A stretch of DNA of 53,041 bases. Source: a virus. The notes under the pieces were generated by a model that worked only from the letters and a program-made list of their open reading frames with translations, was not told the origin of the DNA and did no database searches. Location: IMG/VR virus record IMGVR_UViG_3300011415_000004. One strand, given 5' to 3'. Positions 1 to 53,041 of the stretch are shown here, one piece after another (position 1 is the stretch's first letter; each line of letters starts with the position of its first letter). Both the position numbers and the translations under genes were made by a program.

Positions 1-123
1 CCGACCGGATCCGGTGGGAGTACGACGACCAGAAGAACTTGATCCTCCCGCTCCCCGACCAGGACGTGGTCGTCGTCGGGGTCGACCCGGCGGGCACCTC
101 GGGCCCGGACTCGGACGAGACGG
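1..123. repeat. terminal direct repeat, copy 1 (identical to 52919-53041)
   Basis: Read directly: nt 1-123 match nt 52919-53041 base for base. This is the overlap of a circular assembly. Confidence 0.95.
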
Positions 124-632
124 GGATCATCGTCGCCGGTCGTGTCGGCACCAGGGAGGACGGGCACGGCTACGTCCTCGCGGACTGGACGCTCAAGGGC
201 TCGCCGCTGGAGTGGGCGACCGCGGTGGTCGACGCCGTCGAGTACCACCAGGCCGACTACGTCGTGGCCGAGGTCAACATGGGTTGGGACCTGGTGGTCT
301 CGAACATGCACACGGTGGCCCCGAGGCTCAAGGTGAAGAAGGTCGCCGCGAAGCGGGGGAAGAAGTTGAGGGCCCAGCCGGTGGCGAACCTGTACGAGCA
401 GCACCGGATCCACCACGTAGGGCTCCTCGACTCGAACCAGGTGAAGCACGGGACGAAGGACGCGCTCCTCGACCAGGAGGGCCTCGAAACCCAGATGACC
501 GAGTGGGTCCCGGGGGACGACCAGGGGCGGGGTGCGAGCAAGGACTCGCCGGACCGGGTCGACGCGCTGGTCTACGCCCTGTCGGATCTCCTGGTGATCG
601 AGGGCCGGAAGAAGGTCCGGATCCTCGCGTGA
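1..632 (+). CDS. terL: terminase large subunit, C-terminal (nuclease) part; continues the ORF that starts at 52081
   Basis: Codons from nt 3 are in frame with 52081..53041 through the repeat. ORF track 39..632 has an RNaseH-like nuclease pattern (VVVGVDPAG..., ADYVVAEVN, DRVDALVYA). The joined length is about 489 aa. Confidence 0.9.
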   Translation, partial: DRIRWEYDDQKNLILPLPDQDVVVVGVDPAGTSGPDSDETGIIVAGRVGTREDGHGYVLADWTLKGSPLEWATAVVDAVEYHQADYVVAEVNMGWDLVVSNMHTVAPRLKVKKVAAKRGKKLRAQPVANLYEQHRIHHVGLLDSNQVKHGTKDALLDQEGLETQMTEWVPGDDQGRGASKDSPDRVDALVYALSDLLVIEGRKKVRILA

Positions 633-663
633 ACGGATTCACCCGGTGATACGAGTAATACGA

Positions 664-702
664 CCAACCGGGGTTGACAACTCCGGGGGGATCCCGCATA
701 AT
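664..702 (+). promoter_or_regulatory. promoter-operator repeat P1 (TTGACA 674-679, 17-nt spacer, CATAAT 697-702)
   Basis: CCAACCGGGGTTGACAACTCCGGGGGGATCCCGCATAAT, nearly identical to the copies at 5843 and 11349. Confidence 0.7.
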
Positions 703-708
703 CACTAC

Positions 709-873
709 GTGACCACGTACCGAGTGACCAACCGCCGGGGCCGAGTCGTCGGCTTCGTCAGGGCCCAGGCCGACGGCCGGGTCCGGGCCTTCGACCTCAA
801 GGGGAAGGCCATCGCCACCTTCAACAAGGCGGTCGACGCGATGACCGCCGTCGAGATGGCGGCCGCACGATGA
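709..873 (+). CDS. hypothetical protein, probably leaderless (GTG 709)
   Basis: In frame with ORF 646..873. The GTG lies 7 nt after the -10 of P1, and the P1 promoter sits inside the longer ORF version. Confidence 0.5.
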   Translation: MTTYRVTNRRGRVVGFVRAQADGRVRAFDLKGKAIATFNKAVDAMTAVEMAAAR

Positions 874-1061
874 CCGCCGCCGCCACCGCGGACGACCTCA
901 TCGCCCACCTGATCGAACTGATCGCCCTGTTCGAGGAGGCCAAGGGCAACCACCCCGCCTTGGCCGAAGTGCGCGCCAAGATCGCCGCCGCCATGGACGA
1001 GGCCGAGATGCGCCTCATCGGCCTCGGCTGGGACGCCGAGAAGTTCTGGGCCGAACGATGA
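870..1061 (+). CDS. hypothetical protein
   Basis: ORF track. ATGA stop/start overlap with the upstream gene. Confidence 0.6.
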   Translation: MTAAATADDLIAHLIELIALFEEAKGNHPALAEVRAKIAAAMDEAEMRLIGLGWDAEKFWAER

Positions 1062-1243
1062 TCGCCGCCGAGTCCCCGGTCAAGGAGATCGAGCGTCACA
1101 CCGTCATCGCCACGGATCTCATCCGGGCGGCCGAGGAGCACGAGGCCGCCAGCCGTCGAAGGACCGCCAAGAACCTCCGACGTCGGGCCGCCGGGCACAA
1201 GGCCGCCGCGACTCGGATCGCCCGGCTACAGGGGTGGGTATGA
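1058..1243 (+). CDS. hypothetical protein
   Basis: ORF track. ATGA overlaps at both ends. Confidence 0.6.
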   Translation: MIAAESPVKEIERHTVIATDLIRAAEEHEAASRRRTAKNLRRRAAGHKAAATRIARLQGWV

Positions 1244-1404
1244 GCGCCCAGACCTTCGTCCTCCAGTCCCTTCTCGACGGTCACTTCCTCCCCGGCCAGT
1301 TCACCTGGGACGAAGCCCAGGCCGCCGCCGAGGCCGACGGCTTCGCTCGCGTCCGCCGTCTGGACGAAGTCCTGGCCGAGACCGGGAGGGAGGTGAGACC
1401 ATGA
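1240..1404 (+). CDS. hypothetical small protein (54 aa)
   Basis: Translated by hand (MSAQTFVLQSLLDGHF...). ATGA overlaps at both ends and third codon positions are GC-rich. Confidence 0.5.
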   Translation: MSAQTFVLQSLLDGHFLPGQFTWDEAQAAAEADGFARVRRLDEVLAETGREVRP

Positions 1405-1547
1405 GCACCATGACCGAGACCGAGACCCAGGAGATGACCTGGGAGGAGTCCGCCGACCTCGTCCAGTACGACGGGGCCGAGTACGTCCACGAGGCCACGG
1501 GCCGGATCTACCGCCCCGAGCCGACCGACACCATCGTCCTCCACTAA
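1401..1547 (+). CDS. hypothetical small acidic protein (48 aa)
   Basis: Translated by hand (MSTMTETETQEMTWEE...). ATGA overlap with the upstream gene. Confidence 0.5.
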   Translation: MSTMTETETQEMTWEESADLVQYDGAEYVHEATGRIYRPEPTDTIVLH

Positions 1548-1591
1548 CGTCGGAGGCTCACACCCACCCTCTGTCCGCATCGGGGGGTGAC

Positions 1592-1632
1592 ACGAGACCT
1601 CGGGGTTCCGTCGCATGGCTCCGAGGTCTCGT
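1592..1632 (+). terminator. 12-bp stem hairpin (ACGAGACCTCGG / CCGAGGTCTCGT, 17-nt loop)
   Basis: Perfect inverted repeat in the gap after the small-gene block, followed by a CTAACATC box at 1643-1650. Confidence 0.5.
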
Positions 1633-1643
1633 CGCGTCCGGAC

Positions 1644-1649
1644 TAACAT
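1644..1649 (+). promoter_or_regulatory. TAACAT box (class-2 'hairpin + TAMCMT' element)
   Basis: Fits TANNNT. Same context as 13282, 16602, 18444 and 19142. Confidence 0.3.
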
Positions 1650-1726
1650 CACCTTCGACGTGGCCGGGACCGCCGTGAGCGGGTGGCCGGGAGTCGGACC
1701 CACCCCACCGACCCAGGAGCACGACC

Positions 1727-1933
1727 ATGCAAGTCTCAACCGGCAACCTGTACCCCTCGACGCTGGAGGCCTTCAAGGCCGGAGTGAAGGCCGACGACCT
1801 CGTCCTTCTGAGCGGCCCGCCCGAGGCGATCGAGGCGGTCTCCGAGAGGGTCCGCCTCGGGGCCCGCGAGCAGGCGAACCGCAAGGCACGCCGAGCCGCA
1901 CAGAAGAAGGCGCGCCGCCGCAACCGGGGATGA
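1727..1933 (+). CDS. hypothetical protein, basic C-terminus
   Basis: ORF track. AGGAG lies 8 nt upstream of the ATG. Confidence 0.6.
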   Translation: MQVSTGNLYPSTLEAFKAGVKADDLVLLSGPPEAIEAVSERVRLGAREQANRKARRAAQKKARRRNRG

Positions 1934-2150
1934 TAGGGTGACGTCCAACGCACCGACGCGAAGCCACGGTCAGAGGCGATAGTCGGCATTGTGCGGATCA
2001 GGACGCCGGGAACATGGAGTTCCGTGGCCCTCGTGAGGGTGCCCCTCCTGGGAGACCAGGAGGCGGTCCCACCGAGGCGGCGACCCCGGCGGGGCTGAGC
2101 AGTAGCCTCACTGGGTGCCGCACGAAGCCCCCGCCCGACGCGTCCAGTCG

Positions 2151-2453
2151 ATGGACGAGATGGAGCAGGCGGGCGACTACTTCGGTCCGACCGATGAGGT
2201 CGACGCCGAGGGCAACGTCACCCGCCTCGGCGTCTGGTTCCTCCTGCCGATCCATGAGGGGGGTTCCATCTTCGAGCGGGTCACGGAGGGCTCCGGGCTT
2301 CACCGCGTGAGCGAACCGCCCTGGACGTTCCGGGAGTGCCCGGACGGCTCACTTGAGATCCGCGCCTCGATCCTCTGCGGCAAGACCGCCGACAACCCGG
2401 CGGGCTACTTCCACGGGTTCCTCAACGAGGGCAACCGCTGGACCTGGGACTAG
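2151..2453 (+). CDS. hypothetical protein
   Basis: In frame with ORF 2115..2453. I prefer the ATG at 2151 (MDEMEQ...). Confidence 0.55.
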   Translation: MDEMEQAGDYFGPTDEVDAEGNVTRLGVWFLLPIHEGGSIFERVTEGSGLHRVSEPPWTFRECPDGSLEIRASILCGKTADNPAGYFHGFLNEGNRWTWD

Positions 2454-2494
2454 GAGCCCAAAGACGAAGCGCGCGCCGAGATAGGATCCCCGCC

Positions 2495-2764
2495 ATGCCG
2501 GAGCGTCCTCGCGTCCATCCCAGGATGCCCATGGAGCAACTGGTGGACGTTGAGCGTCACCCTGTCCGGGGGGTCCTCCGCACCGTCCACGCCGAGGAGG
2601 GCGACACCCTCCCGATCCCGTGGGAGGTGAAGGCCGCCCTGGTGCTCCTCGCCGTCTTCGTCGTCGCGCTCACCGCGGCGGGCTTCTACTGGTCGATCGG
2701 GTTCGGTCTCCTCGGGCTCGCCGTCTCGACCCTCGTCGCGTCGATCCTCCTGGGCATGGACTAG
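2495..2764 (+). CDS. membrane protein (two hydrophobic helices)
   Basis: ORF track. The C-terminal half reads ALVLLAVFVVALTAAGFYWSIGFGLLGLAVSTLVASILLG. Confidence 0.6.
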   Translation: MPERPRVHPRMPMEQLVDVERHPVRGVLRTVHAEEGDTLPIPWEVKAALVLLAVFVVALTAAGFYWSIGFGLLGLAVSTLVASILLGMD

Positions 2765-4152
2765 TGGGCTTCGCCCGCGCCGCCAAGGGTGGCCGACGCC
2801 TCGACAGGAAGGACGCGCGGAGCGCCCACGCGCTCCCGGCCCAGACCGTCGGCAAGCCATACAAGGATGACTGGAGCATCGACCGGGCCATGAGCCAGGC
2901 GATGCTCAAGGTCATCCCCATCTTCCGGGCCGTCCACGTCATCGCGGACAACCAGGCTCGCCTCCCGTTCGCCGTCAACGAGGGTTCAGAGACGGGGCCC
3001 GAGATCCCCGGCCACGAACTCGTGCGGATCCTCAACCAGCGGGCCAACCCCGATGAGTCCGCCTACGCCTTCCGCTACCGCCTGTCCGCCCAGGTGCTCC
3101 TCTCACGGAAGGGCGCGTTCGTGGAGATCGTGAGGGACCGGGTCGGACGGATCCGCCACCTGTACCTCATGGACCCGCGCAAAACCGACCCGGTCGTCTC
3201 GAAGGCCGCGACCACCGCGACCCCGAAGGGCGGGGAACCGAAGGGCGTGGTCGACTACTTCGAGGTCAACCTCGGCCAGGGGGCGAAGGAGAAGCGCGAG
3301 CCCGACGAGGTCGCGTGGATCCGGCTCCCGCACCCGTTCGACATCTTGAAGGGCATGACGCCCCTTGAAGCCGCGGGCCTGACGATCGACATCGAGGTCC
3401 TTGCCCGGCTCTACAACCGGACCTTTCTCCAGAACGACGGTCGACCTGGCGGCATCGTCGGGGTGAAGGGTGACGTGGACGAGGACGTCGCGGACGAACT
3501 GGAGAGCCGGTTCAACGTCGGCACCCACGGGGCCGGTCGGATCACGGTCCTCGAAGCCGACGAACTCTCCTGGGTCGACACCGCCGTCTCCCCCCGTGAC
3601 GCCCAATACATCCAGGCACTCGCCGGGACGAAGGTCGACCTCCTCGGCGCGTTCGGTGTGCCCGAGTCGCTCGCCTACGGGAACGCCTCCCAGCGGACCT
3701 ATGACAACGTCGACGCGGAGCGGTACATCTTCTGGGAGTCCGCGATGCTCGGGCACCTCGCTCTCCTGGGTGACGGGCTCAACCACGCCGACGGTGAGGA
3801 GACGACGTTCTCCCACTTCGACACGAGCGGGGTTGACGTCCTCCAGCGCGTGGAGATTGCCCGCCGCGAGGAGATGCGAGCGGAGGTCGCCGCCGGGACC
3901 CGCACCCTCGACTCGTACCTGGAGGCGATCGGCGAGGACCCGGTCGGCACCGCCGAGGCCCGCTCCTACTTCCGGCCGATGGGCGAGGTCCCCTACGCCA
4001 CCGAAGGGGGTGGCACCCCGCCGACGTCCCTCGTCGCCACGACCGCGGCAGAGGCGGCCAAGGCGGCCGTGGAGGCCCTCGAAGGGAAAGACCGGGGGGT
4101 GGTGACCCCCTTTCGGTACAGCCCCCGTCGGGGGGCGACGGGGTCGACCTAG
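2764..4152 (+). CDS. portal protein (HK97-family type)
   Basis: In frame with ORF 2620..4152, with a GTG overlapping the upstream TAG. About 460 aa, downstream of TerL, and the sequence pattern is typical of Phage_portal proteins. Confidence 0.88.
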   Translation: MGFARAAKGGRRLDRKDARSAHALPAQTVGKPYKDDWSIDRAMSQAMLKVIPIFRAVHVIADNQARLPFAVNEGSETGPEIPGHELVRILNQRANPDESAYAFRYRLSAQVLLSRKGAFVEIVRDRVGRIRHLYLMDPRKTDPVVSKAATTATPKGGEPKGVVDYFEVNLGQGAKEKREPDEVAWIRLPHPFDILKGMTPLEAAGLTIDIEVLARLYNRTFLQNDGRPGGIVGVKGDVDEDVADELESRFNVGTHGAGRITVLEADELSWVDTAVSPRDAQYIQALAGTKVDLLGAFGVPESLAYGNASQRTYDNVDAERYIFWESAMLGHLALLGDGLNHADGEETTFSHFDTSGVDVLQRVEIARREEMRAEVAAGTRTLDSYLEAIGEDPVGTAEARSYFRPMGEVPYATEGGGTPPTSLVATTAAEAAKAAVEALEGKDRGVVTPFRYSPRRGATGST

Positions 4153-4276
4153 CCCCGGCTCGCCTGGGGACCCGTTCCGCTTCGTCCGCAAGGCGATAAG
4201 CCAGGCCCTCGACGCCGCGGAGCGCGACGTCTACCAGTCGGTAAAGAGGGCGACCGAGGCGAGCGAGGCCCGCACG

Positions 4277-5080
4277 ATGGCGCGCCTCCGGTCGGTGAAG
4301 GCCAGGAGGGGGACCCGCCACTGGGACTACGGCGAGTCCTTCGACCCGGCCCTGGAGAAGAAGGCCCTGGACCCGACGAAGGTCTTCGACCTCGACGCCG
4401 AACAGGACGCCTTCTCGCGCACCGTCACCCCGACGGTCGCCAACGTCTACGAGTCCTTCGGGGAGGGCACCGCCGAGGCCCTCGGGGTGGCCTTCAACCT
4501 CCGGGTGGCCTTCAACCTCCGGGACCCGAACGTCGCGGCGGACATCCTGGAGCGGGACAACCGGATCCGAGGCACCGTCGAGACCACCTGGGAGAAGATC
4601 CAGGAGGCGATCATCGACGGTGAGGCGGAGGGCGAGGGGATCGACGGGATCGCCCGCCGCATCGAGGGGGTGTTCACCCAGGCGAAGGGCTACCGGGCCC
4701 GGATGATCGCGCGCACCGAGACGATCGGGGCCTCGAACGCGGCGAGCCTCCAGGCCGCCGATGACTCGGGGGTGGTCGGGAAGAAGACGTGGCTGGCCGC
4801 CTCGGACCCACGGACCCGCGCATCGCATGTCTCCGCCGACGGCCAGAGCGTGGACGTGAAGAAGAACTTCCAGGTCGGCGCGTCCTCCATGAAGCACCCG
4901 GGCGACCCCAACGGCGGGGCCCGTGAGACCGTCAACTGCCGTTGCTCCATGATCTTCGAGCGCCTCCCCGAGGGTGAGACCCCGGTCGAGGACCTGGAGC
5001 CCGGCGAACTGGACCTCGACGCCCGCGCCGAACTGGTCGAGGGTGGGGTCAGGGCCGGGCGCGAGCAAGGCCTGGGTTGA
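4277..5080 (+). CDS. MuF-like (SPP1 gp7 / Mu F) head morphogenesis protein; the true 5' end is probably upstream
   Basis: Conserved MuF core: ARTETIGASNAASL..., DPRTRASH..., VNCRCS. The same frame is open and GC3-rich from 4106, but has no ATG/GTG/TTG before 4277. Confidence 0.85.
   Translation: MARLRSVKARRGTRHWDYGESFDPALEKKALDPTKVFDLDAEQDAFSRTVTPTVANVYESFGEGTAEALGVAFNLRVAFNLRDPNVAADILERDNRIRGTVETTWEKIQEAIIDGEAEGEGIDGIARRIEGVFTQAKGYRARMIARTETIGASNAASLQAADDSGVVGKKTWLAASDPRTRASHVSADGQSVDVKKNFQVGASSMKHPGDPNGGARETVNCRCSMIFERLPEGETPVEDLEPGELDLDARAELVEGGVRAGREQGLG
4487..4522 (+). repeat. perfect 18-bp tandem duplication (GTGGCCTTCAACCTCCGG x2)
   Basis: Read directly. It is in frame and duplicates VAFNLR inside the MuF-like gene. 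Confidence 0.95.
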
Positions 5081-5093
5081 CATCCTGGAGAGG

Positions 5094-5579
5094 ATGCCCG
5101 AGGGCCTCACGCGCTCCGAACAGGTCGACTGGTTCGTCAACAAGTGGGGGAAGGTCGAGAAGCGGGTGCCCGCACCGCTGGAGTACGACGCGGCAGGGAA
5201 ACTGCTCCCGGCGCGCTACATCTCGACCGAGATCGACCGGGTCTTCACCATGGAAGGGATCGACGGGCTCACCGCGCATGACACGATCATCCGGAAACTC
5301 GACGCCCTGTTCTCATCGCGCCCCGACGTGGCCGACAAGATCCGTCGAGTCGGCACGATGGAGGGACTCAGGATCTACTCGGCTCCGAGCGTCAAGGGCC
5401 AGGCCTCTTATCTCGACTACCTCTCGTTCCGTGCGTCCGTCCACTCGACGGTCGAGGCCGCGGGGAACCTCGTGGGCCCGCTCAAGGAGAAGGGGTGGCT
5501 TATGGGGAGTACGCCCGCCCGTTCGCCCGCCTTCTCGGCCACGCCGTCAACGAGGCCCTCGATGAGGCGGCCCGGGTAG
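5094..5579 (+). CDS. hypothetical protein; the last ~28 codons look off-frame
   Basis: In frame with ORF 4974..5579, using the ATG after the MuF stop. The tail WLMGSTPARSPAFSATPSTRPSMRRPG is S/T/P/R-rich. Confidence 0.5.
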   Translation: MPEGLTRSEQVDWFVNKWGKVEKRVPAPLEYDAAGKLLPARYISTEIDRVFTMEGIDGLTAHDTIIRKLDALFSSRPDVADKIRRVGTMEGLRIYSAPSVKGQASYLDYLSFRASVHSTVEAAGNLVGPLKEKGWLMGSTPARSPAFSATPSTRPSMRRPG

Positions 5580-5593
5580 CCTCGGTCGGATGA
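5495..5593 (+). CDS. small ORF, or the -1 frame continuation of the previous gene
   Basis: AAGGAGAA lies 4 nt upstream of GTG 5495. It reads VAYGEYARPFARLLGHAVNEALDEAARVASVG and its stop forms an ATGA overlap with the next gene. Confidence 0.4.
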   Translation: MAYGEYARPFARLLGHAVNEALDEAARVASVG

Positions 5594-5856
5594 TCGGAGC
5601 CAACGCGTGCACGTCGTGCAAGCACCTCGACCGGGAGAAGGCGACCGACACCGAAGACGAGGCCTTCTGCTCATCGTTCCCTGAGGGGATCCCCGAGAAC
5701 ATCTGGGCGGGAGATCACGCGCACCGCGTGCCGATCGGTGACGAGGAGACGTGGGAGGCGATCCCCGGCTGGGAGGACGACTTCGAGGACTACGTGGAGG
5801 TCTACGTCGCGCTCAACAGTAAGGAGCCCGAGGGCCTGCCCACCAACCGGGGTTGA
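5590..5856 (+). CDS. hypothetical protein (CxxC, acidic)
   Basis: ORF track. Its TGA stop is part of the TTGACA -35 box of P2. Confidence 0.65.
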   Translation: MIGANACTSCKHLDREKATDTEDEAFCSSFPEGIPENIWAGDHAHRVPIGDEETWEAIPGWEDDFEDYVEVYVALNSKEPEGLPTNRG

Positions 5857-5881
5857 CAACTCCAGGGGGATCCGGCATACT
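5843..5881 (+). promoter_or_regulatory. promoter-operator repeat P2 (TTGACA 5853-5858, 17-nt spacer, CATACT 5876-5881)
   Basis: CCAACCGGGGTTGACAACTCCAGGGGGATCCGGCATACT. ATG 5888 lies 7 nt after the -10. Confidence 0.7.
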
Positions 5882-5887
5882 TGAGGC

Positions 5888-6244
5888 ATGACAGAGCCCC
5901 GATTGCCCAACCACGTCGCCCACTCGCTCACCGGCCAAGCCCTCGTGGTCCACGCCGCGCACGATCTCACCGGCCGCGGCCGCCCCCTCCACGTCCTCGC
6001 CTGCAACGGTCGGGCCATGGAGGCCATGGCCTGGAACGGGACGGTCGAGGAGGTCACCTGCAAGGGATGCCTCAAGGCCCTCGCCGACGGCAAGGCCATC
6101 TGGATCGGCGGTATCGACTTCACCGACGAGGCCGTGACCGTCCTCGATGAGATGGCCGACCGGATCACCGAAGCCCTCCCCCGCCTCGACCAGGAGACCG
6201 TCCTGGAGATGGCGGACGCGATCGTCATGGAGCGCCTCCAGTGA
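5888..6244 (+). CDS. hypothetical protein, leaderless
   Basis: ORF track. The ATG sits at the predicted transcription start of P2. Confidence 0.6.
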   Translation: MTEPRLPNHVAHSLTGQALVVHAAHDLTGRGRPLHVLACNGRAMEAMAWNGTVEEVTCKGCLKALADGKAIWIGGIDFTDEAVTVLDEMADRITEALPRLDQETVLEMADAIVMERLQ

Positions 6245-6537
6245 ACCGCACCGAGGAGATCGAGGCCCAGGCCATCGAGGCCGCACGCCACAACCTGGCC
6301 CACGCTAAGCGCCTCGGTGCGGACTGGAGCCAGATCCGCCACCTCCGCGCCAACCTGGCCCGAGCCGAAGGCACCCGGTACTACCCGGACAAGGTGAGCG
6401 AGGGCGATCGCCACTGGTACGTCTTCGACCTGCTCGCCACGGGCGCGCCGGGCCCGAGGTCGTGGGTCTCGTTCCGGACGAAGAAGTTCGTCCAGGCGCT
6501 CTGTGATGAGCGAAACGCCGAGGAGAGCCATGGCTAG
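6241..6537 (+). CDS. hypothetical protein
   Basis: ORF track. GTGA overlap with the upstream gene. Confidence 0.6.
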   Translation: MNRTEEIEAQAIEAARHNLAHAKRLGADWSQIRHLRANLARAEGTRYYPDKVSEGDRHWYVFDLLATGAPGPRSWVSFRTKKFVQALCDERNAEESHG

Positions 6538-6637
6538 ACGCCACCGCCACGTCCCCTACTGGATCATGGTCGGCGCGTGCATCGTGACGACCGCCGTCTT
6601 ACTCGTACCCCGGGCCCTCGAAGTGCTCGGGGTGTAA
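6530..6637 (+). CDS. small membrane protein (35 aa)
   Basis: Translated by hand: MARRHRHVPYWIMVGACIVTTAVLLVPRALEVLGV. It overlaps the upstream gene by 8 nt. Confidence 0.4.
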   Translation: MARRHRHVPYWIMVGACIVTTAVLLVPRALEVLGV

Positions 6638-6662
6638 ACTGGGGTGGAGAGGAGCATCACCC

Positions 6663-6929
6663 ATGGGTCAGATCACCATCTGGATCGAACAGTTCCACCA
6701 GGGGCTCATCACGCGTGACGCGCTGATCGAGCACCTGGAGGACTTCGACCTCAAGACCCCCGAGCGGTTCGCCGGGATCCCCGCCGACGTCTTCGAGGCG
6801 GAGGCCCAGGCGGAGGATCGCACCTACGAGGACGAGGACACGATGGACGAGGTCCTCGTCGCCCGGGACCGCGGCCTCCTGACCGCCGAGGACCTGGCCG
6901 CCATCTACGCCGCGATGGTGACCGCGTGA
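6663..6929 (+). CDS. hypothetical acidic protein
   Basis: ORF track. A GGAGAGGAG element lies upstream. Confidence 0.6.
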   Translation: MGQITIWIEQFHQGLITRDALIEHLEDFDLKTPERFAGIPADVFEAEAQAEDRTYEDEDTMDEVLVARDRGLLTAEDLAAIYAAMVTA

Positions 6930-7312
6930 CCGACGACGTCTCTGACGCGTTCAAGGACTGGCTCCGCGCCCAGATCAAGGAGGCGTTCGAGGAGCACCTC
7001 GCGGCGCAACCGTGGTGGTGCCTCATCTGTGGCGAAGGCGGGAACTACGAGGGGCTCCGGCCCGATCGGTACTGGTTCCCGCCGAAGTCGCACCGCTGCC
7101 CGCCCATGCCGCCGCCTGACCTCAAGGGGATCGAGGAGGTCGTCGCCGCCCACGAGGTGGAGGTCATCCTCCACGACCCGCTCTGGTCCCTCGACCGGGG
7201 GGTCGTCCTCGACCACGGGGTGAAGATCACGGCCCCGGTGGCCCAGGTCTCCGGGGAGTGGCTTCGTGAAGCCACGGGTCCATTCCTCTACGGCGTGGAC
7301 GTGGACCTGTAA
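6926..7312 (+). CDS. hypothetical protein
   Basis: ORF track. GTGA overlap with the upstream gene. Confidence 0.6.
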   Translation: MTDDVSDAFKDWLRAQIKEAFEEHLAAQPWWCLICGEGGNYEGLRPDRYWFPPKSHRCPPMPPPDLKGIEEVVAAHEVEVILHDPLWSLDRGVVLDHGVKITAPVAQVSGEWLREATGPFLYGVDVDL

Positions 7313-7321
7313 CCTCCGGCC

Positions 7322-9268
7322 GTGACCACGGTTCGCGAGACGCTTGAGCCGGAGACCCGCGTCGACCTGTTCGTGGCGGGCGAGGGCGGGGTGAGGGTCG
7401 AGGACGCGCACGTCAACGGCGACCCGGTCGCCCCCATCACCGTCTACACCGACGCCGAGGACGCGGACTGGGAACAGGACCTCGACCCGAACGCGGACAT
7501 CACCCCGGCGGGCACCGTCTGGTGCCGCGTCCAGTCACGGGGTGGCGAGGAGTCCGCCCAGTTCGCACTCGTGCCCGACGAGGCTGGACCGCTCAACTGG
7601 GTCGACCTCATCGTGGACGCGCCCGGTTCGATCCTCCCGTCCGAGTTCGCCGTACACGCGGCGAAACGCGGGCTCGGGGGCCACCTCCCCGACACGGCGG
7701 AGGACGGTGAGGTCCCCATCTGGGTCGAGGACCTCGAAGTCTGGGTGGCCGGTCCGGTCGAGTCGGCCGGTAGCGGGGCGACAGAGGAGTACGTGGACGA
7801 CGCGGTCGCGGCGGAGGCCGTGCTACGGCTCGGTGCCGACAACGCTCTCGACACGCGCCTCGACGTGATCGAGGCACTCGGGACGCTCGCCACCGCGGCG
7901 CAACTCGCCGCCGAGGCCGCGCTCGCCCGGAACGCCGACAACCTCCAGAGCGGGACCGTCGCGGAGGCCCGGGTCCACGCGTCGATTGCGAGGGACGGTG
8001 AGGTCACCGCGGCGATCGCTGCCGAGGCCGTCGCACGAGACGCCGCCATCGCGGCCGCTGTCGCGACGATCATGGGTGGGCTCCCACCCGGCACACTCGA
8101 CTCCTTCCTGGAGTTCGCCCAGGCGCTCAACAACGACGACGACTTCGCCGCCACGGTCGCCTCGGCGCTCGCGACGAAGCAAGACCTGGACGGCACCCTT
8201 ACCGCGCTCGCGGGCGTGGTGTCCGCCGCCGATCGGCTCCCGTACTTCTCGGGTGTGGACACGGTGGCCCTGGCGACCTTCACCACGTTCGCCCGGTCTA
8301 TCTTGGACGACGCCGACGCGTCCGCCGTCCTGTCAACCCTGGGTGTCTCGGAGTTCGTCAAGACGATCCTGGACGACCCGGACGCGGCCACACTCCGCGC
8401 CACGATCAGCGCGGTAGGCCTCACCGGGAACGAGAACGTCGGCGGGATCAAGACGTTCACGGACCAGCCATCGGCACCGTCGGTGCTGGTCACCGGCCAG
8501 ACCGGAGCGACGGAGGATCGCATCCTCTCGGGCGGCACGACCTCGGGACCACCGGCATCCGGGACGTGGGTCGCTGGTCAGTTCTTCGTAGACGGAACCG
8601 GCGCGCTGTACCTCTGCACGGTCGGGGGGGCACCGGGGTCGTGGGTCGACAAGTACGGCGAGGCGATCGCGGCCATTCCGGAGTTGGCCGCGACCCACCC
8701 GGTGGGCCTGGACCTCTCGGATCCCGACGAGGCCCGGGTCTTCCTGTATGACGTGGTGGTCCGTCGCCTGTTCAACGGCGAGTCTGGTGGAGCGAAGTCG
8801 GGCACGGGCCCCACCTCGCTCCTCGCCGCGACGTACACGATGCCCGCCGATACGTGCGGGATCGGGGACGTGCTGGAGATCGAAGCCTGGGGCACCACCG
8901 GAAACGACGCGGGCGGGAACCAGACCGACACGATCCGCATCAGGTGGGGGTCTACGAACCTGTTCACCACCGGGGCGATCACGTTCGCAGATGCGGGTCT
9001 GGCGGTTTATCCCTGGTACATGAGGACCACCATGACTCTGATGTCGACGGTTGGCGGGACGTGGGACCCGTGGGGGTCGAACGTGATCGGACCTGCCGGT
9101 GGCGGCGCAGCAACCGCCCACCGGATCGCTCCGGGCACCCAGGTCGCCTACGATCCGGCCACGATCGGGAGCGCGATCGACATCACATCCGCGCATGACA
9201 CCGCGAGCGGGTCGATGCTAACGACCTGTAGGGCGTTCACCGTCAAGCGGATCCCAGCCGGGACCTAG
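7322..9268 (+). CDS. fibre-like protein (tail-fibre-type repeats) encoded inside the head module
   Basis: 648 aa. It has an Ala-rich coiled segment, fibre-type motifs ([46 protein letters not shown]) and a Gly/Thr-rich C-terminal globular domain. Confidence 0.6.
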
Positions 9269-9277
9269 GTCGGTCCG

Positions 9278-9877
9278 ATGGTCAAGGCCTTAGCGAGGGC
9301 CACGCCGGTCCTCTACGTGGTGGCCGGACAGTCGAACGCCGTCGCGCCTGCCGGGGGTGCGACGACGTTCGCGTTCAAGACGTTCGACCCTCTCGGCATC
9401 AAGTACCGGATCCGGGCCACGGGCGGGACCCCGTGGATCAGTGTGACGTCGTCTGTCCTCGACCTCATGGAACTAGCCTCAACCCCGGATGACGTGGACG
9501 ACTACGCCACCCAAGCCCTGGAGACGCGGCTCATCCTGTGCGGAGGGTCCTCGGACGTCTGGGAGAACGACCTGGGGGAGACGGTCTACGAGAACATGGT
9601 GACCTATGCCGAGGCCCGACGGGATGCCGGGTACGCCAAGGTGATCGCGATGACGATTCCGCCGAACTCGGTCAACGCCGGACTCCAGGAGAACTTCCGG
9701 CAGGACGCGAACGCCGCGATCATCGGAGACGCCGCCGGTGCCTGGAACGCGGTGGCGAACCTGACAACCAGCGTGTTCCTTGAGGACTGGGAACAGTCCA
9801 CCTACGACGGGATCCACTGGCACGAGGAAGCGACTGACGAAGTGGCAGCCCTCCTGACCGCCGTCTTGCCGCCGTAG
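9278..9877 (+). CDS. SGNH/SASA-type esterase (putative carbohydrate O-acetylesterase)
   Basis: N-terminal VVAGQSNA (the GQSN block) and C-terminal DGIHW (the DxxH block). Confidence 0.6.
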   Translation: MVKALARATPVLYVVAGQSNAVAPAGGATTFAFKTFDPLGIKYRIRATGGTPWISVTSSVLDLMELASTPDDVDDYATQALETRLILCGGSSDVWENDLGETVYENMVTYAEARRDAGYAKVIAMTIPPNSVNAGLQENFRQDANAAIIGDAAGAWNAVANLTTSVFLEDWEQSTYDGIHWHEEATDEVAALLTAVLPP

Positions 9878-10040
9878 GGGTTGGGGCGATGACGTGGGAG
9901 CCCTTCCTGGAGCCGGACCTGGGAGTACCCTCCTGGGGTGGCCCGGAGGAAGAAGCCGACCGACCAGTACCACGGCCGGTTGTTCGTCCTCCAGGCACCG
10001 ATGACGCTCCACGACCGGATGACCAGAGGGAAGGCCCAAC

Positions 10041-11333
10041 GTGCCGAACGCCGCAACGATGCACCGCCCACCGTCGACCCCGAACCTGACGACGAAGGCG
10101 TTCGAGGGAAGGGTCCTCGACCGAAAGGCCGCGCCCGGCGCGCCCGAGGACTACATCCGGGAGGCGCTGGTCGCCGTCACCGGCAACCTCGATGACGGCG
10201 GGGACGTCATCCTCCCGGGCGCGTTCGACTTCAAGCGGGCCCCGAAGATCGTCTGGAGCCACGACCTCAAGACCCTCGTCGGGAAGGTGCTCGCCCACGA
10301 GGAACTCCTCCCCGGTGACGCGCGCCTCGCGGAGATGGCTCCGGACCTCGCGGCGAAGGGTCTCGGTGCCCTCTGGTTCCGGATCGAGTTCGACCCCGAG
10401 GATCCCGAGTCGTTCAAGGCCTTCCGGAAGGTCGACTTCCACGAGGACCTCGGCTGGTCGATCGGCTACGAGACGCCGCCTGACGGCTTCAAGATCGCGG
10501 CCGACGGCCGCCGCCTGCTCTCCCACATCTACGTCTGGGAGGGTTCCCCCACCACCTTCGGTATGAACATGGAGGCTCGCACCGTGAGCGTGAAGTCCCT
10601 CATCGACCAGTACGTCAAGGACCTCGATCTGAACGAGGACCAGGCGAAGGCCCTCGCGATCGTGGCCGAGGCGATGGCCCCTCCGGAGGAGAAGACCTAC
10701 CCCGCGCTGGAGGGCTCCTACGAGGAGACCCAGGAGGCGCTTCGCTCCGCGGTGCGCGCGTGGGCCGCCCAGGTCTACGGGGACGTCGAGGCCGACAACG
10801 ACTGGTGGTGCGGCCTGGAGGGCACCTTCGAGACCGAGGTCGTCGCGTCCGTCACCGTCTACACCGGGGAGTCCGAGTCGGGCACCTGGCGGTTCCCCTA
10901 CGTCCTCGGGGAGGACGGCACGGTCGAACTCGGGGAGCCCACCGAGGTCGAGGTGCGCGCCACGGTCGCACCGGCCACCGACGCACCGGCACCCCCACCG
11001 GAGCCGGTCACGGAGACCGCCGCCCTGGAGATCGACCTCGACCCGAAGGCGATCACCGACGCCGTCGAGGAGGTCAAGAAGGGGCGGGTCCTGTCTGCCG
11101 CCAACGCCGCCGCGCTCGCGGCTGCCGCCGAGGCGATCGGGAAGGTCCTCGCCGCCGCGGCCCCGAAGGATGACGACGACGAGAAGAAGCCGAAGGAGAA
11201 GGCCGTGGTCGCCCGGGAGATCGTCCCGAAGGGCGAGGGCGGCACGGTCGAGGCCAAGGCGGTCGAGGTGCCGGAGGGCAAGGAGACGGTTACTCCGGCC
11301 GAGTGGGCGGAGATGGTCCTGGAGACCGCGTGA
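10041..11333 (+). CDS. HK97-type prohead protease fused to a scaffold-like C-terminal region
   Basis: S78/U35 pattern (GNLDDGGDVILPGAFD, KIVWSHD, GWSIGY), followed by an Ala/Glu/Lys-rich tail. Sits immediately upstream of the capsid region. ATG 10059 is an alternative start. Confidence 0.8.
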   Translation: MPNAATMHRPPSTPNLTTKAFEGRVLDRKAAPGAPEDYIREALVAVTGNLDDGGDVILPGAFDFKRAPKIVWSHDLKTLVGKVLAHEELLPGDARLAEMAPDLAAKGLGALWFRIEFDPEDPESFKAFRKVDFHEDLGWSIGYETPPDGFKIAADGRRLLSHIYVWEGSPTTFGMNMEARTVSVKSLIDQYVKDLDLNEDQAKALAIVAEAMAPPEEKTYPALEGSYEETQEALRSAVRAWAAQVYGDVEADNDWWCGLEGTFETEVVASVTVYTGESESGTWRFPYVLGEDGTVELGEPTEVEVRATVAPATDAPAPPPEPVTETAALEIDLDPKAITDAVEEVKKGRVLSAANAAALAAAAEAIGKVLAAAAPKDDDDEKKPKEKAVVAREIVPKGEGGTVEAKAVEVPEGKETVTPAEWAEMVLETA

Positions 11334-11348
11334 TCCGCCACTGAGTCC

Positions 11349-11387
11349 CCAACCGGGGTTGACAACTCCGGGGGGACCCCGCATACT
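11349..11387 (+). promoter_or_regulatory. promoter-operator repeat P3 (TTGACA 11359-11364, 17-nt spacer, CATACT 11382-11387)
   Basis: CCAACCGGGGTTGACAACTCCGGGGGGACCCCGCATACT. ATG 11394 lies 7 nt after the -10. Confidence 0.7.
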
Positions 11388-11393
11388 GAGGGC

Positions 11394-11666
11394 ATGACAG
11401 AGGAACTCGAAGCCCGCTTCGTCCGCACCGTCACCGCCATCAAGGTCCTCGTCCCGCGGATCCCGGGGGCCACCTTCGGCTACATCGTGACCCTGGAACG
11501 CTCGGGCGACTTCCGGGTCTGGAGCGTCTTTCTCCCCCACCCCGGCCGGGTTGGGACCCGAGAGGACCGGATCGGGTCCTTCGCCACCGGGGACGCCGCC
11601 GGGGCTCGGGCTGCCCTGCTCGAACTGGCGGCCTTCGTTCGAGGCATGGAGTACGCCGTGGCCTGA
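11394..11666 (+). CDS. hypothetical protein, leaderless, inserted between the protease and capsid genes
   Basis: ORF track. The ATG sits at the predicted transcription start of P3. Confidence 0.6.
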   Translation: MTEELEARFVRTVTAIKVLVPRIPGATFGYIVTLERSGDFRVWSVFLPHPGRVGTREDRIGSFATGDAAGARAALLELAAFVRGMEYAVA

Positions 11667-11705
11667 CGGAGCCGAACCCCCTCACCCCCTGGACATCTCG
11701 ACTGG

Positions 11706-11726
11706 ACCCCGCCCGAGTGGCGGGGT
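11706..11726 (+). terminator. hairpin ACCCCGCC-cgagt-GGCGGGGT
   Basis: 8-bp perfect stem 40 nt after the stop of 11394..11666, followed by TCCGTCGTTCC. Confidence 0.45.
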
Positions 11727-11874
11727 TCCGTCGTTCCTGGGGATAGGTGGGGATGTTCCCATCTCCCGCGGCGATGGTGGCTATCCTCCTGGACCAGCAC
11801 GACCCGAGGCCCGCACGGCGGGGGACGGCCCGCATCCACCGACACGGATCGAGTCCTACGGAGGACCAACCACC

Positions 11875-13212
11875 ATGACGAAGACCTCGGAGTTCAACGA
11901 CCAGAAGAAGACCCTCCTCAAGGTGATCGAGGAGAAGCAGGCCGCGATGACGGAGATCGTCACGGCCATCAAGGGGGAGGGCACCGACGAGAACCCCCTC
12001 GTGATGGAAGCGGGCATGAAGGAGACCTTCCAGGCCGCCCAGGCCGAGAAGAAGGAGGCCCAGGTCGCCCTCGACGCCATCATGGAGGTCGAGCAGGGCC
12101 AGAAGTACCTCGACCTCCTGGCGGAGCCGGAGCGGGTCGCGACGTCCGTCAAGGGCGCGATGGCCGACTTCTTCAACGTCTCCGAGGCCGAGGCCTCCAA
12201 GACGGTCGGCCAGGCCTTCTTGGAGTCCGACGTCTTCAAGGAGATGATGGAGGCCGGGGAGTTCAAGACCGCCAAGCCCTTCAAGGTCAAGGGCGACCTG
12301 GGCTCGCTCGGCCGGAAGGACATCTACTCGGACCTCCCGGGTGGGGCCCCCGGCCGGTTCGGCACCGTCCAGCGCGACGCGATGGTGCTCCGGCCCCAGC
12401 GGACCATGCGGGTCCGGGACCTGTTCCCGGTCCAGACCACGACCGCCGCGGTCATCGAGTATTTCCGCGTCACCGGCTTCACGAACGCGGCGAGCCCGGT
12501 CCCGGAGCGGAACGTCGGGAACTCCGGCTTCCAGGCGAAGCCCCAGTCCGCCCTGGAGTTCACGGGCGAGCAGGCGAGCGTCCGGACGATCGCCCACTGG
12601 GAGGCCGCCCACCGCAACGCCCTGGCCGATGAGCCCCAACTCCGGGGCCTCATCGAGAACGAACTCCTCTACGGGCTCCGCCTCGTGGAGGACGACCAGA
12701 TCCTCAACGGCACCGGCACCGGCCAGGACCTCCTCGGGATCCGGAACGTGCCGGGCATCCAGGAGTACGCCTGGAGCGAAGGCGAGGCGGGTCCCCCGGC
12801 CGACAACAAGGCCGACGCGATCCGTCGGGCCATGACCCTCGCGCTCCTGGCCTACTACGAGCCGACGGGCGTGGTCCTCCACGACGGGGACTGGGAGGAC
12901 ATCGAACTCCTCAAGGACGACAACGGTCAGTACCTCATGGCCGTCTCGATCGCCGTCGGTGGGGAGCAGCGGGTCTGGCGTTCCCCGGTGGTCACGACCC
13001 CGGCCATGGAGGAGGGCTTCGGCCTCGTCGGAGCCTTCGGGATCGGTGCGCAACTCTACGACCGGGAGGAAGGGTCGATCCGCATCGCGGAGCAGCACTC
13101 GACCTTCTTCGTGGAGAACGCCATCGTCGTCCTGGCGGAGGAGCGTCTCGCTCTCGCAACGAAGCGCCCCGAGGCCTTCGTTGAGGTCGAGTTCGACGCC
13201 GTGCCCACCTAG
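11875..13212 (+). CDS. major capsid protein (HK97 fold) with N-terminal delta-like domain
   Basis: In frame with ORF 11551..13212, with GGAGG 10 nt upstream of ATG 11875. Length and sequence pattern are typical of Phage_capsid proteins, with a coiled N-terminal ~100 aa. Confidence 0.88.
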   Translation: MTKTSEFNDQKKTLLKVIEEKQAAMTEIVTAIKGEGTDENPLVMEAGMKETFQAAQAEKKEAQVALDAIMEVEQGQKYLDLLAEPERVATSVKGAMADFFNVSEAEASKTVGQAFLESDVFKEMMEAGEFKTAKPFKVKGDLGSLGRKDIYSDLPGGAPGRFGTVQRDAMVLRPQRTMRVRDLFPVQTTTAAVIEYFRVTGFTNAASPVPERNVGNSGFQAKPQSALEFTGEQASVRTIAHWEAAHRNALADEPQLRGLIENELLYGLRLVEDDQILNGTGTGQDLLGIRNVPGIQEYAWSEGEAGPPADNKADAIRRAMTLALLAYYEPTGVVLHDGDWEDIELLKDDNGQYLMAVSIAVGGEQRVWRSPVVTTPAMEEGFGLVGAFGIGAQLYDREEGSIRIAEQHSTFFVENAIVVLAEERLALATKRPEAFVEVEFDAVPT

Positions 13213-13247
13213 GCCGGACCAGTTCCCTCGGGGTGAGGGGCTGAGAT

Positions 13248-13273
13248 GGGGGGAGTCCTTCGGGGCTCCCCCC
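13248..13273 (+). terminator. GC-rich hairpin with TTCG loop after the capsid gene
   Basis: GGGGGGAGTCC-TTCG-GGGCTCCCCCC with one bulge. Confidence 0.55.
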
Positions 13274-13281
13274 TCTCGCGC

Positions 13282-13287
13282 TACCAT
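13282..13287 (+). promoter_or_regulatory. TACCAT box (class-2 element; CATCCCCGGTTGAGAT is shared with 19145-19160)
   Basis: Fits TANNNT and sits directly after a hairpin. The 16-nt match to the copy at 19145 is exact. Confidence 0.35.
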
Positions 13288-13298
13288 CCCCGGTTGAG

Positions 13299-13757
13299 AT
13301 GACCTTCCTCGGTGACGACGACGACCGTTGCGTAGTGTGCGGGGCCGAAGGGGGTAACTGTGGCCCAGACGGAGATCACCCCGGCTACGTGGTGTTCTCC
13401 GAGTGGGGAGGCGACCCCCCGACCCGGTCGTCCCGAGCGAAGGAGACAGCCATGGCGAACGCCGTAGTCGCAACCGAGCGGATCCACGAGCGGGTCCCGA
13501 TCCCGAAGTCCACCCGGACGAGGAAGGTCCTCCGGTTCGCCCCGGGCCAGGTCGTGCCGGAGGGGGACGTCAAGCGCCTCAACGTGAAGGCCGACGGGAC
13601 CCAGTCCTCGGTCCCTACCGCGGGCGAGGGGTCGACTCCGGCCGTGCCTCTCGCCGCCAAGAAGGCCGCCAAGCGGAAGGCCCCCGCGAAGCGGAAGACG
13701 ACCGCCCGCAAGGCCCCGGCCAAGAAGAAGGCACCCGCCAAGAAGCGGGCCCGGTAG
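13299..13757 (+). CDS. lysine/alanine-rich basic protein (H1-like AKKA/PAKK tail)
   Basis: ORF track. An alternative start at ATG 13452 has a strong AAGGAGA box. The C-terminus reads AAKKAAKRKAPAKRKTTARKAPAKKKAPAKKRAR. Confidence 0.55.
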   Translation: MTFLGDDDDRCVVCGAEGGNCGPDGDHPGYVVFSEWGGDPPTRSSRAKETAMANAVVATERIHERVPIPKSTRTRKVLRFAPGQVVPEGDVKRLNVKADGTQSSVPTAGEGSTPAVPLAAKKAAKRKAPAKRKTTARKAPAKKKAPAKKRAR

Positions 13758-13800
13758 CGACCGGCGCGGCCTTCCCCGCCCGCCTGGAGCAGAAGCACCG

Positions 13801-14418
13801 ATGACCACTCACCCCGAGGAGACCGCGATGGAGCAACCCCCCACCGAGCACGTCTGGCTCAACCTCGGTTGCGGAACCCACCGGGCTCCGGCCCCGTGGT
13901 GGAACGTCGACACCGTCGTCCGGAAGGGGCCCGACGTCGCGGCGATCGACACCGTCGACCCGGACCAGGTGATCGACCCGAACAGGCCCTTGCCCTTCGC
14001 GGCCGGATCGTGCGACCGGGTCTTCCTCTCCCACGTCCTCGAACACGTCCCGTGGGAGGCGGTGCCCGGCCTCCTCATCGACGTCCGGCGGATCGCCGTC
14101 GCGGAGGTCCTCATCGTCGGCCCGGATTGCTACCGGACGATCGAGGCCTACAAGGCGGGCCTTGAGCCGTGGTCGATCGTCCAGTCCGTGCTAGAGCACA
14201 AGGACTATCCCGATGACATGATCGAGTGGCCGGGCGCGCCGCATCACTGGAACTGTCACGAGGCCCGGGTGATCGAGGCGCTCAACCGAACCGGGTGGCA
14301 CGCGGTTCCGGTGCTCGATCACGGGATCCTCCGGGACTGGCCGACGGTGGCCTTCAACCCCCGGTGGCAGTTCGCCGTCATGGCCCGCTCGGACGGACGG
14401 GCGGTGCTGGACCGATGA
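13801..14418 (+). CDS. class I SAM-dependent methyltransferase
   Basis: Motif I (VWLNLGCGTH) and DRVFLSHVLEHV, typical of Methyltransf_11/23 proteins. Confidence 0.7.
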   Translation: MTTHPEETAMEQPPTEHVWLNLGCGTHRAPAPWWNVDTVVRKGPDVAAIDTVDPDQVIDPNRPLPFAAGSCDRVFLSHVLEHVPWEAVPGLLIDVRRIAVAEVLIVGPDCYRTIEAYKAGLEPWSIVQSVLEHKDYPDDMIEWPGAPHHWNCHEARVIEALNRTGWHAVPVLDHGILRDWPTVAFNPRWQFAVMARSDGRAVLDR

Positions 14419-15230
14419 GGCTGGAGGACGTGAGCGTCCCGCCGCCCGAGGAGAGTGCGGCGGACTGGAACGAAGCGGGGGTGGTGATCCTCCCGGGCTT
14501 CTTCCCGGATGCCCTCCTCGACGCGTACGCGGGGGAGTGGGAGGAGGCCAACGGCTACCACGGGCTACAGGGCGGGGAGACGGCCTGGATCATCTCCGCC
14601 GACCGGGTCGGAGGCTGGGACGACTGCACCCCGTACATGAGGCATGAGGCGCTCCGTCAACTCCTCACCTACGCGCCCCTCGCCCGGGTCCTGGAGGGCC
14701 TCCTCATCGGTGAGCCCGCCGGGGTCCACCTCAACCTGACCGGCTGGGTGACGACCGAGCGCGACTGGCACCAGGACTCCTACCTCAACGAGCCCGAGGT
14801 GGGCGACCGCTACGCCGCGATCTGGATCGCGCTCGGGGACATCCACCCGGACTCCGGCCCCTTCCAGTACGTGCCGGGCTCGCACCGTTGGCCCCAGGTC
14901 ACGCGCGAACTCATCGGCCACCACGTCAACCTCGCGGACCCGTCCTGGCCCAAGCACTCCGAGGACATCCTCTCGCCGGTCTTCGAGGCGGAGATCCGCG
15001 AGCGCGGGGCCGAGGTAGTCACCCACCTCCCGAACCGGGGGGACCTGCTGATCTGGCACGGGCGACTCCTCCATCGGGGATCGAAGGCGAACGTCCCGGG
15101 CGCGTACCGCCCGGCGCTGATCGCCCACTACTCGGGGATCCACCATCGCTCCTCGATGCCGCCCGCGATCCAGACCCTCTCCAACGGCGGGTGGTTCTTC
15201 CCCATCGGCTCGCTCACCCCGGTCCGCTGA
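14415..15230 (+). CDS. PhyH-family Fe(II)/2-oxoglutarate dioxygenase
   Basis: In frame with ORF 14226..15230, with an ATGA overlap. HxD motif in DWHQDSY and a distal His in LIWHGRLLHRG. Confidence 0.65.
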   Translation: MRLEDVSVPPPEESAADWNEAGVVILPGFFPDALLDAYAGEWEEANGYHGLQGGETAWIISADRVGGWDDCTPYMRHEALRQLLTYAPLARVLEGLLIGEPAGVHLNLTGWVTTERDWHQDSYLNEPEVGDRYAAIWIALGDIHPDSGPFQYVPGSHRWPQVTRELIGHHVNLADPSWPKHSEDILSPVFEAEIRERGAEVVTHLPNRGDLLIWHGRLLHRGSKANVPGAYRPALIAHYSGIHHRSSMPPAIQTLSNGGWFFPIGSLTPVR

Positions 15231-15232
15231 CC

Positions 15233-16360
15233 GTGAAGATCGGTGTCGCGACGAACGACTGGAGCCGGTCGTACCTGGACGGCCACGGGCGGCCGACCTA
15301 CGGCGGGGCCGGGTGGTATCGGCTCGGGCTCCCGGCTCGCCACCTCCGGGCCCAGGGCCTCGACGTGGTCGAGGGGACGCTGGCCTGGGCGAACGATGCG
15401 AAGCGGTTCGGGATCCGCGAGTGGCCCGGCCATGGTGACGACCCGGAGAACCCGATGATCCACTGGGACGTCGACCTCGTCGTCCTTCAACGGTGGATGT
15501 TCGCCTCGGTCGCGTTCGAGACGCCGACGGCGCGGCGCTCCGGGCAGGTCGTGGTCCAGGACGTGGACGACCACTTCTGGGCCCTCGACCCGGCGAACCG
15601 CGCCCAGCGGGCGACGGACCCCCGGCTCAACAAGGTCGAGAACCGGGACCACTACCTGGCGGGGATCAAGGCCGCCTCGGCGGTGACGGTGTCGACCCCC
15701 TACCTGGCGAGCGAACTCCGCCGGGCCGGGGTGCGCGTCCCCATCCACGTCCTCCCCAACCACCTCGACGTCGAGGCCTTCGCTCAGGTCCGCCAGGCGA
15801 GGCCCTGGCGGGCGTCTCCCATCGTCGGATGGGTCGGGGCGACCCAGTACCGCTCCGGGGACGTCGAGACGCTACGGGGCTTCCTGGGCCCGTTCCTCAA
15901 CCGGCACGACCTGACCGCCTACCACGGGGGCCACGTCGAGGGGGCCGCCACGTTCGCCGCCCAGGCCCGGCTCCAGCCGGAGCGGGTTAGGCACGCCCCC
16001 CTCGCGCCGATCGAGACGTACCCCTTCCTGTTCCGTGGCCTCGACGTCGGCCTGGTCCCCCTCCGGAACGTGCCCTTCAACCAGGCGAAGTCGGCCATCA
16101 AGGGCCTGGAGTACGCGGCCGCCGGGGTGCCCTTCGTGGCGGCCGACCTCCCCGAGTACGTGAGGCTCCACGCGGACCGCGGCATCGGCCGCCTGGCGCG
16201 GCGGACCCGGGACTGGACCCGCAACCTGGAGGCCCTCCTCGACCCGATCGTTCGGGCGGAGGAGGCGGCCAAGAACCTCGCCGCCGTCGAGGCCCTTGAC
16301 ATCCGGCGGGGGGTCCACCAGTGGCGGGACCTCTACCTCGAACTCCTCGCAACCGCTTGA
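15233..16360 (+). CDS. GT-B fold glycosyltransferase (GT4-like)
   Basis: In frame with ORF 14888..16360, GTG start. The C-terminal KGLEYAAAGVPFVAADLPEY resembles the GT4 donor-binding motif. Confidence 0.65.
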   Translation: MKIGVATNDWSRSYLDGHGRPTYGGAGWYRLGLPARHLRAQGLDVVEGTLAWANDAKRFGIREWPGHGDDPENPMIHWDVDLVVLQRWMFASVAFETPTARRSGQVVVQDVDDHFWALDPANRAQRATDPRLNKVENRDHYLAGIKAASAVTVSTPYLASELRRAGVRVPIHVLPNHLDVEAFAQVRQARPWRASPIVGWVGATQYRSGDVETLRGFLGPFLNRHDLTAYHGGHVEGAATFAAQARLQPERVRHAPLAPIETYPFLFRGLDVGLVPLRNVPFNQAKSAIKGLEYAAAGVPFVAADLPEYVRLHADRGIGRLARRTRDWTRNLEALLDPIVRAEEAAKNLAAVEALDIRRGVHQWRDLYLELLATA

Positions 16361-16572
16361 CCTCAACCGGGGGTGTCGCTTAGGGCCAGGGGCCTACACG
16401 GCTCCCAGTCCCCCGAACCGGACGGCCTTCGACTCCCTCCGGGGATCGACAAGCCGGGACGTCGGAAGAAGTCGAGACCCCGGCCATTACTGGGCCAGCC
16501 GGGGAGCCGCCTCCCGGAGGGTCCGTCCATCCTCCAGCCGGGAGGAGCAGCAGAGTGCGAGAGGACGGGCGT

Positions 16573-16594
16573 GGGGGCTCCTTCGGGGGCCCCC
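16573..16594 (+). terminator. GC-rich hairpin with TTCG loop
   Basis: GGGGGCTCC-TTCG-GGGGCCCCC with one mismatch, at the end of a 250-nt noncoding stretch. Confidence 0.4.
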
Positions 16595-16601
16595 GGTCGC
16601 G

Positions 16602-16607
16602 TACCCT
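16602..16607 (+). promoter_or_regulatory. TACCCT box (class-2 element)
   Basis: Fits TANNNT, 7 nt after the hairpin and 6 nt before ATG 16614. Confidence 0.3.
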
Positions 16608-16613
16608 GGCACC

Positions 16614-17222
16614 ATGCCGATCATCACTCCCGTCGACCTCGGGAAGTACCTGGCCCGACCGATCGCCGCGGGGGCCCAGGCGAACGCCGCGACGGAGATC
16701 ATCGACGGCCTCGAAGGGGACCTCGCCGCCTACTTGAAGCGCCCGATCGCCCCGGCCGAGTTCGAGGACGAGGAGGTCACCGTCTCGGGCGGGGTGATCT
16801 ACCCGCGCCACACGCCGATCCTGTCGGTGGCGGGCTTCTCCTACGGGGAGACGGAGATCACCGATGACCAGTACGTCCTCCGCTCCTACGGCCTGGTCGA
16901 CATCTGGCCGGGCTTCGTGCCGGACCCGATCATCGCCGTCCCGCCCCCGCTCCTCCTCTCCTACACGGCGGGGCTCCCCGGTGATGACCCGACCACGGAC
17001 TTCGGGCGGAAGGCGCGGGGGGTCCTCCTTCGTGCCGCGGCGCGCGACTTCAACCAGGTGGTCCGCGAGGACCTGGCGGGGGTGGCCCGAGCCGTGATCG
17101 AGGGGACGGACCTCGGCTTCCACGGCGGAGTCCGGGCCGGGGCCGGTGGCCTCACCGAGACGGAACTAGAGGGCTTCAAGCGATGGAAGCGCCGGACCGT
17201 CCGGGTCGCGGTGGCCCGATGA
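16614..17222 (+). CDS. head-tail connector (gp6-like adaptor)
   Basis: In frame with ORF 16296..17222. The N-terminus MPIITPVDLGKYLARP is typical of this family, and it is the first gene of the connector block. Confidence 0.6.
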   Translation: MPIITPVDLGKYLARPIAAGAQANAATEIIDGLEGDLAAYLKRPIAPAEFEDEEVTVSGGVIYPRHTPILSVAGFSYGETEITDDQYVLRSYGLVDIWPGFVPDPIIAVPPPLLLSYTAGLPGDDPTTDFGRKARGVLLRAAARDFNQVVREDLAGVARAVIEGTDLGFHGGVRAGAGGLTETELEGFKRWKRRTVRVAVAR

Positions 17223-17548
17223 TCGGGGCGCGGGAGACCGTCATCATCCAGACCCTCGGCGCTTCGTTCACCGACTCGGAGGGACGGACCGATCGGTTCA
17301 CCGACGAGACCACGGTCCACGGGCGCGTGGACGAGGTCTCGGCCCGAGAGATCGAGGTCGCCGCCCAGCGCGGCCAGACCCACGACCTCGTCGTCCTCGT
17401 GCCCCCCACCACCGAGGTCTCTCACCGGGACTCGAAGGTCGTGGTCTCAACCCCGGTTCGCCTGGCGGGGACCTACAAGATCGACCGGATCCGGACGACC
17501 CGTCGCCACCTCCGGCTCCTCTGCTCGCGGACCTCGATCCGGGACTAG
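17219..17548 (+). CDS. head closure / head-tail joining protein
   Basis: ATGA overlap with the upstream gene. About 109 aa, with position and size matching SPP1 gp16-like proteins. Confidence 0.5.
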   Translation: MIGARETVIIQTLGASFTDSEGRTDRFTDETTVHGRVDEVSAREIEVAAQRGQTHDLVVLVPPTTEVSHRDSKVVVSTPVRLAGTYKIDRIRTTRRHLRLLCSRTSIRD

Positions 17549-17551
17549 CCC

Positions 17552-18055
17552 GTGGTCGACTCGGCCCAGCAGGCGCGCAACCAGAAGGCCCTCGCCCGCG
17601 CGTCGCGCAACCTGGGCGAGGTCCTCGGCGGGATCGGGGTCGGTGGCAAGGACGGCCTGGCCGACGTCGGGGTGGTCGTCTCGAACCGGGTCCGCCAGAA
17701 GTTGTCGACGCCCGGCACCGGCCGGATCTACGGCCGCCCTGGGCTCCGTGGTGCGGGCTCGGTGCGTCACCAGGCCTCGGCCCCAGGGAAGCCCCCGGCG
17801 GTCGACACGGGGCGACTGAGGGCCTCCTACACCTGGAGGATCGGCAGGGACGCACGAGGGCCCTACGTGGAGATCGGGACGGACGTCCTCTACGCCCCGT
17901 TCCTGGAGTTCGGCACGCGTAAGATGGCCGCCCGCCCCCACCTCCGCCCGGCCGTCAACGAACTCCGCCGGGCGATCGTGGCCCTCATCCGGCAGGGCAT
18001 CGTCCAGGAGCAGAAGTCGATCGTCCGCCGCCTCCCGAAGGAGATCGCCGCGTGA
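17552..18055 (+). CDS. HK97 gp10-like tail completion/neck protein
   Basis: YAPFLEFGTRKMAARPHLRPA is the gp10-family signature. Confidence 0.65.
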   Translation: MVDSAQQARNQKALARASRNLGEVLGGIGVGGKDGLADVGVVVSNRVRQKLSTPGTGRIYGRPGLRGAGSVRHQASAPGKPPAVDTGRLRASYTWRIGRDARGPYVEIGTDVLYAPFLEFGTRKMAARPHLRPAVNELRRAIVALIRQGIVQEQKSIVRRLPKEIAA

Positions 18056-18414
18056 GCATCGGAGCAGAGGTGAAGGCCCTCGTGGACCCAACCGCGGTGA
18101 CCGAGACGTACCGGGCGGGCTACGTGCCGGAGGACGCGGCCTTCCCCTACGCCTCGTTCCTCGACCCGGTCTCCGACGCCATCGACCTCCAGGGGGACGC
18201 CCAGACGTTGGCCCGCCGTCGGCTCCTTCAAGTCGACCTGTTCCAGGTCGAGGAGGACTTCGACCCAGCCCTGGTCGACGCGGTCGTGGCCGTCATCGAC
18301 GGGGTCAAGGGGACCTCCGGCTTCCGGTTCCGGGTGGTCGACGTCAACGCCCTCCCCGAGGACGACGACCTCATCCACCACGCGCTCACCGTCTCGGTGG
18401 CCCGCCTCTCGTGA
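18052..18414 (+). CDS. tail terminator-like protein
   Basis: GTGA overlap with the upstream gene. Position and size fit: it is the last gene before the tail tube. Confidence 0.5.
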   Translation: MSIGAEVKALVDPTAVTETYRAGYVPEDAAFPYASFLDPVSDAIDLQGDAQTLARRRLLQVDLFQVEEDFDPALVDAVVAVIDGVKGTSGFRFRVVDVNALPEDDDLIHHALTVSVARLS

Positions 18415-18443
18415 GGAACCCCCGCGAGAACCCTGACGGGCGC

Positions 18444-18449
18444 TACCAT
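18444..18449 (+). promoter_or_regulatory. TACCAT box (class-2 element) upstream of the tail tube gene
   Basis: GCGCTACCATCCCCCCGTGATCT resembles the copies at 13278 and 19139. Confidence 0.3.
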
Positions 18450-18487
18450 CCCCCCGTGATCTACACGACCTTCGGAGGTCCCCAGTA

Positions 18488-19057
18488 ATGGCCGCTGCAC
18501 ACGAGACGATCCTGTTCGACGTCCACGACTTCAAGGTGTACCCGATGATCTCCGACACCGGGGCCTCCCCGGTGTACGGGGCCGCGGTGGACGTCTACGG
18601 CATCGCGGAGGTTGGCCTCGACCCGAACCTCATCACCGCCGAACTCAAGGGCGATGGAGTGGTCATCGCGAAGAAGGGCAAACTGGACCGGCTGAACTCC
18701 TCGGCCACCTACGGCCGCCTGTCCGGTGACGTGCTGGACGTCATCATCGGCTCGGTGACGACCGAGCGGACCGCCGATCACACGAGGACGGAGATCGAAG
18801 CGGGCGTGTCGCTCCCGTCCTTCGGCGCGGCCTTCGTGATCGAGGACGCGGACAACGGCATCGAGGACCTCGTGGTCGTCATGTTCAAGTGCCAGATCAC
18901 GGGCGGCACCCTCCTCGGCCAGACGACCGACAACTTCGGCCAGCCGTCCTTCGAGTTCGAGGCGATCGGCCTCCAGGCCTCGGCCTTCCTCAACAAGATG
19001 GCCTATGTCGACTTCCACAACGTGGCGACGGGTGTCCCCGCCTCGTTGCCGATCTAG
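18488..19057 (+). CDS. major tail (tube) protein
   Basis: 189 aa between the connector genes and the chaperone pair, flanked by its own upstream box and a strong terminator. Confidence 0.7.
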   Translation: MAAAHETILFDVHDFKVYPMISDTGASPVYGAAVDVYGIAEVGLDPNLITAELKGDGVVIAKKGKLDRLNSSATYGRLSGDVLDVIIGSVTTERTADHTRTEIEAGVSLPSFGAAFVIEDADNGIEDLVVVMFKCQITGGTLLGQTTDNFGQPSFEFEAIGLQASAFLNKMAYVDFHNVATGVPASLPI

Positions 19058-19092
19058 GGAGCGACGGGACCCGGGTGACCGGGAGCACCACG

Positions 19093-19126
19093 GCGGGGGA
19101 GGCCTACGTGAGCGGGCCTCCCCCGC
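19093..19126 (+). terminator. 12-bp perfect stem hairpin (GCGGGGGAGGCC / GGCCTCCCCCGC)
   Basis: Read directly. 10-nt loop, followed by TTCG. Confidence 0.6.
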
Positions 19127-19141
19127 TTCGCGTCCGGGTGC

Positions 19142-19147
19142 TAACAT
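19142..19147 (+). promoter_or_regulatory. TAACAT box (class-2 element)
   Basis: GTGCTAACATCCCCGGTTGAGAT. Exact 16-nt match to 13285-13300. Confidence 0.35.
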
Positions 19148-19180
19148 CCCCGGTTGAGATCCCCACCCCCAAGGAGCGCG

Positions 19181-19894
19181 ATGACCGACGTCGACCCGGC
19201 CCCGGCCGAGACCCCCGAGCCCCCGGCGACCCCGCCGCCAGAAGGCTGGGTCCCCCCGTACATCCTCCGCAACAAGGGATGCCCGATCGTCCTTTACCGG
19301 CTGGAGAACGAGGCCCTCCCGGAGATCGACGCCGACGACGAGGACGCCACCCAGCCGACCCGCAAGGCGTGGCTCCGCTTCACCGCCAACCACGTCGCGG
19401 ACATCGAGGACGCGTTCGACGGGATCGTGGCTCGGGTCCCGATCGTGGAGGAGCGGAAGGTCATGGACGCCCAGGGCCAGCCGATCAAGGGCCCGGCGGG
19501 GTACGAGACCGAGGACATCATCGTTGGCTACGAGGAGCGCGTCTTCTACGGGGTCGACGCCTTCCAGACGGCCCTCTCTCAGAAGACGGGCCGCACCATC
19601 CGGAAGGTCTTCTCGATCGCCCTCGATATGGATGAGCAGGCCGTCGGGCTCGCCATGGACACGAGCCGATCCCAGGAGTACCAGACCGCCGTAGGGGTGG
19701 CGTGGGCAATCGCCCAAGGTGTGGACCCTACCGAGGCGGCCAAGATCCTCCGGCAAGGTCTGGCCGCCGTCGAAGAAGGGCGCGCCGCCATGGTGTCCCA
19801 GTTGCAGAAGATGATGGCTCCGGCCGCGGCATCGACGGCCATTCCCCCTGGGGAAACTGGCTCGCCGCCTGGTGCTCCCTCGGACGGCCAGTAG
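19181..19894 (+). CDS. tail assembly chaperone (G-like)
   Basis: In frame with ORF 19154..19894. CACCCCCAAGGAG box upstream. Position is between the tube and tape measure genes. Confidence 0.7.
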   Translation: MTDVDPAPAETPEPPATPPPEGWVPPYILRNKGCPIVLYRLENEALPEIDADDEDATQPTRKAWLRFTANHVADIEDAFDGIVARVPIVEERKVMDAQGQPIKGPAGYETEDIIVGYEERVFYGVDAFQTALSQKTGRTIRKVFSIALDMDEQAVGLAMDTSRSQEYQTAVGVAWAIAQGVDPTEAAKILRQGLAAVEEGRAAMVSQLQKMMAPAAASTAIPPGETGSPPGAPSDGQ

Positions 19895-20040
19895 CCGAGT
19901 TCTGGGAGTGCTCCCCGGCCCAGATCCAGCACGTCCTCAAGGCCGCCGGACTCATCAAGAAGAAGGGCACGATCAGTGACGCGCTTCGCATCTTCGGCGC
20001 GCACCGGGGGGTGAGGCTCCCCTCCAAGCCCGGGGCGTAG
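19181..20040 (+). CDS. tail assembly chaperone, -1 frameshift product (G-T-like)
   Basis: The -1 frame is open from 19702 to 20040 and overlaps the 3' end of G. CCCCC (19844-19848) and GGGGAAA (19850-19856) are candidate slip sites. Confidence 0.55.
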
Positions 20041-20073
20041 GATCGGCGGAATGACCAGGGACAGGGGCCTCTA

Positions 20074-22650
20074 GTGGCGACCGGCCTCGACCTCCCGACC
20101 CTCGTCCAGAAGGTCCGGGTAGACGGAGACACGGCCCAGGCGGAGCGCCAGGTCGAGTCCTCGATGACCCGCATCGGCGGGAAGATCAAGAAGGCCGGGG
20201 TCGCCGCCTCGGTGGGGCTCACCGTCCCGATCATCGCCGGGGCGTTCAAGGCCACCCAGGCCGCGTCCGATCTGGCCGAGTCGGCCTCGAAGGTGGGCGT
20301 GGTCTTCGAGGGCCAGCAGGGGATCATCCGAGACTGGGCGAAGACCGCCGCGACCTCGATGGGCCTGTCCGAGGAGGCGGCCCTCGGCGCGGCCGGGACC
20401 TTCGGGAACCTGTTCCGCGCGCTTGACGTCGGGCTCAAGCCCGCCGCGGAGATGTCAACCTCCCTTGTCGAACTGGCGTCAGACCTCGCCTCGTTCAACA
20501 ACGCGAACCCCGAGGACGTCCTCCTCGCGCTTCGCTCTGGCCTCCTCGGTGAGGCGGAGCCCCTCCGACAGTTCGGCGTGTCCTTGTCGGCCGCCCGCAT
20601 CGAAGCGGAGGCCCTGGCGTCCGGTCTGGTCAAGCCGATCGCGAACGCTACGAAGGTCGCGGAGGCCGCCCTCAAGGTGAAGGTCGCCAACGAGAAGGCG
20701 GCCGCCGCGCTCCGCGAGCACGGCGAGGGGAGCACCGAGTACCAGACCGCGGCCATCGCGGCGACGAAGGCGGAGGAGGCCTACGCCGCCTCCACGAAGG
20801 GCACGGTCCCCGAACTCACCGCCGCGCAGAAGGCCCAGGCCGCCTACGCCATCATCCAGAAGGACACCGCTCTCGCTCAGGGTGACTTCGCCCGCACGAG
20901 CGACGGGCTCGCCAACCAGCAGAGGATCCTTGCGGCCCAGTTCAAGGACACCCAGGCGTCCCTCGGGCAGATCCTCCTTCCGACGGTGACGAAGGGTGTC
21001 AAGTTCCTCAACCGCCTCCTGGACGGCTTCAAGGGCCTGTCCCCCGAAATGCGGAAGGTGGTGGTCGTGGTCGGCGGGATCCTCGCCGCGGTGGGTCCCC
21101 TGCTCCTCATCGTCGGCAAACTCGCGACCTCGGTCTCCGCCATCACCGGCCTGTTCGGTCTGTTCGGTGGCGCGGCGGGTGGCGCTGCTGTGGCCGCCGA
21201 GGGGGCCGCCGTCGCGGGTGGTGGGGTCGCGGCCGCCTTCCTGCCGGTCGTCGCGATTGTCGCGGCCGTCGCCGCGGCGGGCTTCCTCATCGTCAAGAAC
21301 TGGGACAAGATCGCGCCGGTCCTCAAGACCGTCGCGGCCGGGGCGAAGCAACTGTTCGGCGTCCTGTTCCAGGGCGACTTCAAGGGGGGCGGTCCGTTCG
21401 CGGAGGACTCGCCGGTCATCGCCCGGGTCTTCGAGATCCGTGACGCGCTGATCGAGTTCGTCGGCTTCCTCCGGACGAAGGTCCTCCCCGTGATGGTCGA
21501 CGTGGGGAAGAACGTGATCGAGGGCCTGACGAAGGTCATCTCGTTCCTGTCAACCCACGTTGTCCCCCACCTGGTGGAGTTCGGGTCGAAGGTGATCGAC
21601 GCCGTCGGCGGGGCCTTCGACTTCCTCGCCGCCGAGGTGATCCCGCTCATCTCCGACTTCGCCTCCTTCGTGGTCGCGAAGGTGACGGAACTCAAGACCT
21701 TCTGGGACCAGACCTGGCCCCAGTTCTCGGAGGCCGTCGGTCACGTCTTCCGCGTGGTGCGGACCGTCATCGAGACCGTGCTCGGAATCTTGAAGCCCCT
21801 GATCGAGGGGGTGCTCGGGGTCATCGCGGCGCTATGGCGCGCGTGGGGCGATGACATCATGGGCTTCGTCACGACCGCCTTCGAGACCGTGAAGTCGGTC
21901 ATCTCCGGGGTCCTCCAAATCGTCCAAGGGATCATCCAGACGGTGCTCGCCGTCATCAATGGCGACTGGTCGAAGGCCTGGGATGGCGTGGTGAAGATAT
22001 TCACCGGAGCCTGGGACGTCATCTTCGCCCTATTCCGCGGCGTCATCACGAACCTCCAGGGGGTGATGGGTGGGATCGTGTCGACCATCGCGGAGTTCCT
22101 CCGCCCCGTCGGCAACTTCCTTCATACCCTCGTGGTCGAGCCCTTCGAGGGGCTTCTCGACTTCGTCGGGGGGCTCCCCGGCAAGATCACGCGGAAGGCC
22201 CGCGGCATGTGGGACGGGATCTTCGGGGCCTTCAAGGCGGCCATAAACAAGATCATCGACCTATGGAACGGGCTGGAGTTCAAGATCGGCGGGAAGAAGG
22301 TCTTCGGTCAGACCCTCCCGGGGGTGACGATCGGGACCCCGGATATCCCGCGTCTGGCCCTCGGTGGGCGGCCACCTCCCGGCCAGGCCTTCCTCGCGGG
22401 CGAGCGCGGCACCGAACTCGTGACCGGCGACCGGAGTTCCGCCCAGGTCCTCAACGCCGACCGGACCCAGCGCCTCCTCCGCCAGATCGCCGCGGGCGGG
22501 GGTCCCACCTCGTCGGAGCCCGGGATCTACGCTCCTATCAGCGTCGAGACCGTCGATCGGCGCTCCGGTGAGCAACTGGGCCGGGACATCGCCTGGGGCC
22601 TCTCCAGCGGTACGGGGCGGCCTCTGGTGGGCTCCGGGAAGGAGCGGTAG
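20074..22650 (+). CDS. tape measure protein
   Basis: 858 aa, the longest ORF, directly after the chaperones. Ala-rich helices with a central Gly/Ala hydrophobic segment. Confidence 0.85.
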   Translation: MATGLDLPTLVQKVRVDGDTAQAERQVESSMTRIGGKIKKAGVAASVGLTVPIIAGAFKATQAASDLAESASKVGVVFEGQQGIIRDWAKTAATSMGLSEEAALGAAGTFGNLFRALDVGLKPAAEMSTSLVELASDLASFNNANPEDVLLALRSGLLGEAEPLRQFGVSLSAARIEAEALASGLVKPIANATKVAEAALKVKVANEKAAAALREHGEGSTEYQTAAIAATKAEEAYAASTKGTVPELTAAQKAQAAYAIIQKDTALAQGDFARTSDGLANQQRILAAQFKDTQASLGQILLPTVTKGVKFLNRLLDGFKGLSPEMRKVVVVVGGILAAVGPLLLIVGKLATSVSAITGLFGLFGGAAGGAAVAAEGAAVAGGGVAAAFLPVVAIVAAVAAAGFLIVKNWDKIAPVLKTVAAGAKQLFGVLFQGDFKGGGPFAEDSPVIARVFEIRDALIEFVGFLRTKVLPVMVDVGKNVIEGLTKVISFLSTHVVPHLVEFGSKVIDAVGGAFDFLAAEVIPLISDFASFVVAKVTELKTFWDQTWPQFSEAVGHVFRVVRTVIETVLGILKPLIEGVLGVIAALWRAWGDDIMGFVTTAFETVKSVISGVLQIVQGIIQTVLAVINGDWSKAWDGVVKIFTGAWDVIFALFRGVITNLQGVMGGIVSTIAEFLRPVGNFLHTLVVEPFEGLLDFVGGLPGKITRKARGMWDGIFGAFKAAINKIIDLWNGLEFKIGGKKVFGQTLPGVTIGTPDIPRLALGGRPPPGQAFLAGERGTELVTGDRSSAQVLNADRTQRLLRQIAAGGGPTSSEPGIYAPISVETVDRRSGEQLGRDIAWGLSSGTGRPLVGSGKER

Positions 22651-23403
22651 GTGGCACTCGACCGAGATGGTCAGTACGAGGTCGGGGGCCTGCTCATGGG
22701 GCCGACGACCGGCTACGTCGTGGACACCGTCCTCGGGCTCGGGGGGATCCCTGAGATCCGCACGGTTGACCGCCCCAAGTCACACGATCACGGGGGGTGG
22801 GCAGGCACCGACCTTCTGGAGCCCCGGGAGATCGTGATGGCCGTCGGCCTCGACGGGGAACTCGACGCCTCCGCCTACGAGACGCTCATCACGAACCTCG
22901 GCGCGGTGATGCGGCCGCGGTCCGACGAGATGGCGTTCCGCTACAAGCGGTTCGGTCGGATCCGTCGCCTCGGCGCAAGGCCTCGCGGGTTCATCCTCCC
23001 GTGGGACGACGACTTCTATCTGGGAGCGGGCCGCGCCGCCCTCCGCTTCCAGTGTCCGGACCCGGTGATCTACTCCGACGAGACCGACGAGACGGGGCCC
23101 TCCTCGGGCACGTTCCCGGTGACGAACGACGGGAACTTCCCGATCTGGCCGGTGGTCGAGACGGCGGCCGGTGGGGACATCACCCTCACGAACGCGACGA
23201 CCGACGAGACCGTGGAACTCCTCGATCTGTCGGGCGCGGCGGTCATCGACTTCGCCGCCCGGACCGTCTTCGTGGGGACCTCCGACGAGTACGCCGCGGT
23301 CCAGCCGAGTCCCGACTGGTGGAAGGTCCAACCGGGGTTGAACTCCCTGACATTCTCGGCCTCCGCTACGATCACGTTCCGACACGGCTGGGCGACGGGC
23401 TAG
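22651..23403 (+). CDS. distal tail protein (Dit-like)
   Basis: First gene after the tape measure, 250 aa. Siphovirus tail-family pattern. Confidence 0.6.
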   Translation: MALDRDGQYEVGGLLMGPTTGYVVDTVLGLGGIPEIRTVDRPKSHDHGGWAGTDLLEPREIVMAVGLDGELDASAYETLITNLGAVMRPRSDEMAFRYKRFGRIRRLGARPRGFILPWDDDFYLGAGRAALRFQCPDPVIYSDETDETGPSSGTFPVTNDGNFPIWPVVETAAGGDITLTNATTDETVELLDLSGAAVIDFAARTVFVGTSDEYAAVQPSPDWWKVQPGLNSLTFSASATITFRHGWATG

Positions 23404-23412
23404 AGGGGATCC

Positions 23413-23799
23413 ATGGCAGGGAACGCTAGCGACTACCTGGAGGAGGCGATCGGGGACCACGTCTTCATGAACGTCCCCTACACCTCGCCCTCCACCCTGT
23501 ACCTCGCGGTCTACTCGGTGGCCCCGACCGATGCCGGAGGTGGGACCGAGGCCACGGGCGGGTCCTACGCCCGGGAGGTCGTCACGTTCGAGCAGGGGGC
23601 CTCCCCGGGTCAGTACCTCAACGATGTCGCGATCGACTTCGTCAACATGCCCGCCGGGACCTGGGTCGCCTACGGGATCCACGATCACCCCACCGCGGGG
23701 AACCTCCTCACCCATGCCGCGCCGGTCTCCCCGAAGACCACGTCCGCCGGTCAGACCCTCAACGTCGCCGCGGGTGACGTTGCCGCGACGGTGACGTAG
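23413..23799 (+). CDS. minor tail protein (conserved small beta-rich family)
   Basis: YLEEAIGDHVF...LYLAVYSVAPTDAGGGTEATGGSYAR... matches a widespread phage structural family as far as I recall it. Confidence 0.5.
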   Translation: MAGNASDYLEEAIGDHVFMNVPYTSPSTLYLAVYSVAPTDAGGGTEATGGSYAREVVTFEQGASPGQYLNDVAIDFVNMPAGTWVAYGIHDHPTAGNLLTHAAPVSPKTTSAGQTLNVAAGDVAATVT

Positions 23800-23801
23800 C
23801 C

Positions 23802-24251
23802 ATGGCGAACGAGGCGCGCCAGTGGCAGAACTTCGTCGGCGGGAAGGTGGGTGACGACCCGCTCGCGTCCGGCGGGACCACGCTCAACTCGGCGGACCTG
23901 GCGGTCCTCGACGCCGTCGACGCGGACCACCATATGGTCATCGTCCTCGATCCCGATGGGCTCTACGGAGACCCGGACCCGTGCTGGGTGACGGCTCACA
24001 CCGCGTCCGCCACGTCCGCCACGATCCTCCGGAGCGTCGAAGGCGGCACGGCGCGAGCCCACCGTCTGGACACGCCCTGGGTGCATACGACCGTCGAGTC
24101 CGACCTCATCGGCCAGTCCGGCGCGGGCTCCCCGGAAGGCGCGGTCGTCGCGCCCATCGGCCGCCTCTACGTTCGGACCGACGGCGGGGCGAACACGACC
24201 CTTTACGTCAAGGAGTCGGGGACCGGCGACACTGGATGGGTGGCGAAGTAG
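23802..24251 (+). CDS. minor tail protein
   Basis: The C-terminus GRLYVRTDGGANTTLYVKESGTGDTGWVAK is typical of actinophage fibre tips. Confidence 0.5.
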   Translation: MANEARQWQNFVGGKVGDDPLASGGTTLNSADLAVLDAVDADHHMVIVLDPDGLYGDPDPCWVTAHTASATSATILRSVEGGTARAHRLDTPWVHTTVESDLIGQSGAGSPEGAVVAPIGRLYVRTDGGANTTLYVKESGTGDTGWVAK

Positions 24252-24746
24252 ATGGCTCATCCCCGGTTCATGCTCGCCCGCTCCTTCAAGAAGATCCGCC
24301 ACACGGCCGGGGACATCACCCTCAACGTCGCATCGGTCACGGCCCTCGATGCTTCCGCCCTTGACATCACCCTCGACGCGAAGGTGGGGGACGTCATCGA
24401 GTACGGCATCTCGGCTCGGGTGACCGCGGTCGCCCAGGCAGTCGCCTTCGACGTCTACACGGTCGTCTCCGCCGCCCGGGTGAACCCCTTCGGCGTGGGC
24501 ATCTCCGCCGCGCTCGCCACGACCATCGGCGTCCCCGGTTGGTTCGTGTCGACCACGAACGCCATCCTCCCGGTCACGGGCCTCGTGCTCTACACGATCC
24601 AGTCAGGGGACCTCGACGCCAACGGGCGAGTGCTCATGCGGCCGCACTACGGGAAGATCAATACGACGGCTCGGGTCCTGTCCGCGAACACGTCAAGCCC
24701 TCTCGACGTCTGGGCGAAGAACCTCGGCCCACCCGAGCCGAACTAG
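24252..24746 (+). CDS. minor tail protein (hypothetical)
   Basis: ORF track, within the tail block. Confidence 0.5.
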   Translation: MAHPRFMLARSFKKIRHTAGDITLNVASVTALDASALDITLDAKVGDVIEYGISARVTAVAQAVAFDVYTVVSAARVNPFGVGISAALATTIGVPGWFVSTTNAILPVTGLVLYTIQSGDLDANGRVLMRPHYGKINTTARVLSANTSSPLDVWAKNLGPPEPN

Positions 24747-24751
24747 CCCTC

Positions 24752-25822
24752 GTGGCCGTCACCGGGATCACGTTCGTCACTTGCGGCAACACCTCGGGCC
24801 TGTCCGGTCCGATCATCTCGTTCTTCCGAACGGCCGAGGGGTCGATGGGGGTCGGCCGGGAGCCCGCCCCCGCGCCCCAGAACTACCAGGCGATCGCCCA
24901 TTGTGGCGAGACGCGCTTCACCACCACTGAGTTCCCGCTCACCGACAACGCCAACGGCAACGGCCCGGTCACCGGGCGAGGAGCGCACAGTGAGGCCGGG
25001 TCGATCGTCCCGGACGGCCCCTTCCTCTACGTCCTTCGTTCACCCGGCGCGAACCAACTCCGAGTGTGGCGGTTCGACCCGGTCACCGGAACCGTCCAGT
25101 CCGTGACGTCGACCATCTCCAACGTGAGCGCCTCCGGTCTGGGCATCGCGGCCCGCGGGTTCTCCGGCTACCGCGGATTCCTGGTGCATGACCTGGCCGT
25201 CTCCCGGAAGCGGATCTTGAAGTGGCACTACGAGGTCGAGGACGGCCCCGTATTCAGTCACGATACTCAATGGACCTTCGAGGTCGATGAGGAACCGGAG
25301 AACCTCGACGTCGAGGACATAAGCCCCGACGAGTTCCCGCCGTTGGCAGATGACCCGATCTTCTGGGCGGCCGGAAGCGCCGGGCTGATCACGCCCTTCG
25401 TGAAACGGTGTGCCTCGGATGGTCCGCCAGCCGAACAGACCTGGACGATCCCCGACTCGCCATCCGGCTACGCCTACGCCTACGTCGACAGCATCAACGT
25501 CGTCGGCCCCGGCGAAGCCATCGGGCACGCGGCGAACCAACTGAGCGTGGACGACGGTGACGCCATCTCGTTCTTCCGGTTCCTGGTTGGGGAGACGGAT
25601 CCCTTTGAGATCACCGACGGGGTCACGGTCGACGGTGATCCGTACCGAGCATGGGCGGTCGCCAACAATGAGCACGTCGTCACCCAGAGCGGAGGCATCC
25701 GTCTTCACGTCGGCGGGGATATGGAGACGGTCGTAGCGAACACGAACGATGGCAGGATCCTCCTCGGGACCCTCATCCGTGACGACGCCCCCCAGGGCTG
25801 GGTCATCGGGAGGCCACTGTGA
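24752..25822 (+). CDS. minor tail protein (hypothetical)
   Basis: In frame with ORF 24539..25822. GTG is the first start after the upstream stop. Confidence 0.5.
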   Translation: MAVTGITFVTCGNTSGLSGPIISFFRTAEGSMGVGREPAPAPQNYQAIAHCGETRFTTTEFPLTDNANGNGPVTGRGAHSEAGSIVPDGPFLYVLRSPGANQLRVWRFDPVTGTVQSVTSTISNVSASGLGIAARGFSGYRGFLVHDLAVSRKRILKWHYEVEDGPVFSHDTQWTFEVDEEPENLDVEDISPDEFPPLADDPIFWAAGSAGLITPFVKRCASDGPPAEQTWTIPDSPSGYAYAYVDSINVVGPGEAIGHAANQLSVDDGDAISFFRFLVGETDPFEITDGVTVDGDPYRAWAVANNEHVVTQSGGIRLHVGGDMETVVANTNDGRILLGTLIRDDAPQGWVIGRPL

Positions 25823-27654
25823 TCGGCGGGGGGGCCATCGGGACCCTCACCCCCGGTGGATCCACGGCGCGCACCGTCGGCTCGGTCATCACCGACGAGG
25901 TCTCCTTCTCGATCGACTTCGACACGGACGCCTCTGAGTTCGGCGCGACGAAGGTCGACGGCGGGCCGGTCGAGTTCAAGATCGACTTCGACGCGACAGT
26001 CCACTCCCTCATCGAGGGCCGCGACTACCGGGTGGTCATCACCGACCTCGCCGGTAACCGCTACTCAGAACTGGTGACCGCCTCCCTCGGGGATATGTCC
26101 TGGGAACTCAACGGGCCGGGCTCCTTGGAGTTCGGCATGGGCCAAGACGACCCGGCCGCCGGGACGGTGCACGCGCTCACGCGCGAGGTCGAGGTCTGGA
26201 AGGGCGACTCGCTCCTCTGGTCCGGGCCCATCGTGCGACCCCTCGCGTCCGCTCAGTTCGCCTCGTTCCAAGCCCAGACCCCGGAGTGGTACTTCTCGCG
26301 CCGCCACGTTGGGAAGGCCGACCGGACCAACCACGTCCCCGGTGGCGACTTCGAGGGTGGATACGGCGAATGGAACGTGGGGTTCTCCGCACCGCTGGAG
26401 CCCGTCGCCGGACGCAACCCCGCTCACTGGAACGATGCGATCGTCACGACCCGCGCGGTCACCGGCAAGCGGTCGCTCCGCCTGGAGCAGGAGGCCTCGG
26501 GCCAGCCGAAGTACGGGATCACCGCGTCCGAATACTTCGAGTGGGAGGTCGACCCCGACACGGTCGGAGAGGCGGGGGACGTGTGGACCCTGTCCGCCTA
26601 CTGCTTCATTCCGTCGAGCGGGTGGCGCGGGCCGCGCCTCGATCGCGGCGGGCTCGGGATGGGGCGCTTCTCGACCTCGGACGTGATCGTCATCACCTCC
26701 GAGGACGGCCTCACCTTCGGCGTCTTCCCCAAGCCGATCGAGGGCGCGACAACCACCATCGACGAACTCCACCCGAGGAACCGCTGGGTCCGTCACCAGG
26801 TCACCCTCGTCCAGCCTCCGAGCGATGAGCCCGAACTCATCTCAGTCCGGCTCCATTGTCCTAACGGGGTGATCTTCTGGGACCGGGTGACGCTCACCCT
26901 CCAGGAGGCGCTCCACTTCGAGGAGACCGACCAGGCCCTCATCGCCGCGGGGATCGTGGAGCACCTCCAGGATCCGGCCTACGGGAAGTCGGACCTGGGC
27001 ATCGCGCTGCACACGCCCCTAACGGGGGTGAAGCGCGACCGGACCTACCTCCACCAGGAGCACGCGAAGGGCCTCGACCTGCTCCAGGAGTTCCCGAAAC
27101 TGGACGACGGCTTCGACTGGGACGTCCAGGTCACCCCCGGCGGGAAGACGTTCCGCACCCACTACCCGCGCAAGGGGGTCGACCGAAGCGCGTCGATGGT
27201 CTTCGAGTACGGCCGGAACATCGTGGACTTCTCCGACGCCTTCGACGGCGAGGCCGCCGCGTCCTCGGTCATCATGCTCGGGACCGGTGACGGCTCCTCG
27301 CGGGAGGAGGGCTTCGCGGAGGACCCGACCCTGTTCGAGGGGATCACCTACGAAGACGTGAGCGTGGCCCCCGACTCGGAGGGCTACGGCCAGATCGACA
27401 CCCTCGACAACCGCGCGACGGAACGCCTCCGTGAGGCGTCGACCGCGTCGATCGTGGAGATCGAGGTCAAGGAGATCGTGGACTTCGAGGGGCGCGAGGT
27501 CATCCTCCTCGGCACACTCCAGACCGGGGACCTCGTGAGGGTCCGCATCCACCGCGGGATCACCCACGTCGAGGGCGTCTACCGGGTGGTTCGCATGAGC
27601 CTCAACCCCACTAGTGGCATCATCACCCTGACCCTCAACTGGTGGAGCGAGTAG
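25819..27654 (+). CDS. Tal-like tail tip protein with inserted carbohydrate-binding-like module
   Basis: 611 aa. N- and C-terminal parts resemble prophage tail (Tal) proteins. The central GGDFEGGYGEW...W-rich segment resembles CBM_4_9. Confidence 0.5.
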   Translation: MIGGGAIGTLTPGGSTARTVGSVITDEVSFSIDFDTDASEFGATKVDGGPVEFKIDFDATVHSLIEGRDYRVVITDLAGNRYSELVTASLGDMSWELNGPGSLEFGMGQDDPAAGTVHALTREVEVWKGDSLLWSGPIVRPLASAQFASFQAQTPEWYFSRRHVGKADRTNHVPGGDFEGGYGEWNVGFSAPLEPVAGRNPAHWNDAIVTTRAVTGKRSLRLEQEASGQPKYGITASEYFEWEVDPDTVGEAGDVWTLSAYCFIPSSGWRGPRLDRGGLGMGRFSTSDVIVITSEDGLTFGVFPKPIEGATTTIDELHPRNRWVRHQVTLVQPPSDEPELISVRLHCPNGVIFWDRVTLTLQEALHFEETDQALIAAGIVEHLQDPAYGKSDLGIALHTPLTGVKRDRTYLHQEHAKGLDLLQEFPKLDDGFDWDVQVTPGGKTFRTHYPRKGVDRSASMVFEYGRNIVDFSDAFDGEAAASSVIMLGTGDGSSREEGFAEDPTLFEGITYEDVSVAPDSEGYGQIDTLDNRATERLREASTASIVEIEVKEIVDFEGREVILLGTLQTGDLVRVRIHRGITHVEGVYRVVRMSLNPTSGIITLTLNWWSE

Positions 27655-28070
27655 TGCCTCTGCCCCCCGACGAACGCCGCACGCGTGACGAGACGCTCCG
27701 ACGTCTCGAAGCCCTCGAACGCCGCCTCTCCCCCGGCCCGGCCCGGGTGCCGGTCTTCGAGACCTGGTCCCAGACTGGGGCCCTCGTCGTCCAGACGTCC
27801 GGCCGCTACCACCCCCCTCGGGGTGGCCGCCTCGTGTCGGTCATCTCGTCCCTCGCGGTGGGGGGCTCCACCCCGACGGTGGTCGAGGTCTGGAAGTCGG
27901 GGGAGGCCTCCCCGATCGAGACGGTCACCTTCGGGGTGGACCAGACCTGGGAGCCCATCGCCTGCTCCCACTTCGTGGATGACTCGGCCTACGTCTGGAT
28001 GGATCTGGTCACCGCGGGGAGCGGGGCCCGGTCGATCACCGTCCAGATCGAGATCATCCCCGGGCAGTAG
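27654..28070 (+). CDS. hypothetical tail-associated protein
   Basis: In frame with ORF 27642..28070. The GTG overlaps the upstream TAG. Confidence 0.5.
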   Translation: MPLPPDERRTRDETLRRLEALERRLSPGPARVPVFETWSQTGALVVQTSGRYHPPRGGRLVSVISSLAVGGSTPTVVEVWKSGEASPIETVTFGVDQTWEPIACSHFVDDSAYVWMDLVTAGSGARSITVQIEIIPGQ

Positions 28071-28081
28071 GGTCGACCTCG

Positions 28082-28912
28082 ATGGCCTACCCCGTGCGGT
28101 CGATGACGAAGTCCCGGCTTCTTACCGGGCAATTCAACGGCCACCTCCCCCCCTCAGTCCTCTCGTCAACCCCGGGTCAGATCGGGGGCGCGACGGTCAC
28201 CCTCATCACCCCCGCGGCGCGGGGGTGGCGTGCCCTCTGTGCGGCCGCGAAGAAGGCGGGCCACACGCTCAAGACAAACGCGCCGTCGAGTTCGTATCGG
28301 ACCTACGACGAACAGGAGGACATCTTCCGCGCGCGGTATGTCCCCTGGTTCACGCGGCACACCTCCGGGGAGATCCGGACGAAGACGTGGCTCGGGCGAA
28401 CGTGGTGGCACCAGTCGGGCGCGGTCGCCGCGGTGCCGGGCCAGTCCAACCACGGTTGGGCCTCGGCGGTCGACACGGGCGAGGAACGCGACGGGGACCG
28501 CTGGGCGGAGCCCCTCGACAACGCGACCCTCTCGTGGCTGATCGCGAACGAGGAGAAGTTCGGCTTCTCCCATGAGATCCAGTCCGAGCCCTGGCACCTA
28601 CGGTGGTTCTCGGGTGACGTGATCCCCGCCGCCGTGCTCGCCTACGAGAAGACCCTCAAGACACCCCCCGAGACGGAGGACGAAGACGATATGGGAACAC
28701 CGCAGTACCTAGTGATTGACGACGACGGCAAGTGGTGGGTCACGGGCGGAATCTTCAAGCGGTACGTGAACGACCGCCTGGAGGCGCGGATCCTCGTGAA
28801 CTCGAAGATGGCGATCGCGGACGGCACCTACTCCAACGGGGACCCCCGGCCGTTCCGCTGGCCCTACCTGGCGATCGGTGACATCCGGGACGTGGCGGAC
28901 CTGGTCAAGTAG
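28082..28912 (+). CDS. endolysin, M15 (VanY/LAS) zinc peptidase with C-terminal domain of unknown type
   Basis: SSYRTYDEQ, SNHGWASAVD and EPWHL match the LAS metallopeptidase motifs. Confidence 0.8.
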   Translation: MAYPVRSMTKSRLLTGQFNGHLPPSVLSSTPGQIGGATVTLITPAARGWRALCAAAKKAGHTLKTNAPSSSYRTYDEQEDIFRARYVPWFTRHTSGEIRTKTWLGRTWWHQSGAVAAVPGQSNHGWASAVDTGEERDGDRWAEPLDNATLSWLIANEEKFGFSHEIQSEPWHLRWFSGDVIPAAVLAYEKTLKTPPETEDEDDMGTPQYLVIDDDGKWWVTGGIFKRYVNDRLEARILVNSKMAIADGTYSNGDPRPFRWPYLAIGDIRDVADLVK

Positions 28913-28956
28913 GGGGGTACCGTCCGCGCGACGGCGAACACGTAGGGTGGGCAACC

Positions 28957-29190
28957 ATGGGGGGCCCGGCGGTGAGGAGGAGGCGACGGTTCGGCCGAGG
29001 CGGGGGGCTCTCGACCGTGGCGCGCGACTCGATCCTGTTCCTTTCGGGGATCATCCTCATCGTGAACGAACTGGTGGTGCGCGATGGACCTGAGCGCCCG
29101 ACCGTGCTACTCCTGCTCGCGGGCATGGTTGGCCTTCCGGCCTTCCTCCGTGCCGATGAGAGGGCGTCACAAGATGATGCCGACGAGTAA
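28957..29190 (+). CDS. membrane protein (holin-like, two TM segments)
   Basis: ILFLSGIILIVNELVV and TVLLLLAGMVGLPAFL. Sits next to the endolysin. Confidence 0.55.
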   Translation: MGGPAVRRRRRFGRGGGLSTVARDSILFLSGIILIVNELVVRDGPERPTVLLLLAGMVGLPAFLRADERASQDDADE

Positions 29191-29305
29191 CCACTACGGT
29201 CGCTTCCGGACCTGGCTCGCCCGCCACCCTCGGTCGATCCTCTGGTCCTCCGCCGTCCTCGTGTCGACGGTCGGCTGGGATCTGATCCGGGGGTGCCCCT
29301 GCTAG
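29174..29305 (+). CDS. small membrane protein (43 aa)
   Basis: In frame with ORF 29084..29305. The ATGATG start overlaps the upstream 3' end. Hydrophobic segment: ILWSSAVLVSTVGW. Confidence 0.4.
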   Translation: MMPTSNHYGRFRTWLARHPRSILWSSAVLVSTVGWDLIRGCPC

Positions 29306-29332
29306 CGCCGGGCTCCACGTAGGCTCCCCGGG

Positions 29333-29749
29333 GTGGTTCACCCCCTGGAGTCCCAGAGGACTCGGACGATCGCCCGAGTCGTGACCCTGGTCGCCATCAT
29401 CCTCACCGCCTCGTGGTACGTGGTGCGCGCCGAAGGGCACGCCGACACGGCCACGACCGCGGCCGAGAAGGCGGACGCCACGGCCGAGGCCCTCCGTGAG
29501 GAGGTGCGGGCCCGGATCATCTCGGACTGTGAAGGGACGAACGACTCGCGGACCATCGTCCGCGACGCGATCGTGGACTCGATCATCCTCATCGGTCGGT
29601 ACACGTCGGACCCCACCGAGGTCGAGGTCATCGCCAAGGACATCGAGGCGACCCTCAAGAAGCAACTCCCACAACGCGACTGTCCCAAGGTCGCGGAGGC
29701 CGCAATCGAGGCCGCCGAGAAGGCGGCAACTGAGAAGGAGCCAGCATGA
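29333..29749 (+). CDS. membrane-anchored protein (lysis accessory candidate)
   Basis: N-terminal TM segment (IARVVTLVAIILTASWYVV), followed by a helical acidic domain. Confidence 0.5.
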   Translation: MVHPLESQRTRTIARVVTLVAIILTASWYVVRAEGHADTATTAAEKADATAEALREEVRARIISDCEGTNDSRTIVRDAIVDSIILIGRYTSDPTEVEVIAKDIEATLKKQLPQRDCPKVAEAAIEAAEKAATEKEPA

Positions 29750-30159
29750 GCAAGAACCCGTTCGTCGTCCTCGCTGAGAAGGTCGCCACGACCTACGTCG
29801 AGGCGTTCCTCACGATCCTCCTCGGGGGTGACTGGCTCAACGTGTCGACCGCGGAGGCCGCCGCGATAGCGGCACTCCCCGCGGCGCTCACGGTCATCGC
29901 AAACGGGACGCCTCTGGTCCCGATCGGCCTCCCGTTCTACGTCGACCTCGGGCTCCGAGCGGTACGCACCTACGCCGTGACCTTCGTCGGCTTCGCCGCC
30001 GCGGTGCCGGTGTTCGCGCTGGACTACTCGATCGCCGTCTCCGCCTCGGCCGCCGGGATGACCGCGGCGCTCGCACTCGTGAAGGGTGCCCTGGCCTCGA
30101 AGATCGGACGCTCCGACTCGGCGGCCGTGCTGCCCGCGTCCCTCGACCCCGCCGCCTAG
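29746..30159 (+). CDS. holin-like multi-TM protein
   Basis: ATGA overlap with the upstream gene. Three or four hydrophobic segments. Last gene of the late operon. Confidence 0.55.
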   Translation: MSKNPFVVLAEKVATTYVEAFLTILLGGDWLNVSTAEAAAIAALPAALTVIANGTPLVPIGLPFYVDLGLRAVRTYAVTFVGFAAAVPVFALDYSIAVSASAAGMTAALALVKGALASKIGRSDSAAVLPASLDPAA

Positions 30160-30387
30160 TTGGGGTGGCGAGCCTGCCTCGCCTGTGAGACCGAGTTCAA
30201 GGAGGGACCCTGCCTCTCGTGTGAGGGGCCGGGGGTCCCTGGCCGCCTAGTCGACTTCTGCCCGCACGGGAACCGTCGACCGTTCCGGGGGTGGCCGTGC
30301 CCCCGATGCCGCGACGAGTTCGTGGAGTTGCATCGGTCGATCCGCCGGATCATGCCTAGACACGTCAACCCAGGTAGTCCATACTGA
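30160..30387 (+). CDS. Cys-rich zinc-ribbon-like protein (TTG start)
   Basis: ORF track. CLAC...CLSC...CPHG...CPRC, with GC-rich third positions. Confidence 0.4.
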   Translation: MGWRACLACETEFKEGPCLSCEGPGVPGRLVDFCPHGNRRPFRGWPCPRCRDEFVELHRSIRRIMPRHVNPGSPY

Positions 30388-30437
30388 CCGGAACGTCTCG
30401 CCCGGTTGAACTTGGGGACCGGATCCGGGACGTTTCC

Positions 30438-30470
30438 GAGGAGCCCCTGGAGTCGCACCGGGGGCTCCTC
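30438..30470 (+). terminator. 10-bp perfect stem hairpin (GAGGAGCCCC / GGGGCTCCTC)
   Basis: Read directly. It lies in the gap between the late and early arms. Confidence 0.55.
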
Positions 30471-30562
30471 CGCGTCACGGGGGGTTGACAGGCGTGAGAC
30501 AATGAAGGTGGAGGCGATGAGAACCCTCCCGCAACCCTCACCCCAAGGAGGCATAAGCGACC

Positions 30563-30769
30563 GTGAAGACACGGACCCGAGCAACGATCAAGATCACCCA
30601 GCCACGTCCTCTCCCCGGGGACGTCAAGTGGGAGCCCCCCTTCAAGTACGACTGTTCCCGAGGCCATGAGATCCACGCCTCGAAGGCGGTCGACGCGTGC
30701 CCCATGTACCGACGGGGCCAGCCGTGCGACGGCACCCTCAAGCGGTTCGGCATCGGAGCCCGGTCGTGA
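30563..30769 (+). CDS. small Cys/His protein
   Basis: ORF track. CTCACCCCAAGGAGG box 12 nt upstream of the GTG. Confidence 0.6.
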   Translation: MKTRTRATIKITQPRPLPGDVKWEPPFKYDCSRGHEIHASKAVDACPMYRRGQPCDGTLKRFGIGARS

Positions 30770-30984
30770 AGATCCGCTGGGTAGATCGCCGCGCCGTTGG
30801 TCAGATGCTCTGGATCCAGACCTCGCGAGCCCCGCACGAGGGGTTCTCGGCTTGGGTCGAAGGCCTCACCGCTGAGGACCGTCGCGACCCCGGCCGTCCG
30901 GAGACGTGCTTCTACGGCCGGGGTGCGATCGGCAAGGCGAAGGCCGCGGCCCAGATCGTGGTCGACCTTCGGGGGAGACGGTGA
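30766..30984 (+). CDS. hypothetical protein
   Basis: GTGA overlap with the upstream gene. In frame with ORF 30697..30984. Confidence 0.55.
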   Translation: MKIRWVDRRAVGQMLWIQTSRAPHEGFSAWVEGLTAEDRRDPGRPETCFYGRGAIGKAKAAAQIVVDLRGRR

Positions 30985-31545
30985 TGGACCGCGACGACCT
31001 CATCCCATTCCTCCTCGACCGCGGGCGGAAGATCATCCTGGAGATCGCCTCGCCCACCTCGTGCATCATCTCGACGCGGGTGGCGATCGAGGTCCTCAAG
31101 GCCCACGGCATCCGAGCCCGAGCCCAGGCCGTGACGGTCGAGGCGCTCAACGCGCACGCCCGGCGCGACGTCGAGACGAACGCGCCGGAGCCCCGGCTCG
31201 GGTCGTGGGCCATCGGGTGTACGGCGACCGGCTACCTCGACCCCCTGGAGAACACCTGGGACGGCCACCTGGTGGCGGTCTTCACCGACGCCAAGGGCGA
31301 GGTGCTCCTCGACCTGTCGGCTGACCAGTTCTCCCGACCGGCGAAGGAGATCCACGCGGAGCCCCTGGCGATCCGCATCAAGGGCGAGTGGCCCACCGGC
31401 TGGATCTGGCCTAACGGCTCGGTGATCGCGTACAAGCCGAACCCCCTCTCGCTCCTACCGCCAGTCCCGGAACTGGTCGGACCGCGACCACTGGGGCCCG
31501 ATCTTCGACCAGATCATGGAGGAGATGGGATGCCCCGTCGGATGA
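30984..31545 (+). CDS. hypothetical protein (possible Cys-His-Asp hydrolase fold); needs a +1 frame change at C5 31442-31446
   Basis: As assembled the ORF runs to 31769. After the C5 tract the +1 frame reads ...YRQSRNWSDRDHWGPIFDQIMEEMGCPVG*, and its TGA forms an ATGA overlap with ATG 31542. Confidence 0.45.
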
Positions 31546-31769
31546 CGCGCCGTCGTGCGGCCGGGATCCTCCGCCGCCGCCGGGACTACCTGACGAAGGT
31601 CGCCGTCGGGAAGCGGTCCTCGTCCTTGCCGACCCGCCACGAGGAGGAGGAGATCGAGGCCCTGGAGGTCGCGCTCTGGGTCCTCGACTCAACCCCGGTT
31701 GCGACTGTCACACCCCTGGGAGTAAGGTCCCCCCAACCCCTCGCCACCCAAGGAGAACCCCATGGCTGA
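31542..31769 (+). CDS. hypothetical basic protein
   Basis: MTRRRAAGILRRRRDYLTKV... with an ATGA overlap to the +1 frame of the previous gene. Confidence 0.4.
   Translation: MTRRRAAGILRRRRDYLTKVAVGKRSSSLPTRHEEEEIEALEVALWVLDSTPVATVTPLGVRSPQPLATQGEPHG
31690..31728 (+). promoter_or_regulatory. promoter repeat P9 (TTGCGA 31699-31704, 18-nt spacer, TAAGGT 31723-31728)
   Basis: The CAACCCCGGTTGCGAC core is related to P1-P8. A CCACCCAAGGAG box and ATG 31762 lie downstream. Confidence 0.5.
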
Positions 31770-33249
31770 ACTCCAGACGCGACCGCCGACGGGCCAGGTC
31801 GCCTACCCACTCGTCCTCGTGGAGCACGAGGAGAAGGCCGGGGGCTCCTACGCCCTGGCCCAGTTCGCCGCCTCCCCCAACGTGGGCCGATGCTTCGTCC
31901 TCGACACTGGGGACGGCACGGCCGACGAGTACGCATCGCTCGGGCCCTACGAGATCCTCGTCCACGACGGCACCTGGCCCAGCATGATCGGCCAGATCGA
32001 GGCGGCCACGAAGGCCCCGCGCTCCGACCCGGAGAAGCCGAACGTGGTGGGCATCGACCATGGCTCCGCCATCTGGCAGATGTTGAGCCTCTGGACCGAC
32101 GAGAGGGCGCGCCGGTCCGAGTCGGGCCGGAAGAAGTTGGAGCGCGATCCGGACGCGGAGATCGACGCGACGGTCAACCTCTGGAACGATGCGAAGTCGC
32201 GCTGGGGTCGGATGATGTTCCTCCTCAAGAACTTCGACGGGATCGGGGTGATCCTCGCCCACGGCTCGGACGTCGTGAAGGTCGAGGGCGGGGTGCCCAC
32301 GAAGGAGACGGTCTGGTCGACGGTCGTGGAGAAGAACACCGAGGGCGTGGTCTCCGCCATCGTCCGGGTCCGTCGGCCGCACGCGGCGCGCCTCATCGGG
32401 GTCCGCTCGCTCACGATCGAGGTCCCCGGCGACGGGCTCCCGCTTCCCGATCAAGGGATGCTGGACCACCTGGTCTTCGGGATCCTCGGGGCCGGTGGCT
32501 TCGCCGCCTCGACGTCGGTGGCGGCCACGACCGGGATGCCGACGCCCGCCGCGAAGGCCTCGGTGCTGGATCGGGTGAAGGCCTCCTATCCCGAGAACAT
32601 GACGGACAAGGAGCGGGCCGCCGAGGCCGGTCGTCTCTGGCACGCCTACGGCCTCCCGGACAAGGTCGAGGAGGTCCCCGCCGACAAGGTCGCCGCCCTG
32701 CTCCTTGACATCGCGGACGGGAAGACCCAGACCCCGCCGGAGGATCCGCCCGACGGTGGGGGCGAGGATCCCTCCACGCCCCCCGAGGAGCCCCAGGGCG
32801 GGCCTCCGGCGACCTCCGGCCCCGGTGATACCCCGGATCCAGCAGAGGGCTCCACAGAGGTCCACCTCATGGGCGAGGCCTACTCCTCGGAGGACGCCCG
32901 ACACTGGCTGGACGATGCCCGCCGTCCCGCGCTGATCGGGGTCGCCAAGGTCGAGGGGATCCTGGCGACCGGCAAGACCGAGGAGATCCGTGAGCGCCTC
33001 CTCCTCCACTTCGGTTTGGCCGAGTGGCCGGAGGTCGAGGAGGCCCAGGCCGTGGCCCGGGTCGAGGAGGCCTTCGGTGAAACCGCGGAAACCGCGGATC
33101 CCGTGCTCATCGACGTCCCCGAGGGATGGTCCGAGGGCCGATGCCTCTGTGGCGAGCCCCTCACCTACAGGGCGGGCGACCAGAGGAACACGATCCGCCA
33201 CCTTGACCCCACCATCGACACCAACCACCCAGCAGAGGAGCCCTTCTAA
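31762..33249 (+). CDS. RecA/AAA_24-like fold protein with degenerate Walker A and a SAP-like C-terminal motif (tentative)
   Basis: 495 aa. VVGIDHGSAIW resembles a Walker B strand, but there is no GK[ST]. Pro/Glu-rich linker. IGVAKVEGILATGKTEEIRERLLLHFG resembles a SAP motif. Confidence 0.35.
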   Translation: MAELQTRPPTGQVAYPLVLVEHEEKAGGSYALAQFAASPNVGRCFVLDTGDGTADEYASLGPYEILVHDGTWPSMIGQIEAATKAPRSDPEKPNVVGIDHGSAIWQMLSLWTDERARRSESGRKKLERDPDAEIDATVNLWNDAKSRWGRMMFLLKNFDGIGVILAHGSDVVKVEGGVPTKETVWSTVVEKNTEGVVSAIVRVRRPHAARLIGVRSLTIEVPGDGLPLPDQGMLDHLVFGILGAGGFAASTSVAATTGMPTPAAKASVLDRVKASYPENMTDKERAAEAGRLWHAYGLPDKVEEVPADKVAALLLDIADGKTQTPPEDPPDGGGEDPSTPPEEPQGGPPATSGPGDTPDPAEGSTEVHLMGEAYSSEDARHWLDDARRPALIGVAKVEGILATGKTEEIRERLLLHFGLAEWPEVEEAQAVARVEEAFGETAETADPVLIDVPEGWSEGRCLCGEPLTYRAGDQRNTIRHLDPTIDTNHPAEEPF

Positions 33250-33449
33250 TGTCCGAGCCCGAGCCCCAGTCACCCCCGCAACCCAAGCGCCGCCCGTCGT
33301 TCTCGATCGCCTTCGAGTTCACCGACTTCACACCCGGCGAAGACCTCGACCGAGACGCCCTCGGCCAGACGATCTTCGATCACCTCATCCAGGGGCCGGT
33401 CGACGCCGACGGAGACTGGTCGATCGACGGCTTCGAGGTCCTCCGATGA
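33249..33449 (+). CDS. hypothetical acidic protein
   Basis: ORF track. Confidence 0.55.
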   Translation: MSEPEPQSPPQPKRRPSFSIAFEFTDFTPGEDLDRDALGQTIFDHLIQGPVDADGDWSIDGFEVLR

Positions 33450-34081
33450 CCGACACCCCGAACCCCACCCCACCCGAGGACGCCATCTGGCCGACACCAG
33501 AGGGCAACCTCCTCGATCCGCTCGCCACGACCGACGGCATCGCGAAGGCGAGGGAGGCGCTTCGCTCGCTGGAGGGGTGGACGATGGACCTCATCGAGTC
33601 CGCTCCCGTGAAGGCCGACCCGATCCATCCGACCTACGTCCACGACCTCGCCTACCTGGTCGACAACCTGGAGGCGATCATCGACAAGGCGAAGGCCATC
33701 CAGGCCGAGGCCGGGGAGGCCCTGGCGAAGGCCGTCCCGTTCGGCACGCCACGGATCGCCTTCCCCGGGCTCCGGCCTCTCACCCCCCGTTGGGGCGGCA
33801 CCCGCAAGGAGTGGGCCATGGACATCCTCGGGGACCTCGTGAAGGCTCGGGTCCTCGTAGCCCCGGCGAAGGTCGACACCGAAACTGGGGAGATCGTCTC
33901 GCCCGCCTATGAGCGGACGCCCGAGGAGGTCCTCGACTCCGCCTTCTCCGTGGTCTCCCTCACCGGATCGAACCTCAAGGTCACCGGGCTACGCGCCCTG
34001 GGCCTCGATCCGGACGACTACTGCAAGAAGACCCCCGCGCCGCCGACCGTCCAGGTGACGAAGGATGCGCTGGACCGATGA
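33446..34081 (+). CDS. hypothetical protein
   Basis: In frame with ORF 32990..34081. ATGA overlap with the upstream gene. Confidence 0.6.
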   Translation: MTDTPNPTPPEDAIWPTPEGNLLDPLATTDGIAKAREALRSLEGWTMDLIESAPVKADPIHPTYVHDLAYLVDNLEAIIDKAKAIQAEAGEALAKAVPFGTPRIAFPGLRPLTPRWGGTRKEWAMDILGDLVKARVLVAPAKVDTETGEIVSPAYERTPEEVLDSAFSVVSLTGSNLKVTGLRALGLDPDDYCKKTPAPPTVQVTKDALDR

Positions 34082-34222
34082 TCGTCGCCAAGACAGGCTT
34101 CTACGTGTCCGCCCAGGTGTGGATCGCCCGCCGCCGTGCTCGCCCCGGATACCGCGACGACGGCCGCGTGCGTCGTGGGAGCGATCTTCAACGCCCTCGC
34201 CTGGCTGGTCACCGATGACTGA
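34078..34222 (+). CDS. small membrane protein; coding frame appears to change near 34125-34136
   Basis: The frame-1 ORF 34078..34218 has ATGA overlaps at both ends. However, the second half is GC3-rich and hydrophobic only in frame 2 (VLAPDTATTAACVVGAIFNALAWLVTDD*, GTG 34136). Confidence 0.35.
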
Positions 34223-34826
34223 GGTCAAGGCCTTCGACACCTACAAGACGAACGCCGATCTGATCGTGGCCGCGGTCCGTCTCGGCTACCTCCGGAAGGA
34301 GTGGACGACCCTCGACCCAACCTGTGGTGAGGGCACCTTCTGGAACCTCTGGAGGCCGGACCGGCTCATCGCCTCGGACCTCGACAGTAGGAAGTCTCCT
34401 ACCGGGACGTCGGTCGACGTCCGACGCCTCCCGCATATGGGGCGCGTCTTCGACGCCACGGTCTTCGACGGGCCCTACAAGTTCAACGGCAGGCCCGCCG
34501 CTGAGACAGATGAGAGGTACGGGGTCCATCTCCCGACGAGATGGCAGGACCGGATGGACCTGCTCATCGAGGGCACGAAGGAGTGCGCGCGCGTCACGAA
34601 GACGATGCTCCTCATAAAGTGCATGGACCAGGTGTGCTCGGGGAAGATCCGGTGGCAGAGGCGGGTCCTCACCGAGGTCGCGGAGCACGAGGGCTTCGGG
34701 CTCCTGGACGAACTCCACTACGAGTCGTTCCGGCCCCAGCCGTCGGGCCGCCGCCAGGTCACGGCACGCCGGAACTTCTCGACGCTCCTCATCCTCCAGC
34801 GCGGACACTCGTGGCGACACGCGTAG
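34215..34826 (+). CDS. DNA methyltransferase (N6-adenine/N4-cytosine type)
   Basis: DPTCGEGTFW (motif I) followed by VFDGPYKF (a DPPY-like motif IV). Confidence 0.7.
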   Translation: MTEVKAFDTYKTNADLIVAAVRLGYLRKEWTTLDPTCGEGTFWNLWRPDRLIASDLDSRKSPTGTSVDVRRLPHMGRVFDATVFDGPYKFNGRPAAETDERYGVHLPTRWQDRMDLLIEGTKECARVTKTMLLIKCMDQVCSGKIRWQRRVLTEVAEHEGFGLLDELHYESFRPQPSGRRQVTARRNFSTLLILQRGHSWRHA

Positions 34827-34999
34827 TCGTCGGCTCCTTCGAGTACGTCCGGCGGGACTACGTCCCCCGCAAGGGACAGAAGCCGCGCCACGACTGGGTC
34901 CGCAACCACCGGGGCCATAAGGCCATCGTCGGCCAGGAGGTGGCGACCCTCGTGGATGAGATCGACCGGCTTCGATCGGCTCCACTCATCCGGGGTTGA
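34811..34999 (+). CDS. hypothetical protein
   Basis: GTG start in frame with ORF 34541..34999. Its TGA stop lies inside the P4 -35 region. Confidence 0.45.
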   Translation: MATRVVVGSFEYVRRDYVPRKGQKPRHDWVRNHRGHKAIVGQEVATLVDEIDRLRSAPLIRG

Positions 35000-35024
35000 C
35001 GGTTCCAGGGGGATCCCCTAAACT
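34988..35024 (+). promoter_or_regulatory. promoter-operator repeat P4 (TTGACG 34996-35001, 17-nt spacer, TAAACT 35019-35024)
   Basis: The spacer contains the GGGGATCCCC palindrome. The leader carries CTCACCCCAAGGAG before ATG 35076. Confidence 0.65.
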
Positions 35025-35075
35025 GACCAGTGAGGAGCACCCCGCTCCTCGACTCACCCCAAGGAGAAGACCTCA

Positions 35076-36008
35076 ATGGTCATGGAAGCACTCACCCAGT
35101 ACGAGCGGACCAGCCCGTTCGAGATGCTCGGGACGAAGATCACGGAGACCGAGGTCGACGCGATCCTGGCCCAAGCCGGTCTGGACTTCGAGGTCGGCAC
35201 GTTCGCCCCAGTGGTGAACGGCTACGTCGATGAGAAGTCGGTCGGCATCCAGCGCCTCGACACTGGCGAGACGTTCGGCTACGGCAAGAAGTCCTATACC
35301 GTCGTCCAGCCACGCCAGGCCTTCGGGTTCCTGGAGGACCTCATCGGGACCGGCCTGGTAGACGTCGTCTCGGCGGGCACCTTCAAGGGCGGGGCCCGGA
35401 TGTGGATCCAGGCCAAGGTCGGCCAGCCGATCACGATCCCCGGCGACGAGGTCGAGGCGTACATCACCCTCTCGACCGGCTTCGACGGCCAGACCTCCCT
35501 CCAGGGGGTGTACGGCTTCCTGCGCCTCGCTTGCACGAACCAGTTCCCCAGCCTGGCCCGCGAGGCCAAGGCCATCTGGCGACACCGTCACTCCCGCCAC
35601 GTCCTCGCCAAGGCGGAGCAGGCCAAGGAGATCCTGGGGCTCGCGCCGAAGGTCATCGAGGGCTTCGAGGCGGAGGTCCGTCGGCTCATCGAGACCGAGG
35701 TCACGGACCAGGCCTTCCGTCGGATCGTCCAGCACGTCCTCCCGATCACCGACTACCAGACCCCTCGCCAGAGGCGGAACGTCGAGGAGCAGAGGGACGC
35801 CGTGAGGGCCATGTACGGCTCTGAGATCGACGGCGGCCGGTTCCACGGGACCGGGTGGGGCGCGGTGAACGCGGTCAACTCGTGGGCCCAGTGGGCGAAG
35901 CCGATCAAGGCGAGCGACGACCGGGCGATGCGACAGGCGATCCGCACCCTCGACGGCACCTTCGGCAACCTGACAACCCAGGTTGCGAACATGGTGCTCG
36001 CACGGTAA
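35076..36008 (+). CDS. DUF932 (phage/plasmid-like) protein
   Basis: About 310 aa with the characteristic SAGTFKGGARMW...LSTGFDGQTSL...LRLACTNQ...RHRHS pattern. Confidence 0.75.
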   Translation: MVMEALTQYERTSPFEMLGTKITETEVDAILAQAGLDFEVGTFAPVVNGYVDEKSVGIQRLDTGETFGYGKKSYTVVQPRQAFGFLEDLIGTGLVDVVSAGTFKGGARMWIQAKVGQPITIPGDEVEAYITLSTGFDGQTSLQGVYGFLRLACTNQFPSLAREAKAIWRHRHSRHVLAKAEQAKEILGLAPKVIEGFEAEVRRLIETEVTDQAFRRIVQHVLPITDYQTPRQRRNVEEQRDAVRAMYGSEIDGGRFHGTGWGAVNAVNSWAQWAKPIKASDDRAMRQAIRTLDGTFGNLTTQVANMVLAR

Positions 36009-36028
36009 GCGCCGACGAGTAGACGCGG

Positions 36029-36062
36029 GCGGGGCCCGGGGGGAGTACCCTCCGGGCCCCGC
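36029..36062 (+). terminator. 11-bp perfect stem hairpin (GCGGGGCCCGG / CCGGGCCCCGC)
   Basis: Read directly. 12-nt loop, followed by TACATCTTCCTC. Confidence 0.6.
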
Positions 36063-36121
36063 TACATCTTCCTCGCCAAAGGAGACGGCCGAACGATGCC
36101 CACGACGGAGCCGATCGACCC

Positions 36122-36922
36122 GTGAACGATAGCCCGAACGCCCGTACCCCCGCCACCGGAGTCGAGGTGGTCTCCGATACGGGGCCCTTCGCCATCATCC
36201 CCGAGTGGGTCCTCGATCACCCCGACCTGTCCGACAAGGCGGTCCGGCTCTATGGGATCTTGGCCCGCTATGCCGACGCCCAGGGGGCCGCCTGGCCGAG
36301 GAGGTCGGTGCTCGCTGAGCGCCTCCGGGCCTCGGTGAAGACGGTCGACCGGACCGTGGCGGAACTGGAGAAGGCGGAGGCGATCGAGGTCCGGGCCCGG
36401 ATCGAGGGCCGGGTCCAGCGGTCGAACCTGTACGTCCTCCGCCGGGCACGACCAGGGGGGACACCAGTGTCGCCCCCCCTCCCCACCGACGACGCCCCCC
36501 CGGGGGACACGGGTGTCGCACAGAAGGAGAGCCAGGGTGAACGAGAGCCAGGAGAAACCCCTCCGTCGACTGACGTCGACCGGGAGCGGGGCTTCGAGGT
36601 CTTCTGGAAGGCGTACCCCAAGCGGAACGGGAAGCGGGTCGGGAAGGCCGCGACCCTCACTCGATGGCGATCCCTCGCCCTCGACACGAAGCACCGGGCC
36701 TACGCCGCCGCGCTCCACTACGCCACCGCGGTCGAGGCGGGCGACACGATCGCCAAGGACCCCGAGCGGTTCCTCTCCCGCGGCTACTTCGAGGACTGGG
36801 TCGACGGACCCGGGGGGACCCCTGGGAAGCCGGAGGGGACCGGCCCACCACCACGCGAGGATGGCTCCTACTTCGCCCCGGGCACCGGGTGGATCCGGCC
36901 CGTCGGCTCCGCGGCGAGGTAG
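36122..36922 (+). CDS. winged-helix DNA-binding protein, replication-initiator/organizer-like
   Basis: The N-terminus FAIIPEWVLDHPDLSDKAVRLYGILARY... is an HTH_36-like pattern. FEVFWKAYPKRNGKRVGKAATLTRW is a motif I recall from phage/plasmid replication proteins. Confidence 0.5.
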   Translation: MNDSPNARTPATGVEVVSDTGPFAIIPEWVLDHPDLSDKAVRLYGILARYADAQGAAWPRRSVLAERLRASVKTVDRTVAELEKAEAIEVRARIEGRVQRSNLYVLRRARPGGTPVSPPLPTDDAPPGDTGVAQKESQGEREPGETPPSTDVDRERGFEVFWKAYPKRNGKRVGKAATLTRWRSLALDTKHRAYAAALHYATAVEAGDTIAKDPERFLSRGYFEDWVDGPGGTPGKPEGTGPPPREDGSYFAPGTGWIRPVGSAAR

Positions 36923-36935
36923 GTAGCGTGGAGCC

Positions 36936-37103
36936 ATGGTCACCCCTGGCCTGCCCCGCACGTACCGAACGCCCCATGAGTTCTCCGACGAGGCGAAGGC
37001 GATTCAGGAACGCATCGAAGCCGTCCGTGAGAAGGCCCAGGCGAAGCGCCGGGGGCGGCCAGTGCCCGAGGAGGACCGCCTCCCGTACAAGGATCCGGAC
37101 TAA
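36936..37103 (+). CDS. hypothetical small protein (55 aa)
   Basis: Translated by hand: MVTPGLPRTYRTPHEFSDEAKAIQERIEAV... Confidence 0.4.
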   Translation: MVTPGLPRTYRTPHEFSDEAKAIQERIEAVREKAQAKRRGRPVPEEDRLPYKDPD

Positions 37104-37133
37104 CCTCGACGGCTTCCTGTCCGAGGAGGCTCC

Positions 37134-37646
37134 ATGCCGGTCCGTAGACAGGTGGCCCTTGCGGTCGCCGTACTCATCGCCGTCGCGCTCGCGACGATCC
37201 CGTCCCCACCCAACCGGTCCGCCGTCGAGGTCACCTCGCCGCCGGACCCCCCAAATACCACCTTCCTCGCCCGAGACGAAAGGCTCCCCCGAGCGGCCGT
37301 GACCTCAACCACCACGACGACCGTCGCGAAACCACCCCCAGAAATCGCGACGACCACCACCGAAATCGCGACGATCGCGAAGCCTGTCGCGAAATCCGCG
37401 CCACCGACCAGCGACCGCTTCGACGCCCTGGCCCGATGCGAGTCCGGCGGGGACCCGACGACGAACACCGGGAACGGCTACTACGGCGCGTTCCAGTTCG
37501 ACCTCCAGACGTGGGCCTCGACCGGCCGGTCCGGCCTCCCGTCGGATCACTCCTACGGCGAGCAGAAGGCCGCGGCGATCGAACTCCAGGCGGCTCGCGG
37601 TTGGTACCCATGGCCGCGGTGCTCGCGTCGACTGGGCTACCTATGA
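37134..37646 (+). CDS. secreted/membrane-anchored Rpf-like transglycosylase
   Basis: N-terminal hydrophobic segment, Pro/Thr linker, then ARCESGGDPTTNTGNGYYGAFQFDLQTW...WPWPRC, which is the resuscitation-promoting-factor domain signature. Confidence 0.8.
   Translation: MPVRRQVALAVAVLIAVALATIPSPPNRSAVEVTSPPDPPNTTFLARDERLPRAAVTSTTTTTVAKPPPEIATTTTEIATIAKPVAKSAPPTSDRFDALARCESGGDPTTNTGNGYYGAFQFDLQTWASTGRSGLPSDHSYGEQKAAAIELQAARGWYPWPRCSRRLGYL
37324..37392. repeat. five TCGCGA palindromes with A-tracts in 69 bp, including an exact 13-bp direct repeat GAAATCGCGACGA (37341, 37362)
   Basis: Read directly. Cores start at 37324, 37345, 37366, 37375 and 37387, giving spacings of 21, 21, 9 and 12 nt. Confidence 0.8.
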
Positions 37647-38062
37647 AGCGACACCGGCCACCCAAGCGAGGGAAGCCACCCCAGCGCGACGTCGAGAAGA
37701 CGCGGGCCTGGGAGCGCCGGTCGAGGAAGCCGATCGCCTCCGAGTCGAAGAAGCACCGGGACCGACGCTCCGAACGCGAGGAGGTTCGCCGACAGGTGAT
37801 CGACCGCGACAAGGGATGCCGGGCTCGGGGGATCCTCCCGGGCCGGTGCGGGATCGTGTCGATGGACCGGGCCCCACTGGAGGTCCATGAGACGGTCCCT
37901 CGTGGACGCTGGGCGGTCTCGTACCTGGTGCCCGAGGTGTGCGTGGCCCTCTGCCAGATCCACCACGACTACGCCACCGAGCACCCAACCGAGGCCGAGG
38001 CCGTGGGGCTCCTGGCGAAGGCTCCGCAACCGGGGTTGACTAAGCCGGGCCGCCCGTCGTAA
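37643..38062 (+). CDS. HNH endonuclease-like protein
   Basis: ATGA overlap with the upstream gene. DRDKGCRARG...LEVHETVPRG...CVALCQIHHDY. Confidence 0.55.
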   Translation: MKRHRPPKRGKPPQRDVEKTRAWERRSRKPIASESKKHRDRRSEREEVRRQVIDRDKGCRARGILPGRCGIVSMDRAPLEVHETVPRGRWAVSYLVPEVCVALCQIHHDYATEHPTEAEAVGLLAKAPQPGLTKPGRPS

Positions 38063-38065
38063 GAT
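38027..38065 (+). promoter_or_regulatory. promoter repeat P5 (TTGACT 38036-38041, 18-nt spacer, TAAGAT 38060-38065)
   Basis: CAACCGGGGTTGAC core. The leader carries CTCACCCCAAGGAG before ATG 38099. Confidence 0.6.
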
Positions 38066-38098
38066 GCCCTCGTAAGCGACTCACCCCAAGGAGATCCG

Positions 38099-38440
38099 AT
38101 GAGCAAGACCGCCAGTGTCTCGATCCGGTTCGGCAAGGCGAACGCTGCCGCCGTTCACGAGGAGTGGCTGGAGAAGTGTGGCGACGGGTGCCGGTGCATC
38201 CCGGTCGCCCAGGACGTCTTCGAGGACGTCACGGAGATCGCCGCCGAGACCCACGAGGAGGTCGCCACCTTCGGTGACGCCCTCGTCCTTGCCGCCGCCC
38301 TGGCCGAGGTCGACTCGAAGGTCCACGGGGCCGACGTCGTCATGGTCACGGTGGCCGAGGCCGGAGCCATGAACCTCATCGCCCTCGGCTGGCACACGAT
38401 TACCGACGCCGTCGAGGCCCTCGACGCGAGGGCCGCGTGA
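38099..38440 (+). CDS. hypothetical protein
   Basis: ORF track. Confidence 0.6.
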   Translation: MSKTASVSIRFGKANAAAVHEEWLEKCGDGCRCIPVAQDVFEDVTEIAAETHEEVATFGDALVLAAALAEVDSKVHGADVVMVTVAEAGAMNLIALGWHTITDAVEALDARAA

Positions 38441-38538
38441 TGGACGAGTACGACGAGGCCGCTCAGCGCGAGGAGGAGCGCCTCCTCGCGAAGGCCCACC
38501 AGGACGACTACCGCGAGGCACGGAAGGAGGGTCGATGA
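38440..38538 (+). CDS. hypothetical small charged protein (32 aa)
   Basis: The ATG shares its A with the upstream TGA. MDEYDEAAQREEERLLAKAHQDDYREARKEGR. Confidence 0.35.
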   Translation: MDEYDEAAQREEERLLAKAHQDDYREARKEGR

Positions 38539-38539
38539 C

Positions 38540-39382
38540 GTGGCCCTCCTCTGGTGCGAGTGGTGCGACGACGACCGGCGCGGGCTCGGGGAGTACCTCG
38601 TGGTGCTCCGCGGGTTCCCGTACCGCCGCCACCTCTGCGCGCCGTGCGTCCACCACGGCCTCGACGACGACCTGATCGCGTCGATCCAGCATCCCAACCC
38701 ATGGCCGACGTCACCCCCGAAGTACGAGCGAACCTGGACGAGTCCCAGCCACCGCTCCTCGGTGAGAAGGGCCCGTCGACGCGCCACCTCGTCCACGAGC
38801 ACGAGCGAACCCTCCCCCCCCAAGGCGAACAAGGCCGACCCGAACCAGTTGACCCTCGGCCTCGACGTCGAGGTCCACCCACCCCAACCCAGGAAGACCA
38901 TCGTCCACGAGCACACCCGCCGCAACCCTCACCCCCGAAGGAGCACCATGACCACCGCAACCGAGCCCGAGAGCCGGACCGAAGTGACCGCGCTCAAGGA
39001 CGCCCAAGCCCAGGCCCGGGCCTCTGACCCGGTGACCTCACACGAGGCCGCCAAGGTGGCGACACGTTCGCTCCGCCGTCGGATGGCCGACGTCCTCCAG
39101 ACCTTCCAGTGGGAGGCCACGAAGACGGCCAAGTCCCCCGGGGCCGTCGAGGGCCTCACCGACGAGGATCTCCAGCGGTGCTTCACGAACTACACGTTCA
39201 AGGGCTCACCCTCGGGGGTCCGCACCGCCCGGAAGGACCTCTGTCGCGAGGGGCTCCTGGAGCCGAAGATGCTCGGGGAGATCGAGGACACCCGACCGAC
39301 GGCCCTCGGGAACCCGGCGATCGTCTACGTCCTCACCGACGCGGGCGCGGCGTTCGACCTCCACCCAGGGGACCGGACGTGA
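38540..39382 (+). CDS. 280-aa ORF as assembled (zinc ribbon + odd linker + wHTH); probably composite
   Basis: ORF track. The N-terminus WCEWC...CAPC is plausible. The stretch 38701-38821 reads better in another frame. The C-terminal part is the wHTH gene listed next. Confidence 0.35.
   Translation: MALLWCEWCDDDRRGLGEYLVVLRGFPYRRHLCAPCVHHGLDDDLIASIQHPNPWPTSPPKYERTWTSPSHRSSVRRARRRATSSTSTSEPSPPKANKADPNQLTLGLDVEVHPPQPRKTIVHEHTRRNPHPRRSTMTTATEPESRTEVTALKDAQAQARASDPVTSHEAAKVATRSLRRRMADVLQTFQWEATKTAKSPGAVEGLTDEDLQRCFTNYTFKGSPSGVRTARKDLCREGLLEPKMLGEIEDTRPTALGNPAIVYVLTDAGAAFDLHPGDRT
38948..39382 (+). CDS. winged-helix DNA-binding protein
   Basis: CCTCACCCCCGAAGGAG box 4 nt upstream of the ATG. SDPVTSHEAAKVA...RTARKDLCREGLLE...AIVYVLTDAG is typical of actinophage wHTH proteins. 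Confidence 0.6.
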   Translation: MTTATEPESRTEVTALKDAQAQARASDPVTSHEAAKVATRSLRRRMADVLQTFQWEATKTAKSPGAVEGLTDEDLQRCFTNYTFKGSPSGVRTARKDLCREGLLEPKMLGEIEDTRPTALGNPAIVYVLTDAGAAFDLHPGDRT

Positions 39383-39585
39383 TCGGGACCGTCATCCTCT
39401 GCGCGCTCCTGGCCGCCGCCTTCTGGGCCGTCATCACCGGCCGCCTCCGGCTGGGCCCCGAGCGGGAGCCTATGGCGTGGTACGTCCACGAAGCCCCCGA
39501 CGGCTCCCTCCGGTTCACCCCCACGGAGCCGTGGCGCGTCGTACCCGCGCCGCCCTTCGACTGGTCCGAACACGCCGACCTCTGA
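39379..39585 (+). CDS. small membrane protein
   Basis: GTGA overlap with the upstream gene. VIGTVILCALLAAAFWAVITG. Confidence 0.5.
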   Translation: MIGTVILCALLAAAFWAVITGRLRLGPEREPMAWYVHEAPDGSLRFTPTEPWRVVPAPPFDWSEHADL

Positions 39586-39651
39586 CCGTCTACGATCCGT
39601 AGCCCACCCACTTCCTCGCCACCGAAGGACGACGAACATGAGCCACGCGAC

Positions 39652-40053
39652 GTGAAGGGTCGACCCGTCGCCCAGGTCGACGTCGAGAATGAACTCCTCG
39701 GCTGGGTCGACCACCTGGAGGTACTCACGAACGGGGGCCACTCCGAGATGGTCGACGCCGAATTCGAGGGGTATGACGACCTCCTCGACCAGGCGGCCGA
39801 GGCCGAGGCGGACTGGAAGATCCAGGAGGCCTCCGAACTGGTGGCCCTCGCGGACCGTCCGAGGGAGGAGGGCAAGCGGGCCGAGGCGGAGTACCTCCGC
39901 AAGGCCCGGGTCCTCGCCCTCCACCGCGACAAGTTCCGGGCCTACAAGATGACGGCCGCCGTGAGGGAGGCGCGCAAGGAGGCCCTGGTCACTACCCGGG
40001 CCCGATGCGATGCCCTCCGCACGGTGTGCGCGAACACCCGCACTCAGACCTAG
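39652..40053 (+). CDS. hypothetical coiled protein
   Basis: ORF track (GTG start). Confidence 0.5.
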   Translation: MKGRPVAQVDVENELLGWVDHLEVLTNGGHSEMVDAEFEGYDDLLDQAAEAEADWKIQEASELVALADRPREEGKRAEAEYLRKARVLALHRDKFRAYKMTAAVREARKEALVTTRARCDALRTVCANTRTQT

Positions 40054-40120
40054 CCCACGACCACCCGGGGTGATATCGTCCCGGGTTGACGATCCCCACC
40101 CCCCAGGAGAACCCGCCGAG

Positions 40121-40375
40121 ATGGCCTCACGATCCGGAAGCCGCGCACCATCCAACCCGAAGACGAAGGCCCAGCGCCTGACGCGTGTCGGTGAACTCAC
40201 CGAGCGGATCACGGCGCGTCTGGAGGGCGTCGAGAACCTCGCGGCGGACCGGAACCGGATCGTGAAGGAACTCATCGAGAAGGATGGCGCGACCTACAAC
40301 GAGATCGGTGAGGCGTGCGGCACGTCCGCCCAGGCGATCCACAAGGCCCTCCACAAGCGGGCCGCGAGGACGTAG
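40121..40375 (+). CDS. HTH DNA-binding protein (sigma region-4-like)
   Basis: In frame with ORF 40010..40375. ATYNEIGEACGTSAQAIHKAL. CCCCAGGAG box upstream. Confidence 0.55.
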   Translation: MASRSGSRAPSNPKTKAQRLTRVGELTERITARLEGVENLAADRNRIVKELIEKDGATYNEIGEACGTSAQAIHKALHKRAART

Positions 40376-40442
40376 GCGGAACCTCCTCGACTCGTCAACC
40401 CCAGGTGGTTACCCTGGGTTGTCGACGGGCAAAGGAGGGATC

Positions 40443-40835
40443 ATGCTCGCCACCCGAAACCACTTCACCAGTGACGAGGCCTGTCGGCTCGCCGGGGTCT
40501 CGTACCGCCAGGCCGACTATTGGGTCCGGCTCGGGCTCATCGAGCCCATGGTCCAAGCCACCGGCTCCGGCTCTCGCCGTCGCTTCTGCCTGGAGGACGT
40601 CGTGGCCCTCCGGGTCGTCCACCTCCTCATGCGGCACCGGCTCCCCCAGGAGACGATCCGCGAGGTCCTCGGGAGCCTCGGGGCGGACAAGCCCCTCATC
40701 TGGATCCGGGACGGGCGCGCCACCTCGGGGGACGCGTTCGACTTCCTCGGGGAGGCCGACCACCTCAAGGGCGACGAGGTCGTCCTCGTCTTCTCCCCGG
40801 CCGCCATGCTGGAGGAACTCCACAACCGGGGTTGA
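40443..40835 (+). CDS. MerR-family HTH protein
   Basis: FTSDEACRLAGVSYRQADYWVRLGLIEP...GSGSRRRFCLEDVVALRVV. Confidence 0.7.
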   Translation: MLATRNHFTSDEACRLAGVSYRQADYWVRLGLIEPMVQATGSGSRRRFCLEDVVALRVVHLLMRHRLPQETIREVLGSLGADKPLIWIRDGRATSGDAFDFLGEADHLKGDEVVLVFSPAAMLEELHNRG

Positions 40836-40861
40836 CCGGGAGGCCGTGAGGATGGTACGGT
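40823..40861 (+). promoter_or_regulatory. promoter repeat P6 (TTGACC 40832-40837, 18-nt spacer, TACGGT 40856-40861)
   Basis: CAACCGGGGTTGAC core. The leader carries CCTCACCCCAAGGAGG before GTG 40901. Confidence 0.5.
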
Positions 40862-40900
40862 CCCCACCGTCAAGCCAACCCTCACCCCAAGGAGGCCCCA

Positions 40901-41478
40901 GTGGCCCGAGTCACCCACGTTGAGAAGGCCCGCAAGGACCAGGGCACCTGTTCCAAGTGCGGGGACGCCATCCCCAAGGGAGCGCCCTACCGGCACGCCT
41001 CGCCCGGCTTCCGAGGCTCCAAGATCGTCCGGTGCATGAAGCCCCCGAGTGTGCGTTCCGCACGAGCGACCTGACGACCTCACACCTGGCCGAGGTGTAC
41101 GCCGCCCAGGAGGCCGCCGCCGATGGCCTCTACGAGGACGGCCTCGACCTCGAAGGGATCAAGTCCCTCCTCCAGGACGTGGCCGACGCCGCCCGCGAGG
41201 TGGCCTCCACCTATGAGGAGGCGGCCGAGGCGATGGGTGAGGCGGGCTACGAGAACCAGGAGCGAGCCGACGCGCTGGAGTCCTACGCCGACGAACTCGA
41301 AGGCTTCGAGGCCGACGCCGACTGTGAGGAGTGCGAAGGCACCGGCCACCTTGAAGCGGACCCCGCCGCCGGGGAAGACGCCGAACTCCCCGAGTGCCTC
41401 GTGTGCGACGGTACCGGCCACGACCTCGACGCCGTCCGCGAGGAGGCCCAGGCGGCCCTCGATGGGCTGGAGGTCTGA
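40901..41478 (+). CDS. double zinc-finger protein (CxxC N-terminus; two CxxCxGTGH knuckles at the C-terminus); needs a -1 frame change at C5 41042-41046
   Basis: The frame from GTG 40901 stops at 41074. ORF 40957..41478 continues naturally as ...RCMKPPECAFRTSDL... if one C is re-read. Confidence 0.5.
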
Positions 41479-41480
41479 CC

Positions 41481-42500
41481 GTGAGGATCAAGTACGAGGA
41501 CTGGAAGCCTGGGGCCGATGCGATCCAGGTGATCGCCCAAGCCGACGCCATCTGTCGCGACTACCGAGCCCAGGGCTACGACCTGACTCTCCGCCAGTTG
41601 TATTACCAGTTCGTCGCGAGGGCCCTCATCCCGAACACCGACCGCTCCTACAAGCGCCTCGGGTCGATCGTCAACAAGGCCCGGATGGCCGGGCTCCTCG
41701 ACTGGGACTACATCGTGGACCGGACCCGTAACATCCGGAGCGTAGGTCACTTCAAGGATCCGGCCGCCATCATCGACGTCGCCACCCGAGCGTTCGCACT
41801 CGACAAGTGGGCGACCCAGTCCACCCGGGTTGAGGTCTGGGTGGAGAAGGAGGCTCTGGCCGGGGTCGTCGGTCAGGTAGCGGATCGTCTCGACGTCGCC
41901 TGGTTCTCATGCCGCGGGTACGTCTCCCAGTCCGAACTCTGGGGGGCGGCCCAGCGCCTCATGGGCTACGTCGAGAGTGGGCAGAGGGTGGTCGTCCTCC
42001 ATCTGGGCGACCATGACCCCAGCGGGATCGACATGACCCGCGACATCACCGACCGCCTCCGCACCTTCTCGACCCAGGACTACCTCAACGTCCACGCCGA
42101 CGAGTGGACCGACGACGGGAACACGACCGTCGGGGAGATCCTCCGGGAGATGCGCGTCAAGGTCGGCCTCTCGGCCGTCGGCCACGAGAACGCGATCGAG
42201 GTCAACCGGATCGCCCTCAACTTCGACCAGGTCGAGGAGTACCAGCCTCCGCCCAACCCGGCGAAGATGACCGACTCACGCGTGGAGGGTTACATCGCCG
42301 CCCATGGATACGAGTCCTGGGAACTCGACGCCCTCGACCCGGCCACTCTGGACGCGCTGATCGAGTCGCACGTCCTGGAACTCCGCGACGAGGACGCGTG
42401 GGGGGAGATCGTCGCGATCGAAGACCGCGGCCGGTCGCTCCTCACCGAGTGTTCGGACCGCTGGGAGGACGTCGTCACCCTCCTCGAAGGAGGCGTGTGA
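41481..42500 (+). CDS. Topo VI subunit A / Spo11-like protein (5Y-CAP + Toprim only, 'mini-A'-like)
   Basis: 339 aa. LRQLYYQFVARALIPNT matches the winged-helix region with the tyrosine pair. VEVWVEKEAL...SCRGYVSQS...VVLHLGDHDPSGIDM matches the Toprim E...DxDPxG pattern. Confidence 0.6.
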   Translation: MRIKYEDWKPGADAIQVIAQADAICRDYRAQGYDLTLRQLYYQFVARALIPNTDRSYKRLGSIVNKARMAGLLDWDYIVDRTRNIRSVGHFKDPAAIIDVATRAFALDKWATQSTRVEVWVEKEALAGVVGQVADRLDVAWFSCRGYVSQSELWGAAQRLMGYVESGQRVVVLHLGDHDPSGIDMTRDITDRLRTFSTQDYLNVHADEWTDDGNTTVGEILREMRVKVGLSAVGHENAIEVNRIALNFDQVEEYQPPPNPAKMTDSRVEGYIAAHGYESWELDALDPATLDALIESHVLELRDEDAWGEIVAIEDRGRSLLTECSDRWEDVVTLLEGGV

Positions 42501-42772
42501 TGGCTAGGGGTGCGTGGAAGCCACCCGTCCAGAAGCCGAGGGAGCCCCGCACCGCGCGCCTCAAGCGCGCCGACCAGATCCTCAAGGGCGAGGAGATCCG
42601 CCTCTCCACGAAGGGCATCGTTGCTCTCGTGACCGACGTGTCGACCGACGAACGCGGCCGCCGGGTTCTCGCCACCGACAGACTGGGCGAGCGGGTGCTC
42701 TGGCCTGACGCCCAGATCCTCGTCCTCGATCCGGAGCCACCGTCCAAGACCGACCAAAGGAAGCCGCGATGA
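42500..42772 (+). CDS. hypothetical basic protein
   Basis: In frame with ORF 42104..42772. The ATG shares its A with the upstream TGA. Confidence 0.55.
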   Translation: MARGAWKPPVQKPREPRTARLKRADQILKGEEIRLSTKGIVALVTDVSTDERGRRVLATDRLGERVLWPDAQILVLDPEPPSKTDQRKPR

Positions 42773-43104
42773 CCGCACCCGTCGATGACATGGAGACGGA
42801 GATTGAGCGTCTCACCGCCGAGGTTCACCGCCTCGACACCAAGAATGCCGACCTCCAGACCGAATGCGAAGACCTCAAGGCCGACAACGACCGTCTCATA
42901 GAGGAGGCCGTGGCGGCCCAAATCGAACTGGAGGACCTGGGGGACGTCGGCCACGACCTCTCCTTCGAGGCGGTCGATGACGCCATCCAGGAGGCCCATG
43001 CCCGAGCCCATCACGTCGGCCACTGGCGATCGTGTCCGAACCTCGTATGCCGCGGGCTGGAGGAGTGGATGCTCCACGCTCGCAAGGAGATCGGGCTCCG
43101 GTGA
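42769..43104 (+). CDS. coiled-coil protein
   Basis: ORF track. ATGA overlap with the upstream gene. Confidence 0.6.
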   Translation: MTAPVDDMETEIERLTAEVHRLDTKNADLQTECEDLKADNDRLIEEAVAAQIELEDLGDVGHDLSFEAVDDAIQEAHARAHHVGHWRSCPNLVCRGLEEWMLHARKEIGLR

Positions 43105-43421
43105 CCGTCACTGTCGAGGAGGTCGCGCTCAAGGCCCAGGAGCGCCTCGGGGTCGACGCGGTCGCGTGGGCCCTGCTCCAGGAGACGACCCGGACGGTGA
43201 TCCTCCGGGCGTGCCTCGGCAAGGTCCCGATGGGGCTCCACGCGGCGAAGTCCGTGGAGCGCGTGCACCGGGCCGAGGGCGAGCGTCAGACGGCCTACCG
43301 CTGCCCGTTCTCCCCGCCGGACGCCCACTGGCATATCGGCCACGTCCCGTCGATCGAGACGGTGGCGACGATCGCCCTCGCGGTGCGGGACCTCCACGGA
43401 AACCTTCCCAACCCGGGTTGA
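43101..43421 (+). CDS. hypothetical protein
   Basis: GTGA overlap with the upstream gene. Its stop lies inside the P7 -35 region. Confidence 0.55.
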   Translation: MTVTVEEVALKAQERLGVDAVAWALLQETTRTVILRACLGKVPMGLHAAKSVERVHRAEGERQTAYRCPFSPPDAHWHIGHVPSIETVATIALAVRDLHGNLPNPG

Positions 43422-43446
43422 CAGTTCCGCGAGGATCCCCCATACT
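43408..43446 (+). promoter_or_regulatory. promoter-operator repeat P7 (TTGACA 43418-43423, 17-nt spacer, CATACT 43441-43446)
   Basis: CCAACCCGGGTTGACAGTTCCGCGAGGATCCCCCATACT. The leader carries CCACCCCAAGGAG before GTG 43478. Confidence 0.7.
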
Positions 43447-43477
43447 GGACCTCGAACCACCACCCCAAGGAGAAGCC

Positions 43478-43756
43478 GTGCCCACCATCACGAACTACCT
43501 GACCGAGAAGTTCCTCCAGCCCGAGGAGGCTCAGGCCCTCATCGAGGAGCACGGGGAGCACGCGGGGGTCGTCCTCGTGACGAGGCTCGCGGACGGGACG
43601 ACCGTTACCGACGTTCCCACGATCCGCCGGATCGTGAGGGTCGCCCGGGTGTACGGCCTCGTTCTGGCCGACCTGGCCGAGTTCCGCGCCGCCAAGGGTT
43701 GGGCGATCCCGCTGGAGGCGAAGGACCTCGTCTACTACGAGCCCGACCGTGGGTAG
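43478..43756 (+). CDS. hypothetical protein
   Basis: GTG in frame with ORF 42977..43756, 7 nt after the AAGGAG box. Confidence 0.55.
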   Translation: MPTITNYLTEKFLQPEEAQALIEEHGEHAGVVLVTRLADGTTVTDVPTIRRIVRVARVYGLVLADLAEFRAAKGWAIPLEAKDLVYYEPDRG

Positions 43757-43831
43757 GGGCCAGGGCTCCCACGTCGACCTCCGCCGCCTGGCAGACTCAA
43801 CCCCCGTGGAACCCTCACCCCAGGAGAGCCC

Positions 43832-44506
43832 ATGATCGAGGTCCGCTTCCGGCCCTTCACCACCTGGCCCCAGGTCGAGACCCGCGACCGGAAGCGGGCG
43901 CTGTTCCACGCCTCGTGGTCCTCGACGCTCGCGGGTCTCAACGCCGAACTCCGAGCCCTCGACGCGAAGGACGTGGTGATCGAGACCGCCCACACCCAGC
44001 GCGACATCCGTAACGACGGCTGGCCGCGCTCCGATGCCAGAGTCCCACCCATGCCCGGCGTCATCCTGTCCTTCGGATCGAAGCACGGGCCGCTCCGCTA
44101 CCTGACCGACGCCTTCTCCCAAGGTGGCTACCAGCGGGGCTCGGGCGGCATCGGTGGCTCCTGGATGCCGGGCTGGCAGGCCAACCTTCGAGCGATCGCC
44201 CTCGGGCTCGAAGCCCTCCGCGCCGTCGACCGCTACGGGGTGTCCCGACGCGGCGAGCAGTACCGGGGCTGGAACGAACTCCCGAGCGGGATCGAGATGG
44301 GCCCGGCCATGACGATCGAGGAGGCCGCGACGATCCTGGAGGGATACTGGGGCGTCATGGTGCCCTTGCCCGACTGGACCCCCGAGCACGTCGAGGACCT
44401 CTACCGCCGCGCCGCCAAGGAGACCCACCCCGATACGGGCGGGGACCCCGACGAGTTCCGCCGAGTGGCTACGGCTCACGCGCTCCTCAAGGACTACGTC
44501 CGATGA
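43832..44506 (+). CDS. J-domain (DnaJ-like) protein
   Basis: The C-terminal LYRRAAKETHPDTGGDPDEFRRVATAHALL contains the HPD motif. CCCTCACCCCAGGAG box upstream. Confidence 0.7.
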   Translation: MIEVRFRPFTTWPQVETRDRKRALFHASWSSTLAGLNAELRALDAKDVVIETAHTQRDIRNDGWPRSDARVPPMPGVILSFGSKHGPLRYLTDAFSQGGYQRGSGGIGGSWMPGWQANLRAIALGLEALRAVDRYGVSRRGEQYRGWNELPSGIEMGPAMTIEEAATILEGYWGVMVPLPDWTPEHVEDLYRRAAKETHPDTGGDPDEFRRVATAHALLKDYVR

Positions 44507-44787
44507 GGCTCGCCTCGAAGATCGCCCTCCTCCTAAGCCCGGACCTCCACGCCGTGGCGGCCAGGCTCCAGAAGGCCGACAGGAGCCTCCAGGCGGCCCA
44601 GGACGGCCTCGCCGGGGTCATGGGTGGTGTCACCGCCCGGACGTGCGACCCCGAGGTCCTGGCCGTCGTGAAGGAGGCGGGTCTCGATCTGGCCGCCGGA
44701 CGCTTCGACGTGATCGGCGCGAGGGCGGAGCTCACCGGCCGTGGACCCGAGGCCCTCCTCCCTGACGACCCACCCGCGCCGCGGTAA
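44503..44787 (+). CDS. hypothetical protein
   Basis: ORF track. ATGA overlap with the upstream gene. Confidence 0.55.
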   Translation: MRLASKIALLLSPDLHAVAARLQKADRSLQAAQDGLAGVMGGVTARTCDPEVLAVVKEAGLDLAAGRFDVIGARAELTGRGPEALLPDDPPAPR

Positions 44788-44824
44788 CGTCTCCGGGATC
44801 GACCGCCCCACCAGGAGGCCACCC

Positions 44825-44977
44825 ATGAAGGCATCGGCAGGAGAACTCGGGGACCGCGCTCCCCGCGAGCGCGGCAAGAACCGAGTCGTCCCCCAGGCCG
44901 TGGCCGAGTCCGCGGCGCTCAAGGAGGCCCGTGAGGCCGCCTCGAAGCCGAAGGGCCGCGCCAAGAAGAAGGCGTAG
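44825..44977 (+). CDS. small basic protein (50 aa)
   Basis: CCAGGAGG 6 nt upstream of the ATG. In frame with ORF 44741..44977. Confidence 0.45.
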   Translation: MKASAGELGDRAPRERGKNRVVPQAVAESAALKEAREAASKPKGRAKKKA

Positions 44978-45140
44978 CCCGAGACCCTCCCGGCCCCCGA
45001 GCGGGGGACCACGGCCTAGCCTCACAGTCCGGAACGGCCGCCGGGCGTCGACCTGACGGGGTCGGTAGGGGCGGGTTGCTCACCCTTCGGGGCGGGCCTC
45101 GTGGATCCCCGCTCGGGGGCCGGGTCGCGCTCGGGGGCGA

Positions 45141-45161
45141 ACTACCTAGAAACTAGATAGT
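45141..45161. promoter_or_regulatory. AT-rich palindrome ACTACCTAG-AAA-CTAGATAGT (candidate operator or origin element)
   Basis: 9-nt arms with one mismatch. It is the most AT-rich spot I saw in the genome, 6 nt upstream of the P8 block. Confidence 0.4.
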
Positions 45162-45166
45162 TGGCA

Positions 45167-45205
45167 CCAACCGGGGTTGACAACGTCACACCCAGGCCTC
45201 ATACT
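45167..45205 (+). promoter_or_regulatory. promoter repeat P8 (TTGACA 45177-45182, 17-nt spacer, CATACT 45200-45205)
   Basis: CCAACCGGGGTTGACA core. ATG 45211 lies 6 nt after the -10, implying a leaderless mRNA. Confidence 0.7.
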
Positions 45206-45210
45206 GGGGC

Positions 45211-45420
45211 ATGACCGCCGTCCGGATCAAGGACCTCCCCAAGAACCGCCGGGACCTGGCCTACTCGATCATCTCCGACGCCAGGCTCACGTCCGACGAG
45301 GACGCCGCCATCCGTGGGGCCGCCCACGACTTCACCGAAGGGATCGGCTACGGCCTCCGCGAGTGGGTCGCCGCCCGTCGCGGCATCACCCATGACGAAG
45401 CCTTCGAGGTGATCCGGTGA
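45211..45420 (+). CDS. hypothetical protein, leaderless
   Basis: ORF track. The ATG sits at the predicted transcription start of P8. Confidence 0.6.
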   Translation: MTAVRIKDLPKNRRDLAYSIISDARLTSDEDAAIRGAAHDFTEGIGYGLREWVAARRGITHDEAFEVIR

Positions 45421-45599
45421 CGATGATCTTCCACCCTGCCGCCGACCAGAAGGGCAAGTGGCACCGGGCGAACACCGTCACCGACACCGCCAAGTGCGGC
45501 CGCCCCGTGGTCCTCGACCGACAGGCCGGGGCCATCCATTTCCACAAGGGCGAGCGCCGACTCCCGATCCTCTGCGGCCTCTGTGTGAGGGCGAAGTGA
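45417..45599 (+). CDS. hypothetical Cys-containing protein
   Basis: ORF track. GTGA overlap with the upstream gene. Confidence 0.55.
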   Translation: MTMIFHPAADQKGKWHRANTVTDTAKCGRPVVLDRQAGAIHFHKGERRLPILCGLCVRAK

Positions 45600-45865
45600 C
45601 CGGCCTCCGCTACGCCCACTCCGTCCGCGAGATCCAGGCCGGAGACGCCGCCTATCTCGGCCACGACTCGGTCGCCTTCGGGACGGAGTTCGTCCCGGTG
45701 ATCGTCGTCCGGGTGAACCAGGTCACCGCCACCGTCCGAACGAAGAACGGACAGGACCGGGTGAGCATGGCCGCCGAACGTAACAACGCCTACCTGATCT
45801 TCGCCGGAGCCGACGAGGACGAGGACCACGACGTGATCCGAACCCAACTGGTCGCCGCCCCGTGA
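45596..45865 (+). CDS. hypothetical protein
   Basis: GTGA overlap with the upstream gene. In frame with ORF 45458..45865. Confidence 0.55.
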   Translation: MTGLRYAHSVREIQAGDAAYLGHDSVAFGTEFVPVIVVRVNQVTATVRTKNGQDRVSMAAERNNAYLIFAGADEDEDHDVIRTQLVAAP

Positions 45866-46026
45866 ACGGCGGTACCGACCACCAGGTGGCCCTTGCCGTG
45901 GAGCCCAGCCTCGCCATGGTGCCCCTCCTTCGGGGCGATGCCTTCGATGAGGGCTCCCGCATCGAGTGCCCGCACCTCACGGAGGAGGAGGCCCTCGACC
46001 TCACCCGGCGCGCACGCACGCGTTAG
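45862..46026 (+). CDS. hypothetical small protein (54 aa)
   Basis: GTGA overlap with the upstream gene. Translated by hand: VNGGTDHQVALAVEPSLAMVPLLRGDAFDEG... Confidence 0.4.
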   Translation: MNGGTDHQVALAVEPSLAMVPLLRGDAFDEGSRIECPHLTEEEALDLTRRARTR

Positions 46027-46045
46027 TGGGGACTACACTCCCCAC
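46026..46045. promoter_or_regulatory. inverted repeat GTGGGGA-N6-TCCCCAC immediately upstream of the RHH gene
   Basis: 7-bp perfect arms ending 1 nt before ATG 46047. Confidence 0.4.
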
Positions 46046-46046
46046 C

Positions 46047-46400
46047 ATGCCGCGCCCCCGTACCTACGTCCGCCGCGTCGACACGAAGGTCCGCATCCGT
46101 GAGGACCAGACCGACGCCCTGGCCGCCCGTCAGGAGGAGACCGGCCTGTCGAGGAACCGCCTGATCGAGCAGGCCATCGACCTCCTCCTGGAGAAGCCGA
46201 TCGCCCCCCGCCTCGTGAAGGCCCCGGCGGACCCGAGGATCGTGAAGGCCTCGAAGGAAGCGGCGGCCCGCACGTCCCCGCGCCTCACCTCCGTCGGGGA
46301 GTCCGCCTCGAAGGCGAGCCAAAGGGCCGCCGCCGCGTCCGGCCGCCTCCCTGGTGCGACGCCCGCGAAGACCCGGCGCTCACCCCGACCCAGGATCTAG
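46047..46400 (+). CDS. ribbon-helix-helix (CopG/Arc-like) DNA-binding protein with basic tail
   Basis: KVRIREDQTDALAARQEETGLSRNRLIEQAIDLLL. Confidence 0.6.
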   Translation: MPRPRTYVRRVDTKVRIREDQTDALAARQEETGLSRNRLIEQAIDLLLEKPIAPRLVKAPADPRIVKASKEAAARTSPRLTSVGESASKASQRAAAASGRLPGATPAKTRRSPRPRI

Positions 46401-46409
46401 GAGACGACC

Positions 46410-46724
46410 ATGCCCCAGCCCCGCATCCAGAACGAGCCGGGCCCCACGGTGGAGCCCCCCGAGGAAGTCGATCCGATCGTGCCCTTCGACCAGATGACCG
46501 AGGAGCAGAAGGTGGCGATGGCCGACGCGATCGAGGACCTCCAGGAGCGAGCCCAGGACCTCGTAGCCTCCGGCCAGGCGGCCGACTTGGGCGAAGCCGT
46601 CGAGATGATCCGCTACGCCGTCGAGCCCACCGCCGCGGAGCGCCGCGCCGCCAGGGGCCCCCGCCAGCCGAAGGCCCCTCGACTCCGGGAGGACCTGTTC
46701 GGCAACATCGGGGGGATCCGGTGA
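46410..46724 (+). CDS. hypothetical acidic protein
   Basis: ORF track. Confidence 0.55.
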   Translation: MPQPRIQNEPGPTVEPPEEVDPIVPFDQMTEEQKVAMADAIEDLQERAQDLVASGQAADLGEAVEMIRYAVEPTAAERRAARGPRQPKAPRLREDLFGNIGGIR

Positions 46725-46828
46725 TCGCGCTCCTCAAGGACACCGTCGCCGTGCTCAAGGCCCTCTGGGAGGACCTGCCGAACATCCTCGACCGCTACGC
46801 CGACCGGATCACCAGGAACCAGCGATGA
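46721..46828 (+). CDS. hypothetical small protein (35 aa)
   Basis: GTGA and ATGA overlaps at its two ends. Confidence 0.4.
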   Translation: MIALLKDTVAVLKALWEDLPNILDRYADRITRNQR

Positions 46829-47475
46829 CGACCCAGGTAGGGGACGTCCTCCCCGAGGTCCTCCAGCAGGCCCGCACCTGGAGCGCCCAGCGTCACGTCC
46901 GACCCGACCACTCGGACCGCAAGATCGGACGCCGGACACGCCTCGATGCCGGGCTCATCGACCGGATCACCGATGAGATCCAAGCCGGGACCACCATCGT
47001 CCACGCGTGCGAAGCCCTTGGCATCCCCGAGTCCACGTTCCACTCCTGGAAGGCCAGAGGACGCAAGGCCCAGGATGCGAGAGACACGGGTGGCGCGATC
47101 CCCCAGGGCGAGCGGATCTACGTGGAGTTCCTGGAGGCGACAGAGGCCGCCCGTGCCTCTGCGTTCACCGAGGTCGCCCAGGCCCTCAAGCGCCTGGCCC
47201 TCGGGGAGGCCGTCTCGGAGATCGAGGTGGTGTACGACGAGGAGACCGAGGAGGAGGTGGCTCGGGTCATCCGGTTCGAGAAGCCGTCGGAGCGGGCCAT
47301 GGAGTTCTTCCTTGAGCGGGGCGCACCCGCCCTGTACGCCAAGCGGGTCGAAGTGTCGGGCCCGGACCAGTCGGCCATCCCCGTCGAAGTGGAGGTCTCG
47401 GCTCGGGAGTCGATCCGGAAGCGCCTCGATAGAACCCGGTCACGGCTATTGCCTGACGACGTCGAAGCATCATAG
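46825..47475 (+). CDS. terminase small subunit candidate (HTH type)
   Basis: IVHACEALGIPESTFHSWKARG (HTH), then FLEATEAARASAF... and ...AMEFFLERGAPALYAKR. This resembles the common HTH-type TerS family as I recall it. Confidence 0.5.
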   Translation: MTTQVGDVLPEVLQQARTWSAQRHVRPDHSDRKIGRRTRLDAGLIDRITDEIQAGTTIVHACEALGIPESTFHSWKARGRKAQDARDTGGAIPQGERIYVEFLEATEAARASAFTEVAQALKRLALGEAVSEIEVVYDEETEEEVARVIRFEKPSERAMEFFLERGAPALYAKRVEVSGPDQSAIPVEVEVSARESIRKRLDRTRSRLLPDDVEAS

Positions 47476-47514
47476 ACTCAACCCAGGTTTACCCTCACCC
47501 CAGGAGCACACCCC

Positions 47515-48243
47515 ATGGACTACCTACTCGTGGCCTCGCTGATCGCTATCGCCGTCGGCGGAGTCCTGCTTTGGTTCCGAGCCCGGGACCTTCAAGGCCA
47601 GGTGGCCGACGCCAAGGCCGAGACCGACGCGGCCGAGTTCGAGCGGACCCGCATCACCCAGCACGTCGAGGACATCCTCGTCCCCCTCACTTGGGCATGG
47701 GACCTCGGTCCCCGAGAGGGCTTCGACGGGATCGACCGCCTCCGGGTGTACCTGGTGGCCGCCTACCTCGAAGCCCAGAAGGCCCTCCTGCTGGACGACG
47801 TCGAGATGACCGAGCAGATCATCGCGGCACGGGTCGCCGTCCCACCGCGCCGCCTCCCGCGCTACCCCCAGGTCCCCCCGTTCCTCGCGGGCACACCGAA
47901 CGCCCCAAGCCTGGGGCTACCGACCTCGGCCGTCACCGGCTTCCTCCCCCAGGACTCGGCAGACGGTCAGAGCGCCGACGATGCGCCGCACGCCCCCCCG
48001 ACACCGGCTCAGCGTGTCGAGGCCTACAGGTACTTCACCGCCCACCTGGTCCACGGCACGACCGTTGAGCACGACGTGATCGAGTGGGCCGAGGTCGACC
48101 GCGACACCTGGGAGCAGGCCGGGGACGACCCGACCGTCTGTGACCGCTGGAGGGTCGACGCCTTCACCCCGTCCCAGCGCCTCCAGATGCCGAAGGGCGT
48201 CCGGGAGATCATCTTCGGAGCCAGCCAAGGAGAGCCAACATGA
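47515..48243 (+). CDS. membrane-anchored protein
   Basis: N-terminal TM segment (YLLVASLIAIAVGGVLLWF). CCCTCACCCCAGGAG box upstream. Confidence 0.6.
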   Translation: MDYLLVASLIAIAVGGVLLWFRARDLQGQVADAKAETDAAEFERTRITQHVEDILVPLTWAWDLGPREGFDGIDRLRVYLVAAYLEAQKALLLDDVEMTEQIIAARVAVPPRRLPRYPQVPPFLAGTPNAPSLGLPTSAVTGFLPQDSADGQSADDAPHAPPTPAQRVEAYRYFTAHLVHGTTVEHDVIEWAEVDRDTWEQAGDDPTVCDRWRVDAFTPSQRLQMPKGVREIIFGASQGEPT

Positions 48244-48440
48244 CCGCCCGCACCCGATCGAAGGCGGCCCTGTTCGCCGCGCTCGCCGCGCTCCTCGCGG
48301 TCCTCACCCTCTCGTCGGTGACGACGAAGGTGTTCCCCAAGTGGGGCGTCTACGGCATGGACGAGGGCATCGGTGACGGGCCGGTCCACTGGCTGAGTGA
48401 CCCGCGCATCGGGCTCTCGTACTCGGCGGTAGCACCATGA
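48240..48440 (+). CDS. secreted or membrane small protein; C-terminus ...SAVAP joins the cassette array
   Basis: ORF track. Signal-like AALFAALAALLAVLTLSS. Its stop is part of junction J0. Confidence 0.55.
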   Translation: MTARTRSKAALFAALAALLAVLTLSSVTTKVFPKWGVYGMDEGIGDGPVHWLSDPRIGLSYSAVAP

Positions 48441-48736
48441 GCCCCGAGCCCGCCGAGCAGTCTGGCGAAGGTGTTGCAGTCCTCGACCGTCGCAAGGTGG
48501 CCCACTTCGATCGGCTCGACTCTCAGGGTCGCATCGACCGAGACAGCGGTGCATGGGACCACGACCGCAACGTTCGCCCTGCTCATTGCGCCCGTTGCGG
48601 GTCGCCGCTGGCCGCTGGGGATGGCACAGCCGTCAACACGTTCATGGCCGACTGCTACCGAGCGAGCACCGGCTACCTGTGCTCCGGCTGCGGGCACTCC
48701 GGCAGAACTGCCGATTCCGGCCCGGTGAAGCCATGA
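48437..48736 (+). CDS. cassette M1: zinc-ribbon protein (99 aa), MSPEP...GPVKP
   Basis: ORF track. HCARCG...CSGCGH. Confidence 0.6.
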   Translation: MSPEPAEQSGEGVAVLDRRKVAHFDRLDSQGRIDRDSGAWDHDRNVRPAHCARCGSPLAAGDGTAVNTFMADCYRASTGYLCSGCGHSGRTADSGPVKP

Positions 48737-48882
48737 GCCCCGAGCCGCGCTGTCCGACATGCGGAAGCGCCAATCCGATGTTCCGCTGCAACCTGTGGTG
48801 GAAGGGCGCGTTTGCTGGCGTCTGTCCCGACGAGTGGCATCCGTCCGGGGCTTCGTCCCCCGGCGCGGCGGTGAAGCCATGA
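48733..48882 (+). CDS. cassette M2: Cys-rich protein (49 aa), MSPEP...AAVKP
   Basis: In frame with ORF 48553..48882. RCPTCG...FRCN...VCPDEWH. ATGA overlaps at both ends. Confidence 0.55.
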   Translation: MSPEPRCPTCGSANPMFRCNLWWKGAFAGVCPDEWHPSGASSPGAAVKP

Positions 48883-49154
48883 GCCCCGAACGTGATCCTG
48901 CGTGCGTGGAGCGGTGGCCTGAGTGCGAGGACGGCGACTACGACCCCCGTTGTTGCCGGTTCCCTAAGTCATGCAGTCCGACCCCGCCCGGTGAGGCCAT
49001 GAGCACCGAGCCCGAGTGCTCCGCTTGTGAGGGAACAGGTCACGCTGAGCCGCAACCACCTCGTGGCTCCTGCCTGCCGCCGCCGTATTCTCTGCTGCTG
49101 TCGTGCTGCCACGGCTGCGAAGTGTGTGGCGGAACCGGGGGGGTAGCACCATGA
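48879..49154 (+). CDS. cassette M3 (91 aa): two modules fused in frame across a degenerate junction at 48999
   Basis: MSPERDPACVERWPECEDGDYDPRCCRFPKSC...GEA, then MSTEPECSACEGTGH...CCHGCEVCGGTGGVAP, which carries two CxxCxGxG knuckles. Confidence 0.55.
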   Translation: MSPERDPACVERWPECEDGDYDPRCCRFPKSCSPTPPGEAMSTEPECSACEGTGHAEPQPPRGSCLPPPYSLLLSCCHGCEVCGGTGGVAP

Positions 49155-49300
49155 GCGCCTCGGGCCAGTGCTTCATCTGTGGGCGAACGTTGCCGCTCTC
49201 AGACTTCCCGAACCCGCAGGCTGACCGGCTCATCTGCAACGCCCACTACCCGGCGCTCCTATTCGATGTCAACGCCGATCCCGGCCCGGTGAAGCCATGA
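49151..49300 (+). CDS. cassette M4: Cys-rich protein (49 aa), ...GPVKP
   Basis: In frame with ORF 49103..49300. QCFICG...LICNAH. Confidence 0.55.
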   Translation: MSASGQCFICGRTLPLSDFPNPQADRLICNAHYPALLFDVNADPGPVKP

Positions 49301-49401
49301 GACCCGAGCCCCGCTCGGAACCGGAGCCGACCGAGGCGTGCACCGACTACGGGCACCACGGTCGCGAGCGGTGCGTGTTCTGCGGGGCGGTAGCACCGTG
49401 A
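49297..49401 (+). CDS. cassette M5: Cys-rich protein (34 aa), MRPEP...GAVAP
   Basis: Translated by hand: MRPEPRSEPEPTEACTDYGHHGRERCVFCGAVAP. Confidence 0.5.
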   Translation: MRPEPRSEPEPTEACTDYGHHGRERCVFCGAVAP

Positions 49402-49626
49402 GCACCTTCAAGCCAGCACCTCCGCACAACCCGCTCAAAGGCCCGGCCGTCTGTCTGTGCATTGACTGCTGCCGGGTCGTGGACGCCAAGCGGTGCGATG
49501 CCGTAAGCCCCCGAGGGCGTCCGCTGTGGCACGTACAAGCATCCAGGGCGTAACCACTACCCCATCACCGAGACCACGTTCCAGATCGTGGACGAACGAC
49601 TCGCGGCCGGTCCGGTGAAGCCTTGA
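49398..49626 (+). CDS. cassette M6: Cys-rich protein; reaches the canonical ...GPVKP end only with a +1 frame change at C5 49508-49512 (as assembled it stops at 49553)
   Basis: GTG start inside junction J5. With one C fewer it reads ...RCDAVSPEGVRCGTYKHPGRNHYPITETTFQIVDERLAAGPVKP*, ending in junction J6. Confidence 0.45.
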
Positions 49627-49659
49627 GCCCCGAGCGCCATCCTGTCGCCTGCTCTACTG

Positions 49660-49932
49660 GTGAGCATGAAGCGGTCCTCCGAACGGCTGATCGACGTCCT
49701 GGTCCTCACCGAACTCCTGATCTTCGGCTTCCTCATGCGAACCGAGCAACCCGTACTTGCGGGCGTCATCATCGCCGCGGCCGTCCAGTTCTGGCTCACG
49801 AAGAACGCCTCCTCCCCGGCGGCCGCCACGGTCGAGGAGGCCGCGGCGAAGGCGGCCGCCGAAGTTCTCAAGGTCGCACGGGCCGCGGTCGAGGAGCCCA
49901 CCCCAGCCCTCGAACCCGCGTCCGAGTCTTGA
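49660..49932 (+). CDS. membrane protein
   Basis: ORF track. LIDVLVLTELLIFGFLM and VLAGVIIAAAVQFWL. It follows the last junction, whose own TTG ORF looks coding for only about 12 codons. Confidence 0.55.
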   Translation: MSMKRSSERLIDVLVLTELLIFGFLMRTEQPVLAGVIIAAAVQFWLTKNASSPAAATVEEAAAKAAAEVLKVARAAVEEPTPALEPASES

Positions 49933-49939
49933 GCACGCG

Positions 49940-50230
49940 GTGATCGAACCGTTCCCGTCCCCCCTCGACGGCCTCGTCCACCAGATGACCGAGGTCACCA
50001 CCGGGAGGGGGGCCCGGCTCATCACCGTCAAGTGCGGGGCGAAGATGCCGACGTACCGGAGCCACGAGCGCCTAGCGGGCGCGTGCGGGTTCCCCTCGAA
50101 GGTCACCTGTCCCGAGTGCCAGCCCACCCCCGCCGGGGTGGTCCAGGCCGCCTTCGAGAAGATGGTGGCCGAGAACTACGCCAACCGACCCGCGGTGAAG
50201 GCCGCCAAGAAGAAGGAGTCCAACCCATGA
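49940..50230 (+). CDS. zinc-ribbon protein
   Basis: GTG in frame with ORF 49757..50230. VKCG...CPEC. Confidence 0.5.
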   Translation: MIEPFPSPLDGLVHQMTEVTTGRGARLITVKCGAKMPTYRSHERLAGACGFPSKVTCPECQPTPAGVVQAAFEKMVAENYANRPAVKAAKKKESNP

Positions 50231-50412
50231 GCGAAGGGCACGTCGAGATCCGCCCCGGCATCCGAGCGGGGACGTGTTACGTCGTCCCGGTCGGCGGCAA
50301 CGGCGAGCCCCTGTCCACCTCGGAGTCGCTGGAGGGCGTCGACTCCGCTCACGTCAACATCGAGGCCCAGCGGAAGGCCTTCGCCTCCGGAGACGTGCGG
50401 GATCGACGGTGA
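50227..50412 (+). CDS. DUF1508 (YegP-like) small protein (tentative)
   Basis: ATGA overlap with the upstream gene. VVPVGGNGEPLSTSESLEGVDSAHVNIEAQRK resembles one YegP repeat. Confidence 0.4.
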   Translation: MSEGHVEIRPGIRAGTCYVVPVGGNGEPLSTSESLEGVDSAHVNIEAQRKAFASGDVRDRR

Positions 50413-50454
50413 CCGACTGGGTCGGCTGGATGTTCGACTACCCCGACGGTCTCG

Positions 50455-50673
50455 ATGGGTACTGAGAACCCACCCACCCACCCGATCTTCACCGCGCTGG
50501 CCGCCGCCTTGGCCGCCATCGAAGGGGGGGCGATCGAGCAGGCGGAGATCGAGTGGAACCGATCGACGGACTCGGGTGAGGAGTCCTCGACGGACGTCCT
50601 CACACTGATCGTCTATCGACACGCTCAACCCCGGTTTGGTACGATCGGCGGACCATCCACCCCGAAGGAGTAG
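50455..50673 (+). CDS. hypothetical protein
   Basis: ORF track. Confidence 0.45.
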   Translation: MGTENPPTHPIFTALAAALAAIEGGAIEQAEIEWNRSTDSGEESSTDVLTLIVYRHAQPRFGTIGGPSTPKE

Positions 50674-50677
50674 CAAC

Positions 50678-50896
50678 ATGCCACCCACCCCGCCGAAGGT
50701 CGAGCGGACCTCGATGTCCGTGACGATCCGCAAGGACCTGGCCGACTGGTGCAAGGAGCAGGCCGAGGCCCGCCTCATCTCCCCGGCCCTGCTGGTCGAG
50801 AAGGGCCTCGACCTTCTCAAGGACCACCTGGAGCCCTCGGGCCTGGAGGACAAGGCGGAGCCCGCGCCTCGCCCGAGCCCCTCGCCCGGTACGTGA
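50678..50896 (+). CDS. ribbon-helix-helix-like protein
   Basis: CCACCCCGAAGGAG box upstream. SMSVTIRKDLADWCKEQAEARLISPALLVEKGLDLL. Confidence 0.5.
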   Translation: MPPTPPKVERTSMSVTIRKDLADWCKEQAEARLISPALLVEKGLDLLKDHLEPSGLEDKAEPAPRPSPSPGT

Positions 50897-50906
50897 GGGC
50901 GAGCCG

Positions 50907-51341
50907 ATGGGGTGGGGCGAGCCTCACACTCCTCGGAGCCCGGCCGTGAGCGAGCCCGAGGTCACCCTGGCCCACGACCCCGCGGTGTACCTCGACCGCG
51001 CGGTGGCCGCGATGGCCCTGGCCGATGGTGGGCCCTACCCAACCCCCAGCATCCCGGGGTCCGTCGAGGACCTTGAGCGGATCACGAAGGCGAACCAGAC
51101 CCGGGAGATGGCCCTCATCGCGGAGGCCCAGGCATGGGCCTCGATGGCGACCGCCGCGGCCATGCTCCAGCCGACACCGGAGGAGGTCCTCACGATCTAC
51201 CGGGAGACCCACGAGGAGGTCCTGGGGGAGGAGAACCAGAAGGCCGTCAGGGCCGCTCAGATCCTCCGTGACGCCACGACCGACGGCTCCAGGCGTCACC
51301 CTGCCATCCATGCTGCCCTGGAGGTCCTCGATCGTTCGTAG
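50907..51341 (+). CDS. hypothetical protein
   Basis: ORF track. GTG 50946 is an alternative start. Confidence 0.55.
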   Translation: MGWGEPHTPRSPAVSEPEVTLAHDPAVYLDRAVAAMALADGGPYPTPSIPGSVEDLERITKANQTREMALIAEAQAWASMATAAAMLQPTPEEVLTIYRETHEEVLGEENQKAVRAAQILRDATTDGSRRHPAIHAALEVLDRS

Positions 51342-51363
51342 CGGACGTGGATCGTTCGCCTGG

Positions 51364-51675
51364 ATGGATCGCACCCAGGAGGAGGTCGAACGGATCACCG
51401 GGGCCCTCTGGCCGTCGGAGCCCCTGGAGGAAGCGGGGCTCGCTCTGTGCGAGGAGGCGGGCGAGGTCGGGAAGGCGATCATCAAGCGGAACCACCAGAG
51501 GCGAGGGGAGGGCGACCGCGCCCCGAAGGACTGGACCGCGAACCTCCAGACCGAACTTGCCCAGACGGTGATTGTCGCCCTCAAGATGGCGGAGCGCGAG
51601 GGGTTCTCGATGGCCCAGGCGATCGAGGACGAGATGGAGGTCCTCGGCCAACGGCTGGAGGCGCTCCATGGCTGA
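51364..51675 (+). CDS. MazG-like nucleotide pyrophosphohydrolase
   Basis: In frame with ORF 51025..51675. LCEEAGEVGKAI (EExxE) and ELAQTVIVALKMAEREG. Confidence 0.7.
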   Translation: MDRTQEEVERITGALWPSEPLEEAGLALCEEAGEVGKAIIKRNHQRRGEGDRAPKDWTANLQTELAQTVIVALKMAEREGFSMAQAIEDEMEVLGQRLEALHG

Positions 51676-51850
51676 GGTCATCTCCCTCGCGTGCCGACGG
51701 TGCGACCTCACTCTGGCCGACCACGTCCTGGCAGACGTCGACCTGGAGCCCCAGGGCTTCACCCGGGCCGACTTCGCCTTCGACGCGCCCCGGGCCTGGT
51801 GCCTCCTCGGTCTCGGCAACCCGGAGCCCGACCTCGCCCAGGTGCCGTGA
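51668..51850 (+). CDS. hypothetical protein (60 aa)
   Basis: The ATG overlaps the MazG 3' end. In frame with ORF 51572..51850. Confidence 0.45.
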   Translation: MAEVISLACRRCDLTLADHVLADVDLEPQGFTRADFAFDAPRAWCLLGLGNPEPDLAQVP

Positions 51851-52071
51851 GGGTCAAGGCCTCCACCCAGGCCGACCTCTCGGAGATCCCGCGGCCCCGG
51901 CTCTACCTCTCCTGGTACGACGAGAGGGCCTGTCTGGTGGCCCTCTCGATCGGCACCCGCTGGAGTGACCAGGTGGTGACCCTGGACCTGGAGATCACCG
52001 ACCCGCCAGGGTGGCTGGCCCGCGCCGCCGACCGGGCCTGGAGGAAGGGCTTCCCCAAGAACCCCCAGTAA
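51847..52071 (+). CDS. hypothetical protein (74 aa)
   Basis: GTGA overlap with the upstream gene. In frame with ORF 51691..52071. Confidence 0.45.
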   Translation: MRVKASTQADLSEIPRPRLYLSWYDERACLVALSIGTRWSDQVVTLDLEITDPPGWLARAADRAWRKGFPKNPQ

Positions 52072-52080
52072 CCTCGCCCC

Positions 52081-53041
52081 GTGACCACCGTCGCGCCGCC
52101 TCTCTCCTTCGACTCGTTCCAGGTCCGCAACCTCCCGACAGAGGAGTGGGCGATGGCCGAGGAACTCGTCCTCTCGGGCGACTGGGACGAGGCCCTCAAG
52201 GAACTCACCGAAGACGAGGCGCGGTCCCTGGAGTGGGACTGGGCCTTCTGGGGTCGGCCCGACCAGCGCGAACCAGACGAGTTCGTGCGGGGCGAGGCGA
52301 AGGTCTGGTTCGTGCGCGCCGGGCGCGGCTACGGCAAGACACGCACCGGGGCCGAGACGGTCCGCTCACGGGTTCACCGTGGACTGTGCGGGCGGATCGC
52401 GATCGTCGCCCCCACCGCTGGGGACGCCCGGGACATCATGGTCGAAGGCGAGTCAGGGCTCCTCGCCGTACACCCCCCGTGGTTCCGTCCGAAGTACGAG
52501 CCCTCGAAGCGCCGGATCACCTGGCCCAACGGAGCCCAGGCCACCGTCTTCTCCGCCGACGAGCCGGACCGTCTCCGTGGCCCCCAGTACGACTTCGTCT
52601 GGGGCGATGAGCCCGCCTCGTGGAGGTTCGGGGAGGAGGCCTGGGACAACGTCGAACTGGGCCTCCGCCTCGGTGACCATCCCCAGGCGATGCTCACCGG
52701 GACGCCCCGCCCTCTACCGTGGTTGAAGGCCATCTGGAACGACCCGGAGACGATCGTCACCTCGGGCTCCTCGTTCCGCAACATGGCGAACCTGGCCGAG
52801 TCGTTCATTCGACGGATCCTCAAGAAGTACGAGGGCACCCGCCTCGGCCTCCAGGAACTCCACGCCATGGTCCTCGAAGACGTCGAGGGCGCGCTCTGGA
52901 CCCGGGCGATGATCGACGCCGACCGGATCCGGTGGGAGTACGACGACCAGAAGAACTTGATCCTCCCGCTCCCCGACCAGGACGTGGTCGTCGTCGGGGT
53001 CGACCCGGCGGGCACCTCGGGCCCGGACTCGGACGAGACGG
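52081..53041 (+). CDS. terminase large subunit, N-terminal ATPase part (runs off the window and continues at nt 3)
   Basis: Translated by hand from GTG 52081. WFVRAGRGYGKT (Walker A), YDFVWGDE (Walker B-like) and LTGTP. There is no stop before the window end. Confidence 0.9.
   Translation, partial: MTTVAPPLSFDSFQVRNLPTEEWAMAEELVLSGDWDEALKELTEDEARSLEWDWAFWGRPDQREPDEFVRGEAKVWFVRAGRGYGKTRTGAETVRSRVHRGLCGRIAIVAPTAGDARDIMVEGESGLLAVHPPWFRPKYEPSKRRITWPNGAQATVFSADEPDRLRGPQYDFVWGDEPASWRFGEEAWDNVELGLRLGDHPQAMLTGTPRPLPWLKAIWNDPETIVTSGSSFRNMANLAESFIRRILKKYEGTRLGLQELHAMVLEDVEGALWTRAMIDADRIRWEYDDQKNLILPLPDQDVVVVGVDPAGTSGPDSDET
52919..53041. repeat. terminal direct repeat, copy 2 (identical to 1-123)
   Basis: Read directly. 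Confidence 0.95.

Follow-up and report, generated by a model that had tools for sequence, protein, structure and literature searches.

Does the short sequence that recurs, nearly unchanged, ahead of genes throughout this phage DNA serve simply as a promoter, or does it also carry the site of a regulator? A search of the window (the whole 53,041-nt stretch analyzed) with the core CCAACCGGGGTTGACA, allowing up to three mismatches, revealed 18 matches where 0.6 were expected, a number reached by none of 100 shuffles, which confirms the family of near-identical ~39-bp elements described in the first-pass annotation. Perfect copies of the core begin at 664, 5843, 11349 and 45167 and imperfect copies at 43408 (one mismatch), 38026 and 40822 (two each) and 34986 (three); the copy at 31690 is a variant with an inverted centre, CAACCCCGGTTGCGA-N18-TAAGGT. 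Independently of the motif search, a promoter scan for TTGACA and TATAAT separated by 16–18 nt returned nine sites in 53 kb (674, 5853, 11359, 30357, 34996, 38036, 43418, 45177 and 50616) against an expectation of about 1.9. Every one of the nine lies on the + (coding) strand and carries the motif. Two more, at 40832 (TTGACC-18-TACGGT) and 31699 (TTGCGA-18-TAAGGT), fall slightly under the scan threshold. All eleven elements are located 5–177 nt upstream of gene starts, and the 39-bp unit always points in the direction of the genes, at a fixed register to their start codons. These in silico results support both the sigma-70/sigmaA-type promoter identity proposed earlier and the claim that conservation extends well beyond what sigma recognition needs. 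Judged by sequence, the elements are near-identical predicted promoters of host type with a short palindrome over or beside the −35 subsequence.

Our comparison set comprised five genomes: the window, a relative (42 kb; R coordinates), and L188, L190 and L192 (20 kb).

Anatomy of the predicted promoters

The conserved flank noted earlier upstream of the −35 is real, but its symmetry had been overlooked: together with the TTG of the −35 it forms a dyad, CAACC-N2-GGTTG, which is stronger and far more abundant than the spacer palindrome. In promoters the dyad spans 12–14 bp, (T/C)CAACC-NN-GGTTGA. In nine promoters the TTG of the −35 belongs to the right arm of the dyad, whose centre lies near −38.5, and in the other two (PE and P10) the dyad sits within the spacer; both placements overlap core promoter elements. 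The centre of the promoter copies is biased to GG (position −39 in 30/36 and −38 in 34/36). Since a symmetric binder would not require this, the bias may reflect polymerase contacts or shared descent.

A second conserved box lies in the spacer and divides the promoters into class I (TCCRGGRGGAYCC) and class II (GTCACACCC). The first-pass annotation had seen here a conserved palindrome in its P1, P2, P4 and P7, with a related core in P3. The cores are present (GGATCC/GGGGATCCCC at 664, 5843, 34986 and 43408; GGGGGGACCCC at 11349), under a numbering that fits only if 31690 is omitted, but the palindrome is not what is conserved; TCCRGGRGGAYCC is. GGATCC does not occur in the relative (42 kb) or L192 (20 kb), which have GGAGGACCCC or GGGAGACCCC instead.

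In P1, P2, P3 and P9 the first in-frame start codon lies 5–6 nt past the −10 box. P1 (664..711, + strand, as are all features below) has the dyad CAACCGGGGTTG at 665–676, −35 TTGACA at 674–679, a class I spacer and −10 CATAAT at 697–702, and GTG 709 is the first codon of a 54-aa ORF. P2 (5843..5890) combines the dyad, −35 TTGACA (5853–5858), a class I spacer and −10 CATACT (5876–5881) with ATG 5888 of a 118-aa ORF. P3 (11349..11396) has the dyad, a −35 at 11359–11364, the class I spacer GGGGGGACCCC and −10 CATACT (11382–11387), and ATG 11394 opens a 90-aa ORF upstream of the capsid gene. In P9 (45167..45213) the dyad and −35 TTGACA are followed by the class II spacer CGTCACACCC, −10 CATACT (45200–45205) and ATG 45211 of a 69-aa ORF. 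The ORFs of these four copies show coding-type codon usage. As a gap of 5–6 nt leaves no room for a Shine-Dalgarno (SD) sequence, leaderless mRNAs are implied. The same layout is found at R13857, R16117 and R35042 in the relative, at 14429 and 16453 in L188, at 14102 and 15213 in L190, and at 16081 and 17956 in L192. This predicted leaderless arrangement, absent from the first-pass annotation, adds evidence for promoter function. Apparent leaderless starts at 35030, R11994 and L188 12008 are due to chance, with an SD and start codon further downstream.

The remaining promoters have leaders of 25–50 nt with a strong SD, except PE (~170 nt). P4 (31688..31728) consists of the dyad CAACCCCGGTTG with centre CC, −35 TTGCGA (31699–31704), the class II spacer CTGTCACACCCC and −10 TAAGGT (31723–31728), with a 33-nt SD-bearing leader to ATG 31762. 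P5 (34986..35024) reads CATCCGGGGTTGACG, then the class I spacer GGGGGATCCCC and −10 TAAACT, and its SD-bearing leader runs to ATG 35076 of a DUF932 gene. P6 (38026..38065) has the dyad, −35 TTGACT, an 18-nt spacer, −10 TAAGAT and a conserved leader, CCTCGTAAGC...CACCCCAAGGAG, to ATG 38099. P7 (40822..40861) has the dyad, −35 TTGACC (40832–40837), an 18-nt spacer, −10 TACGGT (40856–40861) and an SD-bearing leader to GTG 40901. P8 (43408..43446) carries a perfect 12-bp palindrome, CAACCCGGGTTG, with −35 TTGACA, a class I spacer, −10 CATACT and an SD-bearing leader to GTG 43478. The two promoters with the dyad inside the spacer are PE (30357..30385; TAGACA-17-CATACT, dyad CAACCCAGGTAG at 30366–30377), located in the 400-bp gap that separates the lysis genes from the early genes, and P10 (50616..50645; TCGACA-18-TACGAT, dyad CAACCCCGGTTT at 50626–50637), with a ribbon-helix-helix (RHH) gene starting 32 nt downstream at 50678. 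The PE architecture recurs in the relative at R739 (TGGACA-17-CATACT).

The earlier observation that four upstream genes terminate at the TGA of TTGAC is correct. The stop codon lies in the −35 of P2 for g5590-5856 (ending ...TNRG), of P5 for g34811-34999 (...LIRG), of P7 for the MerR-like gene g40443-40835 (...HNRG) and of P8 for g43101-43421 (...PNPG).

Dyads outside promoters and conservation among related phages

The dyad is by no means confined to promoters. With at most one mismatch, CAACCNNGGTTG occurs at 28 sites in the window and 25 in the relative (1.2 expected in each), and CAAC-N4-GTTG occurs at 15 sites against 0.18 expected. Within genes there are four perfect dyads and 12 at up to one mismatch, where codon shuffles gave 0.02 and 0.51; enrichment is at least 20-fold both in genes and at non-promoter intergenic sites. 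One perfect intragenic dyad, at 23329..23340, has no −10 box, and the others are at 13860, 28447 and 35974. Between genes, CTCAACCCAGGTTT (47477..47490) lies between the small terminase stop codon and the SD of g47515 and is kept in place in the relative, L188 and L190. CATCCCCGGTTG(AGA) at 13285..13296, past the capsid gene and its hairpin, has an orthologous site at R32130 and a twin at 19145–19156, after the predicted major tail gene. A dyad-like pair capable of forming a hairpin (40066..40096) immediately precedes the HTH gene and has equivalents in 4/4 relatives. Between the HTH and MerR genes are the tandem dyads GTCAACCCCAGGTGG-TTACCCTGGGTTGTCGAC (40393..40430), an arrangement kept in L188, L190 and L192; in the relative one perfect CCAACCGGGGTTGG takes their place.

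Of what had been listed as weaker relics of the element, 16357 is a decayed copy (16355..16383; TTGACC-17-TTAGGG, with a CAACCGGGGGTG dyad in the spacer), orthologous to the perfect leaderless promoter R35042, and those at 30365 and 50625 are the spacer dyads of the predicted promoters PE and P10. The entries at 40086 and 40410 are the dyad-like clusters flanking the HTH gene, 47478 is the non-promoter site kept in four genomes, 30481 reads GGGGGGTTGACA and has no −10 box, and at 30393, a weak match, nothing was found.

At least four genomes of related, uncultivated phages have the same elements, although protein identity is only 40–80%. The proteins of the relative are 40–82% identical to those of the window, and CCAACCGGGGTTGAC is kept there at eight or more sites, several of them at orthologous positions. 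Alignment of five sets of orthologous regions showed the dyad together with the −35 as the main island of conservation in every set, joined in the P4 and P5 sets by the spacer box; the proteins flanking orthologous elements are ~50% identical across the five genomes. This pattern, read from the alignments, points to selection rather than recent copying. There is also turnover of copies: P1–P3 are absent from the relative, and R35042 is decayed in the window. Outside these relatives the element was absent from other collections, and the phage collection held no DNA match; the nearest isolate phages share at most ~53% (capsid) and ~42% (portal) amino-acid identity.

A proposed regulator for the dyad and the competing explanations

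From the sequence anatomy, statistics and cross-genome conservation, which are directly observed, we infer where transcription would start, which protein would bind and in which direction it would act. It is reasonably probable that the elements are sigmaA promoters in which an operator for a phage regulator is embedded, and "promoter-operator unit", the term used earlier, remains their best description in silico. The host primary (sigmaA/sigma-70-type) RNA polymerase would read the elements, and the one-strand, ~52.9-kb genome of the actinophage would thereby fall into some eleven units of transcription. The dyad would act as an operator, bound by a small dimeric DNA-binding protein of the phage. 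By competing with RNA polymerase, this protein would repress all phage promoters at once. The spacer box probably binds a second factor. Against this reading, near-consensus promoters would work without any factor, and we found no integrase or classical immunity-repressor cassette that would give global repression an obvious purpose. Moreover, because promoters of the same type precede structural and early genes, timing is not explained by the promoters alone.

The best candidate for the dyad binder is gp40121 (40121..40375; 84 aa), in which a C-terminal HTH follows a long helix; the recognition helix of the HTH is near-invariant among 31 homologues. Clusters of dyad sites flank its gene in 5/5 genomes. 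For the class I box the candidate binder is the RHH protein gp46047 (gene at 46047–46400; 46026..46400 with its own leaderless promoter), preferred because the two arms of an inverted repeat, GTGGGGA/TCCCCAC, enclose the −10 of that promoter (TACACT, 46034–39). The half-site GTGGGGA resembles the class I box, a similarity (GGGGAY) that is short for a 69% GC genome, and binding is putative. The RHH repressors CopG, Arc and omega likewise have operators that overlap the −35 or −10 of their own promoters. Dense dyads (3–5 per 10 kb) occur only in loci encoding homologues of both gp40121 and gp46047, with a median density of 0 in 49 other high-GC loci; as both proteins co-occur equally with the motif, co-occurrence cannot tell them apart. 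Among the RHH, HTH and MerR proteins suggested as binders in the first-pass annotation, the HTH (40121) and RHH (46047) proteins are present in 5/5 genomes. The MerR protein (40443) is unlikely, with no orthologue in the relative, where the elements persist.

It is possible, though we think it unlikely, that the extended −35 is instead a positive element at which a phage factor on the dyad brings host RNA polymerase to phage promoters through recruitment or re-targeting, whether by class II-type activation or in a manner like sigma appropriation. The fixed dyad centre near −38.5 and the GG bias suggest a directional constraint, and the candidate would again be gp40121, whose HTH weakly resembles sigma region 4: two homologues are named "RNA polymerase specialized sigma subunit" by JGI, its Pfam hits include Sigma70_r4, and many sigma region 4 structures are among its top Foldseek hits. 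All of these similarities are below threshold, however (Foldseek gave no significant match; best E-value 0.6), and with −35, −10 and spacing near consensus no activator is needed. Dyads inside the spacer, as in PE and P10, would be unusual for an activator unless it were MerR-like, and the spacers there are 17–18 nt, not 19–20. Many dyads also have no promoter nearby.

Slightly less likely still is that these are plain strong promoters without a dedicated regulator, their extra conservation a side effect of exchange between copies by duplication, recombination or gene conversion, perhaps as promoter-plus-gene cassettes ("morons"). The identity of P2 and P3 extends into the first codons (GCATGACAGAG), a CTAG-rich upstream flank is common to W45167 and the non-orthologous R35042, downstream genes are non-homologous between genomes (the 69-aa ORF at W45211 versus the 263-aa ORF at R16162), and the gains and losses described above fit such a history. 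It would not account for an element that stands out as the best-conserved island in orthologous positions of five genomes, for a dyad at least 20-fold enriched in genes and non-promoter intergenic sites and placed inside the spacer of two promoters, or for spacer boxes in two conserved classes.

A role for the dyad as RNA in read-through transcripts, as a small hairpin, processing site or terminator component, is highly improbable. Because the genes are all co-directional, upstream transcripts would contain the element; the pairs of sites ahead of the HTH gene could fold into hairpins of 7–12 bp in 5/5 genomes, and several non-promoter sites are found in the interval from a stop codon to the following SD. 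Yet a single dyad allows a stem of no more than 4 bp closed by a 4-nt loop, Rfam yielded no matching family, no T-tracts follow the sites, a scan gave no terminator-like sites on the + strand, and the tight register with the −35 is a DNA-level property. Finally, a mobile origin as a miniature repeat, or a role as a linker for recombination, with no bearing on transcription, the finding that the first-pass annotation said would refute it, is scarcely credible: there are many copies, with some turnover and often at gene-cassette boundaries, but no flanking target-site duplications, element-end inverted repeats or transposase were seen, the unit is only 39 bp, always co-oriented with genes in fixed register to start codons, and it keeps orthologous positions in diverged genomes and, outside relatives, is absent from the other collections.

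Comparison with known phage systems

How does a promoter with a putative embedded operator compare with what is known? Stoperators in Cluster A mycobacteriophages (L5, Bxb1) and Streptomyces R4-like phages are presumed to mediate genome-wide silencing by one phage protein (PMC9283540; PMC10276819). The likeness drawn earlier to stoperators fits loosely. As there, one short, operator-like motif is repeated more than 20 times per genome, at promoters, in short gaps and in genes. Stoperators, however, are asymmetric 13-mers whose orientation follows transcription, bound by a monomeric ~180-aa two-domain repressor in temperate phages, whereas here the sites are symmetric, 9/11 promoter copies overlap the −35 with two in the spacer, and no stoperator-type repressor, integrase or immunity cassette was found.

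For the Cluster O mycobacteriophages (Corndog and relatives), 8–9 SigA-like promoters are strongly predicted, some of them leaderless, with the first codon at +1; scattered through the genome are also over 30 copies of a repeat with dyad symmetry, TGTTCGGNNNCCGAACA, of no known function (PMC4351075). As far as that paper states, the promoters are distinct from the 17-bp palindromes, whereas here a dyad is fused to every promoter; the repeat sequences are unrelated, as are the phages.

The conserved inverted repeats (CIRs) of phiC31 are palindromic operators bound by the c repressor at many actinophage genome sites, some of them at early promoters, and the present dyad may be likened to them in sequence symmetry and distribution. 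phiC31 differs in being a temperate phage whose repressor is known and whose early promoters depart from the sigma-70 consensus. Taken together, the elements represent a real, conserved regulatory system of an uncultivated actinobacterial phage, of a kind already known in phages.

A family of predicted sigma-70-like promoters

The 16-mer core of the recurrent element matches the window at 18 places with three or fewer mismatches, where 0.6 would be expected, and the element core is also the commonest 11-mer of the genome. When the window was scanned blind to this motif, using only TTGACA and TATAAT boxes 16–18 nt apart, exactly nine sites were returned in 53 kb (about 1.9 expected), all on the + strand (674, 5853, 11359, 30357, 34996, 38036, 43418, 45177 and 50616), and all nine carry the motif. 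The recurrence described in the first-pass annotation is thus borne out, and two more copies, at 31699 and 40832, lie just under the scan threshold. We recognize eleven predicted promoters, P1 (664), P2 (5843), P3 (11349), PE (30357), P4 (31690), P5 (34986), P6 (38026), P7 (40822), P8 (43408), P9 (45167) and P10 (50616), in the same orientation as the genes and with 5–177 nt between −10 box and start codon. Judged as sigma-70/sigmaA promoters (a −35 like TTGACA and a −10 like TAnnnT, 16–19 nt apart), they agree both in boxes and spacing and in the orientation and proximity of their genes. By in silico standards the case for promoters is strong, and the elements are a real, conserved and family-specific set of predicted promoter-operator units. 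The earlier observation that the TGA of TTGAC is the stop codon of four upstream genes, whose products end in NRG, NPG or IRG, also stands.

Bases 1–123 of the window are identical to bases 52919–53041, so the assembly closes into a circle of about 52,918 bp; the large terminase gene bridges the junction, running from 52081 onward and continuing to 632. GC content is 67–72% throughout, and gene calling by codon usage places essentially all genes on the + strand. The large terminase is followed by genes for portal, MuF-like, tail-fibre-like and capsid proteins, then by predicted tail genes (one, of 858 aa, a tape-measure candidate), lysis genes and a 400-bp gap. The early genes encode a DUF932 protein, a replication initiator, an Rpf-like transglycosylase, a topoisomerase-like protein, two RHH proteins, an HTH protein, a MerR-like protein and the small terminase. 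A weak methyltransferase-like gene (a sub-threshold Pfam match) and a PhyH-family dioxygenase-like gene (13801–15230) occupy an unusual location between the capsid gene and the structural-region genes that follow it. A screen of predicted proteins in the window found no sigma factor, WhiB, integrase or partition (ParAB) genes, and Pfam and PHROGs searches of most predicted proteins (including part of the tail and lysis region at roughly 22.6–29.2 kb) found no integrase, ParAB or repressor of about 180 aa; no tRNA genes were found. A near-identity DNA search against 50,697 phage records gave nothing relevant, and the capsid and portal proteins share about 40–50% identity with their counterparts in Gordonia and Brevibacterium phages, leaving no annotated relative or host to draw on. 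The Rpf-like domain, high GC content and leaderless genes suggest that the host is actinobacterial.

The relative IMGVR_UViG_3300031228_000008 (hereafter R), found as one contig among viral and metagenome collections, is syntenic with the window at protein identities of 40–82%. Apart from one chance match in a Planctomycetales MAG, strict motif scans of public collections brought up a single relative contig. Relatives beyond R came not from these scans but from a protein search with the HTH protein gp40121, which returned 36 homologues, several on contigs of about 50–55 kb. Three contigs fetched from this set, L188 (an NCBI MAG contig), L190 (JGI) and L192 (Logan), all carry the promoter elements, and at least five genomes were compared. 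A search for related loci with gp40121 and an RHH protein as queries returned none, and the motif occurs in none of about 180 distant-relative loci sharing capsid, topoisomerase or terminase genes. One distant relative, IMGVR_UViG_2930248008_000005, with a topoisomerase-like protein 64% identical to that of the window, has a different repeat of its own: 13 intergenic copies on the + strand between 3503 and 19086, built of a variable GC-rich hairpin, then GGTGGCCGCCAGGGCCA, then a Shine-Dalgarno (SD) sequence and start codon.

A dyad fused to the −35 box

What had been described as a conserved flank upstream of the −35 forms, together with the TTG of the −35 itself, a dyad, CAACC-NN-GGTTG, which the first-pass annotation missed; with its flanks it reads (T/C)CAACC-NN-GGTTGA. 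Allowing one mismatch, CAACCNNGGTTG occurs 28 times in the window and 25 times in R (1.2 expected in either case), and CAAC-N4-GTTG occurs 15 times in the window against 0.18 expected. Inside coding sequence, codon shuffles predict 0.02 perfect dyads and 0.51 with up to one mismatch; the observed counts are four (leaving aside the last 45 nt of genes) and 12. Eleven of the 28 sites are at promoters and many are inside genes. The dyad overlaps the −35 box in nine promoters and lies inside the spacer in two with a weaker −35. Of these, PE (30357) has TAGACA-17-CATACT, kept in R as TGGACA-17-CATACT, and P10 (50616), which precedes an RHH gene, has TCGACA-18-TACGAT. The third context is that of sites without a promoter, several of them in stop-to-SD gaps (13285, 19145 and 47479); the site at 47479 follows the stop codon of the small terminase gene and is conserved in four genomes, and the one at 13285 follows the capsid gene and is conserved in R. 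In each of the five genomes the HTH gene has clusters of dyad sites on either side. In a set of 49 high-GC loci, densities of 3–5 dyads per 10 kb are reached only by members of this phage family, and the median elsewhere is 0. Both centre orientations occur, and L192 has the half-site variants CAACG and CAACT. From the two registers over core promoter elements and the stand-alone copies we infer that the dyad is an operator, most simply a repressor site, and its function, the direction of regulation and the identity of its binder are all put forward as predictions.

Inverted-centre dyads, CTCAACCCCGG, occur inside three unrelated genes (9478, 17446 and 31688) in a shared reading frame that yields Ser-Thr-Pro-(Val/Asp); the DNA motif may constrain protein sequence at these places.

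Three alternative dyads fared poorly, and none is enriched outside promoters: GTTG-A-CAAC occurs in four promoter copies and nowhere else, CCGGGG-TTGACAA-CTCCGG was noticed, on inspection by eye, in class I copies alone (those with the first of two spacer boxes), and GGGGATCCCC has two sites against 1.2 expected. Rfam returned no known RNA family at gathering thresholds.

When five orthologous promoter regions were aligned, the dyad and −35 formed the main conserved island in all five, the spacer box was also conserved in the P4 and P5 sets, and the flanking coding DNA had diverged. Such islands amid diverged flanks exclude simple recent duplication as the sole cause of the repeats. In R, CCAACCGGGGTTGAC is found at no fewer than eight + strand sites, three of which combine CATAAT and a class I spacer with an ATG in leaderless position. 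The copies turn over: P1–P3 have no counterpart in R, the copy at window position 16355 is a decayed version of a perfect one at R35042, and equivalent promoters in different genomes often precede unrelated genes. A mobile miniature (MITE-like) repeat, which the first-pass annotation had set against its own proposal, is contradicted by the lack of flanking duplications, the common orientation of the promoter copies and the orthologous placement of some. Directly upstream of two non-orthologous promoters, P9 and R35042, lie CTAG-rich, AT-richer flanks (CTAGAAACTAGATAG at window 45150–45166 and CTAGATTCTAGATAGG upstream of R35042), which could be UP-like elements or the trace of exchange of a larger promoter module.

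Spacer boxes and predicted leaderless starts

Within the window the spacer box is restricted to promoters. The GGATCC-type core claimed for the spacer is present at 664, 5843, 34986 and 43408, with GGGGGGACCCC at 11349. Conservation of the spacer holds across genomes, where the class I box reads TCCRGGRGGAYCC; conservation of a palindrome does not, as R and L192 lack GGATCC and have boxes reading GGAGGACCCC or GGGAGACCCC, with GGACC in its place. The window has 55 copies of GGATCC, L188 has 18 and L190 has 15, but R (42 kb) and L192 (20 kb) have none, as if a BamHI-type restriction site were being avoided in the last two; this would account for GGACC in their boxes. A second class, (C)GTCACACCC, is common to P4, P9 and several promoters in the relatives, so that the spacers divide the promoters into subclasses. 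A MerR-type promoter needs a 19–20-nt spacer with a dyad and a cognate MerR protein, whereas the spacers here are 17–18 nt and the box is not a conserved dyad; moreover, the MerR-like gene at 40443, earlier proposed as a regulator, is missing from R, which keeps the box and all the elements.

Four promoters (664, 5843, 11349 and 45167) have a −10 box (CATAAT or CATACT) with a GTG or ATG 5–6 nt beyond it. This codon is the earliest in-frame start of the ORF that follows, and the spacing leaves no room for an SD, which is the signature of leaderless mRNAs. The ORFs behind leaderless starts have coding-type codon usage, and the arrangement recurs in four relatives. Leaderless mRNAs are common in actinobacteria. 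In Cluster O mycobacteriophages such mRNAs are reported from predicted SigA promoters (PMC4351075). Since an ATG or GTG and a long ORF may follow a −10 box by chance, a start was counted as leaderless only where no SD and start codon lay downstream; P1, P2, P3, P9 and the RHH promoter qualify (gaps of 5–7 nt), and apparent leaderless starts at 35030, R11994 and L188 12008 were set aside as chance false positives in GC-rich DNA. The remaining copies have 25–50-nt leaders ending in CACCCCAAGGAG.

An extended translation-start motif, ACCCTCACCCC(A)AGGAG, lies upstream of many genes (30534, 38925, 40878, 43811 and 47491, and in the P5 and P6 leaders) and resembles the start-associated sequences known from Cluster K mycobacteriophages. 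The P6 and P7 leaders and their orthologues share CCTCGTAAGC. Downstream of P7, an SD is followed by a GTG at 40901, which opens a 57-aa ORF with a CxxC (40901–41074); this ORF overlaps the next predicted gene (41032–41478) in another frame, and the gene structure here is provisional.

Candidate regulators and related systems

Both gp40121 (84 aa) and the RHH protein gp46047 are present in all five genomes; among the relatives the second RHH protein, gp50678, was found only in R, the other loci ending before its expected position. A confident AlphaFold model of gp40121 (pLDDT 88) has a 40-residue helix followed by an HTH, with a recognition helix, SEQAIHKAF, that is almost invariant across 31 homologues. 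Fold and sequence searches with gp40121 gave no significant match, and its likenesses to sigma region 4 all fall below threshold and so serve as a lead only. We predict that gp40121 binds the dyad, in the form TCAACCGGGGTTGA, and the tandem sites at 40393–40430.

The RHH gene at 46047 is served by a predicted leaderless promoter of its own, in which GTGGGGA and TCCCCAC bracket the −10 (GTGGGGAC-TACAC-TCCCCAC) in the window and L188, with variants in R and L192. The GTGGGGA half-site resembles the class I box, which lends some support to the earlier suggestion that an RHH protein reads the spacer, although the match is short for a GC-rich genome; gp46047 is accordingly a predicted binder of the class I box and of the repeat at its own promoter. 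In a distant relative (L090, 5431–5672), six copies of CGTGGGGGATCC, similar to this half-site, occur within 250 bp.

A joint reading, which we consider improbable, makes gp40121 a dimeric mimic of sigma region 4 at phage promoters. The operator would then be two inverted −35-like half-sites (GGTTGA), and bound gp40121 would compete directly with region 4 of host sigmaA at every phage promoter and act as a roadblock at non-promoter copies, while the RHH protein or another factor would read the spacer boxes and so set promoter classes. If true, this would be a single-protein, genome-wide switch for a lytic-looking phage.

Cluster A and R4-like phages have repressor-stoperator systems in which a single motif is present in more than 20 copies, both at promoters and away from them (PMC9283540, PMC10276819). 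The first-pass comparison with stoperators holds for site number (28 here) and placement, at promoters and in short intergenic gaps, but not for symmetry or orientation, since stoperators are asymmetric 13–14-bp sites whose orientation tracks transcription and the site here is a dyad in both centre orientations. Nor does it extend to lifestyle: stoperator phages are temperate, with an HTH-plus-stoperator-domain repressor and integrase or partition genes, none of which was found among the predicted proteins scanned (most of the total). Cluster O phages likewise combine multiple SigA-like promoters, some leaderless, with a genome-wide dyad repeat (PMC4351075), but here the dyad is fused to the promoters. 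The regulatory scheme is thus of a kind already known, and a full-text search of the searchable literature on the motif sequences found neither these motifs nor this phage family.

For a family of uncultivated actinobacterial phages the analysis provides a testable transcription map, made up of eleven predicted promoters, the subset of these predicted to yield leaderless mRNAs, a shared predicted operator and two spacer-defined classes. The promoters are compact (39 bp), near consensus and naturally insulated and, if active in cultivable actinobacteria, could serve with their cognate regulator as expression parts. To the few phage schemes in which one motif is used across a whole genome, this family adds a predicted symmetric operator fused to the −35 box.

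Follow-up and report, generated by a model that had tools for sequence, protein, structure and literature searches.

A four-gene island between the capsid and putative connector genes of an uncultured phage encodes a small basic protein (gene A), a class I SAM-dependent methyltransferase (MT), a PhyH-family Fe(II)/2-oxoglutarate (2OG) dioxygenase (PhyH) and a GT-B glycosyltransferase (GT), and its MT-PhyH pair recurs across uncultured phages. The window, that is, the whole 53,041-nt stretch analysed here (IMG/VR record IMGVR_UViG_3300011415_000004), belongs to a high-GC, siphovirus-like soil phage that is probably actinobacterial. We tentatively read the island as a late-expressed glycan-decoration cassette with a tailoring pair of hydroxylase and O-methyltransferase, its acceptor probably being a virion protein. 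Placed in the late (structural) operon, the GT-B enzyme would move a sugar from a nucleotide-sugar donor to an acceptor, most likely a virion protein. The overlapping MT and PhyH genes would form a translationally coupled tailoring unit, in which PhyH, with Fe(II), 2-oxoglutarate and O2, would introduce a hydroxyl (or another oxidation) at a C-H position of either the sugar or an acceptor residue, and the MT would then methylate a hydroxyl, possibly the one newly made by PhyH. This two-gene unit was swapped in relative to the closest phages, a swap that would diversify the decoration. The analysis itself establishes the enzyme families with their intact catalytic residues, the linkage of PhyH to MT, the recurrence of both with a GT, and the swap; we infer the reaction order, the glycan product and the target. 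The order given in the sequence-only reading, hydroxylation before glycosylation and methylation of a virion protein, is likewise a proposal. New here are the comparative results, namely the distribution of PhyH, its linkage to MT genes and the swap relative to the closest relatives. Uncultured phages commonly carry the pair; none was found in cultured phages, and no study has been devoted to it so far. The PhyH family itself is already deposited under names given by automatic annotation (for example, UniProt A0A6J5RSU0), with no member characterised.

All four open reading frames listed in the sequence-only reading were recovered after the capsid gene (Table 1) and are confirmed as genuine genes. 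In MT, PhyH and GT, and over the last two-thirds of gene A, GC3 is 0.90-0.94 (only 0.76 in the 5' part of gene A), and codon usage of the island tracks that of the structural genes of the phage (r = 0.91-0.98). Contigs from three samples carry this island with a PhyH that is 100% identical, so it is not a chimera. The genes had also been described as chained by overlapping stops and starts; this holds for MT and PhyH (ATGA at 14415-14418), but PhyH and GT are separated by a 2-nt gap and gene A and MT by 43-70 nt. A GAGGAG Shine-Dalgarno sequence lies 5' of the MT start at 13828. The capsid protein is 53% identical to that of Brevibacterium phage Cantare, and 88% and 82% identical to those of two metagenomic relatives, L137 and L057. 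The downstream gene, previously called a connector, keeps that name because of its position and a weak match (24% identity) between its 202-aa product and gp16, the head-to-tail complex protein of Cantare, but has no Pfam or PHROG match. L057 and L137 have a gene in the corresponding position with 52-59% identity to it, and in the window an HK97-gp10-like gene comes next.

Table 1 Features of the island and its flanks (window coordinates)
Feature	Position	Strand	Evidence or remark
Major capsid protein gene (upstream flank)	11875..13212	+	Pfam Phage_capsid 1.6e-40; PHROG 10
GC-rich, terminator-like hairpin with UUCG loop, 3' of capsid stop	about 13248..13273	+	RNA fold
Island (four genes between capsid and connector genes)	13299-16360	+	All four ORFs confirmed
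Gene A: small protein with N-terminal CxVCGxxxGxC Zn-knuckle, conserved core and Lys/Ala-rich basic tail	13299..13757	+	
MT: class I SAM-dependent methyltransferase, 196 aa	13828..14418	+	Alternative start 13801
PhyH: PhyH-family Fe(II)/2-oxoglutarate dioxygenase, 271 aa	14415..15230	+	Start overlaps MT stop (ATGA)
GT: GT-B (GT4-like) glycosyltransferase, 375 aa	15233..16360	+	GTG start 2 nt past PhyH stop
Non-coding spacer, 254 nt, with second UUCG hairpin (core about 16572-16597)	16361..16613	+	GC3, RNA fold
Putative head-tail connector/adaptor gene (downstream flank)	16614..17222	+	Position; weak Cantare gp16 match

The three enzyme families named in the sequence-only reading were borne out. 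The MT scores 20.7 bits against Pfam Methyltransf_11, just below the 21.2 cut-off, and PF08241 is found in many of its 70 homologues. Its motif I reads LNLGCG, residues N12, G14, C15, G16 and D28 are invariant in 47 homologues, and the AF2 model (pLDDT 91) resembles class I SAM methyltransferases, with Foldseek matches to small-molecule enzymes of this class such as DhpI, RebM and CysG. PhyH matches PF05721 (E = 7.3e-18) and has an intact HxD…H…R site. Its catalytic residues are in place, unlike those of the inactive remnant allowed for earlier: H119, D121, H220 and R232 do not vary, and their aligned counterparts in human PhyH 2a1x (PAHX) are the HQD, the distal His and the Arg. Its AF2 model (pLDDT 93.8) gives Foldseek matches down to E = 3e-12, among them proline hydroxylase H11, SnoN, PAHX and EctD; PhyH-type small-molecule enzymes make up all 50 of its best structural neighbours, including the sugar-tailoring SnoN, SnoK, HygX and AviO1 as well as free amino-acid hydroxylases. 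PhyH has >1000 metagenomic homologues and 0 matches in 50,697 cultured phage genome records, in line with the earlier remark that such an enzyme is unusual in a gene set of this kind. The GT matches Pfam weakly (E = 0.007) and PHROG 7162 'glycosyltransferase' at 4.2e-32; its family profile matches the GT4 enzymes MshA, BshA and PimB' (E = 3.6e-4), and it carries a conserved FNxxKSxxKxxE motif. Identity is 65% to the GT of L137, a protein that bears Glyco_trans_4_4, and 32-34% to the GTs annotated in phages KimJongPhill and Atuin.

For gene A, the pipeline calls made on the source contig took an alternative start at 13452, giving 101 aa. The homologues P0340-P0342 are 153-157 aa long, with 90-100% coverage of the query's first 105 residues, and the CxVCGxxxGxC motif, invariant among gene A homologues (C11, C14, G15, G19 and C21), is encoded upstream of 13452; homologue length and motif position thus support a predicted 152-aa product starting at 13299. 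Its C-terminal 40 residues are rich in Lys, Ala, Pro and Arg, matching the Lys/Ala-rich basic protein first described. No significant Pfam, PHROG or PADLOC match was found for gene A; the basic tail has a weak, sub-threshold NCBIfam match (Rv3852_fam, E = 0.011).

Linkage of PhyH to a methyltransferase is widespread. Among 28 assessable loci (PhyH >= 50% identical; GC 45-71%), PhyH adjoins a methyltransferase in 23, in either order, and members of the window's MT family adjoin PhyH in 20 distinct loci. The window's GT family lies <=5 kb from PhyH in nine loci with varying gene order (L006, L027, L031, L033, L052-L055 and the window), and a GT2-TPR protein is found in L009-L011. L053 additionally holds genes for an NDP-sugar epimerase/dehydratase, a kinase and a TOD1/MUCI70-like GT. 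P0297 and P0281 are fusions of the MT domain with GT2 domains. Many PhyH-MT loci have no GT nearby, for example beside TauD and RNR, so the pair may act on a non-glycan target. The cassette lies 3' of the capsid gene in the window and L005, 5' of it in L052, between tail genes and lysis in L053, L054 and L025, and 3' of tail genes in L055, with no lysis gene nearby. These other positions are likewise typical insertion sites for accessory ('moron') genes.

The closest relatives, L137 (GT 65% and A 67% identical to the window's) and L057 (GT 57%, A about 50%), have gene A, a methyltransferase (MT') and a GT without PhyH; L057 and L137-L139 all preserve the A-MT-GT order. A mobile MT-PhyH pair has taken the place of the relatives' methyltransferase segment between A and GT in the window, and PhyH is thus an exchangeable add-on tied to the MT, not to the GT. 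The slot beside the capsid gene holds a class II RNR in 59/80 related phages, so capsid adjacency says little about the substrate: this is a lineage-specific cargo slot, and position is weak functional evidence.

Known actinophage sets pair an O-methyltransferase with tandem glycosyltransferases, in cluster O phages, for example Corndog, and in Che8 and Myrna, and PMC11600133 and PMC13313380, both drawing on Freeman et al. 2023, link them to virion glycosylation, as the sequence-only reading had noted, with capsid and tail-tube proteins being modified (PMC11600133, citing Freeman 2023). The island resembles them in pairing a soluble GT with a SAM methyltransferase, in an actinophage-like genome and in or next to the structural module, and plausibly glycosylates capsid or tail proteins in the cytoplasm with methylated sugars. 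It differs in that its GT and MT have no sequence homology to theirs at E <= 1e-5 (no Mycobacterium phages are among 66 GT matches or 2 MT matches at this threshold), in having a single GT rather than several, and in holding a PhyH dioxygenase coupled to the MT, found in 0/50,697 cultured phage records. We know of no report of a PhyH-family dioxygenase in actinophage glycosylation sets. Streptomyces phage KimJongPhill (Zukovirus) is predicted to encode a UDP-glucose dehydrogenase, a methyltransferase and a glycosyltransferase in order as gp4-gp6. Its MT (29% identity; family HMM E = 9e-37) and GT (32% identity) belong to the same families as those of the island, and are adjacent at the edge of the structural module; in contrast to the window, the set has no PhyH, the sugar dehydrogenase standing in as the oxidising partner, and lies 5' of the terminase rather than 3' of the capsid gene. 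This MT-GT pair beside a UDP-glucose dehydrogenase, the NDP-sugar enzymes in related cassettes and the MT-GT2 fusions strengthen a glycan-related role.

For bacterial PhyH-methyltransferase fusions, whose neighbourhoods hold beta-hydroxylases and sulfotransferases, protein hydroxylation with subsequent methylation or sulfation has been predicted (Iyer, Abhiman, de Souza & Aravind 2010, PMC2938197). The cassettes share the PhyH-methyltransferase link and the predicted logic of hydroxylating and then modifying the new hydroxyl, and have TauD/CAS-like hydroxylases in L005, L014 and L015 and a sulfotransferase on the P0002 contig. Unlike those fusions, PhyH and MT are separate adjacent genes, with no fusion among the best 150 MT relatives, and the recurrent third partner is a GT, not a sulfotransferase. 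The window encodes no collagen-like repeats. PhyH shares its fold and Fe/2OG site with SnoN, SnoK, HygX, AviO1 and EvdO2 (natural-product sugar tailoring) and with H11, GriE and EctD (nearest solved structures at Foldseek E = 1e-9 to 3e-12, TM 0.5-0.6; sequence-profile E = 1e-7 to 1e-2 against natural-product and amino-acid enzymes), but at 15-20% identity it has no transferable substrate-binding residues, and none of these enzymes is viral. The uncultured Caudovirales 'Phytanoyl-CoA dioxygenase' A0A6J5RSU0 genuinely belongs to the family (44% identity, TM 0.89). Cyanomyovirus PhyH-domain core proteins resemble PhyH only distantly in fold (TM about 0.4), with 2OG pools, not glycans, as their proposed target (Sullivan 2010, PMC3037559).

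Glycan decoration of a virion protein has several observations counted against it: the phage is uncultured and the target a candidate only; GT and MT have no detectable homology to the mycobacteriophage GTs and MT of demonstrated virion glycosylation; weak GT homologues in phi92-like coliphages adjoin DNA replication genes (primase, polymerase); and the RNR-holding slot, the frequent PhyH-MT pairs without a GT and the want of PhyH-MT fusions, all described above, weigh the same way. The cassette could instead alter a host envelope glycopolymer (a teichoic/teichuronic-acid-like polymer, arabinogalactan or a surface glycan), masking or changing the receptor and so causing superinfection exclusion or sparing progeny adsorption to debris. 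The best NCBIfam match of the GT is the teichuronic acid GT TuaH (weak, 1.5e-5), and its PDB relatives PimB', PimA, MshA and BshA are cell-envelope or thiol-pathway GT4 enzymes. L006 has an ORF with a TIGTFDxxHxGH motif, cytidylyltransferase-like by eye only, beside PhyH-MT-GT; L055 encodes a serine integrase and its phage is thus temperate; L032 is an Acidimicrobiia chromosome carrying a PhyH-MT pair; and accessory-gene insertion sites would suit such a role. We nevertheless consider it unlikely, as the annotated part of the window yielded no integrase or other gene for lysogeny, the island is embedded in the late structural operon and shares the codon usage of structural genes, and the three enzymes look soluble and of ordinary composition. 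To our knowledge, no late-operon cassette of this type acts on the envelope in actinophages. Virion glycosylation, by contrast, has actinophage precedent (PMC11600133, citing Freeman 2023). An auxiliary metabolic role, in which the MT-PhyH pair (alone or together with the GT) would produce or modify a small metabolite in the infected cell, for example by hydroxylating and O-methylating an amino acid, osmolyte or cofactor-like molecule, is quite unlikely: the pair keeps recurring beside GTs and NDP-sugar enzymes, the MT domain occurs fused to GT2, and in the window the pair fills the exact slot of the GT-partnering methyltransferase of relatives. Such a role would fit the closest structures of PhyH, which are free-substrate enzymes (H11, GriE, EctD, MysH), the small-molecule MTases closest to the MT, the neighbours of the pair in aquatic phages (RNR, TauD-family dioxygenases, Trp halogenase and carbamoyltransferase), the GT-less loci and the 2OG-metabolism role proposed for cyanophage PhyH-domain proteins (PMC3037559).

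Gene A might itself be a dedicated substrate, its DGTQ..VPT segment or Lys-rich tail being hydroxylated, methylated and glycosylated. Analogues would be collagen hydroxylysine glycosylation, mimivirus L230 and the lysine methylation in the tails of mycobacterial HBHA and HupB. The A-MT-GT synteny of the relatives is consistent with this, as are L106/L107, where gene A lies directly 5' of the GT gene and overlaps it, and the conservation of D99, G100, T101, Q102 and P106 just ahead of the basic tail. This is very unlikely, however: the family also lies directly 5' of class II RNR genes in 37 loci, so gene A is not tied to these enzymes; the PhyH-MT(-GT) loci L006, L027, L033 and L052-L055 have no A homologue alongside; and the Lys/Ala tail is missing from homologues in L057, L107 and all RNR-linked members. 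DNA as the target had been offered earlier as an alternative; phage DNA would then be hypermodified, with a base methylated, then oxidised, then glycosylated. On paper, phage TET/C5-MTase/GT systems are the counterpart of this combination of a methyltransferase, a 2OG dioxygenase and a glycosyltransferase (Pyle 2024, cited in PMC12619734). The resemblance and the replication-gene neighbours of the phi92-like GT homologues speak for DNA as the target, which is nevertheless highly improbable: PhyH falls outside the TET/JBP and AlkB families, in keeping with its small-molecule structural neighbours; the 196-aa MT resembles small-molecule methyltransferases, with no DNA methyltransferase in its best 50 Foldseek matches or in Pfam, NCBIfam and PHROG scans; no hydroxymethylase is among the 10 window genes scanned; and the closest relatives keep MT and GT without PhyH.

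The island is bracketed by two hairpins. The one at the capsid end, which the sequence-only reading took for a terminator, is very stable (-37.5 kcal/mol, z = -3.46; 0/200 shuffles fold as well), but it is without a U-tract and a simple terminator scan made no call there. The second, in a spacer that has raised GC3 in no frame, folds at -40.2 kcal/mol (z = -4.28). The pattern GGGnnnCCTTCGGGnnnCCC has only two sites in the 53-kb window, and these are the two UUCG hairpins.

The island between the capsid and connector genes lies on a metagenomic phage contig of 69% GC; ENA contig k141_135225 (52.9 kb) carries the same genes and two further samples contain fragments. No nucleotide similarity to the island or to the first 25 kb of the window was detected in cultured phages by megablast. 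The host is likely actinobacterial, because the capsid sequence resembles those of Brevibacterium phage Cantare (53% identity) and Gordonia phages (about 51% identity). The sequence-only reading had placed four genes directly after the capsid, and all four ORFs are genuine genes, with third-position GC of 0.90-0.94 and codon usage close to that of the structural genes (r = 0.91-0.98). Its description of them as chained by overlapping stops and starts holds for the methyltransferase (MT) and PhyH genes, which share an ATGA overlap, but not for PhyH and the glycosyltransferase (GT) gene (2 nt apart) or gene A and MT (43-70 nt apart). The 152-aa version of gene A is upheld by the sizes of its homologues, called at 153-157 aa, and by an invariant CxVCGxxxGxC encoded upstream of the alternative start. 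Two GGGnnnCCTTCGGGnnnCCC hairpins (window 13251-13270 and 16574-16593; folding energies of -37.5 and -40.2 kcal/mol) bracket the island exactly, and the 53 kb contains no others. These UUCG hairpins were considered as an insertion scar and rejected as such, since their flanks do not align beyond the stem-loop; they are treated here as 'terminator-like boundaries'. Hairpins rich in GC may also form separately as terminators, and the pair is not taken as proof of insertion; it may represent independent terminators or a duplicated boundary.

Capsid-to-connector region of the window, and loci in which the window's GT family lies near PhyH
Locus	Feature or gene order	Coordinates	Context
Window	Protease/scaffold	10041-11333	
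Window	Small ORF	11394-11666	
Window	Capsid	11875-13212	
Window	Hairpin	13248-13273	
Window	Gene A	13299-13757	
Window	Methyltransferase (MT)	13828-14418	
Window	PhyH	14415-15230	
Window	Glycosyltransferase (GT)	15233-16360	
Window	254-nt spacer	16361-16613	Holds second hairpin
Window	Connector-like gene	16614-17222	Then head-completion and tail genes
L033	GT-PhyH-MT		
L054	PhyH-MT-GT		Tail genes on one side, amidase on the other
L055	GT-PhyH-x-MT		
L052	GT-x-PhyH-MT		Directly upstream of a different capsid gene
L006, L027, L031, L053, window	GT ≤5 kb from PhyH		

The three enzyme assignments made from the sequence alone were borne out. PhyH matches PF05721 at 66.1 bits (cut-off 22; E = 7.3e-18) over profile positions 2-211 of 213, and both sequence and model unambiguously predict a PhyH-family Fe(II)/2OG dioxygenase. 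Residues H119, D121, H220 and R232 are invariant across 34 homologues; in an alignment with human PhyH (2a1x) they fall on its iron and 2OG ligands, namely the HQD motif, the distal His and the Arg. The Asp in HxD indicates the hydroxylase type rather than the halogenase type. The AF2 model (pLDDT 93.8, pTM 0.91) has the double-stranded beta-helix fold of the PhyH subfamily, with Foldseek matches to H11, SnoN, PAHX and EctD at probability 1.0 and E = 3e-12 to 1e-10. Since its nearest structures include both sugar-tailoring enzymes (SnoN, SnoK, HygX and AviO1) and free amino-acid hydroxylases (H11, GriE and EctD), PhyH may act on either a sugar or an amino-acid side chain. MT scores 20.7 bits against Pfam Methyltransf_11, half a bit short of the cut-off (21.2), whereas fused relatives score 23-45 bits and many of the 70 close homologues in its family carry precomputed PF08241. 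Motif I reads LNLGCG, with G14, C15, G16 and the acidic D28 after strand 2 invariant; catalytic residues are thus kept on alignment in both enzymes, where the earlier reading had allowed for inactive remnants. The AF2 model of MT (pLDDT 91) has a class I SAM methyltransferase fold, and the best 50 of its 196 Foldseek matches (E ≤ 1e-3) are almost all SAM methyltransferases at TM of about 0.5, with the methyltransferase-fold hydroxylase RdmB among them. An NCBIfam match of MT to MftM was sub-threshold, as was one of GT to TuaH. In Pfam, GT falls below the cut-offs for Glyco_trans_1_4 (17 bits, cut-off 27) and Glyco_trans_1_2 (13.6 bits, cut-off 25), and a PDB search with the single sequence gave no match. 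It matches the PHROG 7162 glycosyltransferase over residues 22-370 (4.2e-32), a profile of 13 family members matches the GT4 enzymes MshA, BshA, PimB' and PimA (best E = 3.6e-4), the 65%-identical homologue in L137 carries Glyco_trans_4_4 and the L052 homologue Glyco_trans_1_2. Profile methods and close homologues therefore predict a GT-B, GT4-like glycosyltransferase. Weak homologues of its C-terminal half fall within a four-gene cluster of GT-like genes in Escherichia phage EmilieFrey (44552-47728), which in phi92-like coliphages adjoins primase/helicase and DNA polymerase genes.

A newly recognized feature is that PhyH travels with a specific MT as a conserved, mobile pair. PhyH had been singled out as unusual, and tblastn found no match to it among 50,697 cultured phage records. 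Metagenomic homologues number >1000 at E ≤ 1e-5 (at least 120 with 54-69% identity), and 20 IMG/VR viral contigs spanning 45-71% GC encode PhyH. A0A6J5RSU0 is 44% identical to it (TM 0.89), and the family is already deposited from uncultured phages under an automatic name. Cellular homologues (38-45% identical, on MAG or chromosome loci) were discarded as a functional clue, their contexts being metabolically heterogeneous with nothing transferable. PhyH at least 50% identical to the window's was found in 31 distinct loci, three of which have a contig end right at PhyH, leaving 28 assessable. Of the 28, 23 have a Methyltransf_11-type MT adjoining PhyH on one side or the other; in 20 this MT is of the same family as the window's (HMM E = 1e-41 to 1e-77) and in 3 of another Methyltransf_11 lineage. 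Nine further PhyH and MT homologues have matching longest-contig sizes, suggesting more shared contigs. Among 99 proteins neighbouring viral PhyH genes, Methyltransf_11 was the commonest Pfam (13 members), followed by class II ribonucleotide reductase (RNR; 5), TauD dioxygenases (4) and then glycosyltransferases, with single cases of Trp halogenase, carbamoyltransferase and another 2OG oxygenase. In aquatic phages a TauD/CsiD-family dioxygenase recurs beside PhyH-MT as a second oxygenase (L005:6235-7053, L014, L015 and L131). Small ORFs adjoining PhyH in other loci are unrelated to each other and to gene A.

The PhyH-MT pair also recurs with one GT family, again a new observation: nine loci have a member of the window's GT family no more than 5 kb from PhyH, and the gene order differs among them. 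Loci L009-L011 have a GT2-TPR protein and a second MT in its place. L053 additionally encodes an NDP-sugar epimerase/dehydratase, a P-loop kinase and a TOD1/MUCI70-like GT, and an L006 ORF carries a TIGTFDxxHxGH motif which, read by eye, appears cytidylyltransferase-like. The sole cultured phage with the MT family (tblastn, 50,697 records) is Streptomyces phage KimJongPhill, in which UDP-glucose dehydrogenase, MT and a GT of the window's family are consecutive before the terminase. The chemistry of the cassette thus looks glycan-related. A profile of MT found 19,259 relatives among 1.84 billion representative proteins; within the best 150, the domain is fused to GT2 domains in P0297 and P0281, and no fusions to PhyH or to the window's GT family were found.

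Relatives of the phage were compared at the capsid-connector slot, using 80 viral contigs (L057-L136) whose capsids share 53-82% identity with that of the window. This slot proved to be a cargo hot-spot, holding class II RNR in 59/80, the window's GT family in only 3, a TauD dioxygenase in 1 and PhyH in none; in Cantare it holds one hypothetical gene. The two nearest lineages (L137-L139, and L057) share the order capsid-A-small ORF-MT-GT-connector, and neither has PhyH in its island. Identities to the window are 88% (capsid), 67% (A), 65% (GT) and 59% (connector) for L137-L139, and 82% (capsid) and 57% (GT) for L057. The L057 MT is a member of the window's MT family at 28% identity, and that of L137 comes from another Methyltransf_11 lineage. 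On the simplest reading of these gene orders, A and GT would be the stable frame of the island and the segment between them an exchangeable tailoring position, filled in the window by a mobile MT-PhyH pair. By the same reading, the pair took the place of the tailoring gene in a GT island, the third new observation.

Members of the gene A family span loci L005-L129 (for example, L064:11152-11529 -, L021:4986-5303 + and L107:11808-12089 +), and a Lys/Ala tail is confined to the soil lineage. A family member is followed immediately, on its own strand, by class II RNR in 37 loci and by GT in L106/L107, and seems to be a Zn-knuckle 'leader' that travels with unrelated cargo in either orientation. 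Gene A has no match in cultured phages, and homology to Cantare gp15 was rejected for want of any similarity. The A-GT pair of L107 is flanked by a 446-aa protein (8434-9774), at a guess a beta-helix, and a 310-aa collagen-like protein with G-X-Y repeats (13548-14480), either of which could be a fibre or a substrate there.

Actinophage cassettes combining GT and MT are of a known kind. Like the virion-glycosylation sets of Che8, Corndog and Myrna (Freeman 2023), the window has MT and GT in one 2.5-kb block between capsid and connector. No homology to their GTs or MT was detected: the window's GT has no Mycobacterium phage among 66 matches, and its MT matches only two KimJongPhill records (tblastn, 50,697 records). 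PhyH-MT neighbourhoods have also been described in bacteria (Iyer et al. 2010, PMC2938197), and as in these PhyH is linked to an MT (23/28 loci, plus the ATGA overlap); however, the link here is by adjacency, with no fusion in the best 150 MT relatives. Those neighbourhoods include a collagen-like or tail-collar substrate and a sulfotransferase, whereas the window has no G-X-Y repeats, L054 has only a 6-repeat run and a sulfotransferase occurs only on the contig of the metagenomic protein P0002.

In the proposed scheme, GT would attach a sugar to an acceptor, PhyH would oxidize a C-H bond and MT would methylate a hydroxyl. Tailoring pathways classically pair a hydroxylase with an O-methyltransferase-like enzyme, the first making a hydroxyl and the second capping it. 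A related hydroxylate-then-modify prediction for bacterial PhyH-MT fusions appears in PMC2938197. The target of the cassette is most plausibly a virion protein, at just under an even chance, because such cassettes ride in late operons and an actinophage precedent exists (Freeman 2023, as cited in PMC11600133 and PMC13313380). The earlier proposal that a virion protein is hydroxylated, glycosylated and methylated was partly supported: the links to sugar-related genes favour a glycan-related role; capsid adjacency, weighed as evidence of a capsid substrate, proved poor evidence because RNR occupies the slot in most relatives. Another of its candidates, DNA, is contradicted by the enzyme families. 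Hypermodification of DNA by these three enzymes is very improbable, since phage systems of that kind join a C5-MTase and GT to a TET/JBP dioxygenase, whereas the window's dioxygenase is PhyH-type and its 196-aa MT has no DNA methyltransferase among the best 50 of 196 Foldseek matches. PADLOC gave no match to a defence system.

Modification of a host-envelope glycopolymer is an unlikely alternative to a virion target, consistent with the weak TuaH and PimB affinities of GT and with L055 being temperate. A small-metabolite role for the MT-PhyH pair, which its structural neighbours and the many pair loci lacking GT would fit, we regard as doubtful. That gene A is the dedicated substrate is improbable, as its family also precedes RNR genes. 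Returning to a virion target, a broader and rather speculative proposal is that PhyH-MT is a widespread phage module that converts a position on a virion protein or its glycan to hydroxyl and then methoxy, or makes a hydroxyl there that is then glycosylated. If so, phages would have hydroxylation-dependent protein decoration analogous to the hydroxylysine or hydroxyproline glycosylation of eukaryotes and giant viruses, and swapping of the cassette among phages would diversify the virion surface. Actinophage virion glycosylation has been recognized only recently and bears on immune recognition of therapeutic phages; the island shows a variable 'tailoring' position in cassettes of this type, occupied here by an oxygenase-methyltransferase pair. 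Working out PhyH-MT function would assign a role to a common phage gene pair, could show that phage glycans or proteins are oxidatively modified, and would supply compact Fe/2OG hydroxylase plus O-methyltransferase pairs as candidate biocatalysts.

Some relatives of MT have a different architecture. Nine metagenomic proteins (P0196, P0213, P0216, P0218, P0232, P0245, P0267, P0274 and P0286) fuse the window's MT family to a conserved N-terminal domain running some 200-400 aa ahead of the MT domain, with motifs HAKGVTR and WHYSGSxFWFR and no Pfam match; some have an extra Cys-rich N-terminus, and the version in P0206 and P0228 is more distantly related. Elsewhere in the window, a tail-fibre-like gene (7571-9268; PHROG 2631, 6.6e-24) and, after it, a gene (9278-9877) whose 199-aa product has a GQSN motif and weakly matches GDSL/SGNH hydrolases lie upstream of the protease and capsid genes, an odd location for a fibre and possible glycan esterase. 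The putative tail-tube protein, of 189 aa, is encoded at 18488-19057. The replication region contains a weak DNA-methyltransferase-like gene (34065-34826; PHROG 24333, 7.7e-9; no Pfam match) and a strong match to PHROG 6247 'DNA topoisomerase' (41481-42500; 4.6e-105). One ORF runs off the right end (52081-53040) and a gene starts near the left end (1-632), which suggests a nearly complete, circularly permuted genome.

Follow-up and report, generated by a model that had tools for sequence, protein, structure and literature searches.

The gene examined here encodes a typical Mini-A protein, and we regard the assignment as confirmed. Mini-A is a subfamily of type IIB topoisomerases, described by Takahashi et al. 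(2019, NAR Genom Bioinform, PMC7671362), that consists of virus-borne, stand-alone A subunits, and every one of its features for which we tested was found: the RxxYY motif, the Toprim Glu, the DxDxxG motif, the xWELDAL box, a shortened N-terminus, a place on a viral genome and no GHKL B subunit. According to PMC7671362, the xWELDAL form of the T2BI box is by itself diagnostic of Mini-A, as against Topo VI and Topo VIII. The protein shares with other members a length of ~300-340 aa, a truncated 5Y-CAP domain followed by a Toprim domain, and the subfamily motifs; nothing essential sets it apart. Its clade is actinobacterial and high in GC and is marked by a variable insertion of ~36 residues. 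An earlier note on this DNA had proposed a stand-alone Topo VI-A/Spo11-like 'mini-A' protein, and that identification is borne out by the PHROGs label, by the WELDAL box together with RxxYY, the Glu and DxDxxG, and by Top6A as the sole fold match. Taken together, the motifs, the public relatives and the invariant residues amount to far more than chance would produce.

The window (the whole stretch of 53,041 nucleotides that was analysed) contains a complete siphovirus-type genome of ~52.9 kb, which encodes a terminase, a portal, a major head protein and a tape measure and carries all 79 of its genes on the + strand. The half of the genome that carries the Mini-A gene is the early, non-structural one, where a replication initiator, a methyltransferase and an HNH endonuclease are also encoded. 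At the nucleotide level, searches among deposited phages returned no relatives of the window. The 339-residue product that the earlier note had placed at 41481-42500 corresponds to a real gene. The longest ORF of the frame spans 41394..42500, and we preferred the GTG at 41481 as the start. This codon begins 2 nt after the TGA of the preceding gene (41476-41478), in keeping with the tight packing of the genes, and is preceded by a GGAGG ribosome-binding site (Table 1); codon-position scoring chose it independently (GC3 = 0.89), and the homologues start at the matching position, with a shared N-terminal consensus of MxRIxYExW. It is because of this spacing, the GGAGG, the codon-position scoring and the homologue starts that we consider it the better start, and the gene caller of the source contig likewise yields 339 aa. 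Minus-strand ORFs that overlap the gene, and that seem to be conserved, were set aside as shadow ORFs resulting from the high GC content.

Table 1. Positions, in window numbering, of the Mini-A gene and of the features of its product.
Feature	Position	Strand	Residues and basis
Mini-A gene	41481..42500	+	339 aa and stop codon; gene 55 of 79
Ribosome-binding site GGAGG	41469..41473	+	7 nt before GTG; read from the sequence
Truncated 5Y-CAP (winged-helix) domain	41481..41795	+	Residues 1 to ~105; AF2, profile alignment
R38-Q-L-Y41-Y42, RxxY/FY motif	41592..41606	+	Conservation; alignment to M. mazei R102/Y106
Toprim domain	41817..42260	+	Residues ~113-260; AF2 secondary structure, collinear Top6A alignment
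E122, Toprim metal-binding Glu in WVEKE	41844..41846	+	End of strand beta-1; aligns with Top6A E202
D177-H-D179-P-S-G182, Toprim DxDxxG metal-binding motif	42009..42026	+	End of strand beta-3
Variable insertion	42078..42191	+	Residues ~200-237, ~36 residues; hhalign lower-case insert columns
W280-E-L-D-A-L285 of xWELDAL 'T2BI' box	42318..42335	+	Motif read directly; preceded by S279
C-terminal helical extension	42339..42497	+	Residues 287-339; three AF2 helices, 287-301, 304-326 and 328-336

The three motifs picked out in the earlier note, LRQLYYQFV, VWVEKEAL and GDHDPSGIDM, are all present in the translation. The two domains follow each other in the order seen in Top6A (1D3Y, 2Q2E, 2ZBK, 9O0G) and Spo11, and an AF2 model of the 339-residue protein was obtained with pLDDT 90.1 and pTM 0.84. 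The 5Y-CAP domain, with helices at residues 12-30, 37-46 and 54-69, has no counterpart of the N-terminal segment through which Top6A binds Top6B; the protein is ~60 residues shorter than Top6A at this end, and its catalytic Tyr is expected at residue 42, whereas the Top6A tyrosine is Y106 in M. mazei and Y103 in M. jannaschii. On the sequence motif, Y42 is the predicted catalytic tyrosine and R38 the predicted DNA-contacting and 'clasp' Arg. The Toprim strands of the model (115-121, 140-143, 169-175 and 239-245) have helices in between. The VEKEA pentapeptide around the Toprim Glu occurs also in the deposited yeast Spo11 (IVIVEKEAVF), the corresponding segment in S. shibatae Top6A being VLVVEKDAVF. 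A comparison of consensus sequences showed that the insertion at ~200-237 is present in the actinobacterial high-GC clade and missing from the consensus of the wider family.

Conservation was assessed in two samples of homologues, one of 84 independent sequences with 45-65% identity and one of 96 representatives. R38, Y42, E122, D177 and D179 were invariant in both, and position 41 was Tyr or Phe throughout. In the 84 homologues, all six residues of the D177-H-D179-P-S-G182 motif were 100% conserved and the segment S-W-E-L-D-A-L (279-285) was at least 98% conserved; E281 was 100% conserved in this sample and at least 90% conserved in the 96 representatives.

The finding of a Mini-A gene in a phage is an ordinary one, the subfamily having been described in 2019, being already represented by a PHROG (phrog_6247, 'DNA topoisomerase', matched here with E = 4.6e-105) and occurring in thousands of phage lineages. 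The survey of its distribution that the earlier note had called for shows it to be very common in phages: the family comprises 6,934 clusters at 50% identity, and its members in the public data, the exact protein among them, form more than 8000 clusters when grouped at 90% identity. Homologues were found in 78 deposited phages and in at least 582 IMG/VR contigs. Identity to the 78 phage records is 25-46%, and many of these are labelled DNA topoisomerase. The homologues include proteins of Listeria, Pseudomonas and Salmonella phages and of the haloarchaeal virus HCIV-1; Listeria, Pseudomonas and Salmonella are named as hosts of Mini-A-encoding viruses and proviruses (PMC7671362), and identity to phage proteins from genera named in that paper is 40-46%. 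To the published description we add the conservation of the clasp pair, inteins at the Toprim Glu strand, a DUF1643 fusion and the finding that no partner recurs in 86 loci. The inteins, present in two homologues, are inserted three residues before the position of E122, a location that marks a functionally critical site. The fusion, of DUF1643 to Mini-A, occurs in one homologue lineage; nothing on the function of DUF1643 came out of a literature search.

The homology that links the protein to Top6A is distant, yet coherent. The protein on its own had no match at E <= 10 in Pfam and none in NCBIfam, and PDB searches with either the single protein or the 96-sequence profile gave matches at chance level only. 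Among the 96 relatives, just four Pfam families recurred, and three of them are TP6A_N (PF04406; 10 of the 96, best E 0.0024), DUF2399 (nine of the 96) and TOP6A-Spo11_Toprim (PF21180; two of the 96), all of these matches being below threshold. In a fold search with the full-length model, the sole PDB match at E <= 1e-3 was the Topo VI A subunit, 1d3y_B (E = 2.8e-4, probability 1.00, 347 aligned columns), but with a low TM-score of 0.31-0.36. A model of residues 105-339 (pLDDT 85), intended to rank Top6A/Spo11 against JetD/MksG, gave no significant PDB match, only generic alpha/beta folds, and Top6A was absent from its best 50 matches; Foldseek against the BFVD viral predicted structures returned nothing significant.

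Profile alignment to Top6A by hhalign in default mode was statistically weak (E = 0.017, nominal probability 2.7%), the best single segment being equalled by one of 40 shuffles, and in global mode the alignment was degenerate. However, three collinear segments sum to 66.9, against 19.6 ± 9.3 for the shuffled sequences, none of the 40 shuffles reaching this value, and a single path of 276 columns pairs R38, Y42, E122, D177 and D179 with R102, Y106, E202, D254 and D256 of the M. mazei protein. The 5Y-CAP profile alignment reaches the STLREMYY region of Top6A, and a Mini-A HMM gives real Top6A sequences a score ~3.7 bits higher than that of decoys made by reversal or shuffling, in every case at the catalytic motifs. 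No search placed the protein in an unrelated family, and its Tyr and Toprim acidic residues align with catalytic positions of Top6A, the two points on which the earlier note had made its reading depend.

Besides the catalytic Arg and Tyr and the Toprim Glu and DxD, our protein has in common with Top6A and Spo11 a Glu-containing C-terminal box, which has the form (R/K)xExx(A/S) in Top6A and WELDAL here. In Top6, the R102-E342 pair restrains cleavage, and the E342Q mutant hyper-cleaves (PMC13040014, 2026); in the 1D3Y structure, the Glu of the T2BI box touches both the Arg and the Tyr (PMC7671362). By analogy, R38 and E281 are predicted to pair in a clasp of the same kind. Our own profile alignment did not pair the WELDAL box with the T2BI box of Top6A, and the clasp equivalence therefore rests on the published alignment. 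Since the Top6 Arg-Glu pair is fully conserved in Mini-A, an E281Q mutant would be predicted to hyper-cleave. Further differences from Top6A and Spo11 are that our protein falls below the Pfam thresholds, has an additional C-terminal extension of three helices and is encoded without a B subunit.

Topo VIII, the plasmid-borne type IIB enzyme, is likewise carried by mobile elements and likewise has a 5Y-CAP domain without the N-terminal part, but is distinguished by a B moiety of GHKL and transducer domains, fused or split, by an RVELNAM box and by an Arg at the +3 position relative to the catalytic Tyr (PMC7671362). Our protein, in contrast, has no N-terminal ATPase, has the WELDAL box and has Val45 at the position equivalent to Y42+3.

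The partner of Top6A, Top6B or Top6BL (encoded in tandem in archaea), has no counterpart in the genome or in related loci. Among the proteins across the genome that were scanned against PHROGs or Pfam, none matched a GHKL/Bergerat-fold B subunit, either fused or separate, several small ORFs being without annotation, and no conserved neighbour gene was found in 86 Mini-A loci compared at BLASTP level, the most frequent flanking family being present in nine. The statement in the earlier note that no B subunit or ATPase partner is encoded nearby thus stands, with the qualification that a RecA-like ATPase homologue, which is not a B subunit, is encoded 8 kb upstream. This is the product of gene 42. 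As no other large non-structural protein of the genome lacked an annotation, we had considered it as a hidden B subunit, and rejected it once it proved to be a homologue of RecA-like recombinases. An association of Mini-A with RecA or Sak4 was also dropped, such genes lying within 6 kb in just two of the 86 loci.

We consider the Mini-A identity, together with the mechanism and role proposed here, to be the best single explanation of these data, and to be rather more probable than otherwise. Tyr42 of the 5Y-CAP domain would attack a DNA phosphate, assisted by Mg2+ bound to E122, D177 and D179 in the Toprim domain of the partner protomer of a presumed dimer, yielding a 5'-phosphotyrosyl link between protein and DNA and a free 3'-OH. 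The R38-E281 pair might act as an 'electrostatic clasp', as in Top6, and restrain cleavage, and cutting would therefore be gated and probably reversible. The enzyme is likely to act without an ATPase B subunit, because the B-binding N-terminal segment is missing and no partner gene travels with it; among type IIB A subunits, Mini-A alone appears to act by itself. The likeliest role would be the ATP-independent breaking and rejoining, or nicking, of phage DNA in replication or recombination. The roles put forward in the earlier note (replication initiation, recombination or counter-defence) are speculative, as are those in the literature. As an example, the enzyme could supply the 3'-OH that starts rolling-circle or recombination-dependent synthesis of concatemers before packaging by the terminase, although the separate replication initiator of this phage counts against a role in initiation. 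A literature search for experimental work on Mini-A, under this and other names, found nothing.

In a rival account, Mini-A may resemble Spo11 or the Rep proteins and cut at a defined location, by a nick or a double-strand break to which it stays linked; the free 3'-OH or the resected ends would then start rolling-circle or recombination-dependent replication. We think this possible, if tentative. The 5'-phosphotyrosyl chemistry would be that of the HUH Rep proteins and of Spo11, and the Skuldviruses have Mini-A and no other recognisable replication protein, their authors having suggested rolling-circle initiation. The genetic setting offers further hints, namely the RecA-like recombinase homologue in our genome, the position of the gene in PaMx25, whose neighbouring genes there encode a Sak4-like protein, a ligase, a helicase and a Cas4-type exonuclease, and the UvrD-type and SNF2 helicases that are the commonest neighbours in the 86 loci, each of them rare. 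Against this, there is no conserved neighbour, RecA/Sak4-like genes are close in only two of the 86 loci, no conserved nuclease for removal of the adduct is found alongside the gene, and our phage encodes an initiator of its own. The strongest version, in which Mini-A is a self-sufficient 'proto-Spo11', a clasp-gated and B-independent dimer that launches rolling-circle or recombination-dependent replication by nicking or breaking the phage genome, with specificity for site or structure and with protein linked to the 5' end, we hold to be doubtful; if it were true, viruses would keep the ancestral stand-alone form of Topo VI and of the meiotic break-maker. The family may stand near the ancestor of Topo VI and Spo11. 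The alternative that Mini-A dimers cut and reseal DNA as an ATP-independent topoisomerase, a minimal viral 'swivel' that relaxes supercoils or unlinks replicating or circularised phage genomes and supplements the host topoisomerases, is conceivable but somewhat less than convincing. The residues needed for type II cleavage and religation are all kept, among them the clasp residues by which Top6 is biased towards religation, a Topo VIII is reported to have relaxed plasmids without detectable double-strand breaks (PMC7671362), and the databases label the family DNA topoisomerase. However, the protein has neither an ATPase gate nor a transducer that could take hold of a second duplex and move it through the break, it lacks the segment by which Top6A is coupled to Top6B, and a phage that uses the host replisome already has the gyrase, Topo I and Topo IV of its host at hand.

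That the protein is half of a two-part enzyme, completed by an unrecognised 'Mini-B' or by a host protein such as an ATPase or an SMC complex, was left open in PMC7671362 and would fit with the normal need of Spo11 and Top6A for partners and with the many small flanking genes that have no annotation. We nevertheless consider it unlikely, as BLASTP comparison found no flanking family in more than nine of the 86 loci, the N-terminal region that would bind B is missing, and the long family members that were scanned contain inteins or DUF1643 and not an ATPase. Still less probable is a hydrolytic Toprim nuclease of the JetD/MksG/OLD type, which would degrade host DNA or act in defence or counter-defence with no covalent tyrosine intermediate. 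The earlier note was correct that nucleases of SMC-based defence systems share the fold, as the MksG and Top6 papers attest. JetD/MksG, the nuclease subunit of Wadjet/MksBEFG, has a Toprim domain with the same acidic metal ligands behind a CAP-like domain, and MksG cuts DNA without ATP through that same metal site (MksG paper); DUF2399, found below threshold in the relatives as described above, is named by one UniRef entry for a Mini-A relative. MksG, however, has no candidate catalytic tyrosine in its equivalent of the 5Y-CAP domain and is encoded with SMC-like ABC/BEF genes, whereas R38 and Y42 are invariant throughout the Mini-A family and our protein has no SMC-like neighbours. Neither JetABC-like nor ATPase genes lie nearby, our protein gave no match at E <= 10 to the PADLOC models, JetD included, and the closest solved structure is Top6A rather than JetD, MksG or GajA. 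Finally, the homologues in Microbacterium and Curtobacterium phages carry the label 'DNA binding protein', and a non-catalytic DNA-binding function, in line with such actinophage annotations, would be the most improbable of these readings: a purely structural protein would not retain a metal site and a nucleophile, whereas homologues with as little as 45% identity keep the clasp Glu and each of the five catalytic residues (100% conservation), and inteins have lodged at the strand that bears the Toprim Glu.

Within the longest open reading frame in the target frame, 41394..42500 (+), we preferred the GTG at 41481 as the start of a 339-aa product, because it lies 2 nt past the TGA stop codon (41476-41478) of the preceding gene, has a GGAGG 7 nt upstream (41469-41473), was also picked by an independent codon-position score (GC3 = 0.89), coincides with the point at which homologues begin and agrees with the gene call on the source contig. 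The frame at 41481-42500 proposed in the earlier note is thereby confirmed, and the three motifs it had listed, LRQLYYQFV, VWVEKEAL and GDHDPSGIDM, were all found in the translation. An antisense ORF at 41283-41750 (-) overlaps the gene and has equivalents in 78 of 86 Mini-A loci; such 'conserved' antisense ORFs were rejected as genes, being shadow ORFs from high GC and sense-strand conservation.

The protein falls, over its whole length, in phrog_6247 of PHROGs, 'DNA topoisomerase' (E = 4.6e-105). Mini-A, the virus-borne stand-alone subfamily of type IIB topoisomerase A subunits, was defined by Takahashi et al. to comprise viral and proviral proteins of some 300 aa that have a 5Y-CAP domain devoid of the N-terminal, B-binding part, the motif RxxY/FY plus the Toprim E and DxDxxG, and no B subunit (PMC7671362); the C-terminal T2BI box, in the form xWELDAL, is said to suffice to set Mini-A apart from Topo VI and Topo VIII (PMC7671362). 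Every one of these features that could be tested is present in the window protein (RxxYY, E122, DxDxxG and WELDAL), and its predicted catalytic tyrosine lies at residue 42 rather than at about 103-106. In contrast, the fused GHKL moiety, RVELNAM box and Arg at Tyr+3 of Topo VIII are all absent. Together with the phrog_6247 assignment, this supports the 'mini-A' reading of the earlier note and hence membership of an already known family; the finding itself is ordinary in that the family has been described.

The family is large, with more than 8000 clusters at 90% identity, 6,934 at 50% identity (E <= 1e-3) and at least 582 IMG/VR contigs. By tblastn, 78 phage records matched with identities of 25-46%; in 70 the alignment spanned 80% or more of the protein, and many of the 78 are annotated as DNA topoisomerase. 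Among the phages represented are Listeria phage LWP01, PaMx25-like Pseudomonas phages, the haloarchaeal virus HCIV-1 and phages of Xylella, Salmonella, Roseobacter, Brevundimonas, Microbacterium and Curtobacterium. R38, Y42, E122, K123, D177, H178, D179, P180 and G182 are invariant among 96 diverse representatives, in which conservation of WELDAL is 90% or higher. A second, independent sample comprised 84 homologues from the loci collected (45-65% identity); in these, R38, Y42, E122, D177, D179 and E281 are 100% conserved and WELDAL at least 98%, while position 41 is Y in 78 and F in six.

The relationship to the Topo VI A subunit (Top6A) is remote. Pfam, NCBIfam and PADLOC gave no match for the window protein and PDB sequence searches returned nothing; the only Pfam families recurring among the 96 relatives were TP6A_N (10), DUF2399 (9), DUF7281 (4) and TOP6A-Spo11_Toprim (2), all sub-threshold. 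When the full-length AF2 model (pLDDT 90.1, pTM 0.84) was compared with the PDB, a single entry scored E <= 1e-3: 1d3y_B, which is the Topo VI A subunit of M. jannaschii (E = 2.8e-4 at probability 1.00, over 347 aligned columns). The TM-score was low, 0.31-0.36, which could reflect domains set at a different hinge angle. No PDB fold was matched significantly by a model restricted to residues 105-339.

A Top6A set was assembled using a Spo11 sequence solely as bait against the PDB, which led to the deposited 8urq_A, 2zbk_A and 2q2e_A; the 2q2e_A fragment as query then gave 120 proteins with PF04406, PF20768 and PF21180. Alignment of Mini-A and Top6A profiles with hhalign produced three collinear local matches, at the Arg/Tyr helix, the DxD strand and the segment after it. 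The best single match, 25.5, was not exceptional (17.1 +/- 2.8 in shuffles, one of 40 reaching 25.5), but the sum of the three, 66.9, was reached by none of 40 shuffles (19.6 +/- 9.3) and is exceptional. Maximum-accuracy realignment gave one path of 276 columns, pairing R38/R102, Y42/Y106, E122/E202, D177/D254 and D179/D256, as well as P180/P257 and G146 with the Gly of KGQP (M. mazei numbering, checked against the deposited fragment and Richman et al. 2026). A Mini-A HMM scored real Top6A at 1.6 +/- 1.8 bits, against about -2.1 +/- 0.7 for reversed or shuffled decoys, with all alignments on the same two catalytic regions. Remote homology of Mini-A to Top6A is thus supported, weakly at the level of sequence. 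Profile searches did not place the protein in an unrelated family, and its tyrosine and Toprim acidic residues align with catalytic positions of Top6A, in keeping with the Topo VI-A/Spo11-like assignment originally made.

We also searched for a partner in 86 loci (80 from IMG/VR, three deposited phages, one further metagenomic contig, the source contig and the window itself), equivalent to 85 independent loci, since the source contig duplicates the window. ORFs called within 6 kb either side of Mini-A were grouped by BLASTP, with Mini-A and the antisense shadow ORFs set aside. The commonest flanking families were a UvrD-type helicase (9/86 loci), a Zn-ribbon protein with an acidic tail (8/86, plus the window), a NUMOD4/HNH protein (7/86), an SNF2 helicase, an unknown 417-aa protein and a portal protein (6/86 each) and an integrase (5/86); RecA/Sak4-like genes lay near Mini-A in only two loci. 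Because no flanking family exceeded 9/86 and no GHKL domain occurred in these flanks, a 'Mini-B' partner found no support. Nor was a GHKL domain seen among the genome proteins scanned, in agreement with the previous remark that no ATPase partner is encoded nearby.

No ATPase fusions were found in unusually long family members. Inteins (Hint plus LAGLIDADG) interrupt two homologues, P0145 of 712 aa and P0231 of 677 aa, at one and the same position, RVE|C...HN|CWVEKDA, three residues before the invariant Toprim Glu and inside strand beta-1, equivalent to residue 119 of the window protein (nt 41835-41837). A third, P0218 (457 aa), has DUF1643 (PF07799, E = 7.6e-23) fused to its N-terminus, and another Mini-A locus, L005, has a stand-alone DUF1643 gene (L005:6229-6729) 1.2 kb downstream of Mini-A; a literature search yielded nothing on what DUF1643 does.

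In Top6, Y106 forms a 5'-phosphotyrosine, metal is held by E202, D254 and D256 of the partner subunit, and an R102-E342 salt bridge, the 'electrostatic clasp', restrains the tyrosine, the E342Q mutant being hyper-cleaving (Richman et al. 2026); in 1D3Y the T2BI-box Glu touches the catalytic Arg and Tyr across the dimer (PMC7671362). Because Mini-A keeps all of the Top6 catalytic and clasp residues, we propose that it would dimerise and use Y42 to cleave DNA, with E122, D177 and D179 holding Mg2+ and R38 and E281 gating cleavage, and that it would need no ATPase. Our own Mini-A/Top6A alignment left WELDAL unpaired with the Top6A box, so the suggested equivalence of R38-E281 to the Top6 clasp draws on the alignment in the literature, together with positional logic. 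The clasp reading predicts that an E281Q mutant would hyper-cleave.

No experimental work on Mini-A was found in the literature searched, and published sources still call its role unknown or unexplored. The role we favour is in replicating or recombining phage DNA, as a step that nicks it or breaks and rejoins it; the two main versions of this would be ATP-independent DNA relaxation and Spo11/Rep-like initiation. A hydrolytic nuclease of the JetD/MksG type is unlikely, as those nucleases do not possess the CAP-domain tyrosine that is invariant in Mini-A, and PADLOC reported nothing for the window protein.

Positions 1-123 of the window are identical to 52919-53041 (123 nt at each end) and the large terminase, split over the ends (52081-53040 plus 3-632), is intact once they are joined; the window is therefore a complete genome, about 52.9 kb long, with either circular closure or terminal redundancy. 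An ENA metagenome contig of 52,916 bp matches it. All 79 predicted genes lie on the + strand, with structural genes (portal, head morphogenesis protein, tail fibre, protease, major head protein, tape measure and minor tail proteins) in the left half. The proteins scanned included no detectable DNA polymerase, primase, replicative helicase or GHKL ATPase; many of the small ORFs were without matches. None of 50,697 deposited phages proved related at the nucleotide level. An actinobacterium is the most likely host, given the GC content of 69%, the sources of the closest named relatives at protein level (Micromonospora, Catenuloplanes and Cellulosimicrobium) and the matches of the recombinase gene to Mycobacterium and Gordonia phages.

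Motifs of the window protein and genes of the right half of the genome
Feature	Position	Strand	Remarks
RxxY/FY motif	R38-Q-L-Y41-Y42		window protein
Toprim Glu	E122		window protein
Toprim DxDxxG	D177-H-D179-P-S-G182		window protein
xWELDAL T2BI box	S279-W-E-L-D-A-L285		window protein
RecA-like recombinase homologue	31762..33249	+	right half
DNA methyltransferase		+	right half
DUF932 protein	35076-36008	+	PF06067, E = 9e-40; phrog_1221; adjoins DNA methyltransferase and replication initiator
Replication-initiator protein	36167..36922	+	right half
HNH endonuclease		+	right half
MerR-like protein		+	right half
Mini-A (target gene)	41481-42500	+	right half
Protein with J-domain-like C-terminus	43832-44506	+	right half
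Small terminase		+	right half

The RecA-like gene, the only non-terminase ATPase-like gene in the genome, encodes 495 aa with no Pfam match; over the first 240-300 or so residues it shares 41-45% identity with actinophage proteins that carry the annotation 'RecA-like DNA recombinase / AAA family ATPase', and the C-terminal 200 or so are without explanation. A glycosyltransferase-like gene (15233-16360; phrog_7162, E = 4.2e-32) lies in the structural module between head and tail genes. Between the initiator and HNH genes, where our own gene map has a gap, the source contig's gene call places a protein of 170 aa (about 37137-37646) that has a transglycosylase-like domain (PF06737) and may represent an actinophage lysis or cell-wall-related gene.

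The gene directly upstream of Mini-A (40901-41478) looks frameshifted. Its homologues, of 215 aa with a Zn-ribbon and acidic tail, occur in 8/86 loci; their alignment covers 40901-41035 in one frame and resumes in the -1 frame at 41050-41301, placing the change at about 41036-41050, at a GCCCCCG run. Possible explanations are an assembly indel, a pseudogene and ribosomal slippage. Towards its C-terminus the gene product has two CxxCxGxG motifs of the DnaJ zinc-finger type (PF00684, sub-threshold at E = 0.008), and the J-domain-like protein (224 aa, phrog_9210) has an HPD motif in its C-terminus (PF00226, E = 1.5e-4, under the cut-off). The two look like separate DnaJ-like modules in the early region and may serve host-chaperone recruitment.
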